A stretch of DNA of 64,000 bases from Trichosphaerium sp. ATCC 40318 (Eukaryota > Protista > Tubulinea), in NCBI GenBank assembly GCA_038496445.1, contig JALMLS010000287.1:124001-188000 (forward strand), given 5' to 3'. Positions 1 through 64,000 of the stretch are shown one piece after another. The position numbers and the translations under genes were made by a program. Below the pieces are notes generated by a model. The model made no database searches and was not told where the DNA came from. It was given only the letters and a program-made list of their open reading frames with translations. Position 1 is the first letter of the stretch. Each line of letters starts with the position of its first letter.

Positions 1-197
1 ACGCGTTTTAAAATATCTGGTTTTGGATAAAACGTGTCTAGTTTTGTGACAACAAAACACAACTATCAAAGGTCACCACCGGCAAGAGAGGTCCTACTAG
101 AATGTTGCAACTCTCTTATTAACAAAAGAAAAACGTAAGAACTTAGAACTGTTGGAAACATCTCTAATGTAACATACAAAACGTGACATGGAATATT

Positions 198-1718
198 TTA
201 CTCATCTGTGGAACTTACGCCTTCCCACATACTTTTTAATACATAAGCTGCCATCTTTGCCATTTCGACTTGCACTGCTTCTACTAAAGCATCTTCATAT
301 GATTTTCTTATACCAGATACTATGCCCTGTGGTGTGAGATCGTCAACTGAAGTTTCAAATTGTACGCCAACATGAGGTATTCTCCACTGACTCCAGTCTG
401 TGTCCACAACTTCCTTGCCATCTATTTCAAAGTTCACAACAGTAAGTAAAAAATGAGAATAATAATAAAGGCTTACCAATACCAACGGTTTTGGCTGCTT
501 CTAACAATGATAGCTCCTTTAGACCAACTTCTAATTGTACGTTTGCTTTCTTCGTATCAATTAAGTGGAAGCTACCATCTACTTGAAAGTCTACCTTGCC
601 AGTTGTGAATAGGCCAGGTGGGTTTGTTATATTAGCTACGAAAAACAATTACTACAAACGGATTGCGAGAGTACTCTCATACCTCCAAGAATAGATAGCG
701 GAATATCATTAGCTGTAAATGAGCTAAATGACTCTAATTTATCTCCTCTTTGACTAAGTCGCCATTCACCATCATCTATCTTACCACTACCGTTTGCCGA
801 GGTGCTGAAAAATAAGCAACAAAAAAAAAGGTATGGTTAACTGTACAATATATCAGCGAGAGCTGTCTTCTTTGAAATATTATGTCCATAGAATTGTTTG
901 AACAAAAACCTGGGAAATTTGATACTGGATGATGTATATTCAGCAAGTTTATTATCACGTGGTGATGAGTCAACAATATTGACATCTACGTCCTATAAAA
1001 AAGATTAATGCAAGAAAACAATAAGCACGAAAATCTGTCTTACCCGTAGCTCAAGTTCTTTTATATTCCAGTCTAATGGTTTCTCTGATTCCTTTTTAAT
1101 GTCTACTGATACTTGGCTTCTCTACAGCGATGTAAGAAAGGGATATTTTGAGAAATTGGTTAAGTACACGAAGCATCAATTGATGTATTACTATGCTCGT
1201 TGGGTCTATGAGGTTAGAGAGAGCCTGAAGATATTGTAACCGCATGTAACTCGCTGAAAAATCAAAAGTAAGAGCTGGGTGATTCTTTCTTGACACTGTG
1301 AGGCCATGAAACTCCCACTGTCCAGAATGCACAGAACCTTTTGTGTTTGTAAGCATACTTTGTTGATTATAATTAATGATCCCATTTCTGTGGACAACAG
1401 TGAGCGTGCGTACCGTTTACGCTATCAAAATTAACGTTTATGCCTGTGAAAGGTTGCTTTCATTTTGTAAGCTTGATAACACTTTAGTAGGGTACCTGTA
1501 GCGTAGTAATTACTCTACAGAAATTAGTGAGTGCTTTTGTAGCGATGTTACATACCTCAACGAAATTGGCATGAAAATACTGTTACCAGTAAACACTGAC
1601 ACCGCCATTCCCGCTGTGGACAGAAAAAAGCCACCAGCGGTGTATAATGATAATCTACCGTTTAATGTTTAATAAATGAAAGGCAATAGTGTGTTAAAGA
1701 ATACCTTGCCAGCGCCAT
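198..1718 (-). CDS. Multi-exon protein, possibly Mdm31/Mdm32-like mitochondrial inner-membrane protein
   Basis: Spliced exons give MALARLSLYTAGGFFLSTAGMAVSVF (hydrophobic N-terminus), WEFHGLTVSRKNHPALTFDF, DWNIKELELRDVDVNIVD..SIKFPRFLFKQFYG, ANDIPLSILG..PGLFTTGKVDFQVDG and GIRKSYEDALVEAV. The motif order resembles fungal Mdm31 from memory. Confidence 0.45.
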
Positions 1719-1825
1719 CAGTGAAGAACCGTCGTTTGAAATTAAGCCTAAAAACTTTGCTTGACCATTCCAAACCACGTTGATAGCTCTTTCAAATAAC
1801 TTTTACCACAACAACGTCTAAAGTA

Positions 1826-1830
1826 TCAGT
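1826..1830 (+). promoter_or_regulatory. Initiator-like TCAGT immediately upstream of the Rab1 ATG, in a ~110-bp bidirectional promoter
   Basis: TCAGT also lies just upstream of starts at 13400, 23373, 34842, 47725 (+) and 42690-42694 (-). Confidence 0.4.
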
Positions 1831-3295
1831 ATGAACCCTGATTAGTAAGTTCGCTTTACAACTCCTAACGTACTAACAGCAAACAGCGATTTCTTATTCA
1901 AATTGCTCCTAATTGGCGACTCTGGTGTCGGTAAATCATGCTTGCTTTTACGCTTCGCTGTATGTCTCTAAATAGCTACAAAACTCTCAACAAAAACTCG
2001 CAACACTCGTTTCTATCATATTGAACTCATTTGAGTGCATCAAAACTTGTTCTAGCCGAATATCGGCGATGTCAGTCTTTCTCTTCAAAAACAAGAACAT
2101 ATTCTCATGAATGTAGGATGATACGTATACTGAGACGTACATTTCCACGATTGGTGTTGATTTCGTACGTCAATAACTATTCTCTTGCTTTTTGTTCTTA
2201 CCATGCGGAAGAAAATTCGTACCATCCAGCTAGGCGGAAAAACAGTAAAACTTCAAATCGTATCCTCGCTCAAATTCTTTCAATACCTTATGTTTTTTGT
2301 CGCTAACAACACGCATTTTTTGTTCCTTAACATAACAAGTGGGATACTGCAGGCCAGGAAAGGTTCCGAACGGTAAGGATGAAACAAACATCTCGAGAAA
2401 AAAAAAGCTCAACCAAGCTACGCGTTGACGTGCTTTGTTTTCTTTTAATTCGCTACATACACAACTGCTAGCATCAATCTTCTCATTTTTCGTTTTTTGT
2501 AGATTACTTCAAGTTACTACAGAGGTGCCCATGGTATTATTATCGTCTATGACGTTACGGATCCACGTGAGTGTTTATTATAACATCTAAAAGCGCCTAT
2601 TTTGTTCATCAATGATGCTTTTCGCTTTTTTATTTGAAATTCTGCATAAAAAAATAATCTGTTGTCTTTACGCGCTGCTGCTTTTTTAAGATGTGCTCAT
2701 AAGCTTACTTCTTTGGTTTAGTATCCTTCACTAATGTTAAGCAATGGCTTCAAGAAATTGATCGTTATGCCTGTGAGGACGTTAACAAACTACTTGTAAG
2801 GTTTCTCCGTTATCTTTCTTATTTTTTTTTTTTTTTGTTTTTGAGATGCTTATATGCTGTCCATAGGTTGGAAATAAATGCGATTTACAAACAAAGAGAT
2901 CTGTAGAAGCAAGTACTGCAAAGGTGAGTTAAATAATTTCATTTGAAATAAATTGTTTTTTTTGACACTACTAACGGTTTATGTAGGAATTTGCTGATAG
3001 CCTTGGAATCCCTTGTATAGAAACTAGTGCTAAAAATGCTACAAACGTAGAAGAAGCCTTCACAAGAATGGCAGAGATTATCAAAAAGCGGTATGTCAAA
3101 AATGTCATCGAAAAAACTTTGTTATTACAAAACTGTTGCTTTTGTTTACGAAATATGTACTATGATTTTTAATTATTGTTTAGTATGATCAGCAGTGGTG
3201 TAGAGAGCATGTCACAGAGGAAACCAGCACAACCTCAGAACGTAGTAACACCTGGAGAGGCTATTGGAGGAGATAACGAAGGAGGTTGCTGTTAA
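1831..3295 (+). CDS. RAB1: Rab1/Ypt1 small GTPase (multi-exon)
   Basis: Spliced: [92 protein letters not shown], ending in the GGCC* prenylation motif. Confidence 0.97.
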
Positions 3296-3463
3296 GCAAC
3301 ATTTCTCTACTAATAGAACCCTCAACATCAAAAAATTAAGAACACAGAGGGAGAGAAACGAATCAATCAAAAAAAAAACAAAAAAAAAAAGTGACACGTG
3401 GAAGCCAGAAAAAAAATAAGTTTCTTTACCCAATGAAAAAATACAAGTGTACAAGGTAAACTA

Positions 3464-3997
3464 TCATAATTCGTCTGCGTCAGCTTGTTCTGTAGTGTCT
3501 TCGTCTTCGTCTTCATCGTCATCATCTGGAAGCGTACAAGCTTCTTCCATTGCTGCGAACTCATGCTCGTCGTAGTAGTCCCACAGGTCGGTTATTTGAA
3601 GGTTTCTGTCGTATTTTATCACTGTTATGCCATGCCACGTTATTCTACAGCCAAAGTCGTTTATCAACAAGATTGTACGTTCGAATGCTGCCTTGCCGTT
3701 CCTAGCGTATGTTACGCCATTTGCGAACGCTTCAATGTGAGGGTATTTGACGTTGAGTGTTTTTTCACAGTTTTGGTACAAACTACGCTGGCCATAGATT
3801 GTTTTGTTGGGTTTACTGAAGAATCCGTGGTAATTGAGGTTATCTATGAAAATATCTACAAACCGTCTACAGTTTGTTGGTTTGCCACTTAGAGCGCGTT
3901 CCCACTCTACAACCTTTTCTTGTATTGTTTTAGCGTCTGTGCCATGACAAACACTAATAACAATAGTGAAAACTATCAAGAGAATTGCTGCTTTCAT
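3464..3997 (-). CDS. Intronless signal-peptide protein with SnoaL/NTF2-like fold, acidic tail and C-terminal ADEL ER-retention-like motif
   Basis: Signal peptide MKAAILLIVFTIVISVCHG; SnoaL-like C-terminal strand pattern GITVIKYDRNLQITDLWDYYD; ends DDDDEDEDEDTTEQADADEL*. Confidence 0.7.
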   Translation of the reverse strand: MKAAILLIVFTIVISVCHGTDAKTIQEKVVEWERALSGKPTNCRRFVDIFIDNLNYHGFFSKPNKTIYGQRSLYQNCEKTLNVKYPHIEAFANGVTYARNGKAAFERTILLINDFGCRITWHGITVIKYDRNLQITDLWDYYDEHEFAAMEEACTLPDDDDEDEDEDTTEQADADEL

Positions 3998-4145
3998 GCT
4001 AAAGAGTTTTGAATAGTTGAAACGTCTTTGAAGTGCCCAGAATGTTCGTCAGACTTTCAGCTAAGGCACGCCCATTTTAAGTTCTCTGAAGACCAAATTC
4101 CGCTTGATTAATTTACTCGCCGTCAGATCTTGTCTAAATTACTGC

Positions 4146-5471
4146 ATGAAGAGATATCCCAAATCTAACGTAAGTGAATTTGCGTGTTCCTGTTGCGCTA
4201 GCCTTTTCATTAAACAAACTTTCGCCGTTTGCACTTATTTACGCTTGTATAGTTGCCTGTTGCGCATAAGGCTGTCAGTAAGCTACGAAGGATTGGAAAA
4301 CTCCTTAAAACACGTTTTGGTAGGAAAGATGTTTCTGTACGTAATGAGCGAGCGTTGGTAGTGATACTCCATCCGTTTGAATAACCGCTTTCGTCAAACG
4401 ACGCCTTTTCGGCATTTTTAATAAATACGCTACTAACGCCTCTCTAGACTATCCTAAACCCTATATTCAATGCTCCGCTTGCAGCTGTAATGCATGTCCA
4501 ACGTGCTAAAGGCTCAAACTCTCCAATACCCGACGTTGTAGAGCAGTTGATTAGTACCATAATCCCACAAAGAAGTAAATCTTTTTTTTGTGCTTTGTTT
4601 TTTTTTGGCTCGAAAATACTCAATTTTGCGTACTTCCTAACCCTCTTATAGTTCATGACATAGGTCTATTTAGACAATCCGGAGATCATAAACTTGTTAA
4701 TGGACTCGTTCAACGTATTAACGCTGGTAAGGATAAAGAAGGAAAACAAATTTTTTGATGTTTTTTTTCACGTTGCACGTGTTTGGAATAGGTATCCGTT
4801 TATTGAATCCTTCGTTTAGGCAAACACGTTGATTTTCCATCAATAGACACCGATACAATATGTGATTTGATCAAAAAGTACTTTGAGGTACTACCTGAGA
4901 GAATTCTATCGGAGGAAATGCAAGAAGAGCTCATGCTTGCTTGTACGTACTTTTTTCCGACCAAAAAAACTATACATTGATTGTTTGTTGAAAGTTACGT
5001 AATTTTTGTTGAATAGGCGGTCACGAGTTCACACTTGAATGGGTTATTCACGTACAAACGGCGTTATCGTATGCGCCTCCAGAAAACTACGTTTTGGTAA
5101 AAGCGATATTTTGCATGTTAGCTGAAATTGCGAATGCGAAAGGGAACAATATGTCTTGTGAAAGTTTGAGTGCAGTTTGGGGTATTTCGCTGTTTGCTAA
5201 ACAAAATGAAGATCCTTTAAAGCTGTTCCCGAGGATTCCAAAGTATAACGCGTTGACGATGCTTTTGATAGAACATTACAAAGCTATATTCGAAGTAAGC
5301 AAGACTTTTTCTTTTTGTCGGTTTAAACTAAAGTGTTGTTTAGGAATCGACAGAGTTGAGAAAGGGTTAGTGTTTGTTGTGTAGAATTCTCTTTTATTAA
5401 TATCTAGTTTAGATTCCGAAGATGAAAGTAGTGATGGCTCTGTGTGTAAAGAAGAAGAGAAGCTTGAGTGA
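4146..5471 (+). CDS. RhoGAP-domain protein (multi-exon)
   Basis: Exons give IFNAPL..SPIPDVVEQLI, GLFRQSG (arginine finger), CDLIKKYFEVLPERIL, PPENYVLVKAIFCML..NNMSCESLSAVWGISLF. Confidence 0.9.
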
Positions 5472-5669
5472 TAATGACTTTGAGTAACCATAAATTATTT
5501 TGAACATACAATTGACATTGTAGTTTTTTGTGAATAGTGTAAATAAAAGTAATCAAACAGCTGCTAGTAATTGTGTCAGTAAACCTTAGTAGCACTGTTG
5601 TAATGTGTCAAATTGGTATTGAACTGGGTGTTGCTGCAAATAATCACAAGCTTTATTTTAATTGGTTGG

Positions 5670-6375
5670 AATGATGTACTCCCTCAATTGGCCTTGTCTA
5701 TGCCAACACTTGATCTCCTTATATGTTACCACGCATAATTACTCTGCTGTCTCAAGTTGACAATTGTCATACCAAACCTTTACTCTTCCAATTTACCATT
5801 GACATAATTACACTGTAGTTCCAATTGGCCATTGTCATGCCAACGCTTGTACTCTCCTTCTATTTTGCCATTCACATAAGTACACTGAGCTCTTAATTGC
5901 CCAATTCTGTACCAACACTTGTACTCGCCTTCTATTTTGCCATTCATATAATTACACTGCTCTCTTAATTGCCCATTTCTGTACCAACACTTGTACTCGC
6001 CTTCTTTTTTGCCATTCACATAGTTAAAATGCTCGTCCATTTGGCCATTGTCATACCACGACTTGTACTCTCCTTCTGTTTTACCATTCACATAATTAAA
6101 CTGCTCTCCCAATTGACCATTGTTATGCCAATGCTTAATCTCTCCTTCTCTCTCACCATTCATGTAACTGCATTGTACTAGCAGTTGGCCATTGTTGTAC
6201 CAACGCTTACTCTCTCCTTCTCTCACACCATTCATAAAATTACACTGCACTTGTAATTGCCCATTGTTATGCCAGTACTTGAACTCTCCTTCTCGGGTAC
6301 CATGTACATAATTTTTGTGAGAATACAAGTGTTTGTTACTATACCAACATTTCAGTTCTCCATGCCTTTTGCCAT
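5670..6375 (-). repeat. 72-bp tandem coding repeat array (about 8 intact units plus degenerate units beyond the stop codon)
   Basis: Units such as TTGTACTCGCCTTCTATTTTGCCATTCA recur at 72-nt spacing on the + strand. Degenerate units continue at 5670-5780 (..VWYDNCQL.., KEIKCWHRQGQLRE). Confidence 0.9.
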
Positions 6376-6668
6376 GTAAGAAGTATGCTTCTTTCTTTGC
6401 TATTAGCCTGAGGCTAGTGCCAATAAGTTTATACGTCCATTTACCATGTTTCTTAAACTCAAAGTCAAACCTTGAAGTAGTTGCTGTATGTTTCGATAGT
6501 ATGGACCACTTTTTATACACCTCATAGTCTAAATCGGTGATAATGAGATGTAATTCAACTGGAATGTTTAAAATATGGCAATGTTCGTCCTTCACAATTC
6601 TTAGCTATAAATGGAACGTCAGATAACCGTAGATAAAGAAAAAGCTTCACCTTTCGTTTAATCGCCAT
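5780..6668 (-). CDS. F-box-like + YwqK/MORN-variant repeat protein (family member 1)
   Basis: ATG at 6668 with one 46-nt intron (6605-6650) gives MAIKRKLRIVKDEHCHILNIPVELHLII (F-box-like), followed by about 8 24-aa repeats GKxEGEYKxWYxNGQLxxQCNYxN. Confidence 0.85.
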
Positions 6669-6768
6669 AATCTACAAGAACGCTTTTAAAAGTCTATACA
6701 CGCCGACAGTTTTAGACACCAATTAATAGTGTAGCAGCTTTCGCAAAAACGCAAGATCTGTGTTGACT

Positions 6769-6890
6769 ATGCTTGACATTTCTGAGCTAATTGTAAGAAT
6801 AGACAAACCATTCAAAAACTGTGGACATTGATGGCAAAAGGGATAGTAAATGCACGGAGTAGTATGAAGATGGAAACAAAAATGAGGCAT
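6769..6890 (+). pseudogene. Relic of F-box/YwqK-repeat gene
   Basis: Frames give MLDISELIVRIDKPFK and LWTL (collapsed F-box leader) and DIDGKRDSKCTE*YEDGNK (repeat with TGG>TAG). Confidence 0.55.
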
Positions 6891-7069
6891 ATCAAAAAAT
6901 CTTTTATTTTTACTCGTCATCAATTCTTGACATTTCTTTGAAGGTACTGTCGGCCCAACAAGGACTTGGGAATAAGTGCAACATTGAAATAAGAGATACC
7001 TTAAGAGTGTATGCAATTTTACTAAAACAAAAAAGATGTATAGTAATCACATTATGTTATTTGTTTTAT

Positions 7070-8729
7070 TTACAAACTGTTTGGATCAGTAAGTTGTTTT
7101 AATCGTAAAGATACCAAATAATCATTCAATGAATCTGTATCGGGCTCCTCAGGTATTTTCCATTCCCTTAAAACCAAAAAATATTAAAAAAAGTATGAAG
7201 AGGATGCCTTTAGTTAAACCAGAAGTTGTGAGCTGAAGGTCTTCGTGAAAGAAAAACAAAAAATCCTTCGAGGATAAAAAAAGTGTGTACGTTTCTTTTA
7301 TTTCCTTCATTAGTGCCTCTGCTCTTTCTACAATAACTTTATGATCAGTCCCTTTCCTATGACGTATCTCCATTAATTCTGTTCGCTCTTCGCCCTAAAC
7401 AGAAATCAGAAAAGAATCGGAAAAAAACAAGATATTCTTGAATCAAAATGATCAATTTTTAAAGCTTATTAAACGCGTATACTACATACTTCTGGGATAT
7501 AAATAAGTGGCTCTTCACCTCTTATAATCCTCTTGACTTCAAATAGTAGTCGCACTATGTGGTATATCCTCTTACCAACCATTTGATTTGTTGCATTATG
7601 TTTTCTGATTTGCTTTGTAATGTAACTTAAGATTGCATCAACAGTCCTCTTGTTCATGAACTAAACAAACAATAATGTAAGTACTAATCAGACAAAGTCG
7701 AACACATTGGCTCGTATTTAGATTCAAAAAATTAAGGGTTTCAAATATGAACAGAACAGATTGCTATAAAAAAAAGGTGCTTGCATACCGTCATTCGCAG
7801 TGCCTTAAGATTTCTCCAGCTCTCTGTTTCAAATAAATTCTTATCAGAAAACAACATCTCTATCAAGAAGGGATTGCCTATTGTTCAAAATTAATATGCA
7901 TAACTCTTTGGGTTACATCACAAAAACTTGAAAAAACAAACTTCACCAAACATTTAATGCTCACTGATGCTTTATAACTGCAAGTACAAAGCAAGCTCTT
8001 TTAGGATTGTAAAAGATTAGGTAAGGTAACGATTTAAAGGACAATATTGCAACTATAGTGCATCACGTGATAACCAATTGCTATACACGTGCAGTTATAA
8101 AATTTATTTCTTTTATTGTACCTTTTATAAGTAGCCTAATTGCGGTAGCAACTTCGTATAGAGTAATATCATCAGCTCCTTCTGGAGCATTTGGGAGTGT
8201 TGATATGGTGGGAGCATTGCACGTAAGAGATACAACTTCTTTTGTGTCAACTGGGAAAAGAACGTTAGAGATCGCTAAACGTAGCGAAAGGGGTTGTAAA
8301 GACATTAAAAATATGTTGTTTGGAAATATTGAGCATCAACTCTGTTTTATCGCTTTTTGGGTTTAAAGAAGATCGCCAGACTCTAGGTGTATTTTTTGGG
8401 CGATTTTGATGCGTCGTACCAACGTAGCAGCCTAAATAATCGATATCGCTTGTAGGTACGGTAAGATTGTATGCTTTGCTTCCAGTCGCCATACCTGTAA
8501 CTTATTAGATGGTTACAAACGTTTTTATTAACGTACAGAACAACATTGTTCCGTTGATGCCTTTTTCGCGTAAATACGCAGTACCAACGTCTTTGAGCTT
8601 TCCCGGGTCCATATTAGTGACAAATCGGCGTTTTATTTTTGTTTTAACAACTCTTGGAGTAAAGCTTGATTGTGTCACCGAGCTGTAACTACTGACAACG
8701 CTGCACCGCCTTTTGAGCAAAGATAGCAT
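7070..8729 (-). CDS. DNA-polymerase-beta-superfamily nucleotidyltransferase (PF10127/RlaP/YcgL-like) with a predicted mitochondrial-type leader
   Basis: GSKAYNLTVPTSDIDYLG catalytic motif; DITLYEV..LIKGNPFLIEMLFS; KRIYHIVRLL; C-terminal IPEEPDTDSLNDYLVSLR. The N-terminus is Arg/Ser/Lys-rich and acid-free. Confidence 0.8.
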
Positions 8730-9024
8730 AACTTTAAGCTCTCACTGTGTTACTTAAATACGTTGTTTCTTTGAATACGACGGAAGTTTCAAAGGTTTTT
8801 CAGTTCTACACGCCATCCGCGATTACTCGGATACGAGAAATTGTATACAACTGTTACCTGACCTTAGGTTGCTATGACCAATAGCTCATCTAACAAGCGA
8901 GAAGTTTACTTCAGTACTGTCAACAGGTGACATCAAGGCACTGCCGTCCAGTTTTTGAAAATTGTTATCATATAAAACACCAACAAAGCTATTTATTGCA
9001 ATACACGGATCAATTGGACATTGC

Positions 9025-11721
9025 CTATTCATCTGTTTCTGGTTTCTCGTGTACAAGGACGACAGGAACTTGAACTTTCTGTAAAGGGAGTAAGGTACAA
9101 ACCAAAAGTAAGAAAAAAATTTCATAAATTATTTGGTTTCCAGACGTTACCTGTTTGTGTTTATGCAAGAGTGCTGTCTTACCACTCTTGAATTCTAAGT
9201 AGTGATCTACAGAGATATACTTGGTTCCCATAGATTTGAGAACAGATTGTTGACGATATTTAGTAGGCAAAGAGACATTGAATTCCTTCTTCCACCTATG
9301 TCAAAAACATTAGTTCAAAAGGTAACTTTGTGAAACAAAAAACTCGTACTCAGAGTTAGGTCCACAAACATCTTTTATGATTCTTGCTGCAAGAACACGT
9401 GTGTTTACAACAGGTCTTAATCCATTTGAGCGTATAGTTGTTTTCTCAAACAACCTAATCTTCAACTTTCCAAGAATATGATGAGACAAGTTCTCTGTCC
9501 TCTAAAGTTTTTTGTCAATAGTAACGCTCGTTCGTTTGTGGACATACCAATTTCAAGCTGATAGGATTACCAAGTTGGTGTATCCATGCACCAATCGTAA
9601 TATGAAGTGAGACATGGTGGTTTTGAGATACCTAACAAAACATAAGCGATATCAGTTTTCAATAAACAGAAATACAGAACAAAGACTAACCTTGTAGATA
9701 TGATCTTGGTCTTTTGGAGAAATCTTCGTGTCCAAAGGCGTGTGAAGTTGTATAGGAAGAGCTATAAAGGGTACCAAATGAGCAACAAACACCAAAAAAA
9801 AGAAACAACGTACTATAACTGTGCTTCTTAAGACCATCAACACTCGCTGTAATTACATATCGGATGAAACCAAACTTCGAAGCATAGCCAGGTGGTGTTG
9901 CTGCAGGTACAGAAATCTTAAATTTCCAAGAGTAGCTTCCGGCAGCCCAAGTCTAATGAAAAACCAGTTAATACACAAAGTTCTTTAAAACAAAAAAAGT
10001 GACATACCTTTGTGGAGTCTGTCATGTTTTTCTCCAATACAGTTGCTTTTTCGATTATTTTACGATGCTCCCTTACAGGTACACGTTCTCCATCAATAAA
10101 AGTGATAAATGAAACATGTTCTTGTCCAAGGAACCTTACAGAAATACCCTTAGTGTAGGATATTGGTTTACCAACAAGCAAACGGACTTTTCCTTGAATA
10201 ACAGTTCCAGCTTTGATTACATCTGAGTTCAACTTGACAGAAAGTCTTGGTTGAAGTCTAATATCGTGTTTAGTTGATGAAAATCATGTCAATTATAAAC
10301 TCATACCTGACACGTGATTTGTCATGTTTCATCAATGGTAAATGTCCCTTGGGAATCCATGTAACAGAAATATGGATTTCACCAGCTGAAGAGTCTTTTT
10401 CTGACATTGCAAGCCAGATAGATCGTTTCTCATTTGGTGGTAGACTACGTACATTAAGTGTACGTGAATACAATTTACTTCCAGCCTCAGTCTATTTCGT
10501 AAAAAAATAAGAATCAAAGTCTTGAATAAAAAATTGTAAACTCACCTGAAGCTCAAAAGCAATACGGTCTGTTCCCTTGTCAGCGATTTGAACATGGAAC
10601 ATTTGGTAAAAGTTTGGTGTTGTTCCGCCCGAAACATCAGATACACCTGTACCATAATCAGGCTTTCCTTTAATAGAAACCTAGACAAAATAAATAAGTT
10701 AAACAACATATCTTTCTTCAAAACTGTCAAATGACGTACAGCAACTTTGTGTTTGGCATCAGGAAAGTTCTTTCCATCCATAACCAATATTTCTAGTAAC
10801 CCTAAACAGCACTATAAGTCAAAACAACGCCAAAAGAAAAAGCCAATGAAAAAGACAAAAAAAAAAAAAGAACTGTGAAGTAACCCATACCATTAAGAGC
10901 GTCTTTCTCAGTGCTAGAACCAGAACTAGCCTTAGCTTTCTTGCTCTTCTTCTTCTTAGGTACAGAAGATTTTTTAACTTCAGTGACAACTTTTGGAGGT
11001 TCCACTGCTGGTTTATCTGCTCTTGGGGTCTTTTCAGATTCGTTATCGAGGAAAAAATCCCAGTCCTCTGGCCTGTTGTATTCCTGGTCGGTACTTGCAG
11101 GCTACAAGACGATATCGTTAGCCAGGAGAATTAATAAAAGATGCTCGTTTATTTTATCAATAAATATTTTAATTGAGCGCGTGGTCTGTTTTACGTACAA
11201 TAGCGAACTGAGGAGATAGGAAAGGATTGTTTGGTTGACCAACAACTTCTGCTTCCGAAATGTTAAGCAAATCGCGTCCACCTGTAGGTGCTGGTGCTGC
11301 ACTTGGCATCTGTAAAAAATAACGTTATCTCTAATTAAAGATAGAGTGTAACATAACGTACGTTTTCTCCAATGCCCAGAATACTACCACCGCGCACTAA
11401 TAGTGGTTTTTGAGCTGCTGGCGCAGCTGTTGTGCTTGGTGTAGTATTTGTTTGAAATTCAGCAACTGTTTGTACGTCCACAGGCATCAATAGGGGCGGT
11501 TGAGACTATACAAAGGCGCATATAAGTACCGAAAACGGACAATTTTGAAAATTATAACGTACACCATCATCGTTAACGAAAGGCTCTACTGCAGCGCTAG
11601 AGAGTGGAGGGTGAAAGTAGTCCTCTGTGCCGTCTTTTAATTGACCGGAAGGCGTCTTGTAAACGTCAAAAGGTTCCCAAGCAAGTTGGCCAATATCTGC
11701 GAAAGGATCTAACGAAGCCAT
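9025..11721 (-). CDS. C2-domain plus arrestin-fold protein (multi-exon)
   Basis: C2-like LEILVMDGKNFPD..RSIWLAMSEKDSSAGEIHISVTW; arrestin N-domain AGTVIQGKVRLLVGKPI..KGISVRFLGQEHVSF, FKISVPAATPPGYASKFGFIRYVITASVD; C-domain YISVDHYLEF..VQVPVVL. Confidence 0.75.
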
Positions 11722-12015
11722 TACGTTTGAAATTCCTGAATTTGACAAAAAAAGACAAAATAATCACGACTTAGCTACAAAACTTCAGAATATTTATTTG
11801 CTATTCCGTTGTTTTGGGAGAGCTTGAAGGAATCTGTAATGACTTAACATGAGGACGAAAGAAGTTCGTATCTAAATACATTCCTTACAATAACTTTGTC
11901 TCCGTTTGTCATTTGTCCTTTGTCCTTTGTTTCCAATCGAGTTCGATTCTGTTATTATAAATCAAGATGGAATGGATTGAACTTTGGAGCATGTATCACG
12001 AGACTCTCTTTTTTG

Positions 12016-13275
12016 TCATACTCTAACTTTATATATTTTTGTTCTACAGCAAACATACAATATACTTTTCCAGTAATGCATTCCAGTTACTACACCTATT
12101 TTGGGCACTGTAGTGACTACAAACTTTGAAAGGATTTGAAATTTGTCTTTTGAAACTATTAGTTTGTAAATACCAGCCTTTTCAGTTACTCCTCTACCGC
12201 CAAGATAAATAGCACCAATTCTATCTGTTGCTAATCCATATATTTTCGCATGGTGTGTATATATCACTCTAGGTTCGCCATCAACTAGGCAACAAAGCTG
12301 GTCCGAAACAGTAAAGTACCTGTAAAACAATGTTAGTTTGTTTTTTCTTAAAACATTCTTAGTACACTGTTTTTGTTGTTGAGTCAAATATAATTCTCTG
12401 AAGTACACCAGAGAAACTAGAATCCACCTTGGCAATAATAGAAATCTTACCACTTGGTGACACCTTAAGAATCTTATTTGAAGGTGCATTACCAACAAGA
12501 ATATTTCCCGAATCGTCGATTGCAACCCCACTAGGTATGTAGAGAGTTTTGTCTTGCTCCAGAGGAGTACCAAGAATCGTTTTTATTTCTGAAAGGTCAC
12601 TACTAATCTCTCTTACTATACGATGCATTTTGACTGTTAATATAATACGACCATCTGCAGAAACAGCACAACAATCAGGAAAAGCAAAAGCTAAACAAAC
12701 AGTTAAGTTCTAACTATTCAGTCACGTGCTAGGATATGACATGTACCTGCACGTTTAAGGGAACCATCTTCGATGCTTCCTTTCCTACGTTCATTATTGA
12801 GTAAACGCTTTGATGACCCATCAACAAGCCATAAACTCTCGTCCATCTGATCTACTACAACCACCTAAACAATCCTTCTTTTAGTTGCACGTGCGTGATA
12901 TTTTTATATCTAACCTGTCCTGTTGATAAAACTGCACAGCTAGAAGCCCATTTGAATTTACAAGGAAGTTGTTTAACAACACAGTAGCGGTTTTCGTCCT
13001 ATTGAAGAAAAAACGGTTGATTAGCTTTGTTTTGTTTTCCCTACGCGTGCGTGGGCATTCAACACCCTTTGGTGAACTTATTGCGTACTCTGCAAGGTGG
13101 AACGATCTTATGTATGGCATTTCCAGCTGACGACGTAATACCAAAGGCAGCAATGTCGTACAAGCACAATTTCGATAATATTTCTACCATTATCTCTGGA
13201 GGGAAGCTGTCAAAGCTTAAACTGTAGTGAAATGTTAGTAACAATACGACTGGAATTTTGATACCCTGACGACAT
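12016..13275 (-). CDS. F-box + NHL-like beta-propeller protein
   Basis: F-box SFDSFPPEIMVEILSKLCLYDI; NHL-like FAFPDCCAVSADGRI, LYIPSGVAIDDSGNILVGNAPSNKILKVSPSGKIS and IYGLATDRIGAIYLG. Confidence 0.75.
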
Positions 13276-13409
13276 GTTTATAGAGTTTTGGCACTAAATA
13301 ACGAGCGGTTTTGCTTCAATGAATACAAACCAAGGCTATCTTGCTTAAAGCCACTTTAAAACCGACAATCTTGTATTCTCATGGCTAACGGCTGGCCGCT
13401 CAGTGTAAA

Positions 13410-15613
13410 ATGGCTGCTGTAGCGGTTGTGCGTACCAATCAAAGTAATATCTCCAAAAATTCAGTTCTTGTCAGCTTATAAACAACTACTAGAGGCTTTG
13501 ATCTCGCACAGGCGACATTTCGAAAAAGCAGCTCAAAAGTTAGGTGTTTATTCCCTAGACGGCTGGTATACCGTAAGTGGTAATGACATAGCGACAGCAG
13601 TAGGAGTTAGCATTTTATCAGCAGCGTATGAGCGTAGTATTATCACCCTTATCTTATGTGCTCCAGGTACAATCGATCGGTATATAGAGCTGTAAATACC
13701 GTATTTCCTGAGTTTAAATGGTCAGCTACCAAATTCAGGTTGAATTAGCTACTATACGTCGTCTTACTTATTTTCTACGCGCAGAAATGCCCCACACGAC
13801 CTTGAAAACAAGACTCCTAATTACAGAAATGAACTCGATTGTGCGGGTCAAAAACTCAATGTAAAGCATTTAGATCAGTGGTACTCTATATCTAGTAGAG
13901 ATTTAAAGGATATTGGCTTTAGTTCCATACTCACATCGTAAGCATTGTTGATTTTAAGAAAATGGATTTCTAACGTCCAAACAAGACATGAAGGATCTCT
14001 TCTAAAGGCGCTATGCGCTAACTACAGCAATGTAGAATGGCTACCACATCTTTTCAAGTACGTAGAGCAACGTAACTTTATTAACTTTCGCTGACTTTCT
14101 TCCTTTTACACAGTGTTGTACCACCAGGTCACTGGAAGAATCTAGACAATCAACAAGATAGATTTAATGATATAGCAGAGAAGCTTGAATATAAGTGTCT
14201 TGATGATTGGTACACAGTAAGCCGAAAAGATCTATGTAATCTTGGAGGAGCTAGTATCTTAACTCACCAGTAAGAAAAAAAAAGGAAACCAAGTTGAAAT
14301 CTAACATCTTTCAAAAGGTACAATCATTCTATCCTGGAGGCTCTCAAAAGCATTTATCCGCATAACAATTGGGAAGCTAATCAATTTCAGTACGCAACCG
14401 CACTTATCATGGTAGTACTAACTACTTTCCAAGGCATCTTACATGGATGGAACAAGACCGACTAGAACTTGATGTTTACGGAGAAAAGCTCAACATCAAG
14501 TGTTTACAAGACTGGATTGATATAGTATCACGCTCTAGTAGAGTTAATGGAAGTGTACTTTCCATGGCTTCAAGGTAAACTATTTATTAGGTTAGAGATA
14601 AAGCATTAACGGGTCTTTAAGGCACAGGGGAATGTCACGAATGTTGCGAGTGTTGTACCAACGTTATGATTGGTGTTTTAAATCTACTTCAATGTATCAC
14701 TCTCCTAGAGGATACTGGAATAATAAATCTGTTCGTATAAGTTTCTTGAAGAGAGCTGCAAGCTTATTGGCAATAAGAAAACCAGAGGATTGGTAAGTCA
14801 ACAGTTTTCCGCGAAACTGTTTTATGCACCAATAAACGGTCTCCTAACTCTATTCAGGTATGATGTGTCAAGAGAACAACTCCAAAATATGGGCGGTTCA
14901 GGAATACTCAAGCATTTTCCAAGCTCCTTAACGTTGATTGAGCCGTTTTTTAAGTGGGACTTGACGAAGTTTAAGGATTCCAAAAAAGCGAACCAAAGGT
15001 ACGATATTGTTAACATTGTTTTTAACCTCACTCTAGGTTATTGCTTCAATATGTTCGTAAAGTATTCCCAGGACATAGAATACTATCAGAACATTTAATA
15101 GGAATGGCTAGTGCCACAAATGGACCACTTTCTGTCGATATTTTTGTTCCCGACTTCAACTTGGCCTTTGAATACCAAGGTTCGAAAAATAAACCTACCA
15201 TGATTCTTTGGTACTTTTTAACTATGGTAATAGGAGAACAACATTATAATGATGGTGTATTCATGGAAGGCATTAATACTTCTATAAGAGGAATAAGAGA
15301 TGCAGAAAAACTTCAACAATGTGCTGACATTGGTAATCCAAATATAAACAAAATTGTTTACTCATCTTTAATTTACTAATATTCACAAGGTGTGACATTG
15401 ATAGCAGTTCCATACTGGTGGAAGAAATCCATGGCAAGTTTGACGTCACTTATTAAAGATGCTACAGTCCATAGATCAAAGGAAGTTAGCAGACGCTGCA
15501 ACGATTATAACTGGCTACCATACTGCTCTGATCGTTTAGGCAAGAATATGGTTTTGTACTGTATTTATTTACTACTTTGCAGGTTTAATGGCGCCAAAGC
15601 AAGCTTTGGCTAA
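13410..15613 (+). CDS. Tandem ~70-80 aa repeat protein with a C-terminal PD-(D/E)XK-like (Vsr/DUF559/RAP-like) nuclease domain
   Basis: Five repeats with consensus KLxxxxLDDWYxVSxxDLxxxGGxSILxxYxxSxxxALxxxYPxxxWxxxxF..PxGYW; C-terminal SVDIFVPDFNLAFEYQGEQHY..RDAEKLQQCADIGVTLIAVPYWW. Start and final exon are uncertain. Confidence 0.8.
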
Positions 15614-17715
15614 CACTTAAGATACTCTAAACGAAATGCCTATTGTACATAACATGTAAAAATAAATGTGTTAAAATGAATAACAGTTATGGGAAGAGGC
15701 AAATCTTTATTTATTAACAAGATGCACTATCACATTTGAACAAATTGACTTCAGAACAAGTACCAGGCGCACGCACTTAAAACCAAAAGTTAGTACTTAC
15801 AAGCGCAAATTATCAATCTAGGTTAGTGCACCAGTAACAGGGCATGGCTTGTTGTTCATTTGAAAAAGTTGACTGAATACTTGAAGTCAAAAGCTGGTTT
15901 ACCTTTCTAAAACAAGTGTCAAACTTGTAGACAGAGTTTGTTGAGAAAAAAACCAGAAAATACAGGTGCTGTAGTGTTCACATACGTAAGCTTCACAACT
16001 AGTGAATGTATTGTTAGTAGCTGCTTCATAAGACGAGGCGCGCTTTCTTGTAAAGCACGTGCCAGTGTTCTCCTACGTTTTATTCATTAGTTTGAAGCTA
16101 ATAGCCGGCATTCATGAACACTGTAAAACAGCATTTGGTGCACTTTAGCTCAAAAGAGGAAATCAGGTGGCTCATAGCAATGATGTTGACCCTACGCGTG
16201 GTATTTTTACAGCGCAGCTGCGTGATTTACCAACAACGACCAAAACAAGCTCCATGCTAGGCATAGAACCGTGGTTCCTGCGTTGGTAAAAAACCGCCTA
16301 AACACCAGTTTGACTGTTGCACGTCTAGGGAAAGAATATTCGTTTCATAGCATTCTTCTAGCTAAATGGGAGCAGGGTTTGATCTATAAGGTAGCCCAAG
16401 CGTGAAAGCTCATCAGATAGAAGCAAAGGTGCTTCATGAAAGCAAGTGTAGATAGATTCAATAAACAGACGTATTTCAGCAATCATTATTAACACTTGAC
16501 TTCAATAAGTACAATCGATTTTATAGGACTTCGCTGCCTGAAGTTCGCTTGAATGTCGACTACTTTTTACACGAAACGCAACTCCAGTTAAGTATATTAG
16601 AGTGTGGGAACTACCTTCCTTTCCCGCTTTACAACAGGTTCAAAGGTAACCTGGTCGTGTGAAAACATCAGGATGGTCAGCAAGCAGTTTTTCCTTTTTG
16701 ATTTGGTTTGCTAGACCAAGATTTACGTTTTGTTGTGCCCACCCAAGGAACTAAATTCAAGACTTTGTCACCGTAGTAACAAAGATGGGAGGAAATAGGC
16801 AATATGAATTTAGCATGTTTTATAATTACGAACTATGTTGTGTAGTATCAATTCAGAAAGAAGTAGTCTGAGAAGAATCAAAGTTAAATAGAAGTGGTTG
16901 TTCATGTTATAATACGAAGCATTTAAAAAAAACCACAAAAAGTATCTAGCAAGTTTTATTGCTAGCCTATAGACGCCGGCGAGCGTATTGGCTTAAAAAC
17001 TGAAAGAACAATGACCTTGTGAACATACCCAACTAGGTACCAAAATCGTGCACTTGCTGAGCTGTGCGCAACTCTGGCACCAAGGTTGCTAGTACGAACT
17101 TAGTCGCTAGAAGCATACCCGAAGTACAAAACTGCAACGGTAAATGGTACACGGTGGATGATTAGAACGTACATAAAGGAGTTGATTTTTAAACAAAAGG
17201 AAGACCCCACGTGTTGCTACTTATTGCACAAACAACACAGTAGAATAAAGACATCAACTGAGTTTTTGGGGTTGTGTTTTGAGGTCAACCTGTTTTTTTA
17301 AGTAGAACGCGTCTTCGAGAAAACTAATTGCTTAATGGATACACAAAAACCTAACCACTTTTAAAAAAAGCGCAAGGTGCATGTAACCATATTTGAGCTA
17401 AAATGGATTGATTCCTAGTAGGAGTTACGAAACCGAGAAAAAACCCGAAAGATGACGAAAATAAACCTTTGAACAATAGAACTAGTTTTAAAACCCAACA
17501 ATCTAATGCGACGGTACTGGTTATTGTACCTACGCCTTTCTCATGAGAAGAGTAATGTGGAACGCTAGTGTCAATTTCCGTGAAGACCCATTTAAGACCA
17601 AACGTTGACTTTTTTGTTGCTGTAGAAAAAACCCAGCAGGCGAATTTGTTAGTTGAAGCATAAAAATAGCGGACGCTTATAACCAACAGCACCTTATTTA
17701 ATCAACAACTAAAAA

Positions 17716-19663
17716 ATGGGTTCAGGAACTGTCCTATGCGTATCTATTCCTGCCGCAGTCACAGCGGCTTGTTTTTTCTTCTTTTGGTACATGCCTGTAC
17801 AATTCGTAGTCATGTACGCACAGAAACTCGTCTAAATAACAGTTTTAATCAATATGGGGTCGTAGCCCAAAAATACGATTAAATTATCGTTTTCGTTCTT
17901 TTGCGCCTTATGTACTATAGATCACCAGAAATTCGTTTAAATACAGTATTTGAAGCAGCGGAGTGCAGATTATTAGATGTGAAGGTAGAACCTTACCGTT
18001 GTTGCAGAAAAACCTCTTGTAGTTGCTCTGAATCGTAAGAGATAAATTCTTGAACTCATTGGTTCTAATCCTTTTCGTGCTTAGATTTGGCACTCCGTCT
18101 TGCAGTCTGCTCCTAAACGTACGAAAACAACCTCATCCATGGGTTTTTTAGCTTCTATAACCTATTATCTCTTTTTCTGGAAGTAAAATACGCAAGACAG
18201 CATTTTCGGATTTAGAGTTAATTTTGGTTTCTTACACTCTTTTGTAGCTTCTTCAAGAAGGTAGTTGTGGTGATGGGTATAGATGCTGTAGACAGTGTTG
18301 TTCGACATGTTGCACAGGAAGTGGGAGCAGCAGAAGCTGTATGTTAGACGTGTTTGTTTAGAAATCAAAAAAAACAAAACGATTTGTCTATTTCTATGTA
18401 CTTTTGCTCACGTTCTTATAGGTAGAAGCTGTAACTGTCGGTGTTGCAGTAGTGTATCCAATGAAGCTTGCCAAGTCATTTGCGGCACGTGCCATGATGT
18501 CACAAGAACAGTAAGCTTACTTGGGTTTTTTTTTTTGAGTATACTTTTTGTAATTCTAATTTTTGTTTAGTACGAGTATACTTGTTTGGAAACAAACAAC
18601 ACCTGTTGTTCTGTCGGAAAAGGCGCTTACACAGAATTCAAGGGTTTTGGTTTGAACGACTTTGGTGGTATGGCTAAATACAGAGATGAAAAACAGGTAC
18701 AATCCCGTTTGTGTCGTCAAATTCTAGTCATTTTGTGTGTGGTTCTTGTTCTTTCTGACATGTGTTGTTAGGTAAACCGCACAGAAAGCTGTTGGTATGA
18801 TCCTGATAAGTGCAGCGAAGTGTCATTCTTTAAAGGTATACGTTGTTTCTTATGTTTGCTTTTATAGCCTTTTATCATCATTTTTTGCTGACTTACTAAC
18901 TAGGTTTGACTCCATGGAAATGGGGAATTGTTATCGCTCCTATTTGTGTTGTTATTGTTTCACTTATGATAGCTACTTTGGCTCCATGTGGGTTATGTGG
19001 CAGCTCTGGTGTACGTCTAAATTTTTAACAACGTTTGAGGTTTTTGTTTTTGAGAATTTTTTGTGGTCTTACTCTTTATCTTAGATGATTGGCGTAGGCT
19101 TTGGTACTGCCGTATGGTGTGCCTTTATTATTCCTCTCATAATCTTTGTGCCTATAATCACTGTGGGTCACGAAGAGATTGTTAGCGAAGATATTGGTAA
19201 CAACCTCACCATTGCAGCATTTTTCTTTGCTGGTATTGGTGTCAGTATCGGATATATTACAGCATTTTATCTCATCGCATCCGGCGTATTTAGTCTTAAG
19301 TTTGACCTACCGCTGTTGGTCGTTACGGGATTGAGTTGCTTTTTGATTTGCTTTATGCCTGTAAGCGTATTTATGCCTATCGCTGTTGTACGTTCATCAG
19401 GTATTTGGTGGATTGTTGCAGCAATATTTGCTTCCATTGGAGCAACAATTGTTGGTGGTTATGTTGTATACAAGAACTACCAAAGCGGTGGTAGCATCTT
19501 GCCTTCTTTCTCTTCTGGAGGCACAAGTAACAGGGTTAATACAGTTGATATGGCTACTGCTGGACATGAAGTGAACACCGGAGGAGAAAACAACTTTGAA
19601 GTGTCTACTACTTCTTCGAGTGTCTCTGATGATATAGGAGCAGATGATTCGCCGTACGCTTAA
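17716..19663 (+). CDS. Cysteine-rich extracellular domain + multi-pass membrane protein of unknown function
   Basis: N-terminal hydrophobic MGSGTVLCVSIPAAVTAACFFFFW; exons CGDGYRCCRQCCSTCC, CNCRCCSSVSNEACQVICGTC, CWYDPDKC; then about 5 TM segments (last exon 19085-19663). Confidence 0.7.
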
Positions 19664-19913
19664 GGGTGCATTATCGACAGCTTACAAATTACAACCATGA
19701 ATGGCATGTATACAGCTGAGGTGATTGCAAAAAATAATAAATTATTGTTAGAATTCTATCATTTGCGGTTATCTTGTCTTTGCAGTTCCAATACCAAATT
19801 TCGAAGCTAAGTAGAGCGTTAAATTGGCAAAAACTACAAACTGGAACCAGTAAACAATCTTCCAATTTGGTTAACTACTGATAGACCTTTAACTCAACCT
19901 TGAACAATCACGT

Positions 19914-22900
19914 TTATTTATTTTCGTTATCCATAAAATATGCTTTAATTTTTGCTTTCTTTGCTCGTCCTATACTAACACTAGTTGTATCGGATGCATA
20001 TTCCGAAACGGATCGCTTGAAATCTGCAACAGCCGCTGAAAAATCAAAGGCCTAGGCAATAGCCATTAATCACGTGTCTAGTTTTAACATTGACATGTTC
20101 TTTGTACCTTTGTGTTCTTACTTTTGAGTACACCGTACAAGTACATACAACCCTCAGGAAACCTCGGATTTGGGTGTTTTAGTTGCTTGTAATATGCACA
20201 TACTTCAACACCACTATCAGTAACCTTTTAATATGTTAGACTCATGTTGTGAACTCATGACACCAAAGAACTCTTAAAACTTACTCGCTTTAAGAACACA
20301 GGCAGCGCTTGATTAATCTGATGCCGCCAAGACATCATTTCAAGCTTTGTAAGAGCACTAATAGTAACGTGTATATACCCATCATATCTAAGAGAAAGAA
20401 TAACATTAGACACAAAACTTCTTAGTTGTGCACATTGTATGAAATAGATCATCTTGTTGAAACAAGTACTTCGCAGATTGCTTCATATTCAGTCCGGCTT
20501 GTAACGCCATACGGGAACTTTCTATGTTACGTGCGATAACACTAAGATTAGATGATGTCACAGATGCTGTTAAATTTATATACGGCTTGTATGCAGTCGA
20601 AACACACATTGATTCTTTTTTTTTGTTGATCTTGTAAAAAGTCTTATTTGGTGATGATATTTGAACTGGTGATGCACGCCAATTCTATGGCACGACTCAG
20701 TTAGTATGGGCAATGGTTTAGTTTTTCCTCTTACCACTTTGTTGTAGAAAGCAAAGAACCACCGTAGTAATGATAATGAATCATTGAAGGTGGAGAACTC
20801 TTGAGCTGCAACTACCAACATGACAACCAAACTATCATCTAAAAAACAAACTTCAGCAACCAACACGAAGATTTTTAAGCTTTTCCCAAATGTGCATGAT
20901 ATAGCAACAGGAATCCATGGTACTCACCAGATAAATACCCCATGTCACTTCCTGAAATGCCTCTCTCTACGAAATAAAAAAAATTAGTATTCAGTTTTTT
21001 GTTGACTTGCATCAAGTGATGCAAATTGCGAACACGTACGTCTTGCCCAATACATTAATAGTGTTGCTGTGGTTTTGTATATATTATATTTTGATTTAAT
21101 GATCTTATTAATAAGTAATCCATGACAGAACTTGTTTAAGTGTTGAACAGAAGCAACATCAAGACTTCTTTTTTCAACTGGCATCAAAGTGAAAGACATA
21201 TTTTCTTCTCCTATCCTCTTCACTATATCAGACGTACCAAACGCGTAGTCAAGTCTAATACAAGTATCATATTTATCTAATTCAACAACCAAGACTGGTA
21301 TATTCGTGAATAAGACCTGTGGAGGATTGAAGTTAGTTACAGTGTTTTCTTTAAACCTGTACCTTTTTGATTGTTAAGTTGTCATCACTTTTAATTGCAG
21401 CAATACACTGCTTGTAAAAAGTCGCTTTTGGAAGAACTCCCACAATAAGTATAGATATCTGCATATCCCTATGTAACATGAGGTACATATTATAAAAGAT
21501 AGACATACACAATAGGTTCATCACCAGCGAAGCATCCGACTTGTTTGACTTCATGTGACTAAGAACGAAAGAATCAGTTTGTTTGCGTTTTGTTGTTGTG
21601 TGCCTCTGCTCCAAATATCTATTGTTGAGGTAAGTACTAACCTCCTTGTATTGAATACATACGTTTGTTACCAAAGTTTTAATGTATTGGTATGCCTGTT
21701 GTCGTTGTTGCTTTGTTTTCTCTGAAGCAATAAACCCTTCCAAAAAAGGAAGTGTTTCAGAAATATTGCTAGTATTGGGTTGTGCCTCTACAAGTGTTTC
21801 TGCAACTTTAACTTGTACCTATTTATAACGTCATCTTTTGTTCTTGATTTTGTACAAGGCACCTCGGAGACTACAAAGTCTGCAGCTAGACCAAAATGAT
21901 CAGACGGATAAAGGTCTTCAACCCTGCCATATTTCTCAGTATCAACTGTTCTACTCTCTGTCCCAATCATCTCCATCTTCTCCGATTTCCACCATGAACA
22001 CCTATTCGTTTAATATTAGCTTATTCTTACTCATGAGATGCAACGGTACCGAGCATACAGCCTATCTAGCCTAATCATGTGTTAGAATAGAACAACTTCT
22101 TCCATTTTGGTGTACCTGCTTCTGTTCTTTGCAACTCGCTTTCTATCTGGGTCTGGATGTAGAAAATGTCCCATTGTATACCCTTCATCACCTGGTCTGA
22201 CAGCAGGCCAACAATCTATGAATTTTTCTTGTGTGATGGCAGAAGATTCTCCTTTATTTCTATCTGAGAAATTAAAGTCACCCATCATAATACAGTCTTC
22301 TAAAAAAAAACCTGTCTTAAAACTCGAGTTACCGCAACTTTACTTACTGTCTCTTGGAACAAAATCGAATATAATGTTCACTTGGTATACTCTCCGTTGT
22401 GTCTAAACAAAGCATAGTTAGTACATATTGGTGTATGTAAAACGTGTACTGGATCTGCAAACTCCTTGTTTTTTTTATTCGATGATGTCAAATGAACCTT
22501 AAAGCACGTGTTAGTACTGAGTTTTTTTGCATTGAGTGTACATACTACAGGTACCCATAGCTCCTTTTTATTGATATTAAACTTTCCTACTATAGTTCTC
22601 TTGTGTCCAGAGTACTTGTGACTGTAAACGTCAAAGGGAATCTTACTTAGTAACACTTGTGTAAATTCTTGAACTGTTTCAAGCTCTGTGCGGAATTAAG
22701 TGCTGAAATTGATAGTTTTCACGCGTACCTGATATGTAGTAATGCTCTTGTACCCACTTTGAACGCAATAGCATTATTAGAAGGGTTTGTGTCACTTCTT
22801 GAAGCCCAATAATATCTAATGCGCTGAACAAGCGTTTAAAAGCTCTATTGGCGTACCTGCATCGCTTGATTGTAAAATGCTTAGAACCCATGGATACCGT

Positions 22901-23139
22901 ACTTCAGCACCCAATGTATCATCTAGCACGCATTATAATGGATTTAAAGAATATTACGTACTAAACAGATCAAAAAGCACGTTGTACGTCACAACGCGGA
23001 TTTTAGGTAACTCGGCGCTCAGTGAATGCCCCTCTACGTTATTGTTAAAAAATGAATCTACAATGCGAGTATTACCTTCTATTTCTACCCACTTGGCGTC
23101 ATCACTATTGTACTTACATGAGCGCACTCTAGAAAACAT
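19914..23139 (-). CDS. EEP (TDP2-like) phosphodiesterase fused to a poly(A)-polymerase-like domain
   Basis: EEP motifs RVVTYNVL, DIIGLQEVT, VHL, MGDFN, DCW, PSDHFGL. PAP-like central domain TATLLMYWARR..GISGSDMGYL and TAYKPYINLTASVTSS. Start is uncertain (frame open to 23277). Confidence 0.8.
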
Positions 23140-23390
23140 TTGTACTGTGTTTTGGAGCGTTGATAATGTCCAACGATTATCTGAACGCAATCGTAAGTTT
23201 TTCGCATTGTTTCCACAGTAACATAAGACCAACAGGCGTAAACAAGCCGATAGCTTATTATAGACATTGTAAGGCACGTATAAAGTACATCAGAAAGAAC
23301 CACAATTTTTTTTCACGTGATTTTGAAAAAGCTGTTCAGAGTTGACTAGTTAAAGACTGTAAACGTAAGGTTTCAGTATATTTGCGCGAG

Positions 23391-26300
23391 ATGAAGTGGC
23401 CTCTATGTAAAGTCCGTATTGCGCTTAAAGCACGAGATAAGATCAGATTCCAGCGAAACGACGTATCAACGTTATATTTTCTAAGCCTATGCGTCTCGGT
23501 GTTATCTTGGCTTGTGGTAGCACCGTTTTGCGTAATATACTTTGTTTCCGTTCCAGAAGCGTTGAGATCATGTACCAACGCGTTTTTAATGTCTCTGGTA
23601 CTTGGTATCGCTGCTGTAACAATTATTGCGTGGAGCATACTGCTAGTTATAGTACGGGTATTTTGCAAGCCTCCTGATAATCAATTCGTGCCATTGGAGC
23701 CAACAGAAGACGATATTCGTTTGGAACCGCTTGATGGTGGCATAGATGGTACTTGGTGTCACAAAATGGCACTAACAGTTTGTAGAATGGCAAGGTAGTG
23801 TTCAATTCGATGATAACGGCGTTGGGCCGAAAAAGAACCAAAAATGTTGTTTACATTGGAAGGAATGGGTGGTTCATGTACTAGCGTGCGTATTTAGCGT
23901 CTGGGGACTTTGCTGTTATCTTACATACAGTTTAGTATTGTTAGCGGGATTGCGATCATTTTAGCTTGCGTATTATGCCTCACTATTGTCTCATCGGCCA
24001 GTCCTGAGCGTTTGAGCTCAATACAAGTACGCCACGTCATGCTTTGGAAATTTTTTCATTTCTTTCATCACGTTATCAACAACGTTTCTACTCCAGTAAC
24101 ATTGTTGATAGGCTGGCGTGAAATCTCGTGTATTGATAGAACAGGATGTACATGGCGTCTTTCACGTGACTGGAAAATCAGAAGAAGACGTTGCCTACGG
24201 CCAAGGCTTCCTTCATGCTCAAGTAAGTCTAATAAACAAATATTGCTTATGTTATGTATTTATTCTTTGGTTTAGGAACGTATGTGGCAACTCGAGTTCA
24301 ACAGGAGGTATGTTAGGACAATCGCCAAGATTTCTTTTTCCAAAAGGCTTTCAGAAGACAAAAGTAAATTCATTCACATTCTGTTAAAGGTTAGCCCGGG
24401 GACTGCTATCAGAAGTATTGGGTAAGGACGCTTTGCGTATAGATAAACTATTTCGCACATTGGGTATAGCTAGGTAAGGCATTTAGTTACACCAGGATGA
24501 ACTTATTAATGTTCTACAAGGAACGCTGCCGCTGATGTGGCTGCTTTATCAGAAGTACATCATGATATTCTTAAAGCTTTCTGTGAGGTACATTAGAGGT
24601 CCCACCCGCTCGAATTACTTAGCCGTTTAGGGTATAAATAAGTACATCTCTATGAAGCCAAAACTTACATTAGAATTCAATCTTCTTGGATTCCAACCTC
24701 AACCTTATGTCCCTGAAGATATCATTCTCTTCTCTAAAGTAATGAGCTATGAGCAATCATGTATGTGACTCTTTTTTTTACTTGTGTTCCCACGTGCTAA
24801 CAATACAAAGCCAACATGGCAGATGAAATTAAGCGATTCCGTTGGCTAAAACTTAAGAACATTACAGCTGAACAAGTTGCATATCTCTCACCTTCATACC
24901 CTTCAGATGGACCTACAATAATAACTACATCTGAGTCAAAACGTGATAGTTTTGGTGAACCACTTCAACAGGTTCAAACAATCTTTCTTTACGAGACTTA
25001 ATCACCTAGGTTACCTTAAACCCAGCGCTTTTGGAGTACTATCAGGGTGTTACTACACGTCCTGGAACATCTAAAAGAAGTGAAGATAGATCTGATAATG
25101 ATCTATTGTATCGCATGTATGAGAAGACTAGTAATTATAAGGCATCTAACAGCTGGGTTACAACTGGAAAAAAAACAAAATCTGGAAAGCCAATTCTTTC
25201 CAATGACCCTCATTTACGTCTTCCTGTACGTACTTTGTATACATGTAACTAAATTATCAAATCCTTATTAATATCTAGATGCCATCTGTTTGGATACTTG
25301 TTCATGTTCACGTCTCCGATTCCAATAGAAATACAATAGGTGCCAAAAAACATGCGAACAAGACTCACAGCTTCTTGTCACTGTTAACTTGTGATATAAG
25401 GTTGTTCATTTCCTGGTGCGCCTGTGGTTGTTATTGGTAGGAATGATTATTTTGCTTGGGGCATTACAAGCAGTGGCGTCGATGTTCAAGGTAATTTCCG
25501 TTGTCATATCTTTTTAATTGCTTTTCTCGGTGTTTTTTGATATTAACGTTTGTCACTTCTTACCTAGATCTGTTTATCATGGAGGAAGAGAGCGATACTA
25601 CTTACAAACATAATGGTATTCTATTGAAATACCAATCACGTACAGAAGTCATAAAAGTAAAAGACAGCGACACTGTATGTGTTTCTATTTTTAGCTTTTT
25701 CTTGCAAAGAAAAAATTATAATACTAACCCATTGCCTAGGTTAACTTAGTTGTACGTGACTCTATCTATGGTCCTGTGATAAATGATATTATTGATGATG
25801 GTGATAAATTACCTACATTGTCTTTGAGATGGACTGCACTCGATGCCAATCATACTACGTATGCCCTTGTCTGAGTTTTAGTTTTTAGTGGAGCATTTAG
25901 TTTTCTTTATTGCTTACTAACTGGATAACTAGTGCAACTTTCTTTGATTTAAATAACGCCACAAACTTTGATTCATTTACTCAAGCTTTGGGAGAGCATG
26001 TTTCACCAGTAATGGTACGAGGTTTTCCGGAAATCCTTGACAGATTCTTCAAAAAGGCCACCAATTCATCTTACTAATTTACGTTCTGTAGAATTTTATT
26101 TATGCAGATACTTCCGGTAACATCGCATATAAACTCGCAGGGAAGGTACCTATACGAAAAGAAGGATCTACAGGTGAACTACCTGTACCAGGAAACGGAG
26201 ACTATGACTGGGATGTAAGTATTCTCAAGGCTCTTTTATGTTTTTGATGAATTGTTCTTTGTTTGTTCTTTCTGTGTTCTCAACGTTTTAAGGGTTGGAG

Positions 26301-27711
26301 GTCCTTCTCTTCTCTACCTACTACACAAAATCCTGAAGAGGATTTTATAGTTACAGCCAACAACAAGGTAAGTCATGACTTGTTTTACCCTTTTTGCTTT
26401 CGATATTAATCATCTTTTTAGATATCTTCAGATGCTGACTCTCTGCTATTTTCTGCAGATTGGGAAGCTCCCTTCCGTGCACAACGTATTGTTGATATGA
26501 TAAAATCTTATAATAAGACAGATATCACTGACCACAAAACTATTCAATTGGACCAACACACGTACTTCCATTTTTCTTGGAATCTTCCATCTTGACGGTC
26601 CATTCTTAGGGTTATCCGAGATTACCTTGGGTTTATATTGAACTCTACTAATCCAACAAGCGAGTCAGGTAAAGCGTGGAAGGAACGTCTACAAAAGTGG
26701 GATACAAAGTACGTAGAAAGAAAGAAAAAAAGTGGAACTGTTGGTTCCAGCCGCTTTTTTGTTTCGATGTTTGTCATTAATTCCATGTTAGTGAAATCCC
26801 TTCTTCAGAAGATGCCCTTGTATTTGAAGTATTCTTTCAAGCACTCTCACATGTTTCTGATGCGTTGATTGGAAAAGCAATTGATGACCCTGTTTTTATA
26901 CATGAAACGTTCCTTAACGATCGTTGTGGACCTGGTAATTCAAGCTGTGTTGATTTTGCAACAAAGGTATGTTATTTCTAAACTAGTAATACATTGAAAA
27001 CTTGGTGATCGAAATGTCAGAAATTACACGAGATAAACAAAACAACCATGTGGTTTTTTTGTTGAGGGTAACAACTTTCTTTAAGGCGCTTGAAGAGTCT
27101 ATTACAAGTCTTAATCTCGATGAACCTGAATCAATTAAAACTTGGGGTGAAAAACACGCTGTAGTATTGGCACACGTTGTTTCAAACTCTCCAGTAGGAT
27201 GCCTTTTCAGTAGGAAGTACGACCCGAGATATATTCATTGAACATACTCAACTTTGTTTTTTAGGCTAGAACGTGGAGGTTCTTCATTTACTGTTAATGT
27301 CGGTTCTTACGATGAAAGTGATTATGTTTCAAGTCACGGGCCAAGTTATAGACAGATCGTAGGTAAGTATGTGTACCTCAAATGAGAGTACAATAGAGTA
27401 GTGAACCACATTAATGTTTTTTGCTTTAGATTTGAATAACATTGAAGCTTCTATCTTTATCATTGCTGGTGGTCAATCTGGTAATGTTTTTGATAAACGA
27501 TATGGCGACTATGTACCTATGTGGGCTGTATGTTCTATTCTTTTTTTTTGTTTTTGGGGACGCACAGTTCTGTAATATTCCAGAAATTTTTTCCCCTTTG
27601 AACTAAACATGGATGACTAACTGTCTGTTAAACTAGGAAGGTGAATACATCCCTATGCAAACAAAGTATTATAAAGTAGCTTCACAACAAACTTTAAAAC
27701 CGAAACTATAA
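23391..27711 (+). CDS. Penicillin-acylase-family (peptidase S45, Ntn hydrolase) protein with N-terminal TM segments
   Basis: DVHGVFHVTGKSEEDVAYGQGFLHAQERMWQLE; catalytic ASNSWVTTGKKTKSGKPILSNDPHL; NFIYADTSGNIAY; NPEEDFIVTANN; GPSYRQIV; GGQSGN. Fusion to the upstream TM exon is inferred from plausible splicing. Confidence 0.9.
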
Positions 27712-27924
27712 GCTTTGGCTAAAAGACGAGGTTTAAGAGAAACCACCGAAAAAAAATAAAAAAGTGAAAAAAGAAAGAAAAATAAGTGAATTTCTCGTTT
27801 TGTGTAGTACCATTTCTTCTGTTAGCTTGGCTGTGGACAGGCTGCATTAACTTTGAGATGTTTTCGTGTTTATTTCGATAGTTATAACTTTCTAACCGAG
27901 TGTCAATACTTGTGAACGCTCAAA

Positions 27925-28150
27925 TGAACGCAAACAAGACTCAGCACTGTTTGTTTACCTTTAGACATCCAGCACATGATTTTAAATGCATGAAAATGGA
28001 CAACTTCAGGTTTGAAGCATGTTTATTGAAGGCAACCCACGATGAAGAGAAAATGTGGTACGAAAATAGGCACTTCTCAGCCAGTGTGTTTATGTTAATG
28101 CTAAACTACATGGTGTACAAAGAATGGAATGGACAACTTAAATGTCACCA
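27925..28150 (+). pseudogene. Relic of F-box/YwqK-repeat gene
   Basis: Switching frames gives CLPLDIQHMILNA*, HENGQLQV*, EEKMWYENRH, QCVYVNAKLHGVQ and WNGQLK. Confidence 0.7.
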
Positions 28151-28605
28151 TGATCAACAGGAATCACCTATCTTTGTTATCAAAAATCTGGTTCAAGGCT
28201 GCCTAATATCTGAATGTAATAAACATCTGAAAGTTAAACCACTAGCACTATCAGATGCCTAGAGCATGGTCCGAACCTGTATTACTCAACCCTCTCTCAG
28301 GTCGAAGTACGACGTGTAAAATCTTCTTCAATAGCTTGGAGTAGCTTCACCTGCTTCTTGTAGCATGTCACTGCCATAAGAGTTTTACAAAAGAGATTTA
28401 CACGCGAACCACGTGTACGTCACGTTGTTCTACTACTTTTTTATGTGACGCTACTTCGTTGGTTGTAGTAAGGTAACGTAAAATACGGAAATATAGAAAC
28501 TGGAGACTTTTTTTGTTAAAGTGTTATCACCTAACAAAATTCACGTGGCTGCCGTTGGACATGAGAATTAAAAAAAAAGTGTACACATGCGTTTGTAACA
28601 AGGCT

Positions 28606-29088
28606 TTATTTAGCTGGATCTTCATATCTCATTGTAAACTCAACATCATAGGTAATATAATGGCCTAACGCGTTTTTTTCCCATACTTTCATGTCCAAAG
28701 TATTATTTACAATGGGAGTCTCTGAGGGTTCATCTAGATTTACACTCTGCATGATTTTCATTCCTGCATTGTTTGGGTCATCTATCATAGACATTGAGCG
28801 TAGATTATAATAACGGTCATAGTAGTGAACTACAGAAGAAGTATGTGTAGAAGTAGCGCCATCTTGTCGATGTACAAATGAACAATCTGGTTGTATTTCT
28901 CCAATCCAACGTTGTAGCGCACCGTATGGCGAGTTGTATTGCCAGCTTATATGATAGTATCTCTTTACAAAACGTTGAATACCTCTGTTGTTAGGTGTTG
29001 ACGATACCAAGTAGTACTCACAGTCATAAGCACACTGTGAGAGAGTGAATAAGGTTATCAGAAGTAAAAAGAAAGTTGCTGCACGCAT
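28606..29088 (-). CDS. Intronless secreted protein of unknown function (160 aa)
   Basis: Clean ATG ORF with signal peptide MRAATFFLLLITLFTLSQCA; Tyr-rich, beta-strand-like body. Confidence 0.7.
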   Translation of the reverse strand: MRAATFFLLLITLFTLSQCAYDCEYYLVSSTPNNRGIQRFVKRYYHISWQYNSPYGALQRWIGEIQPDCSFVHRQDGATSTHTSSVVHYYDRYYNLRSMSMIDDPNNAGMKIMQSVNLDEPSETPIVNNTLDMKVWEKNALGHYITYDVEFTMRYEDPAK

Positions 29089-30210
29089 GTTTGTTATGTA
29101 TGAAGGTTACACAAATGTTTCCCAAATACAAAGACTGCTAACTTCCGTAAAGGTACACAAAGTGACCTGCGCAAGTAAACAAAACATTATTCAACAAAAT
29201 ACCCACGTGGGTGATGCGGTGCGTTCAGGAAGATCTGTCGCGATATGAGGTGATCCCTGGCAATCTCGTCTTAATGTTTACCCAACAACTCTTTCACGCA
29301 TTTACACGCACAATAGGCATCTAAATACTCTTTGAACGCCTAAAAAAACTGTGCACGTGTGCCACTTTGTATTGTTGAATAAAAGCAAAAAAGTTCGAAT
29401 TTGTGCGCTTCTTTCGCAACTGTTTCCCTAGATTCTGTCATCATGCGATGAGTTAAACCCCCACCGAAATGTCCTCTCACTAAAATGGGAAGAGACACGC
29501 CTGTGTGATTTGTTTAGGGCTGTTTTGGCAAGTATTTTTTTTCAAAGCCTCGTTTCGCTAGTTCGTGGATTTAGTGGATTGTCATTCATATTATTCATAC
29601 AGCTACCAGCGCAGCGGTAGTAGAGGAAATTTTTTTGTACGCAAGCGCTCTTTGTCAACACTAGCGATGTCGTACTGTTGAGTGTATACCTACAACACGT
29701 TTGCATCCGTAAGCAAGAGCAAGTCGTATTTTTTTATCACGTGATAATTATGAGGCAAAATACCGTCATGAAAGAGACAAATAGATGCCTTGTATACAAA
29801 GCTCACCAAAGAGTTGGTAATTCTTGAACACCACAGGTTACGCGAAAATCCTCCTGTTTTGTGATAAGGTTTGCTCCTTTTTTCTTTTTACTTCTGTGTC
29901 GGACACAAACAACCGTATGACGCTATAACGTCCATTGATGATTAGTGACGTATCAATATTTCTGTCTATTTCTCAAATTGTTCTGTACGCGCTACACTGA
30001 AACATTATTCAATCGCAGTACGTCAATAGAACCATAGCCATTTTTTTTATTATTCATGAATTTAGAGTACTGTTATGAATATCCAGCAAATGTCATTTGC
30101 TTGTTTGGTTTATTTGACTATGTTTTACTTTAGTCGAGCACGCTTCGCGTTACATAATAGTACAACACAAGCCTTAGCTTGGGAAAAATCCTCTTTACAA
30201 GTTTGTTTGT

Positions 30211-30420
30211 GTATTCTTTGATTAGCCTCTGAGTTTACTTTTCTGGTGATTATGTATTGTTTGTATAATTCTATTTGGTGTATTAGTAAACGCCATGGTG
30301 AGTATAGAAGTTGGTATGAAGATGGCAAACTGCAGAACAATACGTTTATAAAGATGGACGAAGACATGGAGAGTATAAGTCTTGGCATTGTAGAGATGTT
30401 TTTCAAAGGCAATATCTTTG
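30211..30420 (+). pseudogene. Relic of F-box/YwqK-repeat gene
   Basis: IWCISKRHGEYRSWYEDGKLQ, then a frameshift to YVYKDGRRHGEYKSWHC; preceded by a degenerate FD*PL leader. Confidence 0.7.
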
Positions 30421-30449
30421 CCAAAAAAAAAAATAGTGTTCATTTTACA

Positions 30450-33400
30450 TTATGTTTTATTACGGTCTGGCTTTAACCGCTTAGAAGGAGGTGGTGCGCC
30501 ATTCTCATTTACGTCATTAATATCATTTATACTTGATGAAATCTCAGTTGATTTTCGCTTTTTCATATTCACTTCACCAACGTGAACTTCCTTCTTTTCT
30601 CCGTCTGGAGTGAAATCCTCATCATCAGAATCAGAGTCACCATATGCAACAAGATTTCCTAGTATACTAGGTTTACTAGCATTATCTCTAACCTCAGGTT
30701 CAAAAGAATCAGGAGGTGTAGCATCATCATCATCGTCATCGTCTCGATCAAAAAATTTATCATCTTCATCAATATCCCAACTTGGCTGTTTTTTACCTCC
30801 TCTATCTTTAAACGAACTAGAACAAGACGTCAGACATTTCACCACAGTATCAAGAACAGGTCTAGTACACACGTTGGCCCAAAAAAAAAAACAAGACGAG
30901 AAAAGCGTAAAAAGCCACAAGGCTGAAAAAAGAACAAAAAATTGACAAAAAAAAAAAAGAACATCGTACGTTGAGGTTCCTTCCATTTTGTTTTTATCAT
31001 ACTCATTCTGTTCATAACGCGCTTTAAGTGACTTGAAAGTAGAAACATAATCCACATGCTCTAACTTTGATCCAAAGTTTTCAATGACATGTTTAACAAG
31101 TGGTTTGTTATTACTCTAAAAAAAAAGAACAATGAGTACATTGAAACGAAATTACTAACAACAGATGGTCGATCTTGTGTTGGACGTCATATTGATTTTA
31201 AAGGGTTGATATTAACATGTACACATACCTTTTTAATATGCTCAAATAACTCCAAAATAGCTGAGTTTAGAAGGTTGTATTTTGATCCGTTTGCAATAAA
31301 TAAGTCCACAATAGGTGCGAACAAGTTCATTTTCATGATATGATTACTATAATACTTATCTGTCTCATGGACTATAGCTCGGAAAAACCGAAGTGCAGCT
31401 AGAACAACAGAGTAAGTACAACCCCAACAGGTAGTTATGAATAAAAAAATTAACAAATAGGAGAACTGTGAATCGTACACAAAATAAGGAATTTCTCGCG
31501 ACTACCAACAAGTACTATGACTTTGGAGGGAATGTTTTTTCCCAGTAGGTATTGCTTAACACGATAATCATGTCTACGCACAAGATGCGTGAGTAAGTCT
31601 AGTGTTAGGTTCTTAGAGAGACCTTCAGCTTCAGAATGAACACCACCTACAAAAACAAGATTAACAAAACAAAGGTAAAACCAGGGTCTTTCGACCACAA
31701 CACAAAAAAACACCGCTGTACGTACCAGGAGGGAGTGCTCGCAGTATTGGAGCAATAACAAATTTCATGTACATCGTGTAAAACTTATCCACAAAGTCTT
31801 GGTTACCGTCATAGGCCTAAAGTAATCAATCAATAAAAATATGTCAAAAAAAAAAAAAACTTCGAACTCACCTCTTCGTTAGCATCAGCAGCGTCAATGA
31901 TTAATTTAATTACATCGCTGATAAGGATCTTAACACCACTCTCTGGGTCTTTATCGAGACACTCGATCAATATATACAAGAGAGATCCCTCTACAAAGAA
32001 ACAGTAAGAATCATTTATTACAATAATTTTAGGGAAAAAAAACGTACCAGGCGTTGATTCCGCCTTGTGGTGATTAGAAATATGCGTCCTTATAAGAGTT
32101 GAATCACTTTCGATGCTATGCGACATAATCTCAATACTAAACGGAGGTAAGAACACGTTCCATCCATGTATTCAATAAACAACAAGAAAACAGAAAAACT
32201 TGTGCAGCATCTAGAAAGCGCTGCTACAAATCTCCTTTTATGAGAACGCACCTGTTTAATCGCACAGATTTATCTGGGTTCTGTAAAGTTTTAGCCAATA
32301 CGTCGTATAAACCACGATCATTCAAGGAGCTAAAAATAAATGAGTTAACAATATGTTAAGTGATACAACATACCGATAAAAGGCAGTAATATTACGGAGT
32401 TCAAGAGTCTTTACTAAATCACATAGACTCTGTAAGAGCTTCATCAAATCAATCATTTTATCCTGTGGTGTAGACGATGATTTTATACGAACAAATCTCA
32501 AAAACAGTCAAGGAACAACACCACTGGTGCGTAAAAACAAAAAAAATATTTGGAAAAAAAAAAGTGGATACAGTTTTGTCAAAAACGCAGCGTCTGTAGA
32601 TAGCTTTGCAGCAATTTGACAATTGTTGATAATCACAAGAGAACCAAGTGTGCTAAAGGTCCCTTCATCTAATACACGGGCCAAAATAACATCCTAGAAA
32701 CCAGTTAATTTATGCACAAAGCAAAAAAACAAATAAATTACACACCTTAATATATTGCAAGCGAAACGTTAAGTGGATTTGATTTACAATTTCTGGATCG
32801 CCAAAGTCAAGTACTTGGTTGAATTTTGCTTTATTTTTTATAAAGTCACGATGTCTTGTAGTTTTATTCAATTCAGGGTCATCTAGACATAAATAAGAAA
32901 TCATTAGAAAAAAGAATTCTGAGAATTCTAATTAGAAAAGAGGAAAAAAACTGAAACTCCTTTTTAAGGCCACTCAGTAGGTTAAAAAAATATGCAGATA
33001 TCGATTCGTACATTCTAGTGCACCAAGCAAGTCAAAAATATGATCATCATCAAAGACAAAGTCGTAAATAGCTGGATTATTTAACAACACTAAAAAAAAC
33101 AAAATATAAGCATAAATGTAATTCTTCGTGAACTACAAACTTTAAAACTTTGACATACCGACACTAGTGAATATCTTAAAAATCCTACCAAGGTCCTCTT
33201 TAGCGTCAAGATCATCCAAAATGTGAAACAAATCAAACAATTTTTTCAAGTAATTACCGTCCTAAAATACACGTTAAACCAATAACAAACATTTCCCGAA
33301 GCGTAAAAATGATCAAAGCCAACAACAAAAATCCGATTAAATAATCGAGATTAACGAAATGCGATCGACCTCTACTTACGTTATCTAGTAGTGCTTTCGC

Positions 33401-34630
33401 AATCTTCTCCTTACGCATAGCGTATGTACCAGAGGATATTACTGTAACAATTTCATCAAGATTTTTTATATTTGCTGTAGGTAATTCTATTGCTTTTGTA
33501 TTAGATAGCTCTGCATAATCTAAATTTACATTAATAACTATTTACATACTTACGAAATTGAAAAAAGATCATTTTGTGATGTTCATAATTTCGACATAAG
33601 GTGGAACTACTACACTCACACTCTATGTGTGGTAATAGACAAGTATTTGATGAAGAGTAAAGAGGTAAACAACACCAAAAAATAAAAATACAATACGCCT
33701 AGTAAGTATCGCATTGATCAGAACGTAATAGTTTCATTGATTTAGCGCGTGTTCCTTTTTTGATAAATTTTTTTTTGTGAATACTTATTCAATGCAAAGG
33801 CACTTACGCTCATCAATAAACCCGAAACCAGCTCCTAGATCGCTTGGTATTTGATCACTTCCCATTTGTATCTGGTGGTTACGTAGTTCTTCCCTACAAG
33901 CCTTCTGTCAATATTTCTTTGCATGTAAAAAAATAATTTTGGCGCGAAATGAGCGCCTATTTCTCTAAAGGCGTTTTGAAAATGCGACAAAAAAGAATTG
34001 ACAAGTACGCGGTAACCTTTCCGTACCATATCTCATGACACCCAGAAGGTTCTTGAAAGCTAAGTGCTAAATCTTCTGTATCTTCAGCGTCAGATTCTTC
34101 ATCCTTCGCTTGATTCCAAACGATGAGAGTGTCTACAATGCGTGTTGGTTTTTTATTTCGAAAAAAAAAAAATAGAAAGCTGTGAATGGGTTGAAAATAT
34201 CCGTGACTAATGACATGTGAGCCATCTACGCCAAAAATGCGAAAAAAACCATCAAACTAAGTCCTTGCTTTTTCAAAGCGTCGCGGAAAACTAACGGTTA
34301 CCCCAACACCATTTTCAGCCACTCCATGTTTCAAAAACGCGCACCTTGTTGCCGTTTATAGATATCTTCCTTTGAGATTCGTGATTTCAGGAGCATGACC
34401 TTTTCATCGTCCTCCGACACAACAAATATCACTGGCGATACGTTCTAGGTTTTTTGAGCGTGTACAGAGTCATTTTAAGCGTTTGGTAAATTATGAAACC
34501 ATTTTTTTCAATATGTCTGATAATGCACCTCTGTTTCAACAATAGTAACATAACCGGTGCCTTGATCGGCCCATTGACCATCCTCATTTAGTTTGTACAC
34601 CTTCACGCGGCGGTCGTTTGTCTTTTCCAT
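30450..34630 (-). CDS. PPP4R3: Protein phosphatase 4 regulatory subunit 3 (SMEK/PP4R3/Psy2)
   Basis: RRVKVYKLNEDGQWADQGTGYV (EVH1); DLALSFQEPSGCHEIW; IHLTFRLQYIKDVILAR; AALRFFR; YNLLNSAILELFEHI; YVSTFKSLKARYEQ. Confidence 0.95.
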
Positions 34631-34893
34631 GAAGGTGTCTCTCTGAAAACACTACCCAATCATATTTATCAAGAAATACATTGCAGTTGCAAAAAAAAAA
34701 GTTCCCTGAGGTCAAGGCGAAAAAAGTACGTCTGCATACGTGATAACACTGGTACCACGCCTATTATGCGCTGTGGTGCACAACACAATACAGACTAAGC
34801 ATTCACACTAAACAATTGCATTTTACTTGCTGAAAACGTTATCAGTTAATAGCTATTTGCGTGGTTTCGCGCAAGAGACCTCTTACCGACGTT

Positions 34894-37800
34894 ATGGAGA
34901 AGAATTCTCGAGGTTACTCAGCTGCGAAAAACAAGCATCCTGGCTATTCCCAAGTGGCCCAAGAACTAAATCAACGCATTTTGCGACCACCATTGCCCAA
35001 AACACCAACTAGGACAAAAAAGCAATCTTCGCTAAACGTTACACCAGCGGAGGTATTTCTTTAGCGTTATAACCGCGTCAATTTGGATAATAACACTTGC
35101 CAGGCAATTTCAAAGTCAACATCGACGGAACTATTACATAGCTCGCTAAAGGAGCGTTATGTATCACGAAGCGTAGAAGTAAAGGACTCCACAGTTGTTG
35201 AACGTGAAAAGAATCCTTACGCGGTACGAATACTTTGTAAGCTTATCTCACGCTACTCTATAGCTTTATCACATACTCGTGACTGTCAAGCAAACATCTT
35301 GGCTGGTATATCGTTCATTCAGTCAGTTCAACGCTCTAAACGTATCGGTACGCTTGTAACCCGAACTGATCTTATTCTGAAAATGTTTCCTGAATCTTGC
35401 AATAACCTTCTCTGTAGCTGAAAGATTATCTCCCGAAAAGCTTCAAAACGAAGCTTCCAACCAAGTGTAATTCATTGCAGCCTATAAAATTGCAAAAGCA
35501 ACGCATAAAATTTCAAATTTGGCTAAAAGAATTATGTCAAGTTCAAAGCATCCAATGGGTACATACTTGGCTTGATTTTCTTGATCCAAGCAATAATGCG
35601 CCAGCTTTTATACTATCAAAAAAATCTCCAAAGAGTGGTTCGTTACAGAAAGAAGGCCTTGCTGGTATGCTCATAGATCGTTACTTTGTGCTTATGGGCG
35701 ATCAATTATTCTATTATGGAACGGAGTTGGTACGTTACAAAACAACGAACGAAGATGGCAAAAAAACAGATTTTTTTTTTCTCAAGATGACAGTTCTCTT
35801 TCCTTTTTTGCGAATTCTCGATGCTGCTAGTTTTTGTTTTGGCGCTAACTCTTTGAATGTAGTCTGCAAAACCTCGTGGTCAAATAGATTTGACTACAGC
35901 TAGTATAGAGGTTGTATGTACTGGTGAATACGCTGGTGTTGCGTTTGAAGTTATTGGTGATAAGAAGCATGTATTTATTGCAGAATCAGAGTTTGATATG
36001 CATGAATGGGTTATAGCCATAAGGACCGAACGTATGAAAGGCACAAAAGTGAATGAAGACTACTTAAACTTCCTACAGGCAAGAATCTTTGTATTCTTAT
36101 TTTTTTTTATGTTTTCAGAAAAATACTTGTTTCTCGCGTTGTGTTGTTGTAAAAACGTTCTTATTTTGTTTTTAGCAAGTAGCGAACGATGATAGACAGA
36201 CGCCATCTCAAAGAGTAGATGATAACAACCAAGATCGTCGCGCTTTCACGGACTTTGTATCATTAACAGTCCGTTACAGTGAGGCTAAGAATAATCCACA
36301 ACCAGGTTCTTTTAGAATGAACCGTTCTACGGGATCTGAAGTACCAGGTTTATGTGATACAAGGAGTACAGCAAGTTCTTTAGGCGGTCTAAGTGTCAGG
36401 CACGTGGTTTATTTCCACCAATTTTTTTTTCTGTTAAGTTTTCACTTTGGCTTTTGTGTTCGTCTGTAGCTATGAAGACTTTCTAAATATATTTTCTTTT
36501 TAGGTTTTCAAGTACCCTGTCACGTTCTCAGGCAGATTCTGAAAGAAATATTAAATATGGCAGTAATGGGAATATAAGAGCTGCAACACAGGATAAACTT
36601 CTTGAAAAACTTTTTGATCCTAACTTTCGAGGTTCGTTATCTATCTATTTGAGAAATATTTTATTGGTTAATGTACACTGGTATGTGGTATTCTAAAAAA
36701 TCGTATTTAGATCAATCGTTCATTGAAGAGTTTCTCGTAAATTATAGTGTTTATATGGAAGAACATTATTTGCTTGAACAACTTATTCTGAGGTTTTCAA
36801 GGGATATGCAATTATCTAAAGATATTCCACCAATACCAGGACAAATTTTAGAGGTTGCACCACCTACAGTCACTCATTTTACAGAAGTCCAGTCAAGGTA
36901 TTCTTATGTTTGAAAAATTGTTTCTTTTGGTATTGTTTTATGTTTTTCGCTGTCTTTTGGCTGTGCGAATTCAGTTGTTGAGATTACTACATAAATAATC
37001 TAGTAAACATGTTAATGTTTTTTGTTCGTAGGGTATTGCTTGTAATAGAAGTTTGGTTGAACGATTATTTCAATGACTTTGCTAAAGATGAAGCACTGTA
37101 TTGTAAACTTTTTGCTTTTATCTCGGAGACATTAGCAATTATTGAACATGGAAAGGAAGAAGCAAGTAGACTAACTCAGCTTATACAAGACAAGGTACAA
37201 AAAAACAACATCACCTTTATTTTCATCAATTTCGTTTTTTTGTTTGCAAACTAATTTCATTGTTAGCTTTCGCCACCACCGCCTGATATGGAGGGTCTAT
37301 TAGGTACGTTATAAATCATTACATATACATCAATTGGTTAACTGTAAGTAATAGTTGATGCACCTCAACCAGAGATACCGACGTTATTTGCGAAGGGTAA
37401 GCTAGCCTTTTTTTTTTGTTTTTGTTTTCATGTATCATTTCTTTCGTGTCACCGAAGTGCACAACTAATTGAAGGTCCTATTATTACCATAAAAAATGAC
37501 GAAATGCCTTTTTATTGTTTGTTTTACGATCAAACCTCTCACATCCCGTGGTTTTTTATTTTCAGGAAGTCAGCAGCTTCTAAGTGTCTTTTTTAGGCAC
37601 TTTTGGTCTTTTGGACGTGCCTCCAATAGAGATAGCAAGGCAGCTTACGGTACCCTCAATAATTATCTTTCATGCATACTTATCTTTTATCTCCCTTTAG
37701 CTTATGCAACATGCTCTTTTCAAAAAAATCAAAATATCCGAATTCCTCGGCCAGAAATGGTCCAAGAGCGATAAATCTGGTGCTCGTAACATCATGAATG

Positions 37801-38698
37801 TTATTTACCGTAGTACAGAGGTATTTCAATAGTATTTTTCAAGCTCTGCTAGTGCAAGAGTCAGTTCTTCTCTAAGACCTTTTTTAGGTGTCTTTGTGGG
37901 TTTCGACTTGTATTCTACAACAACAAACACCAAAGGCTCGTGGTGCATACATATCACAGTTTATAGATATTGCAAAGGTACTTGAATGCACGAGAATAAC
38001 ATGTCGTCTTAAGTTTCTTTTTTCTTTGTAAATTTCTTTTGTTTGTTGTTTTGGTTCTTCAGTTTGGTGCTTGGTTTAACTTGCTGTAGGCTTGTAAAGA
38101 CCTAAGAAATTATGATATTCTTATGGCAATTTATGCAGGTGGACTACAAACAACTGCTGTATGGCGTTTACGCAAGTCTTGGCAGTTTGTTAGTGAGAAG
38201 CGAATGAAAGTATTTAAGGAATGTGAATTTCTTTTCAATTCAGAGCCTAACTATGAATTGTATCGAAAAGAACTTATAAACGGTGGCACTCCATGTATAC
38301 CATATTTAGGTATTATCCATTTTTAAACCCAAAACAATAATTTACTTCATGGCATTGATGAAAGAAAGAATTCTTTTTGATTCTGTTTTTTTTCTTACTT
38401 TTTATATTGTATGCTAAGATTCTGTTCTGTAGGTATGTACTTGAAGGATCTTACGTTTATAAATGATAGACAAGGTAATCCAGATTGTGTGACAGAACAT
38501 AAACTCATAAACTATGCAAAACGAGCACTTGAAGCTAAAGTACTTAATAGTATAATTAAGTTTCAAAATAGCCCATATTGCTTACGAGGTGTCACACAAA
38601 TACAAGATTTCTTGTCAATTTTTAAACCCCTTACAACAGAAGAACTATATACGATGTCACTTAGAACTGAAGGTGCACGTTCACGTCAACGTCGGTGA
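34894..38698 (+). CDS. RasGEF (REM + CDC25) with PH and probable PX domain
   Basis: PH KSGSLQKEG..RYFVL..LFYY..DMHEWVIAIR; REM IRAATQDKLLEKL; CDC25 PIEIARQLT, PCIPYLGMYLKDLTFI..GNPD..LINYAKR. Confidence 0.93.
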
Positions 38699-38937
38699 TG
38701 TATATTTTTTGTTGGGGGTGTGTAATTGTAGTACTTTAGAAGTTTTATGTAAAAAAAAAGTGAATAAATATTTTAACGTTAAGGGTCCTTAAGGTAACGT
38801 CAGATCGTCAGAAACTTTCCAGTTTTTTGTGAGTGACATGGTATAGATATTTACTATGGTTGGTTTTATTTACAAATTTGCCCAATGCCTGTAAAAATCT
38901 TGGGACGCTTTTTTTTCTGGTTTCTTTTTTTTTTTTG

Positions 38938-39436
38938 TTAAGTCACTTTTAGGTTGTCTTTGACTTGATTGGTTGAAGTTTTCTTCTTGGTCTGTTCTGT
39001 ATTGATTATTCTAGAGAGTGATGTGTTGTGATCAAGTAGAGATTTGTTATATTTTTGTAGAGTTGATTGCAACTCTACCCAAGCTGTATCACGCTGTTGG
39101 CGCGTTTGTTTAAGTTCTACAGTAATTTTTTTGTTTAACTTATTGCTCCTTCTCAAAGCCGCTTTTAATTGTTCTACTTGCATTTGTAGAGTAGAACACT
39201 TTGTTTTGTAGTCTGGCTTTGTGACAGTTACACAAGTTTTGATTCCTTTCAGGTTAAGTCAGTGAATGAAACTTATTGAAAGAAATTCGCTATCGGCCAA
39301 AAGGAGGCAAAAATTTATGGGCGAACTTTTGGGTTTTCGTTTTTTTTGTTAAACCCTCCTACGTAGTACGTACTTTTTGTTGGTACTGCTATTATCGTAC
39401 TGCTTAGTTTTCTTTTGCAATGTAGCATAATGCACC
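38938..39436 (-). CDS. Small coiled-coil protein (5' end unresolved)
   Basis: Long exon KCSTLQMQVEQLKAALRRSNKLNKKITVELKQTRQQRDTAWVELQSTLQKY with heptad pattern; upstream exon candidates have splice signals. Confidence 0.4.
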
Positions 39437-40619
39437 TAAGTAGAATTTCAGTTATCACGCGCCAAAACTACAATACAACCAGTTGCAACATTGTTGAGCA
39501 CTATTTGGGCGATATTGTCCGAGCTGCTTTGAAAAAACAAGGAACTAAATAGGACGCGTATCGGTGTGAGATAACGCTCTTGAACGATGTTTTAGTACTG
39601 TTGTCGGACAATACCACTACCAAAAAGTGGCGTGATGCTGGAAGGCCAGAAACCTGGCTGTAATATTGCACAAGAACGCACCTTTATGAGAGACTTGTTG
39701 CAACTGTTGGTTAAACCAAAATATCTAGTTTTCGTTTTGGGCAAACTTTCTGTCAACATAATTTTAGTCGAAATATGGGCTAAAAGTAACCTTTCTTACA
39801 CGTAACCAAATGTTTGCCCAAAACTGAAATTTCAAGTCAGCCGAAAAACTGCGCCGTATACGATTTGTTTAGGGGAACGATAAATTTAACATCAGTAGCG
39901 CCATGAGTTAACGTGAGGGAGGACAAAAAACCGCGCCAAGTAACGTCTGTTCCCATTTGCAGTACAAAACGATCAAATAGCACTCTGATTGTTCTACCAC
40001 AATCCGTAAATACATTTGGCGCACACTTGGCCGAATATAGCGTTTAAGCGTTGAAACTAAACGATCATTACTCGTCCTGCATTTGTGAATGCTTCCGAGC
40101 ATTCATTGCACTATCTGAAACGGGCGTTAACGCTAATTTGGCTTTGTTTGCCTAAACAGACGAAAACCACTTCATACGTGAACGTTTGTGCGTCGCGAAG
40201 CTTTTTTTGAGCGTTTCACAATAATCGTGATACTAGCGAATGTAGTGTGAGCGCTAGATGCACAAAAACCAGCGTGAGAATAAGTACAGTACGTTTATAG
40301 CAAACCTGCGTACTCATATCGCCTTTATTGGAAGATATAAGTAGATGGTACACATTTTTGTTGTTGATAGTGTCTCCCAAAAAAAGGATTAAAACTACAC
40401 GTAGAGTTAGATAACAAGTAGCGGAGAAATCGGAAATGGTAACGAGATTTGTGACAAAAATAGCGATTTTTTACCGCCCTATTTGTACGCATTATATTCC
40501 CATGGCAGTGCTGGATACCCGGGAAATACGTAAAGAAATATTGATGACAAAAGGGTTGACAAAAAAGCAACTTTGGGATTGTTGTCAGTTTTTTTAGATT
40601 TTGCTTGTTGCTAAAAATG

Positions 40620-42684
40620 CGACTAACCTGTTGATTAATTTCATGATTTTTATCATGCACCCCTTTCTTTAGCAGAATACGCTTGTCTAATCAAATCATA
40701 TAACTCCTTCAATAAAGATGTATCTAAAATAGAGTATTAGAGGAAAAAATAAGGAAAAGAACAACGGTTTAAAAAGAATAACCACGTGCCAACATGTGTA
40801 TGCTTTAAAATCCGTTCAGCTGCATGCAAGTTTTCTAATGTGCTATTCGTATTCTCTAAATACCAATCTAATTTTGCTAGAGTAAAGTATTGTAATCCCA
40901 ATAATGGCCAGTTATCATCGTATACGCCTACATTCATTTTTTGTTAAAAAGCGTCAAACTTTTGTTTCAAAAACTCAAAAAGAATCACCGTTTCTCCGGC
41001 TGTCAAAATATGTACCACGTACGTTTATAAAAAGGTAAAGATTTACGGCATTCTATACTTGCTTTTTCGTATTTACCCAATGAAATGTTTACTTGCATTA
41101 GTTGATCATGTACTTCTTTTCGCAAGTAATGTGATTGGCATAATGTCTTTTCAACCAGAGGTACAACTTTTTTTGATAAAATAGTTTGAGCTTCTTCGAT
41201 ATCTATGTGTTGTTGTTAAACATTAATTATGTTACTTACAATGTAATATAAATATACAGGAAACATTTAACGTACTACCAAAGGTTTTTGCTTTTTTAGC
41301 TTCTTGTAAACCAGTCTTGATGTTTTTCATGTTTTCAATGACAACTGATTTTTCTAGCTTTTTAAAAGCAATAAGACTTTCATCTTCTGTAGCCTAAACG
41401 TATTTGTAAATTTGGCCACAAGACTAATAAAACCTACTGAACATTTACTGCAGGTACAAGCGAAGAAAAAATTTGTTTGAAGCGCGAACTGGCGCTCTCC
41501 AGTGGATTGTCCAACCTAACACTAAATTAATAAGTGTAAAAACAAAGTCAAAGTTTTACTTCAACATAGTTGATTGTTATCTCCTCTCCTTTTTTAATAG
41601 TCCTGATGGCTCTCAACATAGCTTTATTACCTTCAAACATGCACACAGTATTAGGTGAGCACCTATTGTTCTGTTGTTAAGCTTTTCGGAAAAAAAAACA
41701 AGTTGGAAATTTTAATTAACGCACGAGTGGTTGAGCATTGCCAGTGGGGGAAAAACACCAATACCTACTATACGCATTTCGGGATCAACTATATTCAAGT
41801 TGTTACAACGGAACTAATAACGTAAACACAAAGAAGCAATCAACTTTCCTTTCACTGAATAACATGACAAGTCATTTGACACATTGCACTAGAAAAAAAA
41901 ACCAGTTTACCTTGCAATACAATTCAACAATATCTTGTATACGAACTTCATCATTTGTAGGTGCAATCTTTTTCACTAGAAGAGCCATCTTTGCGAATAT
42001 ATCTAGCTGTTCAGAAGGGAAATCATCCTTGTCTTTTCAGCGTTAAAGAAAAAACAAGCAATTACTGAGCAATTTCAAAAAAAAACTACAAATAGTGGAT
42101 TTATACGTACGAGATAACAACGTTTCTAGCTGGCTCTTTTGCTATGAAGTGTCAATATTATTTAGTTTTTACGCGCATACAGTGGCAAGGAGGCTTAGTA
42201 CACGCGCCATAAGCACAATAGATGGTGTAGGCTTCTCTGGGGCTATCTATATTTGATGAGGTGTATATTCTGCACTTATCTTACCGCTGCGATGCGTTTG
42301 CACTCTGTTTTATGGCCATCATTCCAATCTGCTTTCTAAGCTTTACTGAGTTTATTTTATTGCACCTGGCGCGTACTTGACAAGTAACAGAGCAGTATCG
42401 AGCGTATTTACATCTGACGCAAACTTTTAGCTTAGCGAAAGGTTTGAAGCATTTTGAACAATAAGAACGTAGTTGATGCGAGCTGAGAACGGCGGCTAGA
42501 GCATTAGTTTTAAAAACGCAGCTACCTTTTAACAAATAAGTAATTAACAGTATGAATGAGCCTTACCAGGCTTTAGATCCTTGTTTGTGACGACTGTGCG
42601 CCCTTTTATTTCATTATCGACTAAACTGAGTGAATACGCATTGAGTTCGTCTAGGATAGATTTCGAAGCGAGTTGGGATGCCAT
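40620..42684 (-). CDS. SMYD-family SET/MYND lysine methyltransferase
   Basis: KGRTVVTNKDLKPG; MYND CSKCF..CVRCKYARYCSVTCQ; GIGVFPPLAMLNHSCSPN; IKKGEEITINY; post-SET FACTC. The 3' end is uncertain and may extend to about 40325. Confidence 0.92.
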
Positions 42685-42956
42685 AATAGACTGACACTTC
42701 GAGAATGACTGTACTTAATCTGTCAGAACTAAGGCAGTACATTCCATGTGAAATTCAACTACATTTGTACTTACAATGTTACTAGATTAAATAAAATAAG
42801 GTCAACCATCTAGCCTACAGTAACACTAAAATACTGTCAAGCAAGACCTCTTCCTTTTATATTTTTACATAAACTTTACTGTCTTTGTTGTCAAGTATTT
42901 TATTATCAATTTCAAACGTATTACTTCTATTTTTTTTTTGCGATTGATAGATAAGC

Positions 42957-45900
42957 TTACTTAAACCAAACGAATATATCTGGGTAATCATCAATATCTT
43001 CACCAGTCTTAACATCCTCGGCAGTAACCTCAACATTAAAGTAGCGTTGATTCTCCTTTAGTGTTATCTTAGCAATCTCAGGAACCAGCTCAGACAACCT
43101 TATTGCAATAAGCAACATAAAAAAAACAAAGAAAGAAAAAAAATAATCAATGCTTACTTTCTTGGTAGTCTAGCTGCACCCTTCCTGCCAAAGCATGTGT
43201 AAATCAATGCAGTACCTACACCAACCATTTGGGCATCCATTTGATATTTTTTCTAAAGCAAGTGTTAAACGTCAAACTCAATAAAAACCAAGTATTCAAA
43301 AAAATAAAAAACATACCTTGAGATAATTAAGGAACTGTTTCAAGGTTATATCACCTTGCTTGATATCAATGCGATCCCATAAGGTATAATGAGAGTCACG
43401 GAACTTGAGCTTCTCAGGAGCCAAAGGTTCAGATTGTTGGAAGACAGGTAATGCCAAATTGACAAAAGAGTTTCTGTATTGAAAGATTGTTTTATCTCCA
43501 TGGAATAACTAAAAGAACCCTTCGTTAACACATCATTTCTTATACTGAGACTTACTTTATAGAACTCTAAGCATACTAAACCAGTAACCAAAGCTGTAGT
43601 AGTAATCATAGCTGGCATGATACGACCAGCAATAAGCTTGGATTGCAATTGTGTTACCTTTTTTTAACAAAACAGTTAGAAACTAACTTGAAGCTTGGGA
43701 GGTTATAAAGTGCATGATGCACGTAAAATTATACGTACAGGTTTGATACCATAAGCAATTGCACGAAGATTAGAGGCAGCATGAATAAAATCGATGTGGA
43801 AGTTCGTGTCATCATCTTTTTCGAAATCGACTGGGTTAGTTCTGTACGTTGTTGAAGCTGGGTCAGGGAGCTCTTTCTCAATTCTAGCGATTTGTACATC
43901 ATCGTCATCTGCAGCTTCTCTATATAGAGATTAAACGACGCTATTGCAACGCAAAAATAAAGAGTGTTGTACAAACTAGCATTGTAGTACACTCAAAAAG
44001 GGTTGACTTGGTGGTTTTTGCTATCTTTCAACGTACACTACTTTTTCAGTGACACTCTCGTCAGTTTCAATCTTTACACCAACTTTTGGTTTCCATGCAG
44101 GAACAGATACAGAAGCAGCAGCCTTTGCAATACTAGCAGCTTGAGACTCAAAGTCTGAAGGCTTAAACTCAGAGGAAATGATGTTTAGCGTGTAAGCACG
44201 CAAGAAAGCTGCTGATACAACAAACTGAGCATGTATAGGATCATTAGGATCGAATTCTATTGCCTTTGGTGGTCTCTTTGAACCAGACCAGAAAGGTGCT
44301 AAGAAATTATTAAGTAAAATGAATAAACACGTGAAAATACACGTGACACGTGACAGGGCAAAAAAAGTCCAAATATGTTTGTGATGTACGTACCACCATG
44401 TGAGTCAACGTAATCCAATGGGAAATTATACAAGAGTTGTTTATGGTTCCAGTTGAATCTTTTTTGGAATTCGAGTCTAGCCCAAGCGATACAATCTTGG
44501 AACTCTAATTGACGCTCCATTAAGCAATCTTTGATGATTTTCAAGGTAGGTAACTTGAGATTTGGGCTCACAGTCTTTAACAAAAAGTCAAAATTTGGTT
44601 GGTTAAAAAAAAGGCAACTCACAGAAAGGTATCCAGGTTGCTCCAAGTAAGAGTTTGTGATGTCTGGATTCTTTACGAAGTGTCCTTCAAAGCAATCCTC
44701 CCTGCAAAAAAGTTAACTACTCACTCCTTTCCGTAAAGAGTGCAAATTTTCGAGTGGAAAAAAAAGTACCTAGCCCATTGCAAGCAATGTTCAATGTTGT
44801 TTGGGAAGGAGTGTAATAAGCAAATAGGTGTCTCCTTTGCTGGTGGATCAGTCGAAGATCCGTACGACTCTGTGAGATATGGTACAATAACTTGTACATT
44901 ACCCTTGGATCCAAGTGTACCGGAATCGACAAGTGGCTTTCTACAGGGTGAATAAGTATTTTGAAACATAAAAATAGGTTTTCTACGATTATTGCGTACC
45001 TGAAGAATACACATCGCCTGTCAATATAGAGACGAGCTTGTACGTTATCTACAGCATTGGCAACACCGTCGAGTTTCTCCCAAAACTCATCATGAAAGAC
45101 ATTTTCAGTCGAAGGTGCAACCTTTGTAGCAAGCGCTTCAATGTTCAATTCAGGGTTCATCTTCTTAACAGCAGCACAAGCTGTATTCGATTTCAATTTC
45201 TAGCACATGTATAAGCACACACAACCGATTAAAAAATAATCATTCTAAGCTTACTGTTACATCCCAACTGCGGTACAAGAACTGTCTGTTCAAGTTGGAA
45301 ATTTCAATAGTGTCCATATCAGTAACTGTTACTTTTCCTTTCGGACCTTGAGCCTTGTTAGTAACCACTACAACATAATACCAAGTATGATAGTGAACGC
45401 ACCACAACCAATACCCATCATTGCAAAGTTCTTAAGCATCTCACAACCAATTGCACCAGCACCAACTACAAAGTAGTTCAAGTTTAAGATTTTTTGGTTA
45501 TACTCATTTCCGAAAACAGCTATTTGACCGTCGTAGCGTGTGTTACGCTAGAAATATCAGTAACGGTAAATGCGTGTTTAAACATACTGGTTTAGCGTCT
45601 TCCTCAGTGATATCTTCAGTAGGGAGGCACTCGAGGTTTTCAGAGAACAAAAATTGGTTGATAGGTGTAAACTTATTTGTAGTAGCTTTGAGAACTTCTT
45701 GGGCTACAATACCACCAATAGATGCGGCCATTGGGTTCAAAGAACCTGCAGCAGTTTTTGCAAGATCCATGACAACCTTTGACAAAGACCTTTTAGTCTC
45801 ACCATCAGCCTAAACAATCACATTAGTAACCATGCGTTGCACCAAAAATAGTTGAAGGAAAAGAATACTGTATAAACCACGCACCACTGGAGATTCAGTA

Positions 45901-47520
45901 AAGTCCTTGTCAGTATAACGCTCATCTTCTGGGAGAGCTTCATTCATTTTTTTTACTCTAGCTAGAATATCTTCAGCATCGCTCTACTTCTAGTTAATAA
46001 AACGCATCACTTCCATAGTATGGTACATAGTTTTGTTGTATAAAAAAAAAACTAACCTTGTTGTGTGGAGTAGGTAAGCGACCATTTTCTTGTCTGAAAG
46101 CAAGAAGACTCTGTAAAAACATAAAGTAAAGTGTGGATCTATTGAACTTGGACCAATCTCCAATTTGAAGCTTTTCCATGGACAATTTCTTTCCCAAGAA
46201 ACTAGCCAATGAATCCTAAATAAATACATCAATATACGTACTCTTGTACTACAAGTAAAACGTACGAAAGAGGCTTCAACAGGTTTCTTTACTTGCACCA
46301 TATATCCACCTTTGGAATACTCGGAGAATGCGGATGTATCACCAATAACTAATTGTGACGGTCCTTTTACAGTAACTTTAAATTCTTTGCCGTTGATTTC
46401 TTCCATTCCTTCGACTTCTGTGATACGGATGTAATCACCATCTTCAAGATCATGTCTAACACCTTCAACAATGGTAATAATAGCCTCTTTTTCCTAAAAC
46501 GCATAGAGGTTAGAAGTAGATCATATTAGTGAACAAAACGTTGATTTTTCAATGAAAGAAAAGAGCCAAGACAGTGACGTGTACCTTTGTAATGTGAGAC
46601 AAAAATGACGTTTTTGGTCTCTCACCATCCTTGTCTTTGATTATATGGGCGTCTTTACCCATATCAACAAAAGTATAGGCAAATAAACCAAGTGTATCAG
46701 CAGTAATGAATTTAACATTGCTTTCACGACACATAGTGTTGTATTGAACCAAGCTGTCAAATGAGCTATTGTTAGTGAAGATAACAACCTGTAATATGTT
46801 AGTGGGGCATTTTGGAACAATTACAAGGGATAACAAGCGTTTAAACAATTTTGTTATAAAAGCAGAGTCTTTACTAGCAATAAAACGCTGAAAATAACAC
46901 TCTACGCACCGAGAATTTCTCTACAAACTCCTTATTAACCTCTCCGTCGAATATGTCGAGTTTTACGCGTTCGTTTAATTCACGCAATTTGAGTAGAACT
47001 GATTGCGCTCTGTTTTTGCCAACGTCTGCCTCAGACAAGTAAAACTAAACAAACGTTAATAAAACATTGTTTTTAATACGTTGAAATGTCATCATACGTT
47101 GGTGCTCAAGTCTGACATCTCTACAGGCTCGAGATCCTGAATTGTAAGCGATGATACGCCCATCAGTACAAGGTTCTTTGCTACGCCCCAAAGTTAATAT
47201 AAATATCCTAAAACGCGTTGGCTAATATCTCCGCGTACCTATTTCCATACCAAGGCCCCTTAAACCGACTAAGAAGATCCGTGAGCGTTCAAGCTGTTTT
47301 AGCGTCTCTACGCCATCCTCGCCAAGAGCGTGGAGTAGTCTGCTTGCTCTAGCCTCCCATGCCTTTTGACTTTCAACTTCCTGCAATGCCTGGTGTTAGT
47401 ATATAAATGCTCTACGCTTATGCGTACTTCTACGGACATGTTATCTATGTTGTCTGTCACTGTTTCAGTGGGGTGACTTATCTTTTGTCTTTTTTTTGGC
47501 GGCTCTTGAGGGCTTTGCAT
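42957..47520 (-). CDS. UBA1: Ubiquitin-activating enzyme E1
   Basis: [18 protein letters not shown]; RHDLEDGD; [13 protein letters not shown]; [17 protein letters not shown]; [13 protein letters not shown]; catalytic PICLLHSFP; [11 protein letters not shown]; [25 protein letters not shown]. Confidence 0.97.
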
Positions 47521-47745
47521 AAAGAGGCAGTTTCAAACCACCAGTGCTCACTTGATACTAAAGCTAAGAAATTTCAAGACCGTTCTAGGACCGTTACAGT
47601 CTTTGCTGACTGTTCAGTTTTCATTGTTGGTGTCTTTTGGTGCCTAGAGACTTCAAATACGCGCGGTTTTTTAAATCGATGATTCTGTTGGCGCTACAAG
47701 TTGTAATTGTCATTGGATGGCTCGTCAGTAGCGGCGCTGTGCGTA

Positions 47746-49033
47746 ATGAACGCGTTAGCATCGCTTACAGACTCAAATAGTTGTTATTTTATTTTGGAGC
47801 TCATTATTTTGTACGGTTTTCGTTGGGAGCGGTACTATGGTCTTTACTTCAAGGTTTAATGTACGGTCCATTCCCGCCATCAAGTTGGTAACTGAAATAG
47901 TCCAAAATCTGAAAGTACTGTGATATCGTTTATTTGGTGGGCAGGGCTTATTCCAGTATCCGCACTTTGCGCGTATTTTTGTCCAGTACCAGTAGAACTC
48001 ATTTTCTCGTGGATAATTGGCTCTATCTGGCCTGTATTGCTCATAATACAAGGGTTTTGGGCTGTCACTGCCTCTGTTACACTGTCATCCTTTTTGAAGG
48101 CTCACTACGAGGATTCGCACCCAGGCTTAGTACAAGTACGCATACGCGCTCATCTAACCTATCCTCTTGTGAAATTCCACAAAACTCAAAGAATCCAATT
48201 CTTATCTTACCTAGACAGTACTAGTCGCCATACCAGCTGTGTGCTACCCACTGGCAATTGTAGTATTTTATCTTTCTTATTGTCATCGCAATATGGACGT
48301 TACGCTGTCGAGGTACGTTGTGGGGTACACACGCTTCTAATAATGCATTAGCTATGTTGCTGTTGTGTTGACAGTTCTCCTTTTAACGCCGCTTGTTGCG
48401 TTTCAAACAGGCTCTGCACTTATTTCGGATATTGCCCTAGTTACTTTGTACATGGCATATCTCTCTAGAGCAACTGTGGTGGAAGCTGGCCCTGTAGACC
48501 CAGAGGATTTGTACGCCTTTCGAAACCAGTTTTTTATTTTCTTTCATGTCTCTGAGAGCCTCCTTTAGTACTTTCTTCTCGATACCTTTCCTGTCAGTTG
48601 ACTTTGTATTATCTACGATAATGACGCTTTTATCTATCATATCCCTACCATATTTGGTAGATTATGATGAAGACGAAGTAACATTTGGATATGTAGATAG
48701 TGAAAAGGTACAGAGTTAACACTATTTATTTTATTGTTCACTCGTTTATAACACCTTATCTAGAAAGTTTTTGGTGAAGAGAGTCGCTCACTTTGGCGTG
48801 TTCTATTTTCTGCAGGTGAGTCTAGCATTTGATAGTGTTACACTGCAGTGTTGCTGTATATTAACTTATTTTTTACAGGGAGTATCATGATTTACACACG
48901 TGCCTCATTGACTGCATCCGGCAATATGGCAACTCAGACTTTTCACTGGAGGGCCATACAATCTATAGTAACTATGGTTGTATATGGCATGTATATTACA
49001 CGTGATGCAGCAGAACATACCAAACAATACTAA
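47746..49033 (+). CDS. Multi-pass membrane protein, possibly ICE2-like ER protein
   Basis: Spliced hydrophobic exons, e.g. GSALISDIALVTLYMAYL, GSIMIYTRA and C-terminal WRAIQSIVTMVVYGMYI. The ICE2 resemblance is from memory only. Confidence 0.5.
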
Positions 49034-49196
49034 GATTAGCATTGTACCAAGAATAAAAACATGAAAAGTGCACAAAACGCAATTATTTTGGATCCATTGA
49101 AAGGCAGCAACAAACATTCGTTGGTGTCTATACCAACAGTTAAAACCATTACTTTATTGTGAAGATGTTACAACGTAAGCGAACACAAAGAACAGT

Positions 49197-50132
49197 TTAT
49201 TTAAGTTTAACACCATCCTTAAAGATTGCCTCAGCAATCACGTTATATTGTTTATCCCATTCCTTGTACTCTCCATCAATTTTACCATTTGTAAATTTAC
49301 AACATTTAATGAGGATTCTATTGCCTTCACTATCGCTACACCATTCTTTTAATACCCCATGGATCTTACCATTCATATATTGCTTTTGATGTATTAAACC
49401 AGCATTGTACTTGAACTTTGTGTTTTCTTGTAATATTCCGTTTTTGTAAATACCTTCCTCAGTAATCATGCTTCGTAAATTCCAGAGTTTATACGGCCCA
49501 TCTAGTTTGCCATTTTTGTATGTTTTTTCATACCGCTTTACATAGGATTCCAACAAGCGCGATTTTCCGTCCAAAAAACCATTTTTGTAATTGTCAACTT
49601 TTTGAAATTCTATCCTGCCATTTGCATAGTTCTTTCTCGTCTCCTTCGCTGTACCATCAAGAAGGCCATTGACAAACTTACATTGATATGTTATCCATCC
49701 ATCTCGGTGGTAATGAACATAGTCACCATGGAGTTTACCGTCTTCATTGTAATTACATACAATCTTGACACCATGAGTGTCTTTATTTGTGTAATACACT
49801 TTGTTTTTTCCGAACTTTTTTCCTTCTTTGTAAGACAACTGCAAGCATAATCCCCAGTAATGAGTGGCATGGAAAATAATGTTGACATTTCCATCAAGCT
49901 TGCCATGTTTGTATTGGGCTGTAACATTGTAACCGGCAGTTGCAATCCAATCTTTGTTTCTGCGTGTAGAACAGTAGACCTGAATTTTAAACTTACCATG
50001 CTTTTGCAGTTTATTATCAAATCTAGATGTTGTCGCTGATTTCAAACAAAGCTCAGGCCATAGCTTTTTTACTTCAACATCTGTATCAGAAAAGAGCATA
50101 TGAACCTCAACAGGGAGATCCAAGAGCGTCAT
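49197..50132 (-). CDS. F-box-like + YwqK/MORN-variant repeat protein (family member 2)
   Basis: Intronless. MTLLDLPVEVHMLF..LWPEL..ATTSRFD..KHGK leader, then repeats YKHGKLDG, DGKLHGDYVHYHRDG, YKNGKLDGPYKLW, FTNGKIDGEYKEW. Confidence 0.88.
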   Translation of the reverse strand: MTLLDLPVEVHMLFSDTDVEVKKLWPELCLKSATTSRFDNKLQKHGKFKIQVYCSTRRNKDWIATAGYNVTAQYKHGKLDGNVNIIFHATHYWGLCLQLSYKEGKKFGKNKVYYTNKDTHGVKIVCNYNEDGKLHGDYVHYHRDGWITYQCKFVNGLLDGTAKETRKNYANGRIEFQKVDNYKNGFLDGKSRLLESYVKRYEKTYKNGKLDGPYKLWNLRSMITEEGIYKNGILQENTKFKYNAGLIHQKQYMNGKIHGVLKEWCSDSEGNRILIKCCKFTNGKIDGEYKEWDKQYNVIAEAIFKDGVKLK

Positions 50133-50177
50133 TTTACTAAAAAATCCTTTAGAGAACAAAGCCTACCTGCTTACTCA

Positions 50178-50993
50178 TCACGTGTACCTAACAGGTATAC
50201 AGTCTAGATCTACAACATCTTGTACTCTTACATATGGAAGTGGTATATAGCGTCCGGGACCTTCAAACAACCACTATCATAACGAAAAACTAATAAGTAA
50301 ATCGATACAAAGGTAAAATTAAACGCATTCAATCCTCACCTCATCTCCTTCTTTTCTGGAACACGAACCAATAGTAAAATCCTTCAAACATTGTAACTTA
50401 AGAGCCTTTCCTTTTTCTACAATTTGCAAGGGTGTAACGTCCACTTTAAGAACCTCTCCTTCGGACACAGTCAACGTTAATATTACTATAAATAGTTGTC
50501 ATGGTTTCAGACAGCCACGCACCTGGGTAGAGTGGAAAGGGGTCTTGTGAGTAGCGAACCTCTTCCTCACCTTTTCTTAGACAAAATGACCCAGACATTG
50601 ATTTCTTTAGTTGTGTTGGTGTAGGAATACGGGGAACGCAATTCAAGTCTCGGAATAGGTTCGCGTTTTCAACATTTCTAGTTAAGTAGCACACCTTTTC
50701 AAGCGCAACTTGAAAGTCCACTCTGTTTTGCGAATGATGTACTTTTATGATTTCTGTAACTACTGGGTTCTCAATGATGCAGTAGTGATCTTTGGGTATT
50801 TTAATCATTTGTTTAGGGCCACAAAGTAATTCGGTGTCCGCAGTTAACGTAATAGTCTTTGGTCCTATTTCTAGGCGTGGTATACGACTTTACAAGCGTT
50901 AGAGCTGTTTTTAGTAGTTGTCACGTACTAGCGTTTGTGTGCGACGAAAGCGTACTGAAATTCGGCTAGTATAACCTCCGTAAGCCCAGACAT
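50178..50993 (-). CDS. Truncated major vault protein-like gene (N-terminal vault repeats only)
   Basis: Three introns. Spliced: ..PRLEIGPKTITL..GPKQMIKIPKDHYCIIENPVV..GEEEVRYSQDPFPLYPGEVL..VTPLQIVEKGKALKLQCLKDF..EGDEWLFEGPGRYIP, then stop. Confidence 0.85.
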
Positions 50994-51242
50994 ACCTCAC
51001 ACAAAAACACAAAATTATGTTGGCTAACTTAAAAAGGTATTAAGTTGACAACGATTAATTGAAAGTCCAACTTTCAAAATGGAAAATATGCCACGGTTAA
51101 CGCTTTTGAGGTAACACAGTGTTGACGTTGGAAAACATAGCGTAGGTAACTAACTGAGAAGCTGTAACGAAGACTTTTATTAACCAAACATTCTCAACGT
51201 AGAGTGGCTGTCTGCAGTAACCACACGTGCGCTCGCTTCTTT

Positions 51243-52270
51243 TTACTCAACTCTTTCGCCAGAGTTGTATTGATAGTCAATAGATAAGACATGTTTACCA
51301 TCAATCTTCTTCCATACTCTCCATTGACCATGCTTCTTACCTTTTAAATAATGACCGTGAACTTTTGGTTTACCATCATTAAACCAAGCACGATAAGATC
51401 CATCAAACTTACCATTGTAGTAACTACATTCTCTTACAACTTGTGAAAACTTGAACATTTTCGAAACACCACTTAACTTCCCTTTAGCATAATTATGCTC
51501 CCACAATAATGATCCATTTCTTCTATATCCACTATGAACACCTTCTTTCATACCATTCGTAAAAACTCTATGTACCATAACAACACCATCTGCATTCCAT
51601 TTGAAATGCTCTCCTACTTTTTTCCCATTTTCGTAATTTCCTTGTACTAGAACACCCCTAGTCTCTATGTGATACCTTCTCATTGTACCATGCAATTTAC
51701 CATTAACAAATGTTGCTGTTAAGTTTGGACGATTATTATAGAAACGTTCTATATACTCACCATCCACGTGATCAGGAAATTTGCTTGTATTGTAGTGAAT
51801 CATTGTGCGTTTAATTAGACTATCAAGCATTCCTTTTCTGTTATTTTTTCTAAAGTAGCATTGAATGGGATGCCATTTTGCTCCAACACGAACATTAAAC
51901 TCACCAATAAGTGTCCATTATCAAAAGTACACTCCACTCTCTCTATGTTATAAGCGCGTGATTTTGAGCGCCTGTAATAACTTGAATGAAGTTCGCCATT
52001 TGCATACGAACACTTTAAAAGTACGTTGCCTTGTATGTCCCACGTTGTGTATGGTCCATTCAAAATATCGTTGTCAACGTGAAAAATGGTTTTAAGTGCC
52101 TTGGGGTTGTAATACCTCTCAAATTTACCCATTCGCTTCAAGTCTGTTGTGTATCTTGTTGAAATAGCTTCTTCCTTTGAGAGTATTGGCCAAATACAAC
52201 GTACGCGCGGATCGATGGCTGTTATCATATGTTTAAGCTCTCTGGGTAATGTAGCCAGCGACGCCGTCAT
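51243..52270 (-). pseudogene. F-box-like + YwqK/MORN-variant repeat gene (family member 3) with a single frameshift
   Basis: MTASLATLPRELKHMI..IWPILSK..STRY leader; repeats continue across a 1-nt shift at about 51905-51916 (FDNGH / LIGEFNV..QCYFRKNNRKG). Could be a sequencing error. Confidence 0.75.
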
Positions 52271-52707
52271 AATTACAACTACAATAACGTAAATAATGGT
52301 TGAGATAACAGAAGGATAACATACTGCTTTCGGGTTTTTGGCTAATTAAACGGGTTTATATGACCTTTCCTTGACTGCTGTCGTTGCCAACCTGCGCAGG
52401 ATTTCCTCATAAAAACTGACCGACGCCACTCAATGTGATCGCTACAACGTGGTACATTCGTAGTGCTTGTGCGATACAAGCATATTTGTACTAAGGTAAT
52501 CGTGTTCGTTGTCAATGGAAACAACACGTGATTTCTTTTGAAGTTCTAGATACATTCGATTTTCAACAAAATTCTATTTTCCGTTTGATTCAAATGTAAT
52601 GTTTTTGATTACAAAGGGATTGATACTATCTCATCATTTGTATATTTTTTTTCTATTTCTTATGGTACACTCTCTACACTCAAATGACAAAAAAAAAAAA
52701 AAAAAGT

Positions 52708-55700
52708 TTAAAACTCCCAAGTTATTCTTGTTTGCTTCTCTCCCTTTGCTTTTCTCTCCCTTGGTTCAGCTAAACAGAAACGTAAGTGTCAAGACGAAAT
52801 ATACTTTGAGCGTACGTAGAGGTTCTTCTCTGTGGTAATCAAACGGTTTTACAGGTGATGTATCTTCTTCTTGTTCTTCTTGTGGTTTTTCTTTCTTTTG
52901 TCTTTTCTTTTTCGATGGTTTTTTACGTTTCTGGCGCTTAGCAGCTTTTTTAGATAATAGAGAATCTTCTCTTTTCTTTTCTTCCCTTGTCATTAACCCA
53001 AGGTTCTTCATAAACGCAACACTTTGCTCAAAAGCATCTAGTCAAGTGAGTCAGAAATGTATTCAAAAAACAAAGGTTGGCTATGATAAACGTACCAGTG
53101 TGAGACTCTTTAGCCTTCTTTAGCGCTGGAGCAGCTTCTGATTCCATGTTCCTTTCCGATATATGAGTGGGAGTGATGGAATGACGAAAGACGTACTGGC
53201 TAGCGTGTGCTTCAGCTTTTCGTTTTTTGTCTCTGAGAACCTGTTTTCTTGACTTCCTTTGTTGCTCAAGCATCCATACATCTCCAGTCTCATCGTAGGC
53301 ATCTTGTAGTGATGGTGGTAACTTGTTCGAAGAATCTGCGTATGTTTGCTCCTTGAGGGCCATCGACTTGTCGAGATCAAGTACAAGAGTATTTGGTTTT
53401 GCAAATTTGTTCTAATTATTATTTAGCTCCATTGAATAACACCATATCTCAAATACGTACGTCACCACCAGTACTGTCAATATCCATAAACGTTGCTGGA
53501 TCAGCCTAAGAAACTTTGGTAAGCATTTTATACAATAACCAAATACTTTACCTTCACTGGTGTTAGCACTGATACATCCATGTCAGCGACTATAGCATTA
53601 GCATTACGTATAGCTTCTTCTTGCTCATAGTCGTCGCTGTTTGTTTGCTCTTCAACATCTCTAAATAGACCACCAGATAGTGGTCGTGATGTAATCATGT
53701 CCTTGTTTTCAATAGCAACGCCAATTTTTTTCTCTGTTGAGAATTATTAGAACTATTTGATAGAAAGTAGGGCGTACTCTTGTACTTGAGAAGGTCTCTG
53801 TTAATGTTTGTTGCTGTTAGGTGTAGAGAAGAAGGTGCTGGAAAGTATGTTTGTTGTTCTATTTCTTCTTGCTTAACCTCAACAAGAAGTTTGGGTTTGA
53901 CTTCAACTTTCTAACAACAAAAGTTAGTCTTAGAAGTTTTCACAACAATTTACCATTTCTACACGCCCAGCCAAGGCGTCTTTGATAATGAGTACCATCT
54001 CAAGTGCATGTACTCGTACTAATGGAGGTACAGGATTACAACAACCTAGTAATTTTACAGGACCGGTTGGTTTCATCTGATGGCATTTTTAGAATGTGAA
54101 TTTTGGAGGTCGTAGTACCTTGGCTACACGGTTGAGCTGGTGGTTTGGTAACACGTAACGTGTGCTTTCGTCTTCAGTACGAGCAACACTAAAATTAGTA
54201 AGTATAATACAGGTTCTTTATATCCTGTACCGATCACGCCAAGCATATAAAGCGGCAAAGACACGCAACTAGTAATACGATTAGAATGTGATGTAATGAT
54301 GACTGTCAGAGTACTTGTTCGTCTGTTAAGTCAAGGTTGTACTTATTGTACAAGCCTCTGTAAGCATCTAATGTGAATGCTGGCTTCTCGTATCTTTGTA
54401 AGGATACTTCAGCACTTCGCTTTATAGTTGCAGAAAGCAAGTTATTCATCTCATTACTACGACTAATCAAATCATTTCGTATCCTACACAAATCAATATG
54501 TCAATAAAATTGTTGGCGTCTGAATGTCAGTTTACCTATCATGTATGTATAGGAGGTAATGCGTATCTTCTCTTGCATATTTTTTCATCTCCTCAGGAAG
54601 AGGCCTTCACATAATATTAGATACTTACAATACTATACATTTCAGATTGCAAAGCACGTACCTGATGCGCCAATCAGCAAGCTGATACTTTTTATCAGGT
54701 ACAATATTACAGTAGTGTTTCAAAAGGAAAGCCAATGCAAAACTAGGAAAGCCTAGCACGCGACTGGCTTGACCAGTATCAAACAAGTTTACAATATAGA
54801 TACCAAAATCCCTCTAAAAACCGCAAGTTTAGACATTGCTCATACAAGTTTGACGATTAAGTTGTACCTGAAGCCATAGTATGTCCATATCTGAACCGTG
54901 CAATACCTAAGAGAGGTTTAGGATGTGTTGTTAGAAGCAACATCAGCAAGATAAGAAAGGTTACCTTCAGAATACGTGGATTTGAAAATACTTCATTTAA
55001 AATACACATTTCTTTTCTAACTTTAATAGTGTCAACAAGAAAATCTTTTTCACGCGATGAAATCTGCATTAAACACGTGAAACCCTATAGTATTATTAGC
55101 ATAACGTTGAATGTACTTAAGAAGCAATAATAACGCACTTGATACGATCTGTAAGCGTGGTGTTCCTGAAATTAAGTCAGTAAAGGTTAAACATCAAAAA
55201 ACCTCAAAATGTACCAAATCGACAGCGATCTCAGTTACTGTGTTGAGGTAATCTACCATATTTTGTAGTGACTGACTATCAGCTACCATATTAAGTTCAA
55301 CTTCTTCCAATGACGCATAAAGGGTTGGCGCTGTTTGTTCGGCACTTTGAACATTGTATCGTTTTATAAATGTGTCAATTTCGACAGCATAAGGATGAGA
55401 ATATGCCATGACAGCTTGCTCCTTTGGTTCACGCTGTACATTCACTGTATCGTATTTTAGTTTCAGTGCTAATTGTATGGTTAATCAGGATAATAATAAA
55501 AAACTAGGCGTGTGAAAAGAGAATCTTGTAAACCATCACTATCAAAACACAAAAAAGTGACACTCTCGGAATGTTCCGTGTCTGACGTACATTCGTCTAA
55601 GCCAACGATAGCGTTTGGTTTAGTGGTTATAATAGGGATAAACGGGTGGTAAGAGTTGTTAATAGTATCTCGCCATTGCTCCTGTGGTCTCTCAATATTA

Positions 55701-56422
55701 CTTCCATGGAATAAATAAAGGTCTAGCTTGCCCTAGTGCTGTTTAGAAGAAATAAAAATAATTGTAGCACGCGCTCTACAAAAAATTTCTGGGGTTGTAA
55801 ATAGCGATAAAATACGTTTGATTTACGTAGAGGTACAAGAAGAGCTGTACCTTTTTCACTTTTGTTTTTTTAATTTTTATCTTTGTCATATCGCGGTTTC
55901 CTTGTACTTCATCCGCGTACGTATCCTACGCGTGTTTTAGTATTTTTTAACGTTGTCGTTTGAAGGTTTTTCTTTCAGCGGGTTTTCCTATTACGTTAAC
56001 ATGTGCCAGTTTTCTTGCGTACCACTTCTTCAATAAGCTCGTCTATTACTTCAACGACGCTATCGAAGTTATCAATTACTTCGTCAGGATCGTCAAATGC
56101 GGTTAATTTAGGCACGTTCTCTGCAGAGGTAAAGTCCAAAAACCGTTGCATTAGGTTCAAGGACTGTTTATTTATCCCCTCCATTTTTGTTTTGTACTCT
56201 TCAAATGTTGAGCAATAACGGTGGTCTTCTTCATCTGGTAGCGTATTCGATAGTTTTGTGGTTTCTATGAGCGTTTGGAAGACAGCCTGTGCAAACTTGT
56301 CGAGTTCTTGATGTAATGGGTTGAGAATTTCATAAGGAAGCTGTTTACGCACCTAGGTACTCATCTAGGAACGGTAAGCCTCCTTCAGACAGGAGTTGAT
56401 CCAATGTTTTATCTGACGCCAT
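52708..56422 (-). CDS. RRP6: Nuclear exosome 3'-5' exonuclease RRP6/EXOSC10
   Basis: PMC2NT-like N-terminus; HPYAVEI; [25 protein letters not shown]; NLFDTGQA; [12 protein letters not shown]; [21 protein letters not shown]. Confidence 0.96.
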
Positions 56423-57541
56423 ATTATACTAACAAAATACAACTATTGTACTAAAAACATGTTCTGGTGTCCAGAAATTTTGTAGATTTGCAGAAAGCGA
56501 TCACTTAAACTTGATATTTAAGCAGCACTTTTTCTCATTTTCTTCAATATTTTGCAACAATTGTAAACCGCAAGAGGAATCCTGACACCGGGCAGCGTCC
56601 GTACTACGCAACGTCAAAGCACAGAAAGAGTACAGTCAGTTGCGAAGGAACTGTTTGTTTATTGTCGGACTGGTAGACATTAAATGGTACATTGCTTCAT
56701 AAAGCGGGTGTTTAACTGTACAAATTCGTTTTGCAATCAGCGAGCTGACACAAAGAAGCTAACTTCAGGTACGACAATACCCCGAATATGGGAATCATGA
56801 CCTGGGTAGTCCTGTGATTCGATATCAAACGTAGACATCTTCTTTTGTGTAACTGTAACGTTTGGCAATGGTCTATTTGGAGACATCATCCCCTGTTTTG
56901 CTTTTTGTTAATGTATTTTCACAAACACGTGCGAATAAAATTAAACATTTTACAAATGGGGTTACAAAATTTTGTTCGGTTACCTCTAAAAAGCTGTACA
57001 GCCGCGTCACAGCTGATTTGGCGGTTATAATTTTCTGTTTTTGCACAATTTTATCTATTGCTTCGTCTTGACAAAAGTAATACATCCCTGTGGCGTTGTC
57101 AGATGTGGACATACAGTTTATGTGGAACAACGTAACGTGTAGATGTTTGAGACAGCGCATCGATAGAGAAATAGTCTAAACGACAAAATACATCAACCAG
57201 GATCTCTTCCGGTAACTCTGTTGCATTTTAGCTACATAATCCAAAATAGCGGAGTATGTCGTACCAAACAAGTGTGGAGCTGTCATTTTCGCGCTGACTT
57301 GCCGTTGCGTTGACTGTTGGTTGTTTAAAGCTCTTGGGGTTGTGAGTTTGTCAACGTAAGCACTCTTTTTTTATGAAATTTATGATTTAGAAACTGTGCT
57401 AGCCTATACAGCGCCTGTAACTCTCTTATACTAGTACAAAAACAAAAGTGGATGCTTGATTGCACACGTTGTCTAAATACCGCCCGTTCAAAGAAATAAC
57501 TGCTAAGTTAAGTTTCCGATCAACTGTGCGGTTGAAAAGCA

Positions 57542-57977
57542 ATGGAAGCGGTTAAGGAATCGTTGAAGAAATTCGATGAGCTTGTTCCTGACTGTCACAG
57601 TCTACAACGTAAAGGTTTAGAGTGTTACAAAAAAAATCATGACGATCCGAGCGTCTGTGCGCAAGATGAAGCTGCATTTCGCCAATGCCAACAAAAAGCG
57701 CACCAGGCGTCAAGTTTAATAATGGGCAGCTGCTCAAAAGAAAATTTGCGCTACTTTGAGTGCGTGGATAGTTTGTTTGTATGAATTTAATGGTGTTTAG
57801 CTGTTCTGTAGATAAAACGCGAACAAACACTCCTTGTGTGTCTGAAATCGACGATCTGCTAGCTTGCGCCACTAATGTATGGATTGAACAACCTAATTGT
57901 TACACTTTCTGTAACTAATGCTCTACTAGGCTGTCTCTCCTGCTTATTTTGTCGGCGATTGGTCGTACCACGTTTAA
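57542..57977 (+). CDS. Mitochondrial intermembrane-space protein with four CX9C motifs (CHCHD5/Mix14-like)
   Basis: CHSLQRKGLEC, CAQDEAAFRQC, CSKENLRYFDC (across an intron) and CVSEIDDLLAC. Confidence 0.85.
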
Positions 57978-58317
57978 ACAACTGTTAAACGAAATTTTCA
58001 TTGACACTCTTGTACAACACTAAATTCTTTTACATGTATCAACATTACTTCCATTCTTGTCCACGTTTTCTGTCACGTAATTCCTAGTGATGTTAGCGGT
58101 GATGAGTATTGTAGCGTAGGACCACTAAACCAACGAAGGTAAAGAGCTAATATCAGAGGTTTTCAACATTTCGAGCAAATTGATAATCAGCAAATTCCGA
58201 ATCAAAGCATAATTGCATGGACAACTTTCATTGAAACCACGTGAGTGTCTAGTACAAAAACTGACTAAAATATCTCTTTATTAAAAGATCTCATCCGGTA
58301 TTGGTTCGTGTTTTTTC

Positions 58318-59347
58318 TCAGTATTTCTGAGCACAAGCTCGTAGGAACTCATCTAACTTTCTAAAATCTCTTGCCATCCTCTCGTCTAGATTGTAGTATG
58401 TTATAGACTCCAGAGCTAATAGTACTTTAGTATGATAAAATCATGTTAGCACTCACCCTCTACTGCACGGAAAACAACGCTACGTGATTTATGCAAGTAG
58501 AATAAATCAGGAAACTTCATTGATGCTTCAAATAAGAATACTAATGAAAATTCTAGAGATTCTTGGTACGTAGTTAGTACTACTCACAAGTCTAGGTTTT
58601 TTCTCCTTACCTCTGCGTTTTAGTGTTGTCTCTACGTGTGGTAGCAAAGCTTCAAGTGAAGATCCTGTACAAGTCAGCAGTGCGTTAGGCATTCATTCAC
58701 TTGTACTTTGGAGTTGGTGGAATTCGTCATCGCCAATCATCTGAAGTAGCTGTAGTAATTCAGCGTCAGCTCCCCTTTTATCTAGCTCTAATATCTTGTG
58801 GTGTAGAGATATACTTTCTAAAGCTGTGTTAAAAGTTGCTTACGATAGTTTACATGCTATCGAAGTCAGTGGGGCGGCTAGAAGTATCCATCATTGTTGG
58901 CAGCGATTGCTCTCTGTATAATGAGACAAGTACAAGATCTTAAACGTTTGTTTACGCGTACAATTGACGTATCGTTCGGGAATCTTCAATTTCTAGATCT
59001 GGTGGTCTGCTACCAGATACCTTCTCGAGAATCCCAGCCATCTTGTTGATGGTGACAACAGCTTTTTTTAAATTATTGTGTTGCTACTAATGTTAGAGGC
59101 AATGTTAAATCGTATTGTATTGCCTGCAAACTCCATTGATAGCTAAATGTGTTATCAAAATGTAAAGGATAAGAAAACGTACCAGTCTTCTTGATACTGG
59201 GCTAGCTGCTTATTCTGCTGTTTGATAGCTTCTATGAGTTAATGGGTATTGTTGTAGAATAGACTCACAAGTAAGCAAACTCAATATCTGCTTTATATCA
59301 TCGTTATCGGTCGATTGTGTATGCGAATCTTCATGAGGGGATGTCAT
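58318..59347 (-). CDS. Uncharacterised multi-exon helical protein
   Basis: Exons with splice signals: IKQILSLLTSIKQQNKQLAQYQEDW, HKILELDKRGADAELLQLLQ, LVFLFEASMKFPDLF, ..DEFLRACAQKY*. Confidence 0.6.
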
Positions 59348-59639
59348 GGTTTTATTCATGTATAAATTTGAGGTTGACGCGTAAAGGTAACAAATTGGTA
59401 ACATAGCACGTGAAAAACATTTTCTAGTTTAGCCGTTCTTTTCTCTACGGCTGGTTTAGTGGTTTTCTGGGCGTAGTGCTAGCAAAGAAAAACGATAGTG
59501 CTCTGCAGACCTGCTGGCGGTTTTTTACAAGGATACATAATGTACTGGTGGCATTGTGAATGCATAAGGTCAGCATAAGTATTAATCTTGAAAACAACAA
59601 GTGTATTTAAGCGCTGTAGCATTGCTCACTCAGATATTG

Positions 59640-62600
59640 GATGCTATACGCGTAGATGTGACCATTTAAGGTATGATTATGCGTTTAGGGCATGTTTGGC
59701 AGCGTTGTACCCCTTTTTTAAATTATTTTTTGCTTTTCCGAATACATTTCTCACCAGGAGTTTTCGAAGGTTAATTCAGCGTAAAACCGATCTCGTTTAC
59801 CAAGCTTAATCTACCAAAGATCTTTTAATCTGAAATTGTGCACCAATGATTAAAAAACGCCACAATACGCGTAAATGCGATGATTCCCCCAGTTTTGCGA
59901 CTAGGTACACTTTTTATGAAATTGCTGTTATAATGACGACCAATTAGCTTATTAATTGAGCTGCTCAAGAAGTTAAAGGACTTGGCGTCTGTTTTAGCTC
60001 AATTTAGTGCAGTGCCGGGTTCTTTACAAGGTACAAACTTAAAAGAAGTAAAAAAAACTAGTGCAGATGCGTTGAAAGTATACAGAGACTACACCGAGGT
60101 AATCACGGAATTCCCGAGCGATTGTATTGTTTTTTTTATGCCCCTTTTTAGAATGTTCGCCACTATTTTGATCAACATACCATTCTACGCGATAAAACAA
60201 ACAGTCTGGGGGTAGTCCTAACAAGTGTTATTCGTTGCTTCATCATCTCCATCAATGAGCCAAATAACTACGAGATTCTAGATAAAATTGATTTGAAACA
60301 ATTGGTAGTACGTGTAAAGGATATTAATCAGTATTGGTGCGCGTCATTTCCCTTTTATTATTTTTTTTTTTTTTTTTCAATTTTTTATTTTGTTTTTGCT
60401 TGGCTCTATTCTCATCTCATTCGCTCCGTAGGCAAACAGAAATTGCTCCAGAAATACGAGAGGCACGCAGGAAAAAGAGAATGGCAAAAGCGCCTCCTAC
60501 AAAGATCAGAAGATCTTGTAGTGCTGGTGGTACGCTGTTTTTCGAACTTACCGAAAATTTGACACATGTCAATCATTTTTTTTTACCAAACCGTTTAATC
60601 ATTTCCTTTTATAGCCATGCAAAGAATGTATAAATCTTCCGGTCCAGTAATGCTCATATCGCAATCCTCCCCATTTAAAACACGTGATTTTATAGCCGCT
60701 TCTTCGCCCAGTACTTTACGGCCTGTTACCCCTAACCCGCCGTCAACCGCTGTCCCTATTCCACGTATCACACCCCCTAAACCACCCAATACAAAGCCTC
60801 CTAGTGAAACCCCACCAATTGATACGACTCACATCACACGAATCACTTCAATACGTGAGTGTTACTCGGTGTATTTTATTGTTCAAAAAATTTTCAAACT
60901 GAACTAAAATAACGTTTATAGGTTCTCAATCTCACTCAAGTGTATCTTCAAGCGACGATGAGGGATCTATGGATAAACGACCAACTTCACGCAGTTCTTC
61001 ATATGCCTCAACCGCTTTACCACCTTTACCTGCGCGGCCTTCTCGACCTCCTCCTCAATTACCTACACTACCCATACCAGCGTCGCCTGAACAACTTCGA
61101 AACTACGTTAGAGATATGAGAGAAATGTACGTTTACTCTGTATTTAAAGAAGAATTTTTATTTACGTTATAACAAACATCTACTCTGTATTACGCTGAAT
61201 GTAAAGTGAAAACAGTAAAATGTACACTGTTTTTTTTTTTTTTTGACATTTCTAATGCTATTTGCCAAAAGGATAACAAAGAAGGCATTTACATCAGAAG
61301 CACAACGCCGTAAGGCGATTACGCAATTACGCCAAGCCATCAAGAAAATTATTGCGCTCAACAATGAGCAAGTAGTAGCACCACAAGTACCAAAGTTAAA
61401 GCCTCAAGCTGCGGAAAAAGATGACCACACTAGATCTGCACGATCAAAGACACACGTGCGTATTATTTAAAAATATGTTTGTTTTGTGTTGACGCTTTTA
61501 AAGAGCCCACAAAATTCAGCTACAAATTTTCATCAAAGGAAAAAATCATCAAGTTTTTCGTCTGGTCAGAGTGATTCGTTTTCGAGAGCGACTGGCGATA
61601 AAGTACATAGAAGTTTGCATGAACCAGATAAAAATGCTGTGGCAGTGCCTGTTGAGCAACTTACAGCAGAACCTTCTAAAGTAGGACCTAGTAGACGAGC
61701 TCAAATTAAATCAACAGCTTTCAGCAATTTTAAAGATTTATTGGCACAAACAGAACTAGGTCTTGTACAACAGTCTAGCCCTGTTATGAGTCCGGTCGTT
61801 AGTCCTCGAGAAATGCCTACTCCTAGTATTGTAATGAGAGATTTCGGGAAAATAGAGACATTCTTGGACAAAGAGTTTGAAGAAAAGCCATCCCAGAGAA
61901 GGTAAAACTTACTGTTAATCAAGTATTTACTAATTCGAATGGTTCAGGTCTAAAAGATTAACACGTACTCTAAGCGCTGGTAGTAATATGCTAGATAAAA
62001 CATGGGCACCAAGACGTAAATATTTTGGCGCTATAGATGATAATGAAGACTCTATAATGGAGGATTCTATGACAGAAGAAGAAATCAGGCAGCAATCGCT
62101 TTGGATGCCAATTTCTGCAAGTGTTGTAGCAAAGCCAAAGCAAATGTCCACGTATTCACTAGCTGGAAAGTCTCGCGTTACATCTAGTATGAGAGATAAA
62201 AGTGTGATGGAGCTAGTGGGTACCGAAGAAACCTACGTTGAAGGGTTGAAAGTTATTGTTGAGGTAATTTTTTGTTCAGCAGTTTTCTCTTTTCTTACTT
62301 GGTTTGTTTCCTTTAGTTTTTCTTGAAACCACTTAACAAAGAGCTCAAGAATGCCAAAGAATTTGGTGTTGAACCGCTATTACCTCAAGAAGATGTTGCA
62401 AAGATATTCTTTCTCATTGAAGAAATTTTAGCATTGCATGCTCCGTTTTTATCAAAATTAAGAAAATCTGTTGTGAAAGACTCTGTAGGTAAACCTATGC
62501 TTAAACTGGTACGTTATTAGATATATACAAACTTGTATTTGATTGCATGAAGCCATATGCTGAAAGTTATTGATCAGATTAATCTTATTTTTGTTATAGA

Positions 62601-63604
62601 TTCCTAAGCTTAAAAAATACGCCGAGTATGCTCAAAACTACAACGCAGCAGTAAAATGTGTTACAAAAAATCTTGAAGAGAGAACAAGGTTTAGGAATTA
62701 CTATGATAGCATAATGAAACTACCACGTGTCGCAGGTGCGTAGATAAAAAAAAGTTAATGTTGGTCACTTTTTTTTCTTATACAAGTTTAGATATGTCTT
62801 TGGTTTCATTGCTTGTGACACCTATACAACGTATACCTAGATATAAGTTATTACTAGAAAGTATAATAAAACACACAAATACAAATCATCCGGACTACTA
62901 GTACGATAAATAACCTCTTCATGGATGTTAACTTTTTTGCTTCTTTAGTTTGGCTGTCAAAGCAAAAAAAGAAGTTGTGAAAGCTGTGGAATATGTCGAA
63001 ATAACTAAAAAAGAGGCTGAGAATAGCGACATGCTTGTACAGATAAGAAATAAGCTAATACCAAACAAAAAGAAGGTAGCTAGCATTATCTCTTCAAAAG
63101 CCTTTCATGTTTTGTTTTAACTTTTTATTAGAAACCGTTCATCTTGGTTAAGCCTGGACGGACATATCTAAATCAAGGTATTCTAGATGTGTCATGTGGT
63201 AAAGATAGAGGATCTTTACACTGCTTCCTATTTTCAGACTTGCTGTTAACAACAAAAAACAAGAAATCAGGGTTTGTTGTACAAACTACCTTTAATTTAC
63301 ATGGTGCAAAGATGTTAGAAGGAAGCTCTAAACGAGGAGGTACGTTGTATTTGTTTCCTTCCTGTTGCAACAGTCAAAATTTTTGGGTGTAGCTACTAAC
63401 GTACAATCTCATAGATCGTCCGTTATTGCAGATATTTTGCGACAGCAAGTACGTAAAAAACATCATTTTAGATTTGTTTTTACTAACGATTTTGGAAACA
63501 GAGAAATTTTGGTAACGTTTCCAAGCTTGGTTCAACGAGATAAATGGCTTCCGTTCTTCAAGCGCGTAGAAAAGGCTGACATAATCGAAGATGTGCGACA
63601 ATAG
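59640..63604 (+). CDS. Dbl-family RhoGEF (DH-PH) with Pro/Ser-rich N-terminal region; 5' end unresolved
   Basis: RDKSVMELVGTEETYVEGL; IFFLIEEILALH; SLLVTPIQRIPRYKLLLESIIKHT..HPDY; PH CFLFSDLLL..RDKW. Confidence 0.92.
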
Positions 63605-63696
63605 CACTGAAAGCGAAAAAAAAAAACCCCACCCACTGTACTTTAATCAACTACTAAAAAAAAAACCACAAAAAATAAATGTAAAATACAATCCCA

Positions 63697-64000
63697 ATGG
63701 CGTCAATTTTGTTAGTTCCGTATTAAATTCTCTGTGAGAAGAATAGATTAATAGCAGTATTTCGGCTTCCTTGTTGACAGTAGTTTACATTCTAAAGGTA
63801 AATAGGAAGTATTTGAAAAAAATCACTTGTATTTTGTTACAATGTTTGTGGTCGCTGTAAGAATGTAACTATTTGGCTCAATAAAACCTCAGTAACAGAT
63901 GAAAGTGTTGCACTTGCTGGAGTTCATAATATACACCTTGATAACACTTCAGTAACTGATGAAGGTGTTAAAGCACTTGCTGGCGTTCATACTATTTACC
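63697..64000 (+). pseudogene. F-box/LRR relic, truncated by the window end
   Basis: MASILLVPY*IL (F-box-like start with stop), then ~22-aa LRRs TIWLNKTSVTDESVALAGVH / NIHLDNTSVTDEGVKALAGVH / TIY with no in-frame ATG. Confidence 0.65.

Follow-up and report, generated by a model that had tools for sequence, protein, structure and literature searches.

In plants and nematodes, F-box genes reportedly number in the hundreds; their C-terminal domains vary, and innate-defence roles have been proposed for them. In the giant virus Orpheovirus, 55 MORN-repeat and 81 F-box proteins were reported (PMC5786535). For the amoeba Trichosphaerium sp., 1,568-1,581 gene models were attributed to giant viruses, F-box and MORN being the most frequent domains; the tables of that study contain 'YwqK family antitoxin' models whose best hits are bacterial, and 'MORN repeat protein' models whose best hits are viral (Tekle et al. 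2023, PMC10521059). The window, that is, the whole stretch of 64,000 nucleotides analysed here, lies on scaffold 00101 of the same genome (Tekle et al. 2023, PMC10521059).

We found that the Trichosphaerium sp. loci belong to a single lineage-specific family, several hundred genes strong, with a leader and a variable array of MORN_2 (YwqK-type) repeats. The proteins consist of two parts, an N-terminal leader of about 47 residues (consensus LLxLPxELxLxIIDLDxxVYxKWPLLSKxxAxTTRFDxxLxKHGKW) and, directly after it, an array whose 24-residue repeats number from about 4 to more than 17. On the six-frame translation of the window, a leader HMM matched at exactly three places (E 1e-26, 2e-23 and 6e-15). 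These are the three full-length genes, g1, g2 and g3. The earlier proposal of one family with a common leader and divergent MORN_2 arrays was borne out. The features of the window are as follows.

6651..6668 (-), g1 exon 1: ATG GCG ATT AAA CGA AAG (MAIKRK), then donor GTGAAG; predicted by reading the sequence and by frame logic
6605..6650 (-), g1 intron: 46 nt, GT-AG (GT...CTGAC...TTTATAG); predicted by reading the sequence
5780..6604 (-), g1 exon 2: leader, eight 24-residue MORN_2 repeats, stop
6437-6574 (-), g1 leader (leader HMM 1e-26)
5798-6370 (-), the eight MORN_2 repeats of g1 (Pfam MORN_2 6.3e-34)
49197..50132 (-), g2: intact single exon, 311 aa (family double-repeat HMM 2e-20)
49986-50126 (-), g2 leader (leader HMM match)
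51243..52270 (-), g3: two ORFs (double-repeat HMM 3e-27 for the 3' ORF, 1.7e-6 for the 5' ORF)
52121-52252 (-), g3 leader (leader HMM match)
51894 or 51905 (-), end of g3 exon 1, depending on the donor; exon 2 runs to 51243
51850-51893 (-), candidate g3 intron: 44 nt, weak GTTCGT donor that keeps the frame
30288..30421 (+), relic of about two MORN_2 repeats (…KRHGEYRSWYEDGKLQNN…; double-repeat HMM E 7.5e-8 and 8e-6)
28044..28148 (+), candidate relic of marginal support (…EEKMWYENRHF… / …YKEWNGQLKCH…; E 1e-3 at best, 0.15 for the flanking pieces)
5679..5789 (-), two decayed repeats, out of frame, directly past the g1 stop (VWYDNCQLETAE.. / IKCWHRQGQLREY)

Against Pfam MORN_2 (PF07661), g1 scored 112 bits, with the cut-off at 29.6. 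Both g2 and g3 failed this cut-off but matched the family's own repeat HMM: the repeats of g2 are MORN-like, irregular and divergent, Pfam giving SET7_N alone (2.5e-4) and no MORN_2, and g3 had no Pfam match. Among ten divergent members from elsewhere in the family, seven lay above the MORN_2 cut-off and two below, and one (P0156) matched just an MCM fragment. The g1 splice is predicted from sequence and frame, no transcript lying over this copy, and the database proteins found included no transcript of g1, g2 or g3. As for g3, only the weak GTTCGT donor keeps it in frame, and use of the strong GTGAGT donor at 51904 disrupts the reading frame; g3 may thus be spliced through the weak donor, or be frameshifted and a pseudogene.

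Of six family loci claimed in the first-pass annotation, the three full-length genes and the relic at 30288-30421 were recovered. This relic, which also gave E 3e-5 with the single-repeat HMM, has neither leader nor ORF. The copy at 28044-28148 is marginal and was not significant with the single-repeat HMM, and the stretch 6769-6890 received zero support as a relic from single- and double-repeat HMMs. The decayed pair behind g1 (double-repeat HMM E 1.6e-3 and 2.2e-2) had not been singled out as such. Four of the window's five longest ORFs come from family genes, which fits their having few introns among intron-rich neighbours. Identified neighbours were a ThiF-like exon and major vault protein. 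Among window ORFs of 140 aa or more, a check that misses intron-split genes, no toxin domain was found. The arrangement had been described as single copies with intact genes on both strands. Instead, the minus strand carries all three full-length genes and the plus strand only two relics, and genome-wide the copies also occur in clusters (e.g. contigs C46 and C48).

The family proved large, as had been supposed. In a leader profile search of the genome, the best 150 of 1,357 candidates all reached at least 91 bits, and a second subfamily gave at least 77 matches at E<=1e-20, in at least 75 loci at other places than the first. The strict motif TTRFDxxLxKHG occurred 141 times in this genome and 0 times in the reversed control. 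Leader-carrying ORFs ranged from 62 to 805 aa, with up to 17 repeats detected per gene; long open frames were kept in most copies, stops were present in a minority of matches, and about 29 of the best 150 leader matches lay in ORFs of at most 122 aa. Some members are transcribed, since three MMETSP transcripts (P0118, P0163 and P0130) matched genome loci at 99-100%. Against 1.84 billion (1.84e9) proteins, the leader profile gave just 54 matches outside this amoeba, with the same architecture in every match examined. Ten whose sources were looked up came from MMETSP, JGI or ENA and none from NCBI, and one leader-bearing ENA contig looks eukaryotic. In IMG/VR, leader motifs gave 0 matches and g1 had no relative. 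The leader is confined to this amoeba and a small number of environmental relatives.

Broken, truncated and very recent copies were present side by side, a pattern of birth and death, as the first-pass annotation had proposed. We infer one origin, followed by expansion within the genome. The accompanying suggestion of retroposition was not supported. In about 32 of 56 copies the leader frame lacks a start codon, and an acceptor-like TAG lies 10-12 codons before the leader, in many cases together with a CTAAC-like branch motif; a 5' intron is demonstrated by one transcript and suggested in most copies, and no poly(A) tracts were found downstream of g1-g3. Recent duplicate pairs together with the 5' intron point to DNA-level duplication inside the genome, and no mobile element common to the flanks of different copies was detected. 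Some paralogues are mosaic, with near-identical leaders (dS 0.03-0.2) and reshuffled arrays (dS 0.5-1.3), which makes the family a tractable case of remodelled arrays behind a near-identical short adaptor head. Alignment of repeat arrays of unequal length is unreliable. The expected excess of nonsynonymous change was not found: ω was 0.33-0.36 at conserved scaffold positions and at variable positions of the repeats alike; the sample, 388 codons, was small and weighted towards conserved blocks. Values of ω≈0.3-0.6 indicate purifying selection.

The leader is probably a worn-down, strongly derived F-box. P5 and E7 are invariant in the leader alignment and LPxE is nearly invariant, as expected of an F-box N-terminus. 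The AlphaFold2 model of full-length g1 (pLDDT 96.8) has helices at residues 6-15, 17-26 and 28-34 and then beta hairpins, the helices adjoining the first hairpin without a linker, and this three-helix module of about 35 residues within the leader can plausibly be read as a derived F-box. The hairpins of the model form an elongated repeat fold that matched MORN1 (Foldseek 7.5e-10), junctophilin and YwqK clusters of the ESM Atlas (TM 0.77-0.81 from residues 16-25 to 264). When 74 leaders were compared by hhalign with 19 canonical F-boxes of the same genome, the probability was 62.4% (E 7.3e-5, 43 columns); the score of 21.8 was reached in 0/200 column shuffles (8.9±2.1, maximum 16.3). With 31 leaders only, the probability was 12%. 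Language-model neighbours of the leader alone were giant-virus MORN_2 clusters with an F-box in 10-19% of members, and once MORN clusters were set aside the top named cluster was an F-box one, at scores of 0.80-0.89 that serve as leads only.

Other searches did not recognise an F-box. The Pfam F-box models (PF00646 / PF12937) matched none of the three window leaders, 1/31 leaders below the cut-off (F-box-like, E 0.12) and 0/10 divergent full-length members even when E values up to 1 were allowed. The leader profile found no F-box chain among PDB sequences, and a leader-only model had no Foldseek match, merely unspecific helical ones (Z<=3.3). The helix 3 signature (V-C/S-K-x-W) is absent: the leader lacks the Trp of the VCKxW helix and has LLSKxxA there. 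In the alignment of the genome's 19 canonical F-boxes, C27 and, further on, W40 hardly vary (consensus VCxxW). Hence the earlier identification of the leader as an F-box holds weakly, through LPxE, the three helices, hhalign and the language-model neighbours, and fails on Pfam and the Trp. The genome has its own Skp1 genes, one Skp1 protein (P0061) being 100% identical to exon 2 of the L031 locus, and a very large canonical F-box repertoire.

We propose that the leader would dock on Skp1, and that the proteins would then act as interchangeable SCF substrate receptors that bind through the repeat array. A single acquisition of the MORN_2 module from a giant virus or bacterium, or an exchange with them, probably preceded its expansion. 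A putative role as ubiquitin-ligase adaptors is plausible; a role in defence is purely conjectural. We consider the whole reading, a lineage-specific family with a derived-F-box leader and MORN_2 array, predicted to be SCF receptors and expanded after a single acquisition of MORN_2, to have an even chance of being correct. It is unlikely that the family is a recognition repertoire, with hundreds of SCF adaptors whose shuffled YwqK/MORN_2 arrays tag giant-virus or bacterial effectors for ubiquitination. Such a repertoire would be an innate-immunity-like system of the amoeba, built on a module common to its own viruses.

A possible but doubtful alternative is that the leader is no F-box but a family-specific helical cap, or an oligomerisation or localisation module, with no ubiquitin ligase involved; the proteins might then be MORN scaffolds (membrane or cytoskeleton tethers comparable to MORN1 and junctophilin), or YwqK-like stoichiometric binders neutralising bacterial or viral toxins. 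The failure of the Pfam models, the absent Trp and the missing linker before the first hairpin agree with this, as do the nearest folds, which are MORN1 and junctophilin among solved structures and bacterial YwqK-family proteins among predicted ones. The hhalign signal may also come largely from the LPxE helix, and only 12 residues align with viral N-termini. However, the hhalign match spans the whole F-box profile and beats all 200 shuffles, the N-terminal position, length and three-helix layout are F-box-like, giant-virus MORN_2 clusters with some F-box members exist, and no toxin partner was seen beside the genes in a check limited to ORFs of 140 aa or longer. The derived F-box remains our preferred reading. 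It is very unlikely that the family is a largely non-functional expansion of decaying duplicates without a cellular role: relics, truncated copies, short ORFs among the best leader matches, occasional stops and a possibly frameshifted g3 would suit it, but most copies have retained long open frames, the leader shows strong conservation, selection is purifying and several members are transcribed.

The best-hit tables and giant-virus gene-model counts (PMC10521059) would suggest yet another origin, in which most copies would have arrived by separate lateral transfers from a wide range of giant viruses and bacteria. In line with it are 260 viral structural matches in BFVD and repeats 40-58% identical to MORN_2 proteins on giant-virus-like contigs. 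We regard this as extremely unlikely. The leader is common to all members examined and found almost nowhere else; no full-length gene with a leader came from a viral genome, in IMG/VR or among the ten sourced matches; many copies carry 5' intron marks; and best-hit taxonomy is unreliable for consensus-like repeats. External similarity is confined to the repeats (query coverage 35-76%), and the N-termini there differ, e.g. DnaJ or DUF5758. If the 'YwqK family antitoxin' and 'MORN repeat protein' models of Tekle et al. belong to the present family, a sizeable share of the 'unprecedented gene trafficking from giant viruses' may be endogenous, and some 'bacterial' transfer candidates may likewise belong to one endogenous family. 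Since consensus-like repeats attract viral and bacterial best hits, transfer counts in amoebae would then need a family-aware correction.

Compared with bacterial YwqK-family antitoxins (MORN_2, PF07661), whose name many database matches of the family bear, the amoeba genes share repeat type and fold, at about 25-55% identity in the repeats only. They differ in being eukaryotic and in the added helical leader, and neither a toxin partner nor an operon was seen beside them among ORFs of 140 aa or longer. MORN1 of Toxoplasma, Trypanosoma and Plasmodium and the junctophilins also have an elongated MORN hairpin array (Foldseek 7.5e-10 to 1e-5, TM 0.42-0.47), but of classical MORN repeats (PF02493) at 14-20% identity, without the leader and with a single-copy structural role. 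The canonical F-box proteins of the same genome, such as the F-box plus WD40-like L047, L054 and L056 and the 269-aa L046, share with the leader an N-terminal LPxE(I/L)xxxI helix and three helices in about 40 residues. They score 40-41 bits on PF12937, which the leader fails, and instead of the leader's LLSKxxAxTTRFD they read VCKxW...LW. Short exons contain many of their matches in the genome.

The expectation that giant viruses combine F-box and MORN was confirmed. Orpheovirus, Hyperionvirus, Harvfovirus and Pithovirus-like and Marseillevirus-like MAGs have MORN/MORN_2 families, some with an N-terminal F-box, and ESM Atlas viral clusters contain MORN_2 in 72% and an F-box in 10% of members. 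Like the amoeba genes, they encode MORN_2 hairpin arrays (BFVD top 3.5e-23; 260 matches at E<=1e-3) and form multi-copy paralogue clusters; the repeats on giant-virus-like contigs are those noted above as 40-58% identical. Paralogues on one viral-like contig start with IPVELQYAI, resembling the first helix of the leader, although only 12 leader residues align with viral N-termini. Unlike these viruses, the amoeba has the full 47-residue leader, which is absent from IMG/VR, and its genes number hundreds, many with 5' intron marks.

The F-box expansions of plants and nematodes resemble the family in joining a short N-terminal adaptor module to a variable binding domain, and in having hundreds of tandem and dispersed copies with many pseudogenes and birth-and-death. 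The predicted F-box of the amoeba family is, in contrast to theirs, missed by curated models, and positive selection was not detected in our small 388-codon test. The putative binding domain here is a MORN_2 array. Should the leader prove to be a working F-box, the family would belong with the large E3-receptor repertoires, similar in number to those of plants and nematodes, and would be the first of them built on MORN_2 arrays.

The repeat family in the window is real, very large, transcribed and lineage-specific. An HMM of its N-terminal leader, built from paralogues and run over all six frames, matched exactly the places of the three full-length genes, g1, g2 and g3 (E 1e-26, 2e-23 and 6e-15). 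Pfam detected MORN_2 repeats on g1 (6.3e-34) and gave no convincing match on g2 and g3, which the family's double-repeat HMM recovered at 2e-20 and 3e-27, respectively. The genes, relics and neighbours are as follows.

Family genes, relics and neighbouring genes in the window
6651-6668, minus strand: g1 exon 1, 18 nt, encoding MAIKRK
6605-6650, minus strand: g1 intron, 46 nt, GT-AG
downstream of the intron, minus strand: g1 second exon, 274 codons
5679-5789, directly past the g1 stop: two further decayed repeats (repeat HMM)
28044-28148, plus strand: relic, marginal (repeat HMM, 1e-3)
30288-30421, plus strand: relic, supported (repeat HMM, 7.5e-8)
44720-45196, minus strand: exon of a ThiF-family (E1-like) enzyme (3.3e-12)
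49197-50132, minus strand: g2, intact, one exon, 311 aa
50319-50808, minus strand: major vault protein gene exons, between g2 and g3 (Vault_2, 2.3e-14)
51243-52270, minus strand: g3, two overlapping ORFs

The first-pass annotation had counted six family loci here. The three full-length genes and the relic at 30288-30421 were upheld and that at 28044-28148 is marginal, but the supposed relic at 6769-6890 found no support from any repeat HMM. The frame of g3 is regained by a 44-nt intron (51850-51893) with a weak GTTCGT donor; since a far better donor, GTGAGT at 51904, does not regain it, g3 may be broken. Four of the window's five longest ORFs come from family genes. CACGTG occurs just upstream of the g2 start (about 50160-50175) and shortly 3' of the g2 and g3 stops (about 49000-49010 and 51215-51230).

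We then searched the whole assembly (70.3 Mb, 642 contigs, about 37% GC), in which the window is C101:124001-188000. With g2 as query, at least 237 matches were obtained. The leader profile yielded 1,357 first-look candidates, the best 150 of which were scored, and all 150 reached at least 91 bits (E<=2.4e-24). A second subfamily, with the leader LLDLPCEIQQYICTFNxExFTKFHTLSKRAAINTHFD, accounts for at least 77 additional matches (E<=1e-20) at separate loci, in ORFs of up to 805 aa. Genome-wide, 141 occurrences of the strict motif TTRFDxxLxKHG were counted, compared with 0 for the reversed control. Since only 4-50% of sampled leaders have this exact motif, we estimate the copy number at several hundred to about a thousand, perhaps 10-15% inflated by leftover haplotigs. 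Many identical matches were seen on two or three contigs (e.g., C146/C239, C88/C430, C26/C300 and C128/C182/C221); these are haplotigs or very recent segmental duplicates left in the assembly, and they inflate copy counts. Leader-bearing ORFs range from 62 to 805 aa, with up to 17 repeats detected per gene. Because roughly 29 of the top 150 leaders lie in ORFs of <=122 aa, and stops fall inside a minority of family matches, intact, truncated and decayed copies exist side by side. Dense clusters were observed at C48:69-251 kb and at C46:184-257 kb, the latter with at least eight leader places (four within ORFs of 526-627 aa), among them inverted neighbours with the same leaders and reshuffled arrays.

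The repeat unit comprises 24 residues, xGEYKxW[YH]xNGQLxx[QH]CxYVN plus three more, and is most variable at positions 6, 9, 14, 15, 16 and 18. Close paralogue pairs are mosaic. Their leaders are near-identical (dS 0.03-0.2, dN about 0), and their arrays show many indels, a block-wise identity of 0 to 100%, and a dS of 0.5-1.3, part of which is repeat misregister, which inflates dS. This pattern fits arrays remodelled through unequal recombination, or else conversion at the 5' end. Across the arrays, six pairs gave a pairwise ω of 0.30-0.60, and one near-identical pair gave 0.07. In register-checked alignable blocks (388 codons, a small sample biased towards conserved blocks), ω was 0.33 at scaffold and 0.36 at variable positions, which indicates purifying selection. 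These blocks gave no sign of diversifying selection, and the excess of nonsynonymous change suggested earlier was not borne out.

Some family copies are expressed. Two MMETSP transcripts, P0118 and P0163, are 100% identical to loci on contigs C39 and C87, and P0194 is a family member from MMETSP0405. The transcript P0130 maps to C19 in two pieces (residues 1-49 and 50-247), which demonstrates a intron-sized gap of about 380 nt, an intron placed exactly before the leader. Among the database proteins found, no transcript was identical to g1, g2 or g3. Of 56 sampled genes, about 32 have no in-frame start codon ahead of the leader, and an acceptor-like TAG stands 10-12 codons upstream instead, preceded in many copies, as in g1, by a CTAAC-like branch motif. 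Together with the transcript-proven intron, these marks point to duplication at the DNA level. Spread by retroposition, the route first put forward, is unsupported, because most copies retain the 5'-intron marks, no A-rich tails lie downstream of g1-g3, and the flanks of different copies have no mobile element in common. A transposon vehicle was also rejected: across 29 loci, flanking DNA is common only to recent segmental duplicates or haplotigs, or occurs where additional family copies lie.

The part of the g1 exon 2 product that begins at the leader (264 residues) was modelled with AlphaFold2, using 68 family sequences, at a pLDDT of 96.8 and a pTM of 0.87. In this model, helices at residues 6-15, 17-26 and 28-34 are predicted to run without a gap into about ten beta hairpins. 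The closest solved folds were MORN1 of Toxoplasma, Trypanosoma and Plasmodium, and junctophilins (7.5e-10 and weaker). The closest predicted folds were bacterial YwqK-family clusters and one giant-virus cluster (TM about 0.8, only from residues 16-25 onwards), the latter with MORN_2 in 72% and an F-box in 10% of its members. BFVD returned 260 viral structure matches, including a Pithovirus LCPAC302 'Antitoxin' and proteins of Orpheovirus, Hyperionvirus, Harvfovirus and Dasosvirus. When modelled alone, the leader reached a pLDDT of 77; Foldseek found no match to this model in the PDB, and VIA-align gave just unspecific helical matches (Z<=3.3) and no F-box fold.

Whether the leader is a derived F-box, as first suggested, must be judged from evidence on both sides. 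Its LPxE motif is near-invariant and is followed by hydrophobic residues spaced as in F-boxes and by an LSK(R) motif, and the three-helix layout of the modelled leader agrees with an F-box. In hhalign comparisons with 19 canonical F-boxes of the same genome, 31 leaders gave a probability of 12%, and 74 diverse leaders gave 62% (E 7.3e-5, 43 of 47 columns); the score of 21.8 was reached by none of 200 controls with shuffled columns (8.9±2.1, maximum 16.3). Language-model neighbours of the leader alone were giant-virus MORN_2 clusters, some of whose members carry an F-box, and with MORN clusters removed the best named cluster was an F-box one; at scores of 0.80-0.89, both are leads only. On the other side, Pfam F-box models miss the leader, the helix-3 Trp is absent, and the leader profile found no F-box among PDB sequences, its single match, a defensin, being judged chance. 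Prediction of a complex between the leader and the amoeba's own Skp1 scored 0.02, in a run without alignments or controls in which the Skp1 fold was uncertain, and weighs on neither side. On balance, we lean towards homology of the leader with F-boxes, and regard a working Skp1-docking module as close to an even call, if anything slightly doubtful. An SCF-adaptor mechanism is the most likely reading, though the homology signals behind it are weak, and a role in host defence, as first put forward, is a hypothesis.

The genome's canonical F-box repertoire is very large, with at least 150 matches above the PF12937 cut-off (the best 150 of 1,809 first-look candidates all pass). Among the loci sampled (L037-L056) were F-box plus WD40-like genes of 410-440 aa (L047, L054 and L056) and F-box proteins of 266-269 aa whose C-terminal domain was not recognised (L046 = L050, and L053). 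At least four Skp1 loci were found.

Skp1 loci of the genome
C137:79701-79844, gene of MMETSP transcript P0061 (exon 100% identical)
C57:207719-207859
C88:17040-17308 (= C430)
C51:262914-262982

Identity between the C137 gene product and the other Skp1 proteins found is just 52-68% over their full length; the lineage is therefore isolated and its Skp1 paralogues are divergent.

In the published draft genome of Trichosphaerium sp. (70.87 Mb, GC 37.69%), 1,568-1,581 gene models were reported to be 'of giant virus origin', F-box and MORN being the most frequent domains, and hundreds of bacterial LGT candidates were reported as well (Tekle et al. 2023, PMC10521059). In the tables of that paper, models named 'YwqK family antitoxin' have their best hits in bacteria and models named 'MORN repeat protein' have theirs in viruses; such models may belong to the family here. 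In our searches, likeness to external proteins was confined to the repeats (40-58% identity, 35-76% coverage), and these relatives bear other N-termini (DnaJ, DUF5758). Two of the contigs with close relatives are giant-virus-like and carry clusters of MORN_2 paralogues. The giant-virus-like contig L084 (ENA contig_70463, 285,797 bp) encodes in 1-20543 at least 11 MORN_2 paralogues, all starting SIPVELQYAIAKCCGLDYTAVFNLL…, which have in common with the leader just the first 12-residue helix (IPVELQYAI in the viral paralogues). They were rejected as a bridge to the F-box (hhalign probability 5%; no F-box by Pfam), and possibly represent a viral cousin of that first helix only. The leader profile found 54 matches among 1.84e9 proteins, and the ten whose sources were looked up came from MMETSP, JGI or ENA. 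In IMG/VR, leader motifs gave 0 matches and g1 as query no relative; seven motif matches among 241 million metagenome records, 0 of 7 with MORN repeats, were read as chance. Essentially, the complete leader is private to Trichosphaerium sp. The environmental contig L081 (ENA ctg135517, 11,225 bp) is eukaryote-looking, with fragmented Rpb6, Exo70 and MCM calls. Since it encodes a divergent leader (P0156, 1586-2362), a relative of Trichosphaerium with the same family exists in metagenomes.

Because the leader is shared and most copies bear 5'-intron marks, the family is best explained by one ancestral gene, which would have expanded within the amoeba. The MORN_2 module of this gene may have come from a virus or a bacterium, or may have passed in the opposite direction. 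The family's general kind, an F-box-like head joined to a repeat array, is already known, and is likewise found in giant viruses, plants and nematodes; what is unusual here is the highly derived head and the MORN_2 body.

Follow-up and report, generated by a model that had tools for sequence, protein, structure and literature searches.

The locus contains two open reading frames (ORFs) of the minus strand that follow each other closely, a vault-repeat ORF related to major vault protein (MVP) and an ORF coding for a MORN-type repeat protein. They lie in what we call the window, i.e. the whole 64-kb stretch of DNA that was analysed, whose GC content is 37.3%. This value, the short introns and the abundance of F-box/MORN genes agree with the draft genome published for Trichosphaerium (PMC10521059). 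The vault-repeat ORF runs from an ATG at 50993 to a TGA at 50180-50178, and a second TGA follows immediately (TGATGA, 50180-50175). It comprises four exons, the last of which occupies 50273-50181 when read through to the stop, and once spliced its 642 nt encode 214 aa. The three introns are of the GT-AG type, with all six splice sites canonical, and were placed by homology, conserved MVP motifs being restored across the junctions. Table 1 summarizes the features. Codon scores are coding-like for both ORFs (0.138 and 0.131 per codon), and frame-specific for the vault-repeat ORF. The similarity of exon 1 to MVP is weak, and a profile search gave no match for it; it was called because of its ATG, its strong GTACGTG donor and its right spacing to the GPKT motif, one residue different from the spacing in rat MVP. 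Intron 2 has an alternative in-frame acceptor at 50486. The original prediction had described an intact spliced ORF of MVP type, and this description was borne out, motifs and coordinates included.

Table 1. Features of the vault-repeat locus, in coordinates of the window. R1 to R3 are MVP repeats; a slash marks an exon-intron junction or the place where an intron interrupts a protein motif; splice scores come from a crude model, trained on unverified ORF-bridging GT-AG candidates of this one window.
Feature	Position	Strand	Details
Exon 1	50929..50993	-	ATG at 50993; 21 codons + 2 nt; N-terminal strands of R1
Intron 1, 41 nt	50888..50928	-	GTACGTG...AAAG; donor 8.6, acceptor 4.1
Exon 2, remaining R1 and R2	50523..50887	-	Motifs GPKT, HYCIIENPV, QDPFPLYPG; Vault_2 match; rat MVP 25-67 and 76-101
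Insertion of ~46 aa in R2, lineage-specific (or in-frame 138-nt GT-AG interval)	50605..50742	-	Absent from 39 of 39 aligned MVPs
Intron 2, 64 nt	50459..50522	-	GTGCGT...GAAG; restores PLYPG/EVL; donor 9.4, acceptor 5.5
Exon 3, first half of R3	50340..50458	-	Pfam Vault; rat MVP 103-130
Intron 3, 66 nt	50274..50339	-	GTGAGG...ATAG; restores GDE/WLFEGPG; donor 5.9, acceptor 2.5
Exon 4, second half of R3, to the candidate donor	50188..50273	-	Rat MVP 143-166, E 2.7e-7
TGATGA, stop of the unspliced 214-aa reading	50175..50180	-	Overlaps CACGTG palindrome 50179-50184
Candidate intron 4, 51 nt	50137..50187	-	AG/GTACAC...TTTTTTAG/; donor 5.3, acceptor 5.5, both among roughly the best 10% of sites
F-box-like N-terminus and MORN_2-type repeat sheet, 311 aa	49197..50136	-	Own ATG at 50132; stop 49199-49197

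Domain searches place the protein at the N-terminal end of MVP. Pfam Vault_2 (PF17794) was detected in exon 2 (E 2.5e-12), while the match to Vault (PF01505) is divided between exons 3 and 4 (E 2e-4 and 1e-2), each piece alone falling below the curated cutoff. With phmmer against the PDB, the four segments for which Table 1 gives rat MVP residues aligned to R1-R3 of rat/mouse MVP (E down to 2e-11), and the alignment to rat MVP ends at about residues 166-173, at the end of R3 and the R3/R4 boundary. Compared to canonical MVP (rat/human; PDB 4hl8, 4v60, 2qzv), R1-R3 are homologous, with Vault_2 and Vault in both, and the motifs GPKT, HYC..NPV, DPFPLYPGE and GDEWLFEGPG.YIP are common to the two proteins. 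Canonical MVP has nine repeats followed by a shoulder, a cap helix and a cap ring, whereas the fragment has three repeats and none of the rest; it also differs by some 46 extra residues in R2 and by the loss of 7 of the 14 conserved R1 residues.

The missing parts of MVP were looked for in the whole 64-kb window. Outside 50181-50993, a tblastn search with 113 MVP queries, some of them 400-614 aa long and containing R4-R9 (one, the 614-aa P0128, has the shoulder), revealed neither R4-R9, nor the shoulder (PF11978), nor the cap helix, and a profile built from 39 MVP N-termini found no further MVP exon in this window. Other parts of an MVP gene are therefore absent from the 49 kb downstream and the 13 kb upstream. 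An assembly break that removed the rest of the gene, named beforehand as a finding that could overturn the prediction, is ruled out, as the window contains no N and no match to R4 and beyond or to the shoulder. This means that the MVP sequence is limited to about the first three repeats, without shoulder or cap helix, as had been proposed. On known vault assembly, an R1-R3 fragment cannot form a shell. The claim that the protein would be incapable of closing a vault alone is thus supported: it has only 3 of the 9 repeats, no shoulder and no cap helix.

Elsewhere in the window, at 34490-34588 on the plus strand, we noted a short open piece resembling the extreme N-terminus of MVP. It carries the R1 motif H.(L/C).NN(S/T)N(I/V)T....GP.T, a motif lost from the vault-repeat ORF itself. 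With E values down to 1.7e-4 in tblastn (single queries) and of 1.2 with the profile, a second, decayed copy of an MVP 5' end was not established at this place, and the piece is either such a decayed fragment or a chance resemblance.

Residues 45-95 of the exon 2 query have no counterpart in MVP. They correspond to the insertion in R2, for which a length of about 40 aa had been anticipated and which amounts to about 46 aa. The insertion is stop-free and coding-like, with a codon score of 0.076 per codon in frame, versus -0.48 and -0.44 in the other two frames. A missed intron was considered, as the same segment forms a GT-AG interval of 138 nt (50742-50605), and rejected: its acceptor scores -1.1, its length is double that of the introns next to it and it scores as coding in frame. 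We keep it as a minor alternative only.

Downstream of the vault repeats lies the 311-aa ORF, which shares their strand and frame and begins with its own ATG 45 nt after TGATGA; the distance from the upstream gene to the ATG of the vault-repeat ORF is, in comparison, 250 nt. In Pfam, this downstream ORF itself gave only a weak match to SET7_N, and its homologues carry PF07661 (E down to 4e-13). AlphaFold2 predicted a sheet of beta-hairpins (pTM 0.71, pLDDT 86-98 in the repeat blocks and often above 90), and a Foldseek search returned MORN1 (6t4d, E 5e-7) and junctophilins. On these grounds we assign the ORF to the MORN_2-type repeat proteins, with a predicted single-layer sheet of tandem beta-hairpins. 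Its N-terminus is less clear-cut. No Pfam match to an F-box was found there, even at E values up to 10, and AlphaFold2 proposed two helices over residues 8-30 with pLDDT below 50, residues 1-38 being of low confidence as a whole. For the N-terminal 60 aa, the nearest atlas clusters were MORN_2/F-box clusters of Nucleocytoviricota, at a borderline language-model score of 0.90, and an F-box is present in 10-19% of the members of the nearest clusters (scores 0.87-0.90). Among the giant-virus-derived genes of the Trichosphaerium genome, the most frequent domains are F-box and MORN (Tekle et al. 2023, PMC10521059), which the putative label of F-box-like would fit. The downstream ORF has the MORN_2-type sheet in common with the giant-virus F-box and MORN proteins and their Trichosphaerium copies (PMC10521059), and two paralogues, B and C, are present in the same window. 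It differs in that its F-box goes undetected by Pfam, and no described member of these families has vault repeats.

Both paralogues are informative on the start of the downstream ORF. Paralogue B (52270-51243, minus strand) appears as two overlapping ORFs of 151 and 195 aa, which become one intact protein of about 323 aa once an intron of 56 nt (51893-51838, donor GTTCGT) is taken out. Its beginning matches the start motif of the downstream ORF, MT..L.LP.E; this common start indicates that the MORN gene was once independent and that its own ATG has survived. In paralogue C (region 5780-6660, minus strand), the main exon (5780-6595) has no ATG, and the start is supplied by a 5' mini-exon (MAIKRK) and a GT-AG intron of 46 nt located immediately before the F-box-like motif. 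The F-box-like/MORN family therefore does have short introns in this position.

We then come to the end of the vault-repeat ORF. TGATGA comes straight after a consensus-like donor, and the acceptor of candidate intron 4 lies 5 nt before the MORN ATG; in the window, the donor consensus is G/GTACGT and the commonest acceptor is TTTAG/. Removal of the 51 nt from 50187 to 50137 joins the vault-repeat and the MORN ORFs in frame into 524 aa. As scored by the crude model described in Table 1, both candidate sites resemble those of the three MVP introns supported by homology (donors 5.9-9.4, acceptors 2.5-5.5). A 45-nt version of the intron, with a donor at 50181 (AC/GTGATG), would also be in frame, but its donor scores only 1.0, which makes us prefer the 51-nt version. 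Bridges that are in frame and as good as this one were found at 1.5% of random window positions; with the donor regarded as a legacy of the parental gene for MVP, a suitable acceptor has a chance of 6%. Finally, the 45-nt gap between the ORFs scores as noncoding in all three frames, between two ORFs that score as coding. The termination at TGATGA that had been proposed is thus correct as far as the presence of the stop pair goes, and doubtful as the end of a gene, since the pair follows a good donor, lies so close to the next ORF and may be contained in an in-frame intron.

If the transcript did end soon after TGATGA, the product would be a stand-alone miniature MVP, a soluble R1-R3 protein of 214 aa that might bind MVP partners or vaults. 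The intact four-exon ORF, its coding-like codon usage and the conserved residues kept in R2 and R3 are all compatible with such a protein, and an AATAAA is present about 110 nt into the next ORF. However, the 3' UTR and poly(A) signal would then fall inside the next gene, and the stop comes straight after a good donor, with a good in-frame acceptor in reach. That N-terminal pieces of MVP are possible as stand-alone chains is known from structures solved on recombinant fragments (PDB 3gf5, 3gnf and 3gng, covering R1-R7, 387 aa for 3gf5; 1y7x, two repeats, 113 aa), but these are laboratory constructs, not natural genes. Natural short forms without the C-terminal part of MVP, with no known function, have been reported in Naegleria, jakobids and diplonemids (Zavrelova et al. 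2025, PMC12547018, Table S3), and in this the fragment described here is like them. They cover about 37-78% of TbMVP1, e.g. residues 4-393 or 12-754, compared to about 20% of MVP here, and none was reported as fused to another domain (PMC12547018). A conserved family of short R1-R3 proteins was rejected for the database matches that were checked: P0076, P0088 and P0061 each represent exon 1 of a longer MVP gene, on metagenome contigs of eukaryotes, and P0098, on a 2-kb contig, is uninformative on this question. Taken together, we consider a stand-alone miniature MVP to be unlikely.

To see how the repeats have evolved, conserved columns were defined as those at least 75% conserved in other MVPs, with 39 MVPs as the comparison set. 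Overall, the fragment keeps 35 of these 46 columns (76%), in the lower tail of the comparison MVPs (median 87%, lowest 69%). This retention is uneven. R2 keeps 17 of 19 columns (89%) and R3 11 of 13 (85%), which is typical of real MVPs, whereas R1 keeps 7 of 14 (50%), under all 39 comparison MVPs (minimum 57%, median 86%). Such a pattern suggests ongoing selection on R2-R3, with R1 released or changed, and it argues for the repeats being a selected part of a protein, as far as can be judged from residue conservation. In solved vault structures, the interface between the half-vaults is formed by R1. As this waist-forming repeat is the least conserved of the three, the pattern counts against competition at the vault waist, and the suggestion that the protein caps or competes there finds no support. 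A measure of selection by dN/dS would call for orthologues, and none were found in a word-indexed search, an exhaustive search of representatives or two metagenome scans. In the exhaustive search (1.84 billion representatives), the best match reached 68 bits, and the vault fragment is about 35% identical to any known MVP. AlphaFold2 on exon 2 alone, without an alignment, was uninformative (pLDDT 37).

The same data bear on a second alternative, namely that the locus is a relic without function. It would stem from a partial duplication of the 5' end of an MVP gene, would be transcribed little or not at all and would owe its intactness to chance or youth, and the bridge to the MORN ORF would be a coincidence. 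The failure of protein searches and metagenome scans to detect an orthologue, the loss of half of the conserved R1 residues and the low overall retention go in this direction, as do the fast-turning-over F-box and MORN families reported for the Trichosphaerium genome (PMC10521059). A search for RNA sequencing runs containing the 2.2-kb stretch yielded none, which was counted for a relic and against both the stand-alone protein and the chimera. Against it, at an identity as low as that to known MVPs, 214 codons are free of stops and frameshifts, and six splice sites are canonical; moreover the codon score is specific to one frame. The losses being restricted to R1, with R2 and R3 at the level of bona fide MVPs, they do not correspond to uniform neutral decay. 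A relic is in our opinion doubtful, albeit with some chance of being true.

The explanation we favour, with a probability of roughly one half, is that the vault repeats are the 5' part of a lineage-specific chimeric gene shared with the F-box-like/MORN neighbour. A duplicated 5' fragment of an MVP gene, extending from the start codon through exons 1-4 into the next intron, would have been placed directly upstream of an F-box-like/MORN gene. Splicing of candidate intron 4, with TGATGA inside it, would then fuse R1-R3 in frame to the neighbour and yield a protein of about 524 aa, with the MVP repeats R1-R3 followed by a short helical F-box-like segment and by the MORN beta-sheet. The 214-aa miniature MVP would in this case be the reading of an intron-retained form. 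By analogy with the domains located ahead of the F-box in other proteins of this class, R1-R3 might serve as a protein-binding or docking module, and not as a shell-forming element.

Several observations were counted in favour of the chimera: the same strand and frame of the two ORFs, the narrow gap between them, the quality of the donor and acceptor and the rarity of such a bridge in the window (1.5%, or 6% with an inherited donor), and also the noncoding character of the gap between two coding ORFs, the precedent of paralogue C and the retention of R2 and R3. The repeats and their intactness, the conservation of R2 and R3, the arrangement of the two ORFs and the quality of the splice signals are seen directly, whereas splicing of the candidate intron, expression of the gene and any function of its product are inferred. 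Other points count against the chimera. No protein combining Vault with MORN, or Vault with F-box, was found in 5.8 billion clustered proteins (word search) or in metagenome contigs; the ancestral ATG of the MORN gene is still present, within AAAATG, so that this gene could still be expressed alone; and the splice model is a crude one derived from one window. If the chimera is expressed, it could conceivably act as an adaptor of an SCF-type ubiquitin ligase, the vault repeats docking to vaults or to binders of the MVP N-terminus, but we regard this further step as quite improbable. If true, vaults and ubiquitination would be physically connected by a natural protein of an amoeba, which would offer a handle on the partners of the N-terminal repeats.

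Whether or not it is fused to the F-box-like/MORN protein, this three-repeat form of MVP is a new variation on the known short or derived forms. To our knowledge, no function of vaults has been established, and naturally occurring proteins built from only a part of MVP indicate which of its parts can live independently. Here, apparent constraint on R2 and R3, and not on the waist-forming R1, points to a binding role outside the shell. Should the fusion be real, the domain combination is one found nowhere else in our searches, and it would provide a testable link between vault repeats and a family of ubiquitin-ligase adaptors that was expanded in the amoeba from giant-virus genes. If the locus is not expressed, it would only be a by-product of the rapid gene shuffling in this genome.

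The palindrome that overlaps TGATGA is abundant in the window: CACGTG occurs 41 times, versus about 7.6 expected from base composition, and is often extended as ATCACGTGAT. It was considered as a marker of gene ends or introns, and the idea was abandoned, as its contexts failed to discriminate between the gene models. Other copies are found at 51224-51229 and in a cluster of three at 44328-44352.

Unusual arrangements were also encountered among the MVP-related sequences retrieved. The contig carrying P0061 (JGI sample 3300059473, 18.6 kb) has an MVP-like gene in two pieces, one of 112 aa (Vault_2) and one of 401 aa (Vault, Vault_4, Vault_3), in which no shoulder domain was called; a neighbouring gene of 525 aa has a weak match to an RRM of the PARP14 type. 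This may be another short MVP form, beside a PARP-related gene. Two library proteins, P0078 (594 aa) and P0082 (306 aa), show one match to Vault_2 each, after about 145-170 residues, and no other Pfam domain. They reflect either intron read-through in the gene calls or further non-canonical architectures of vault repeats.
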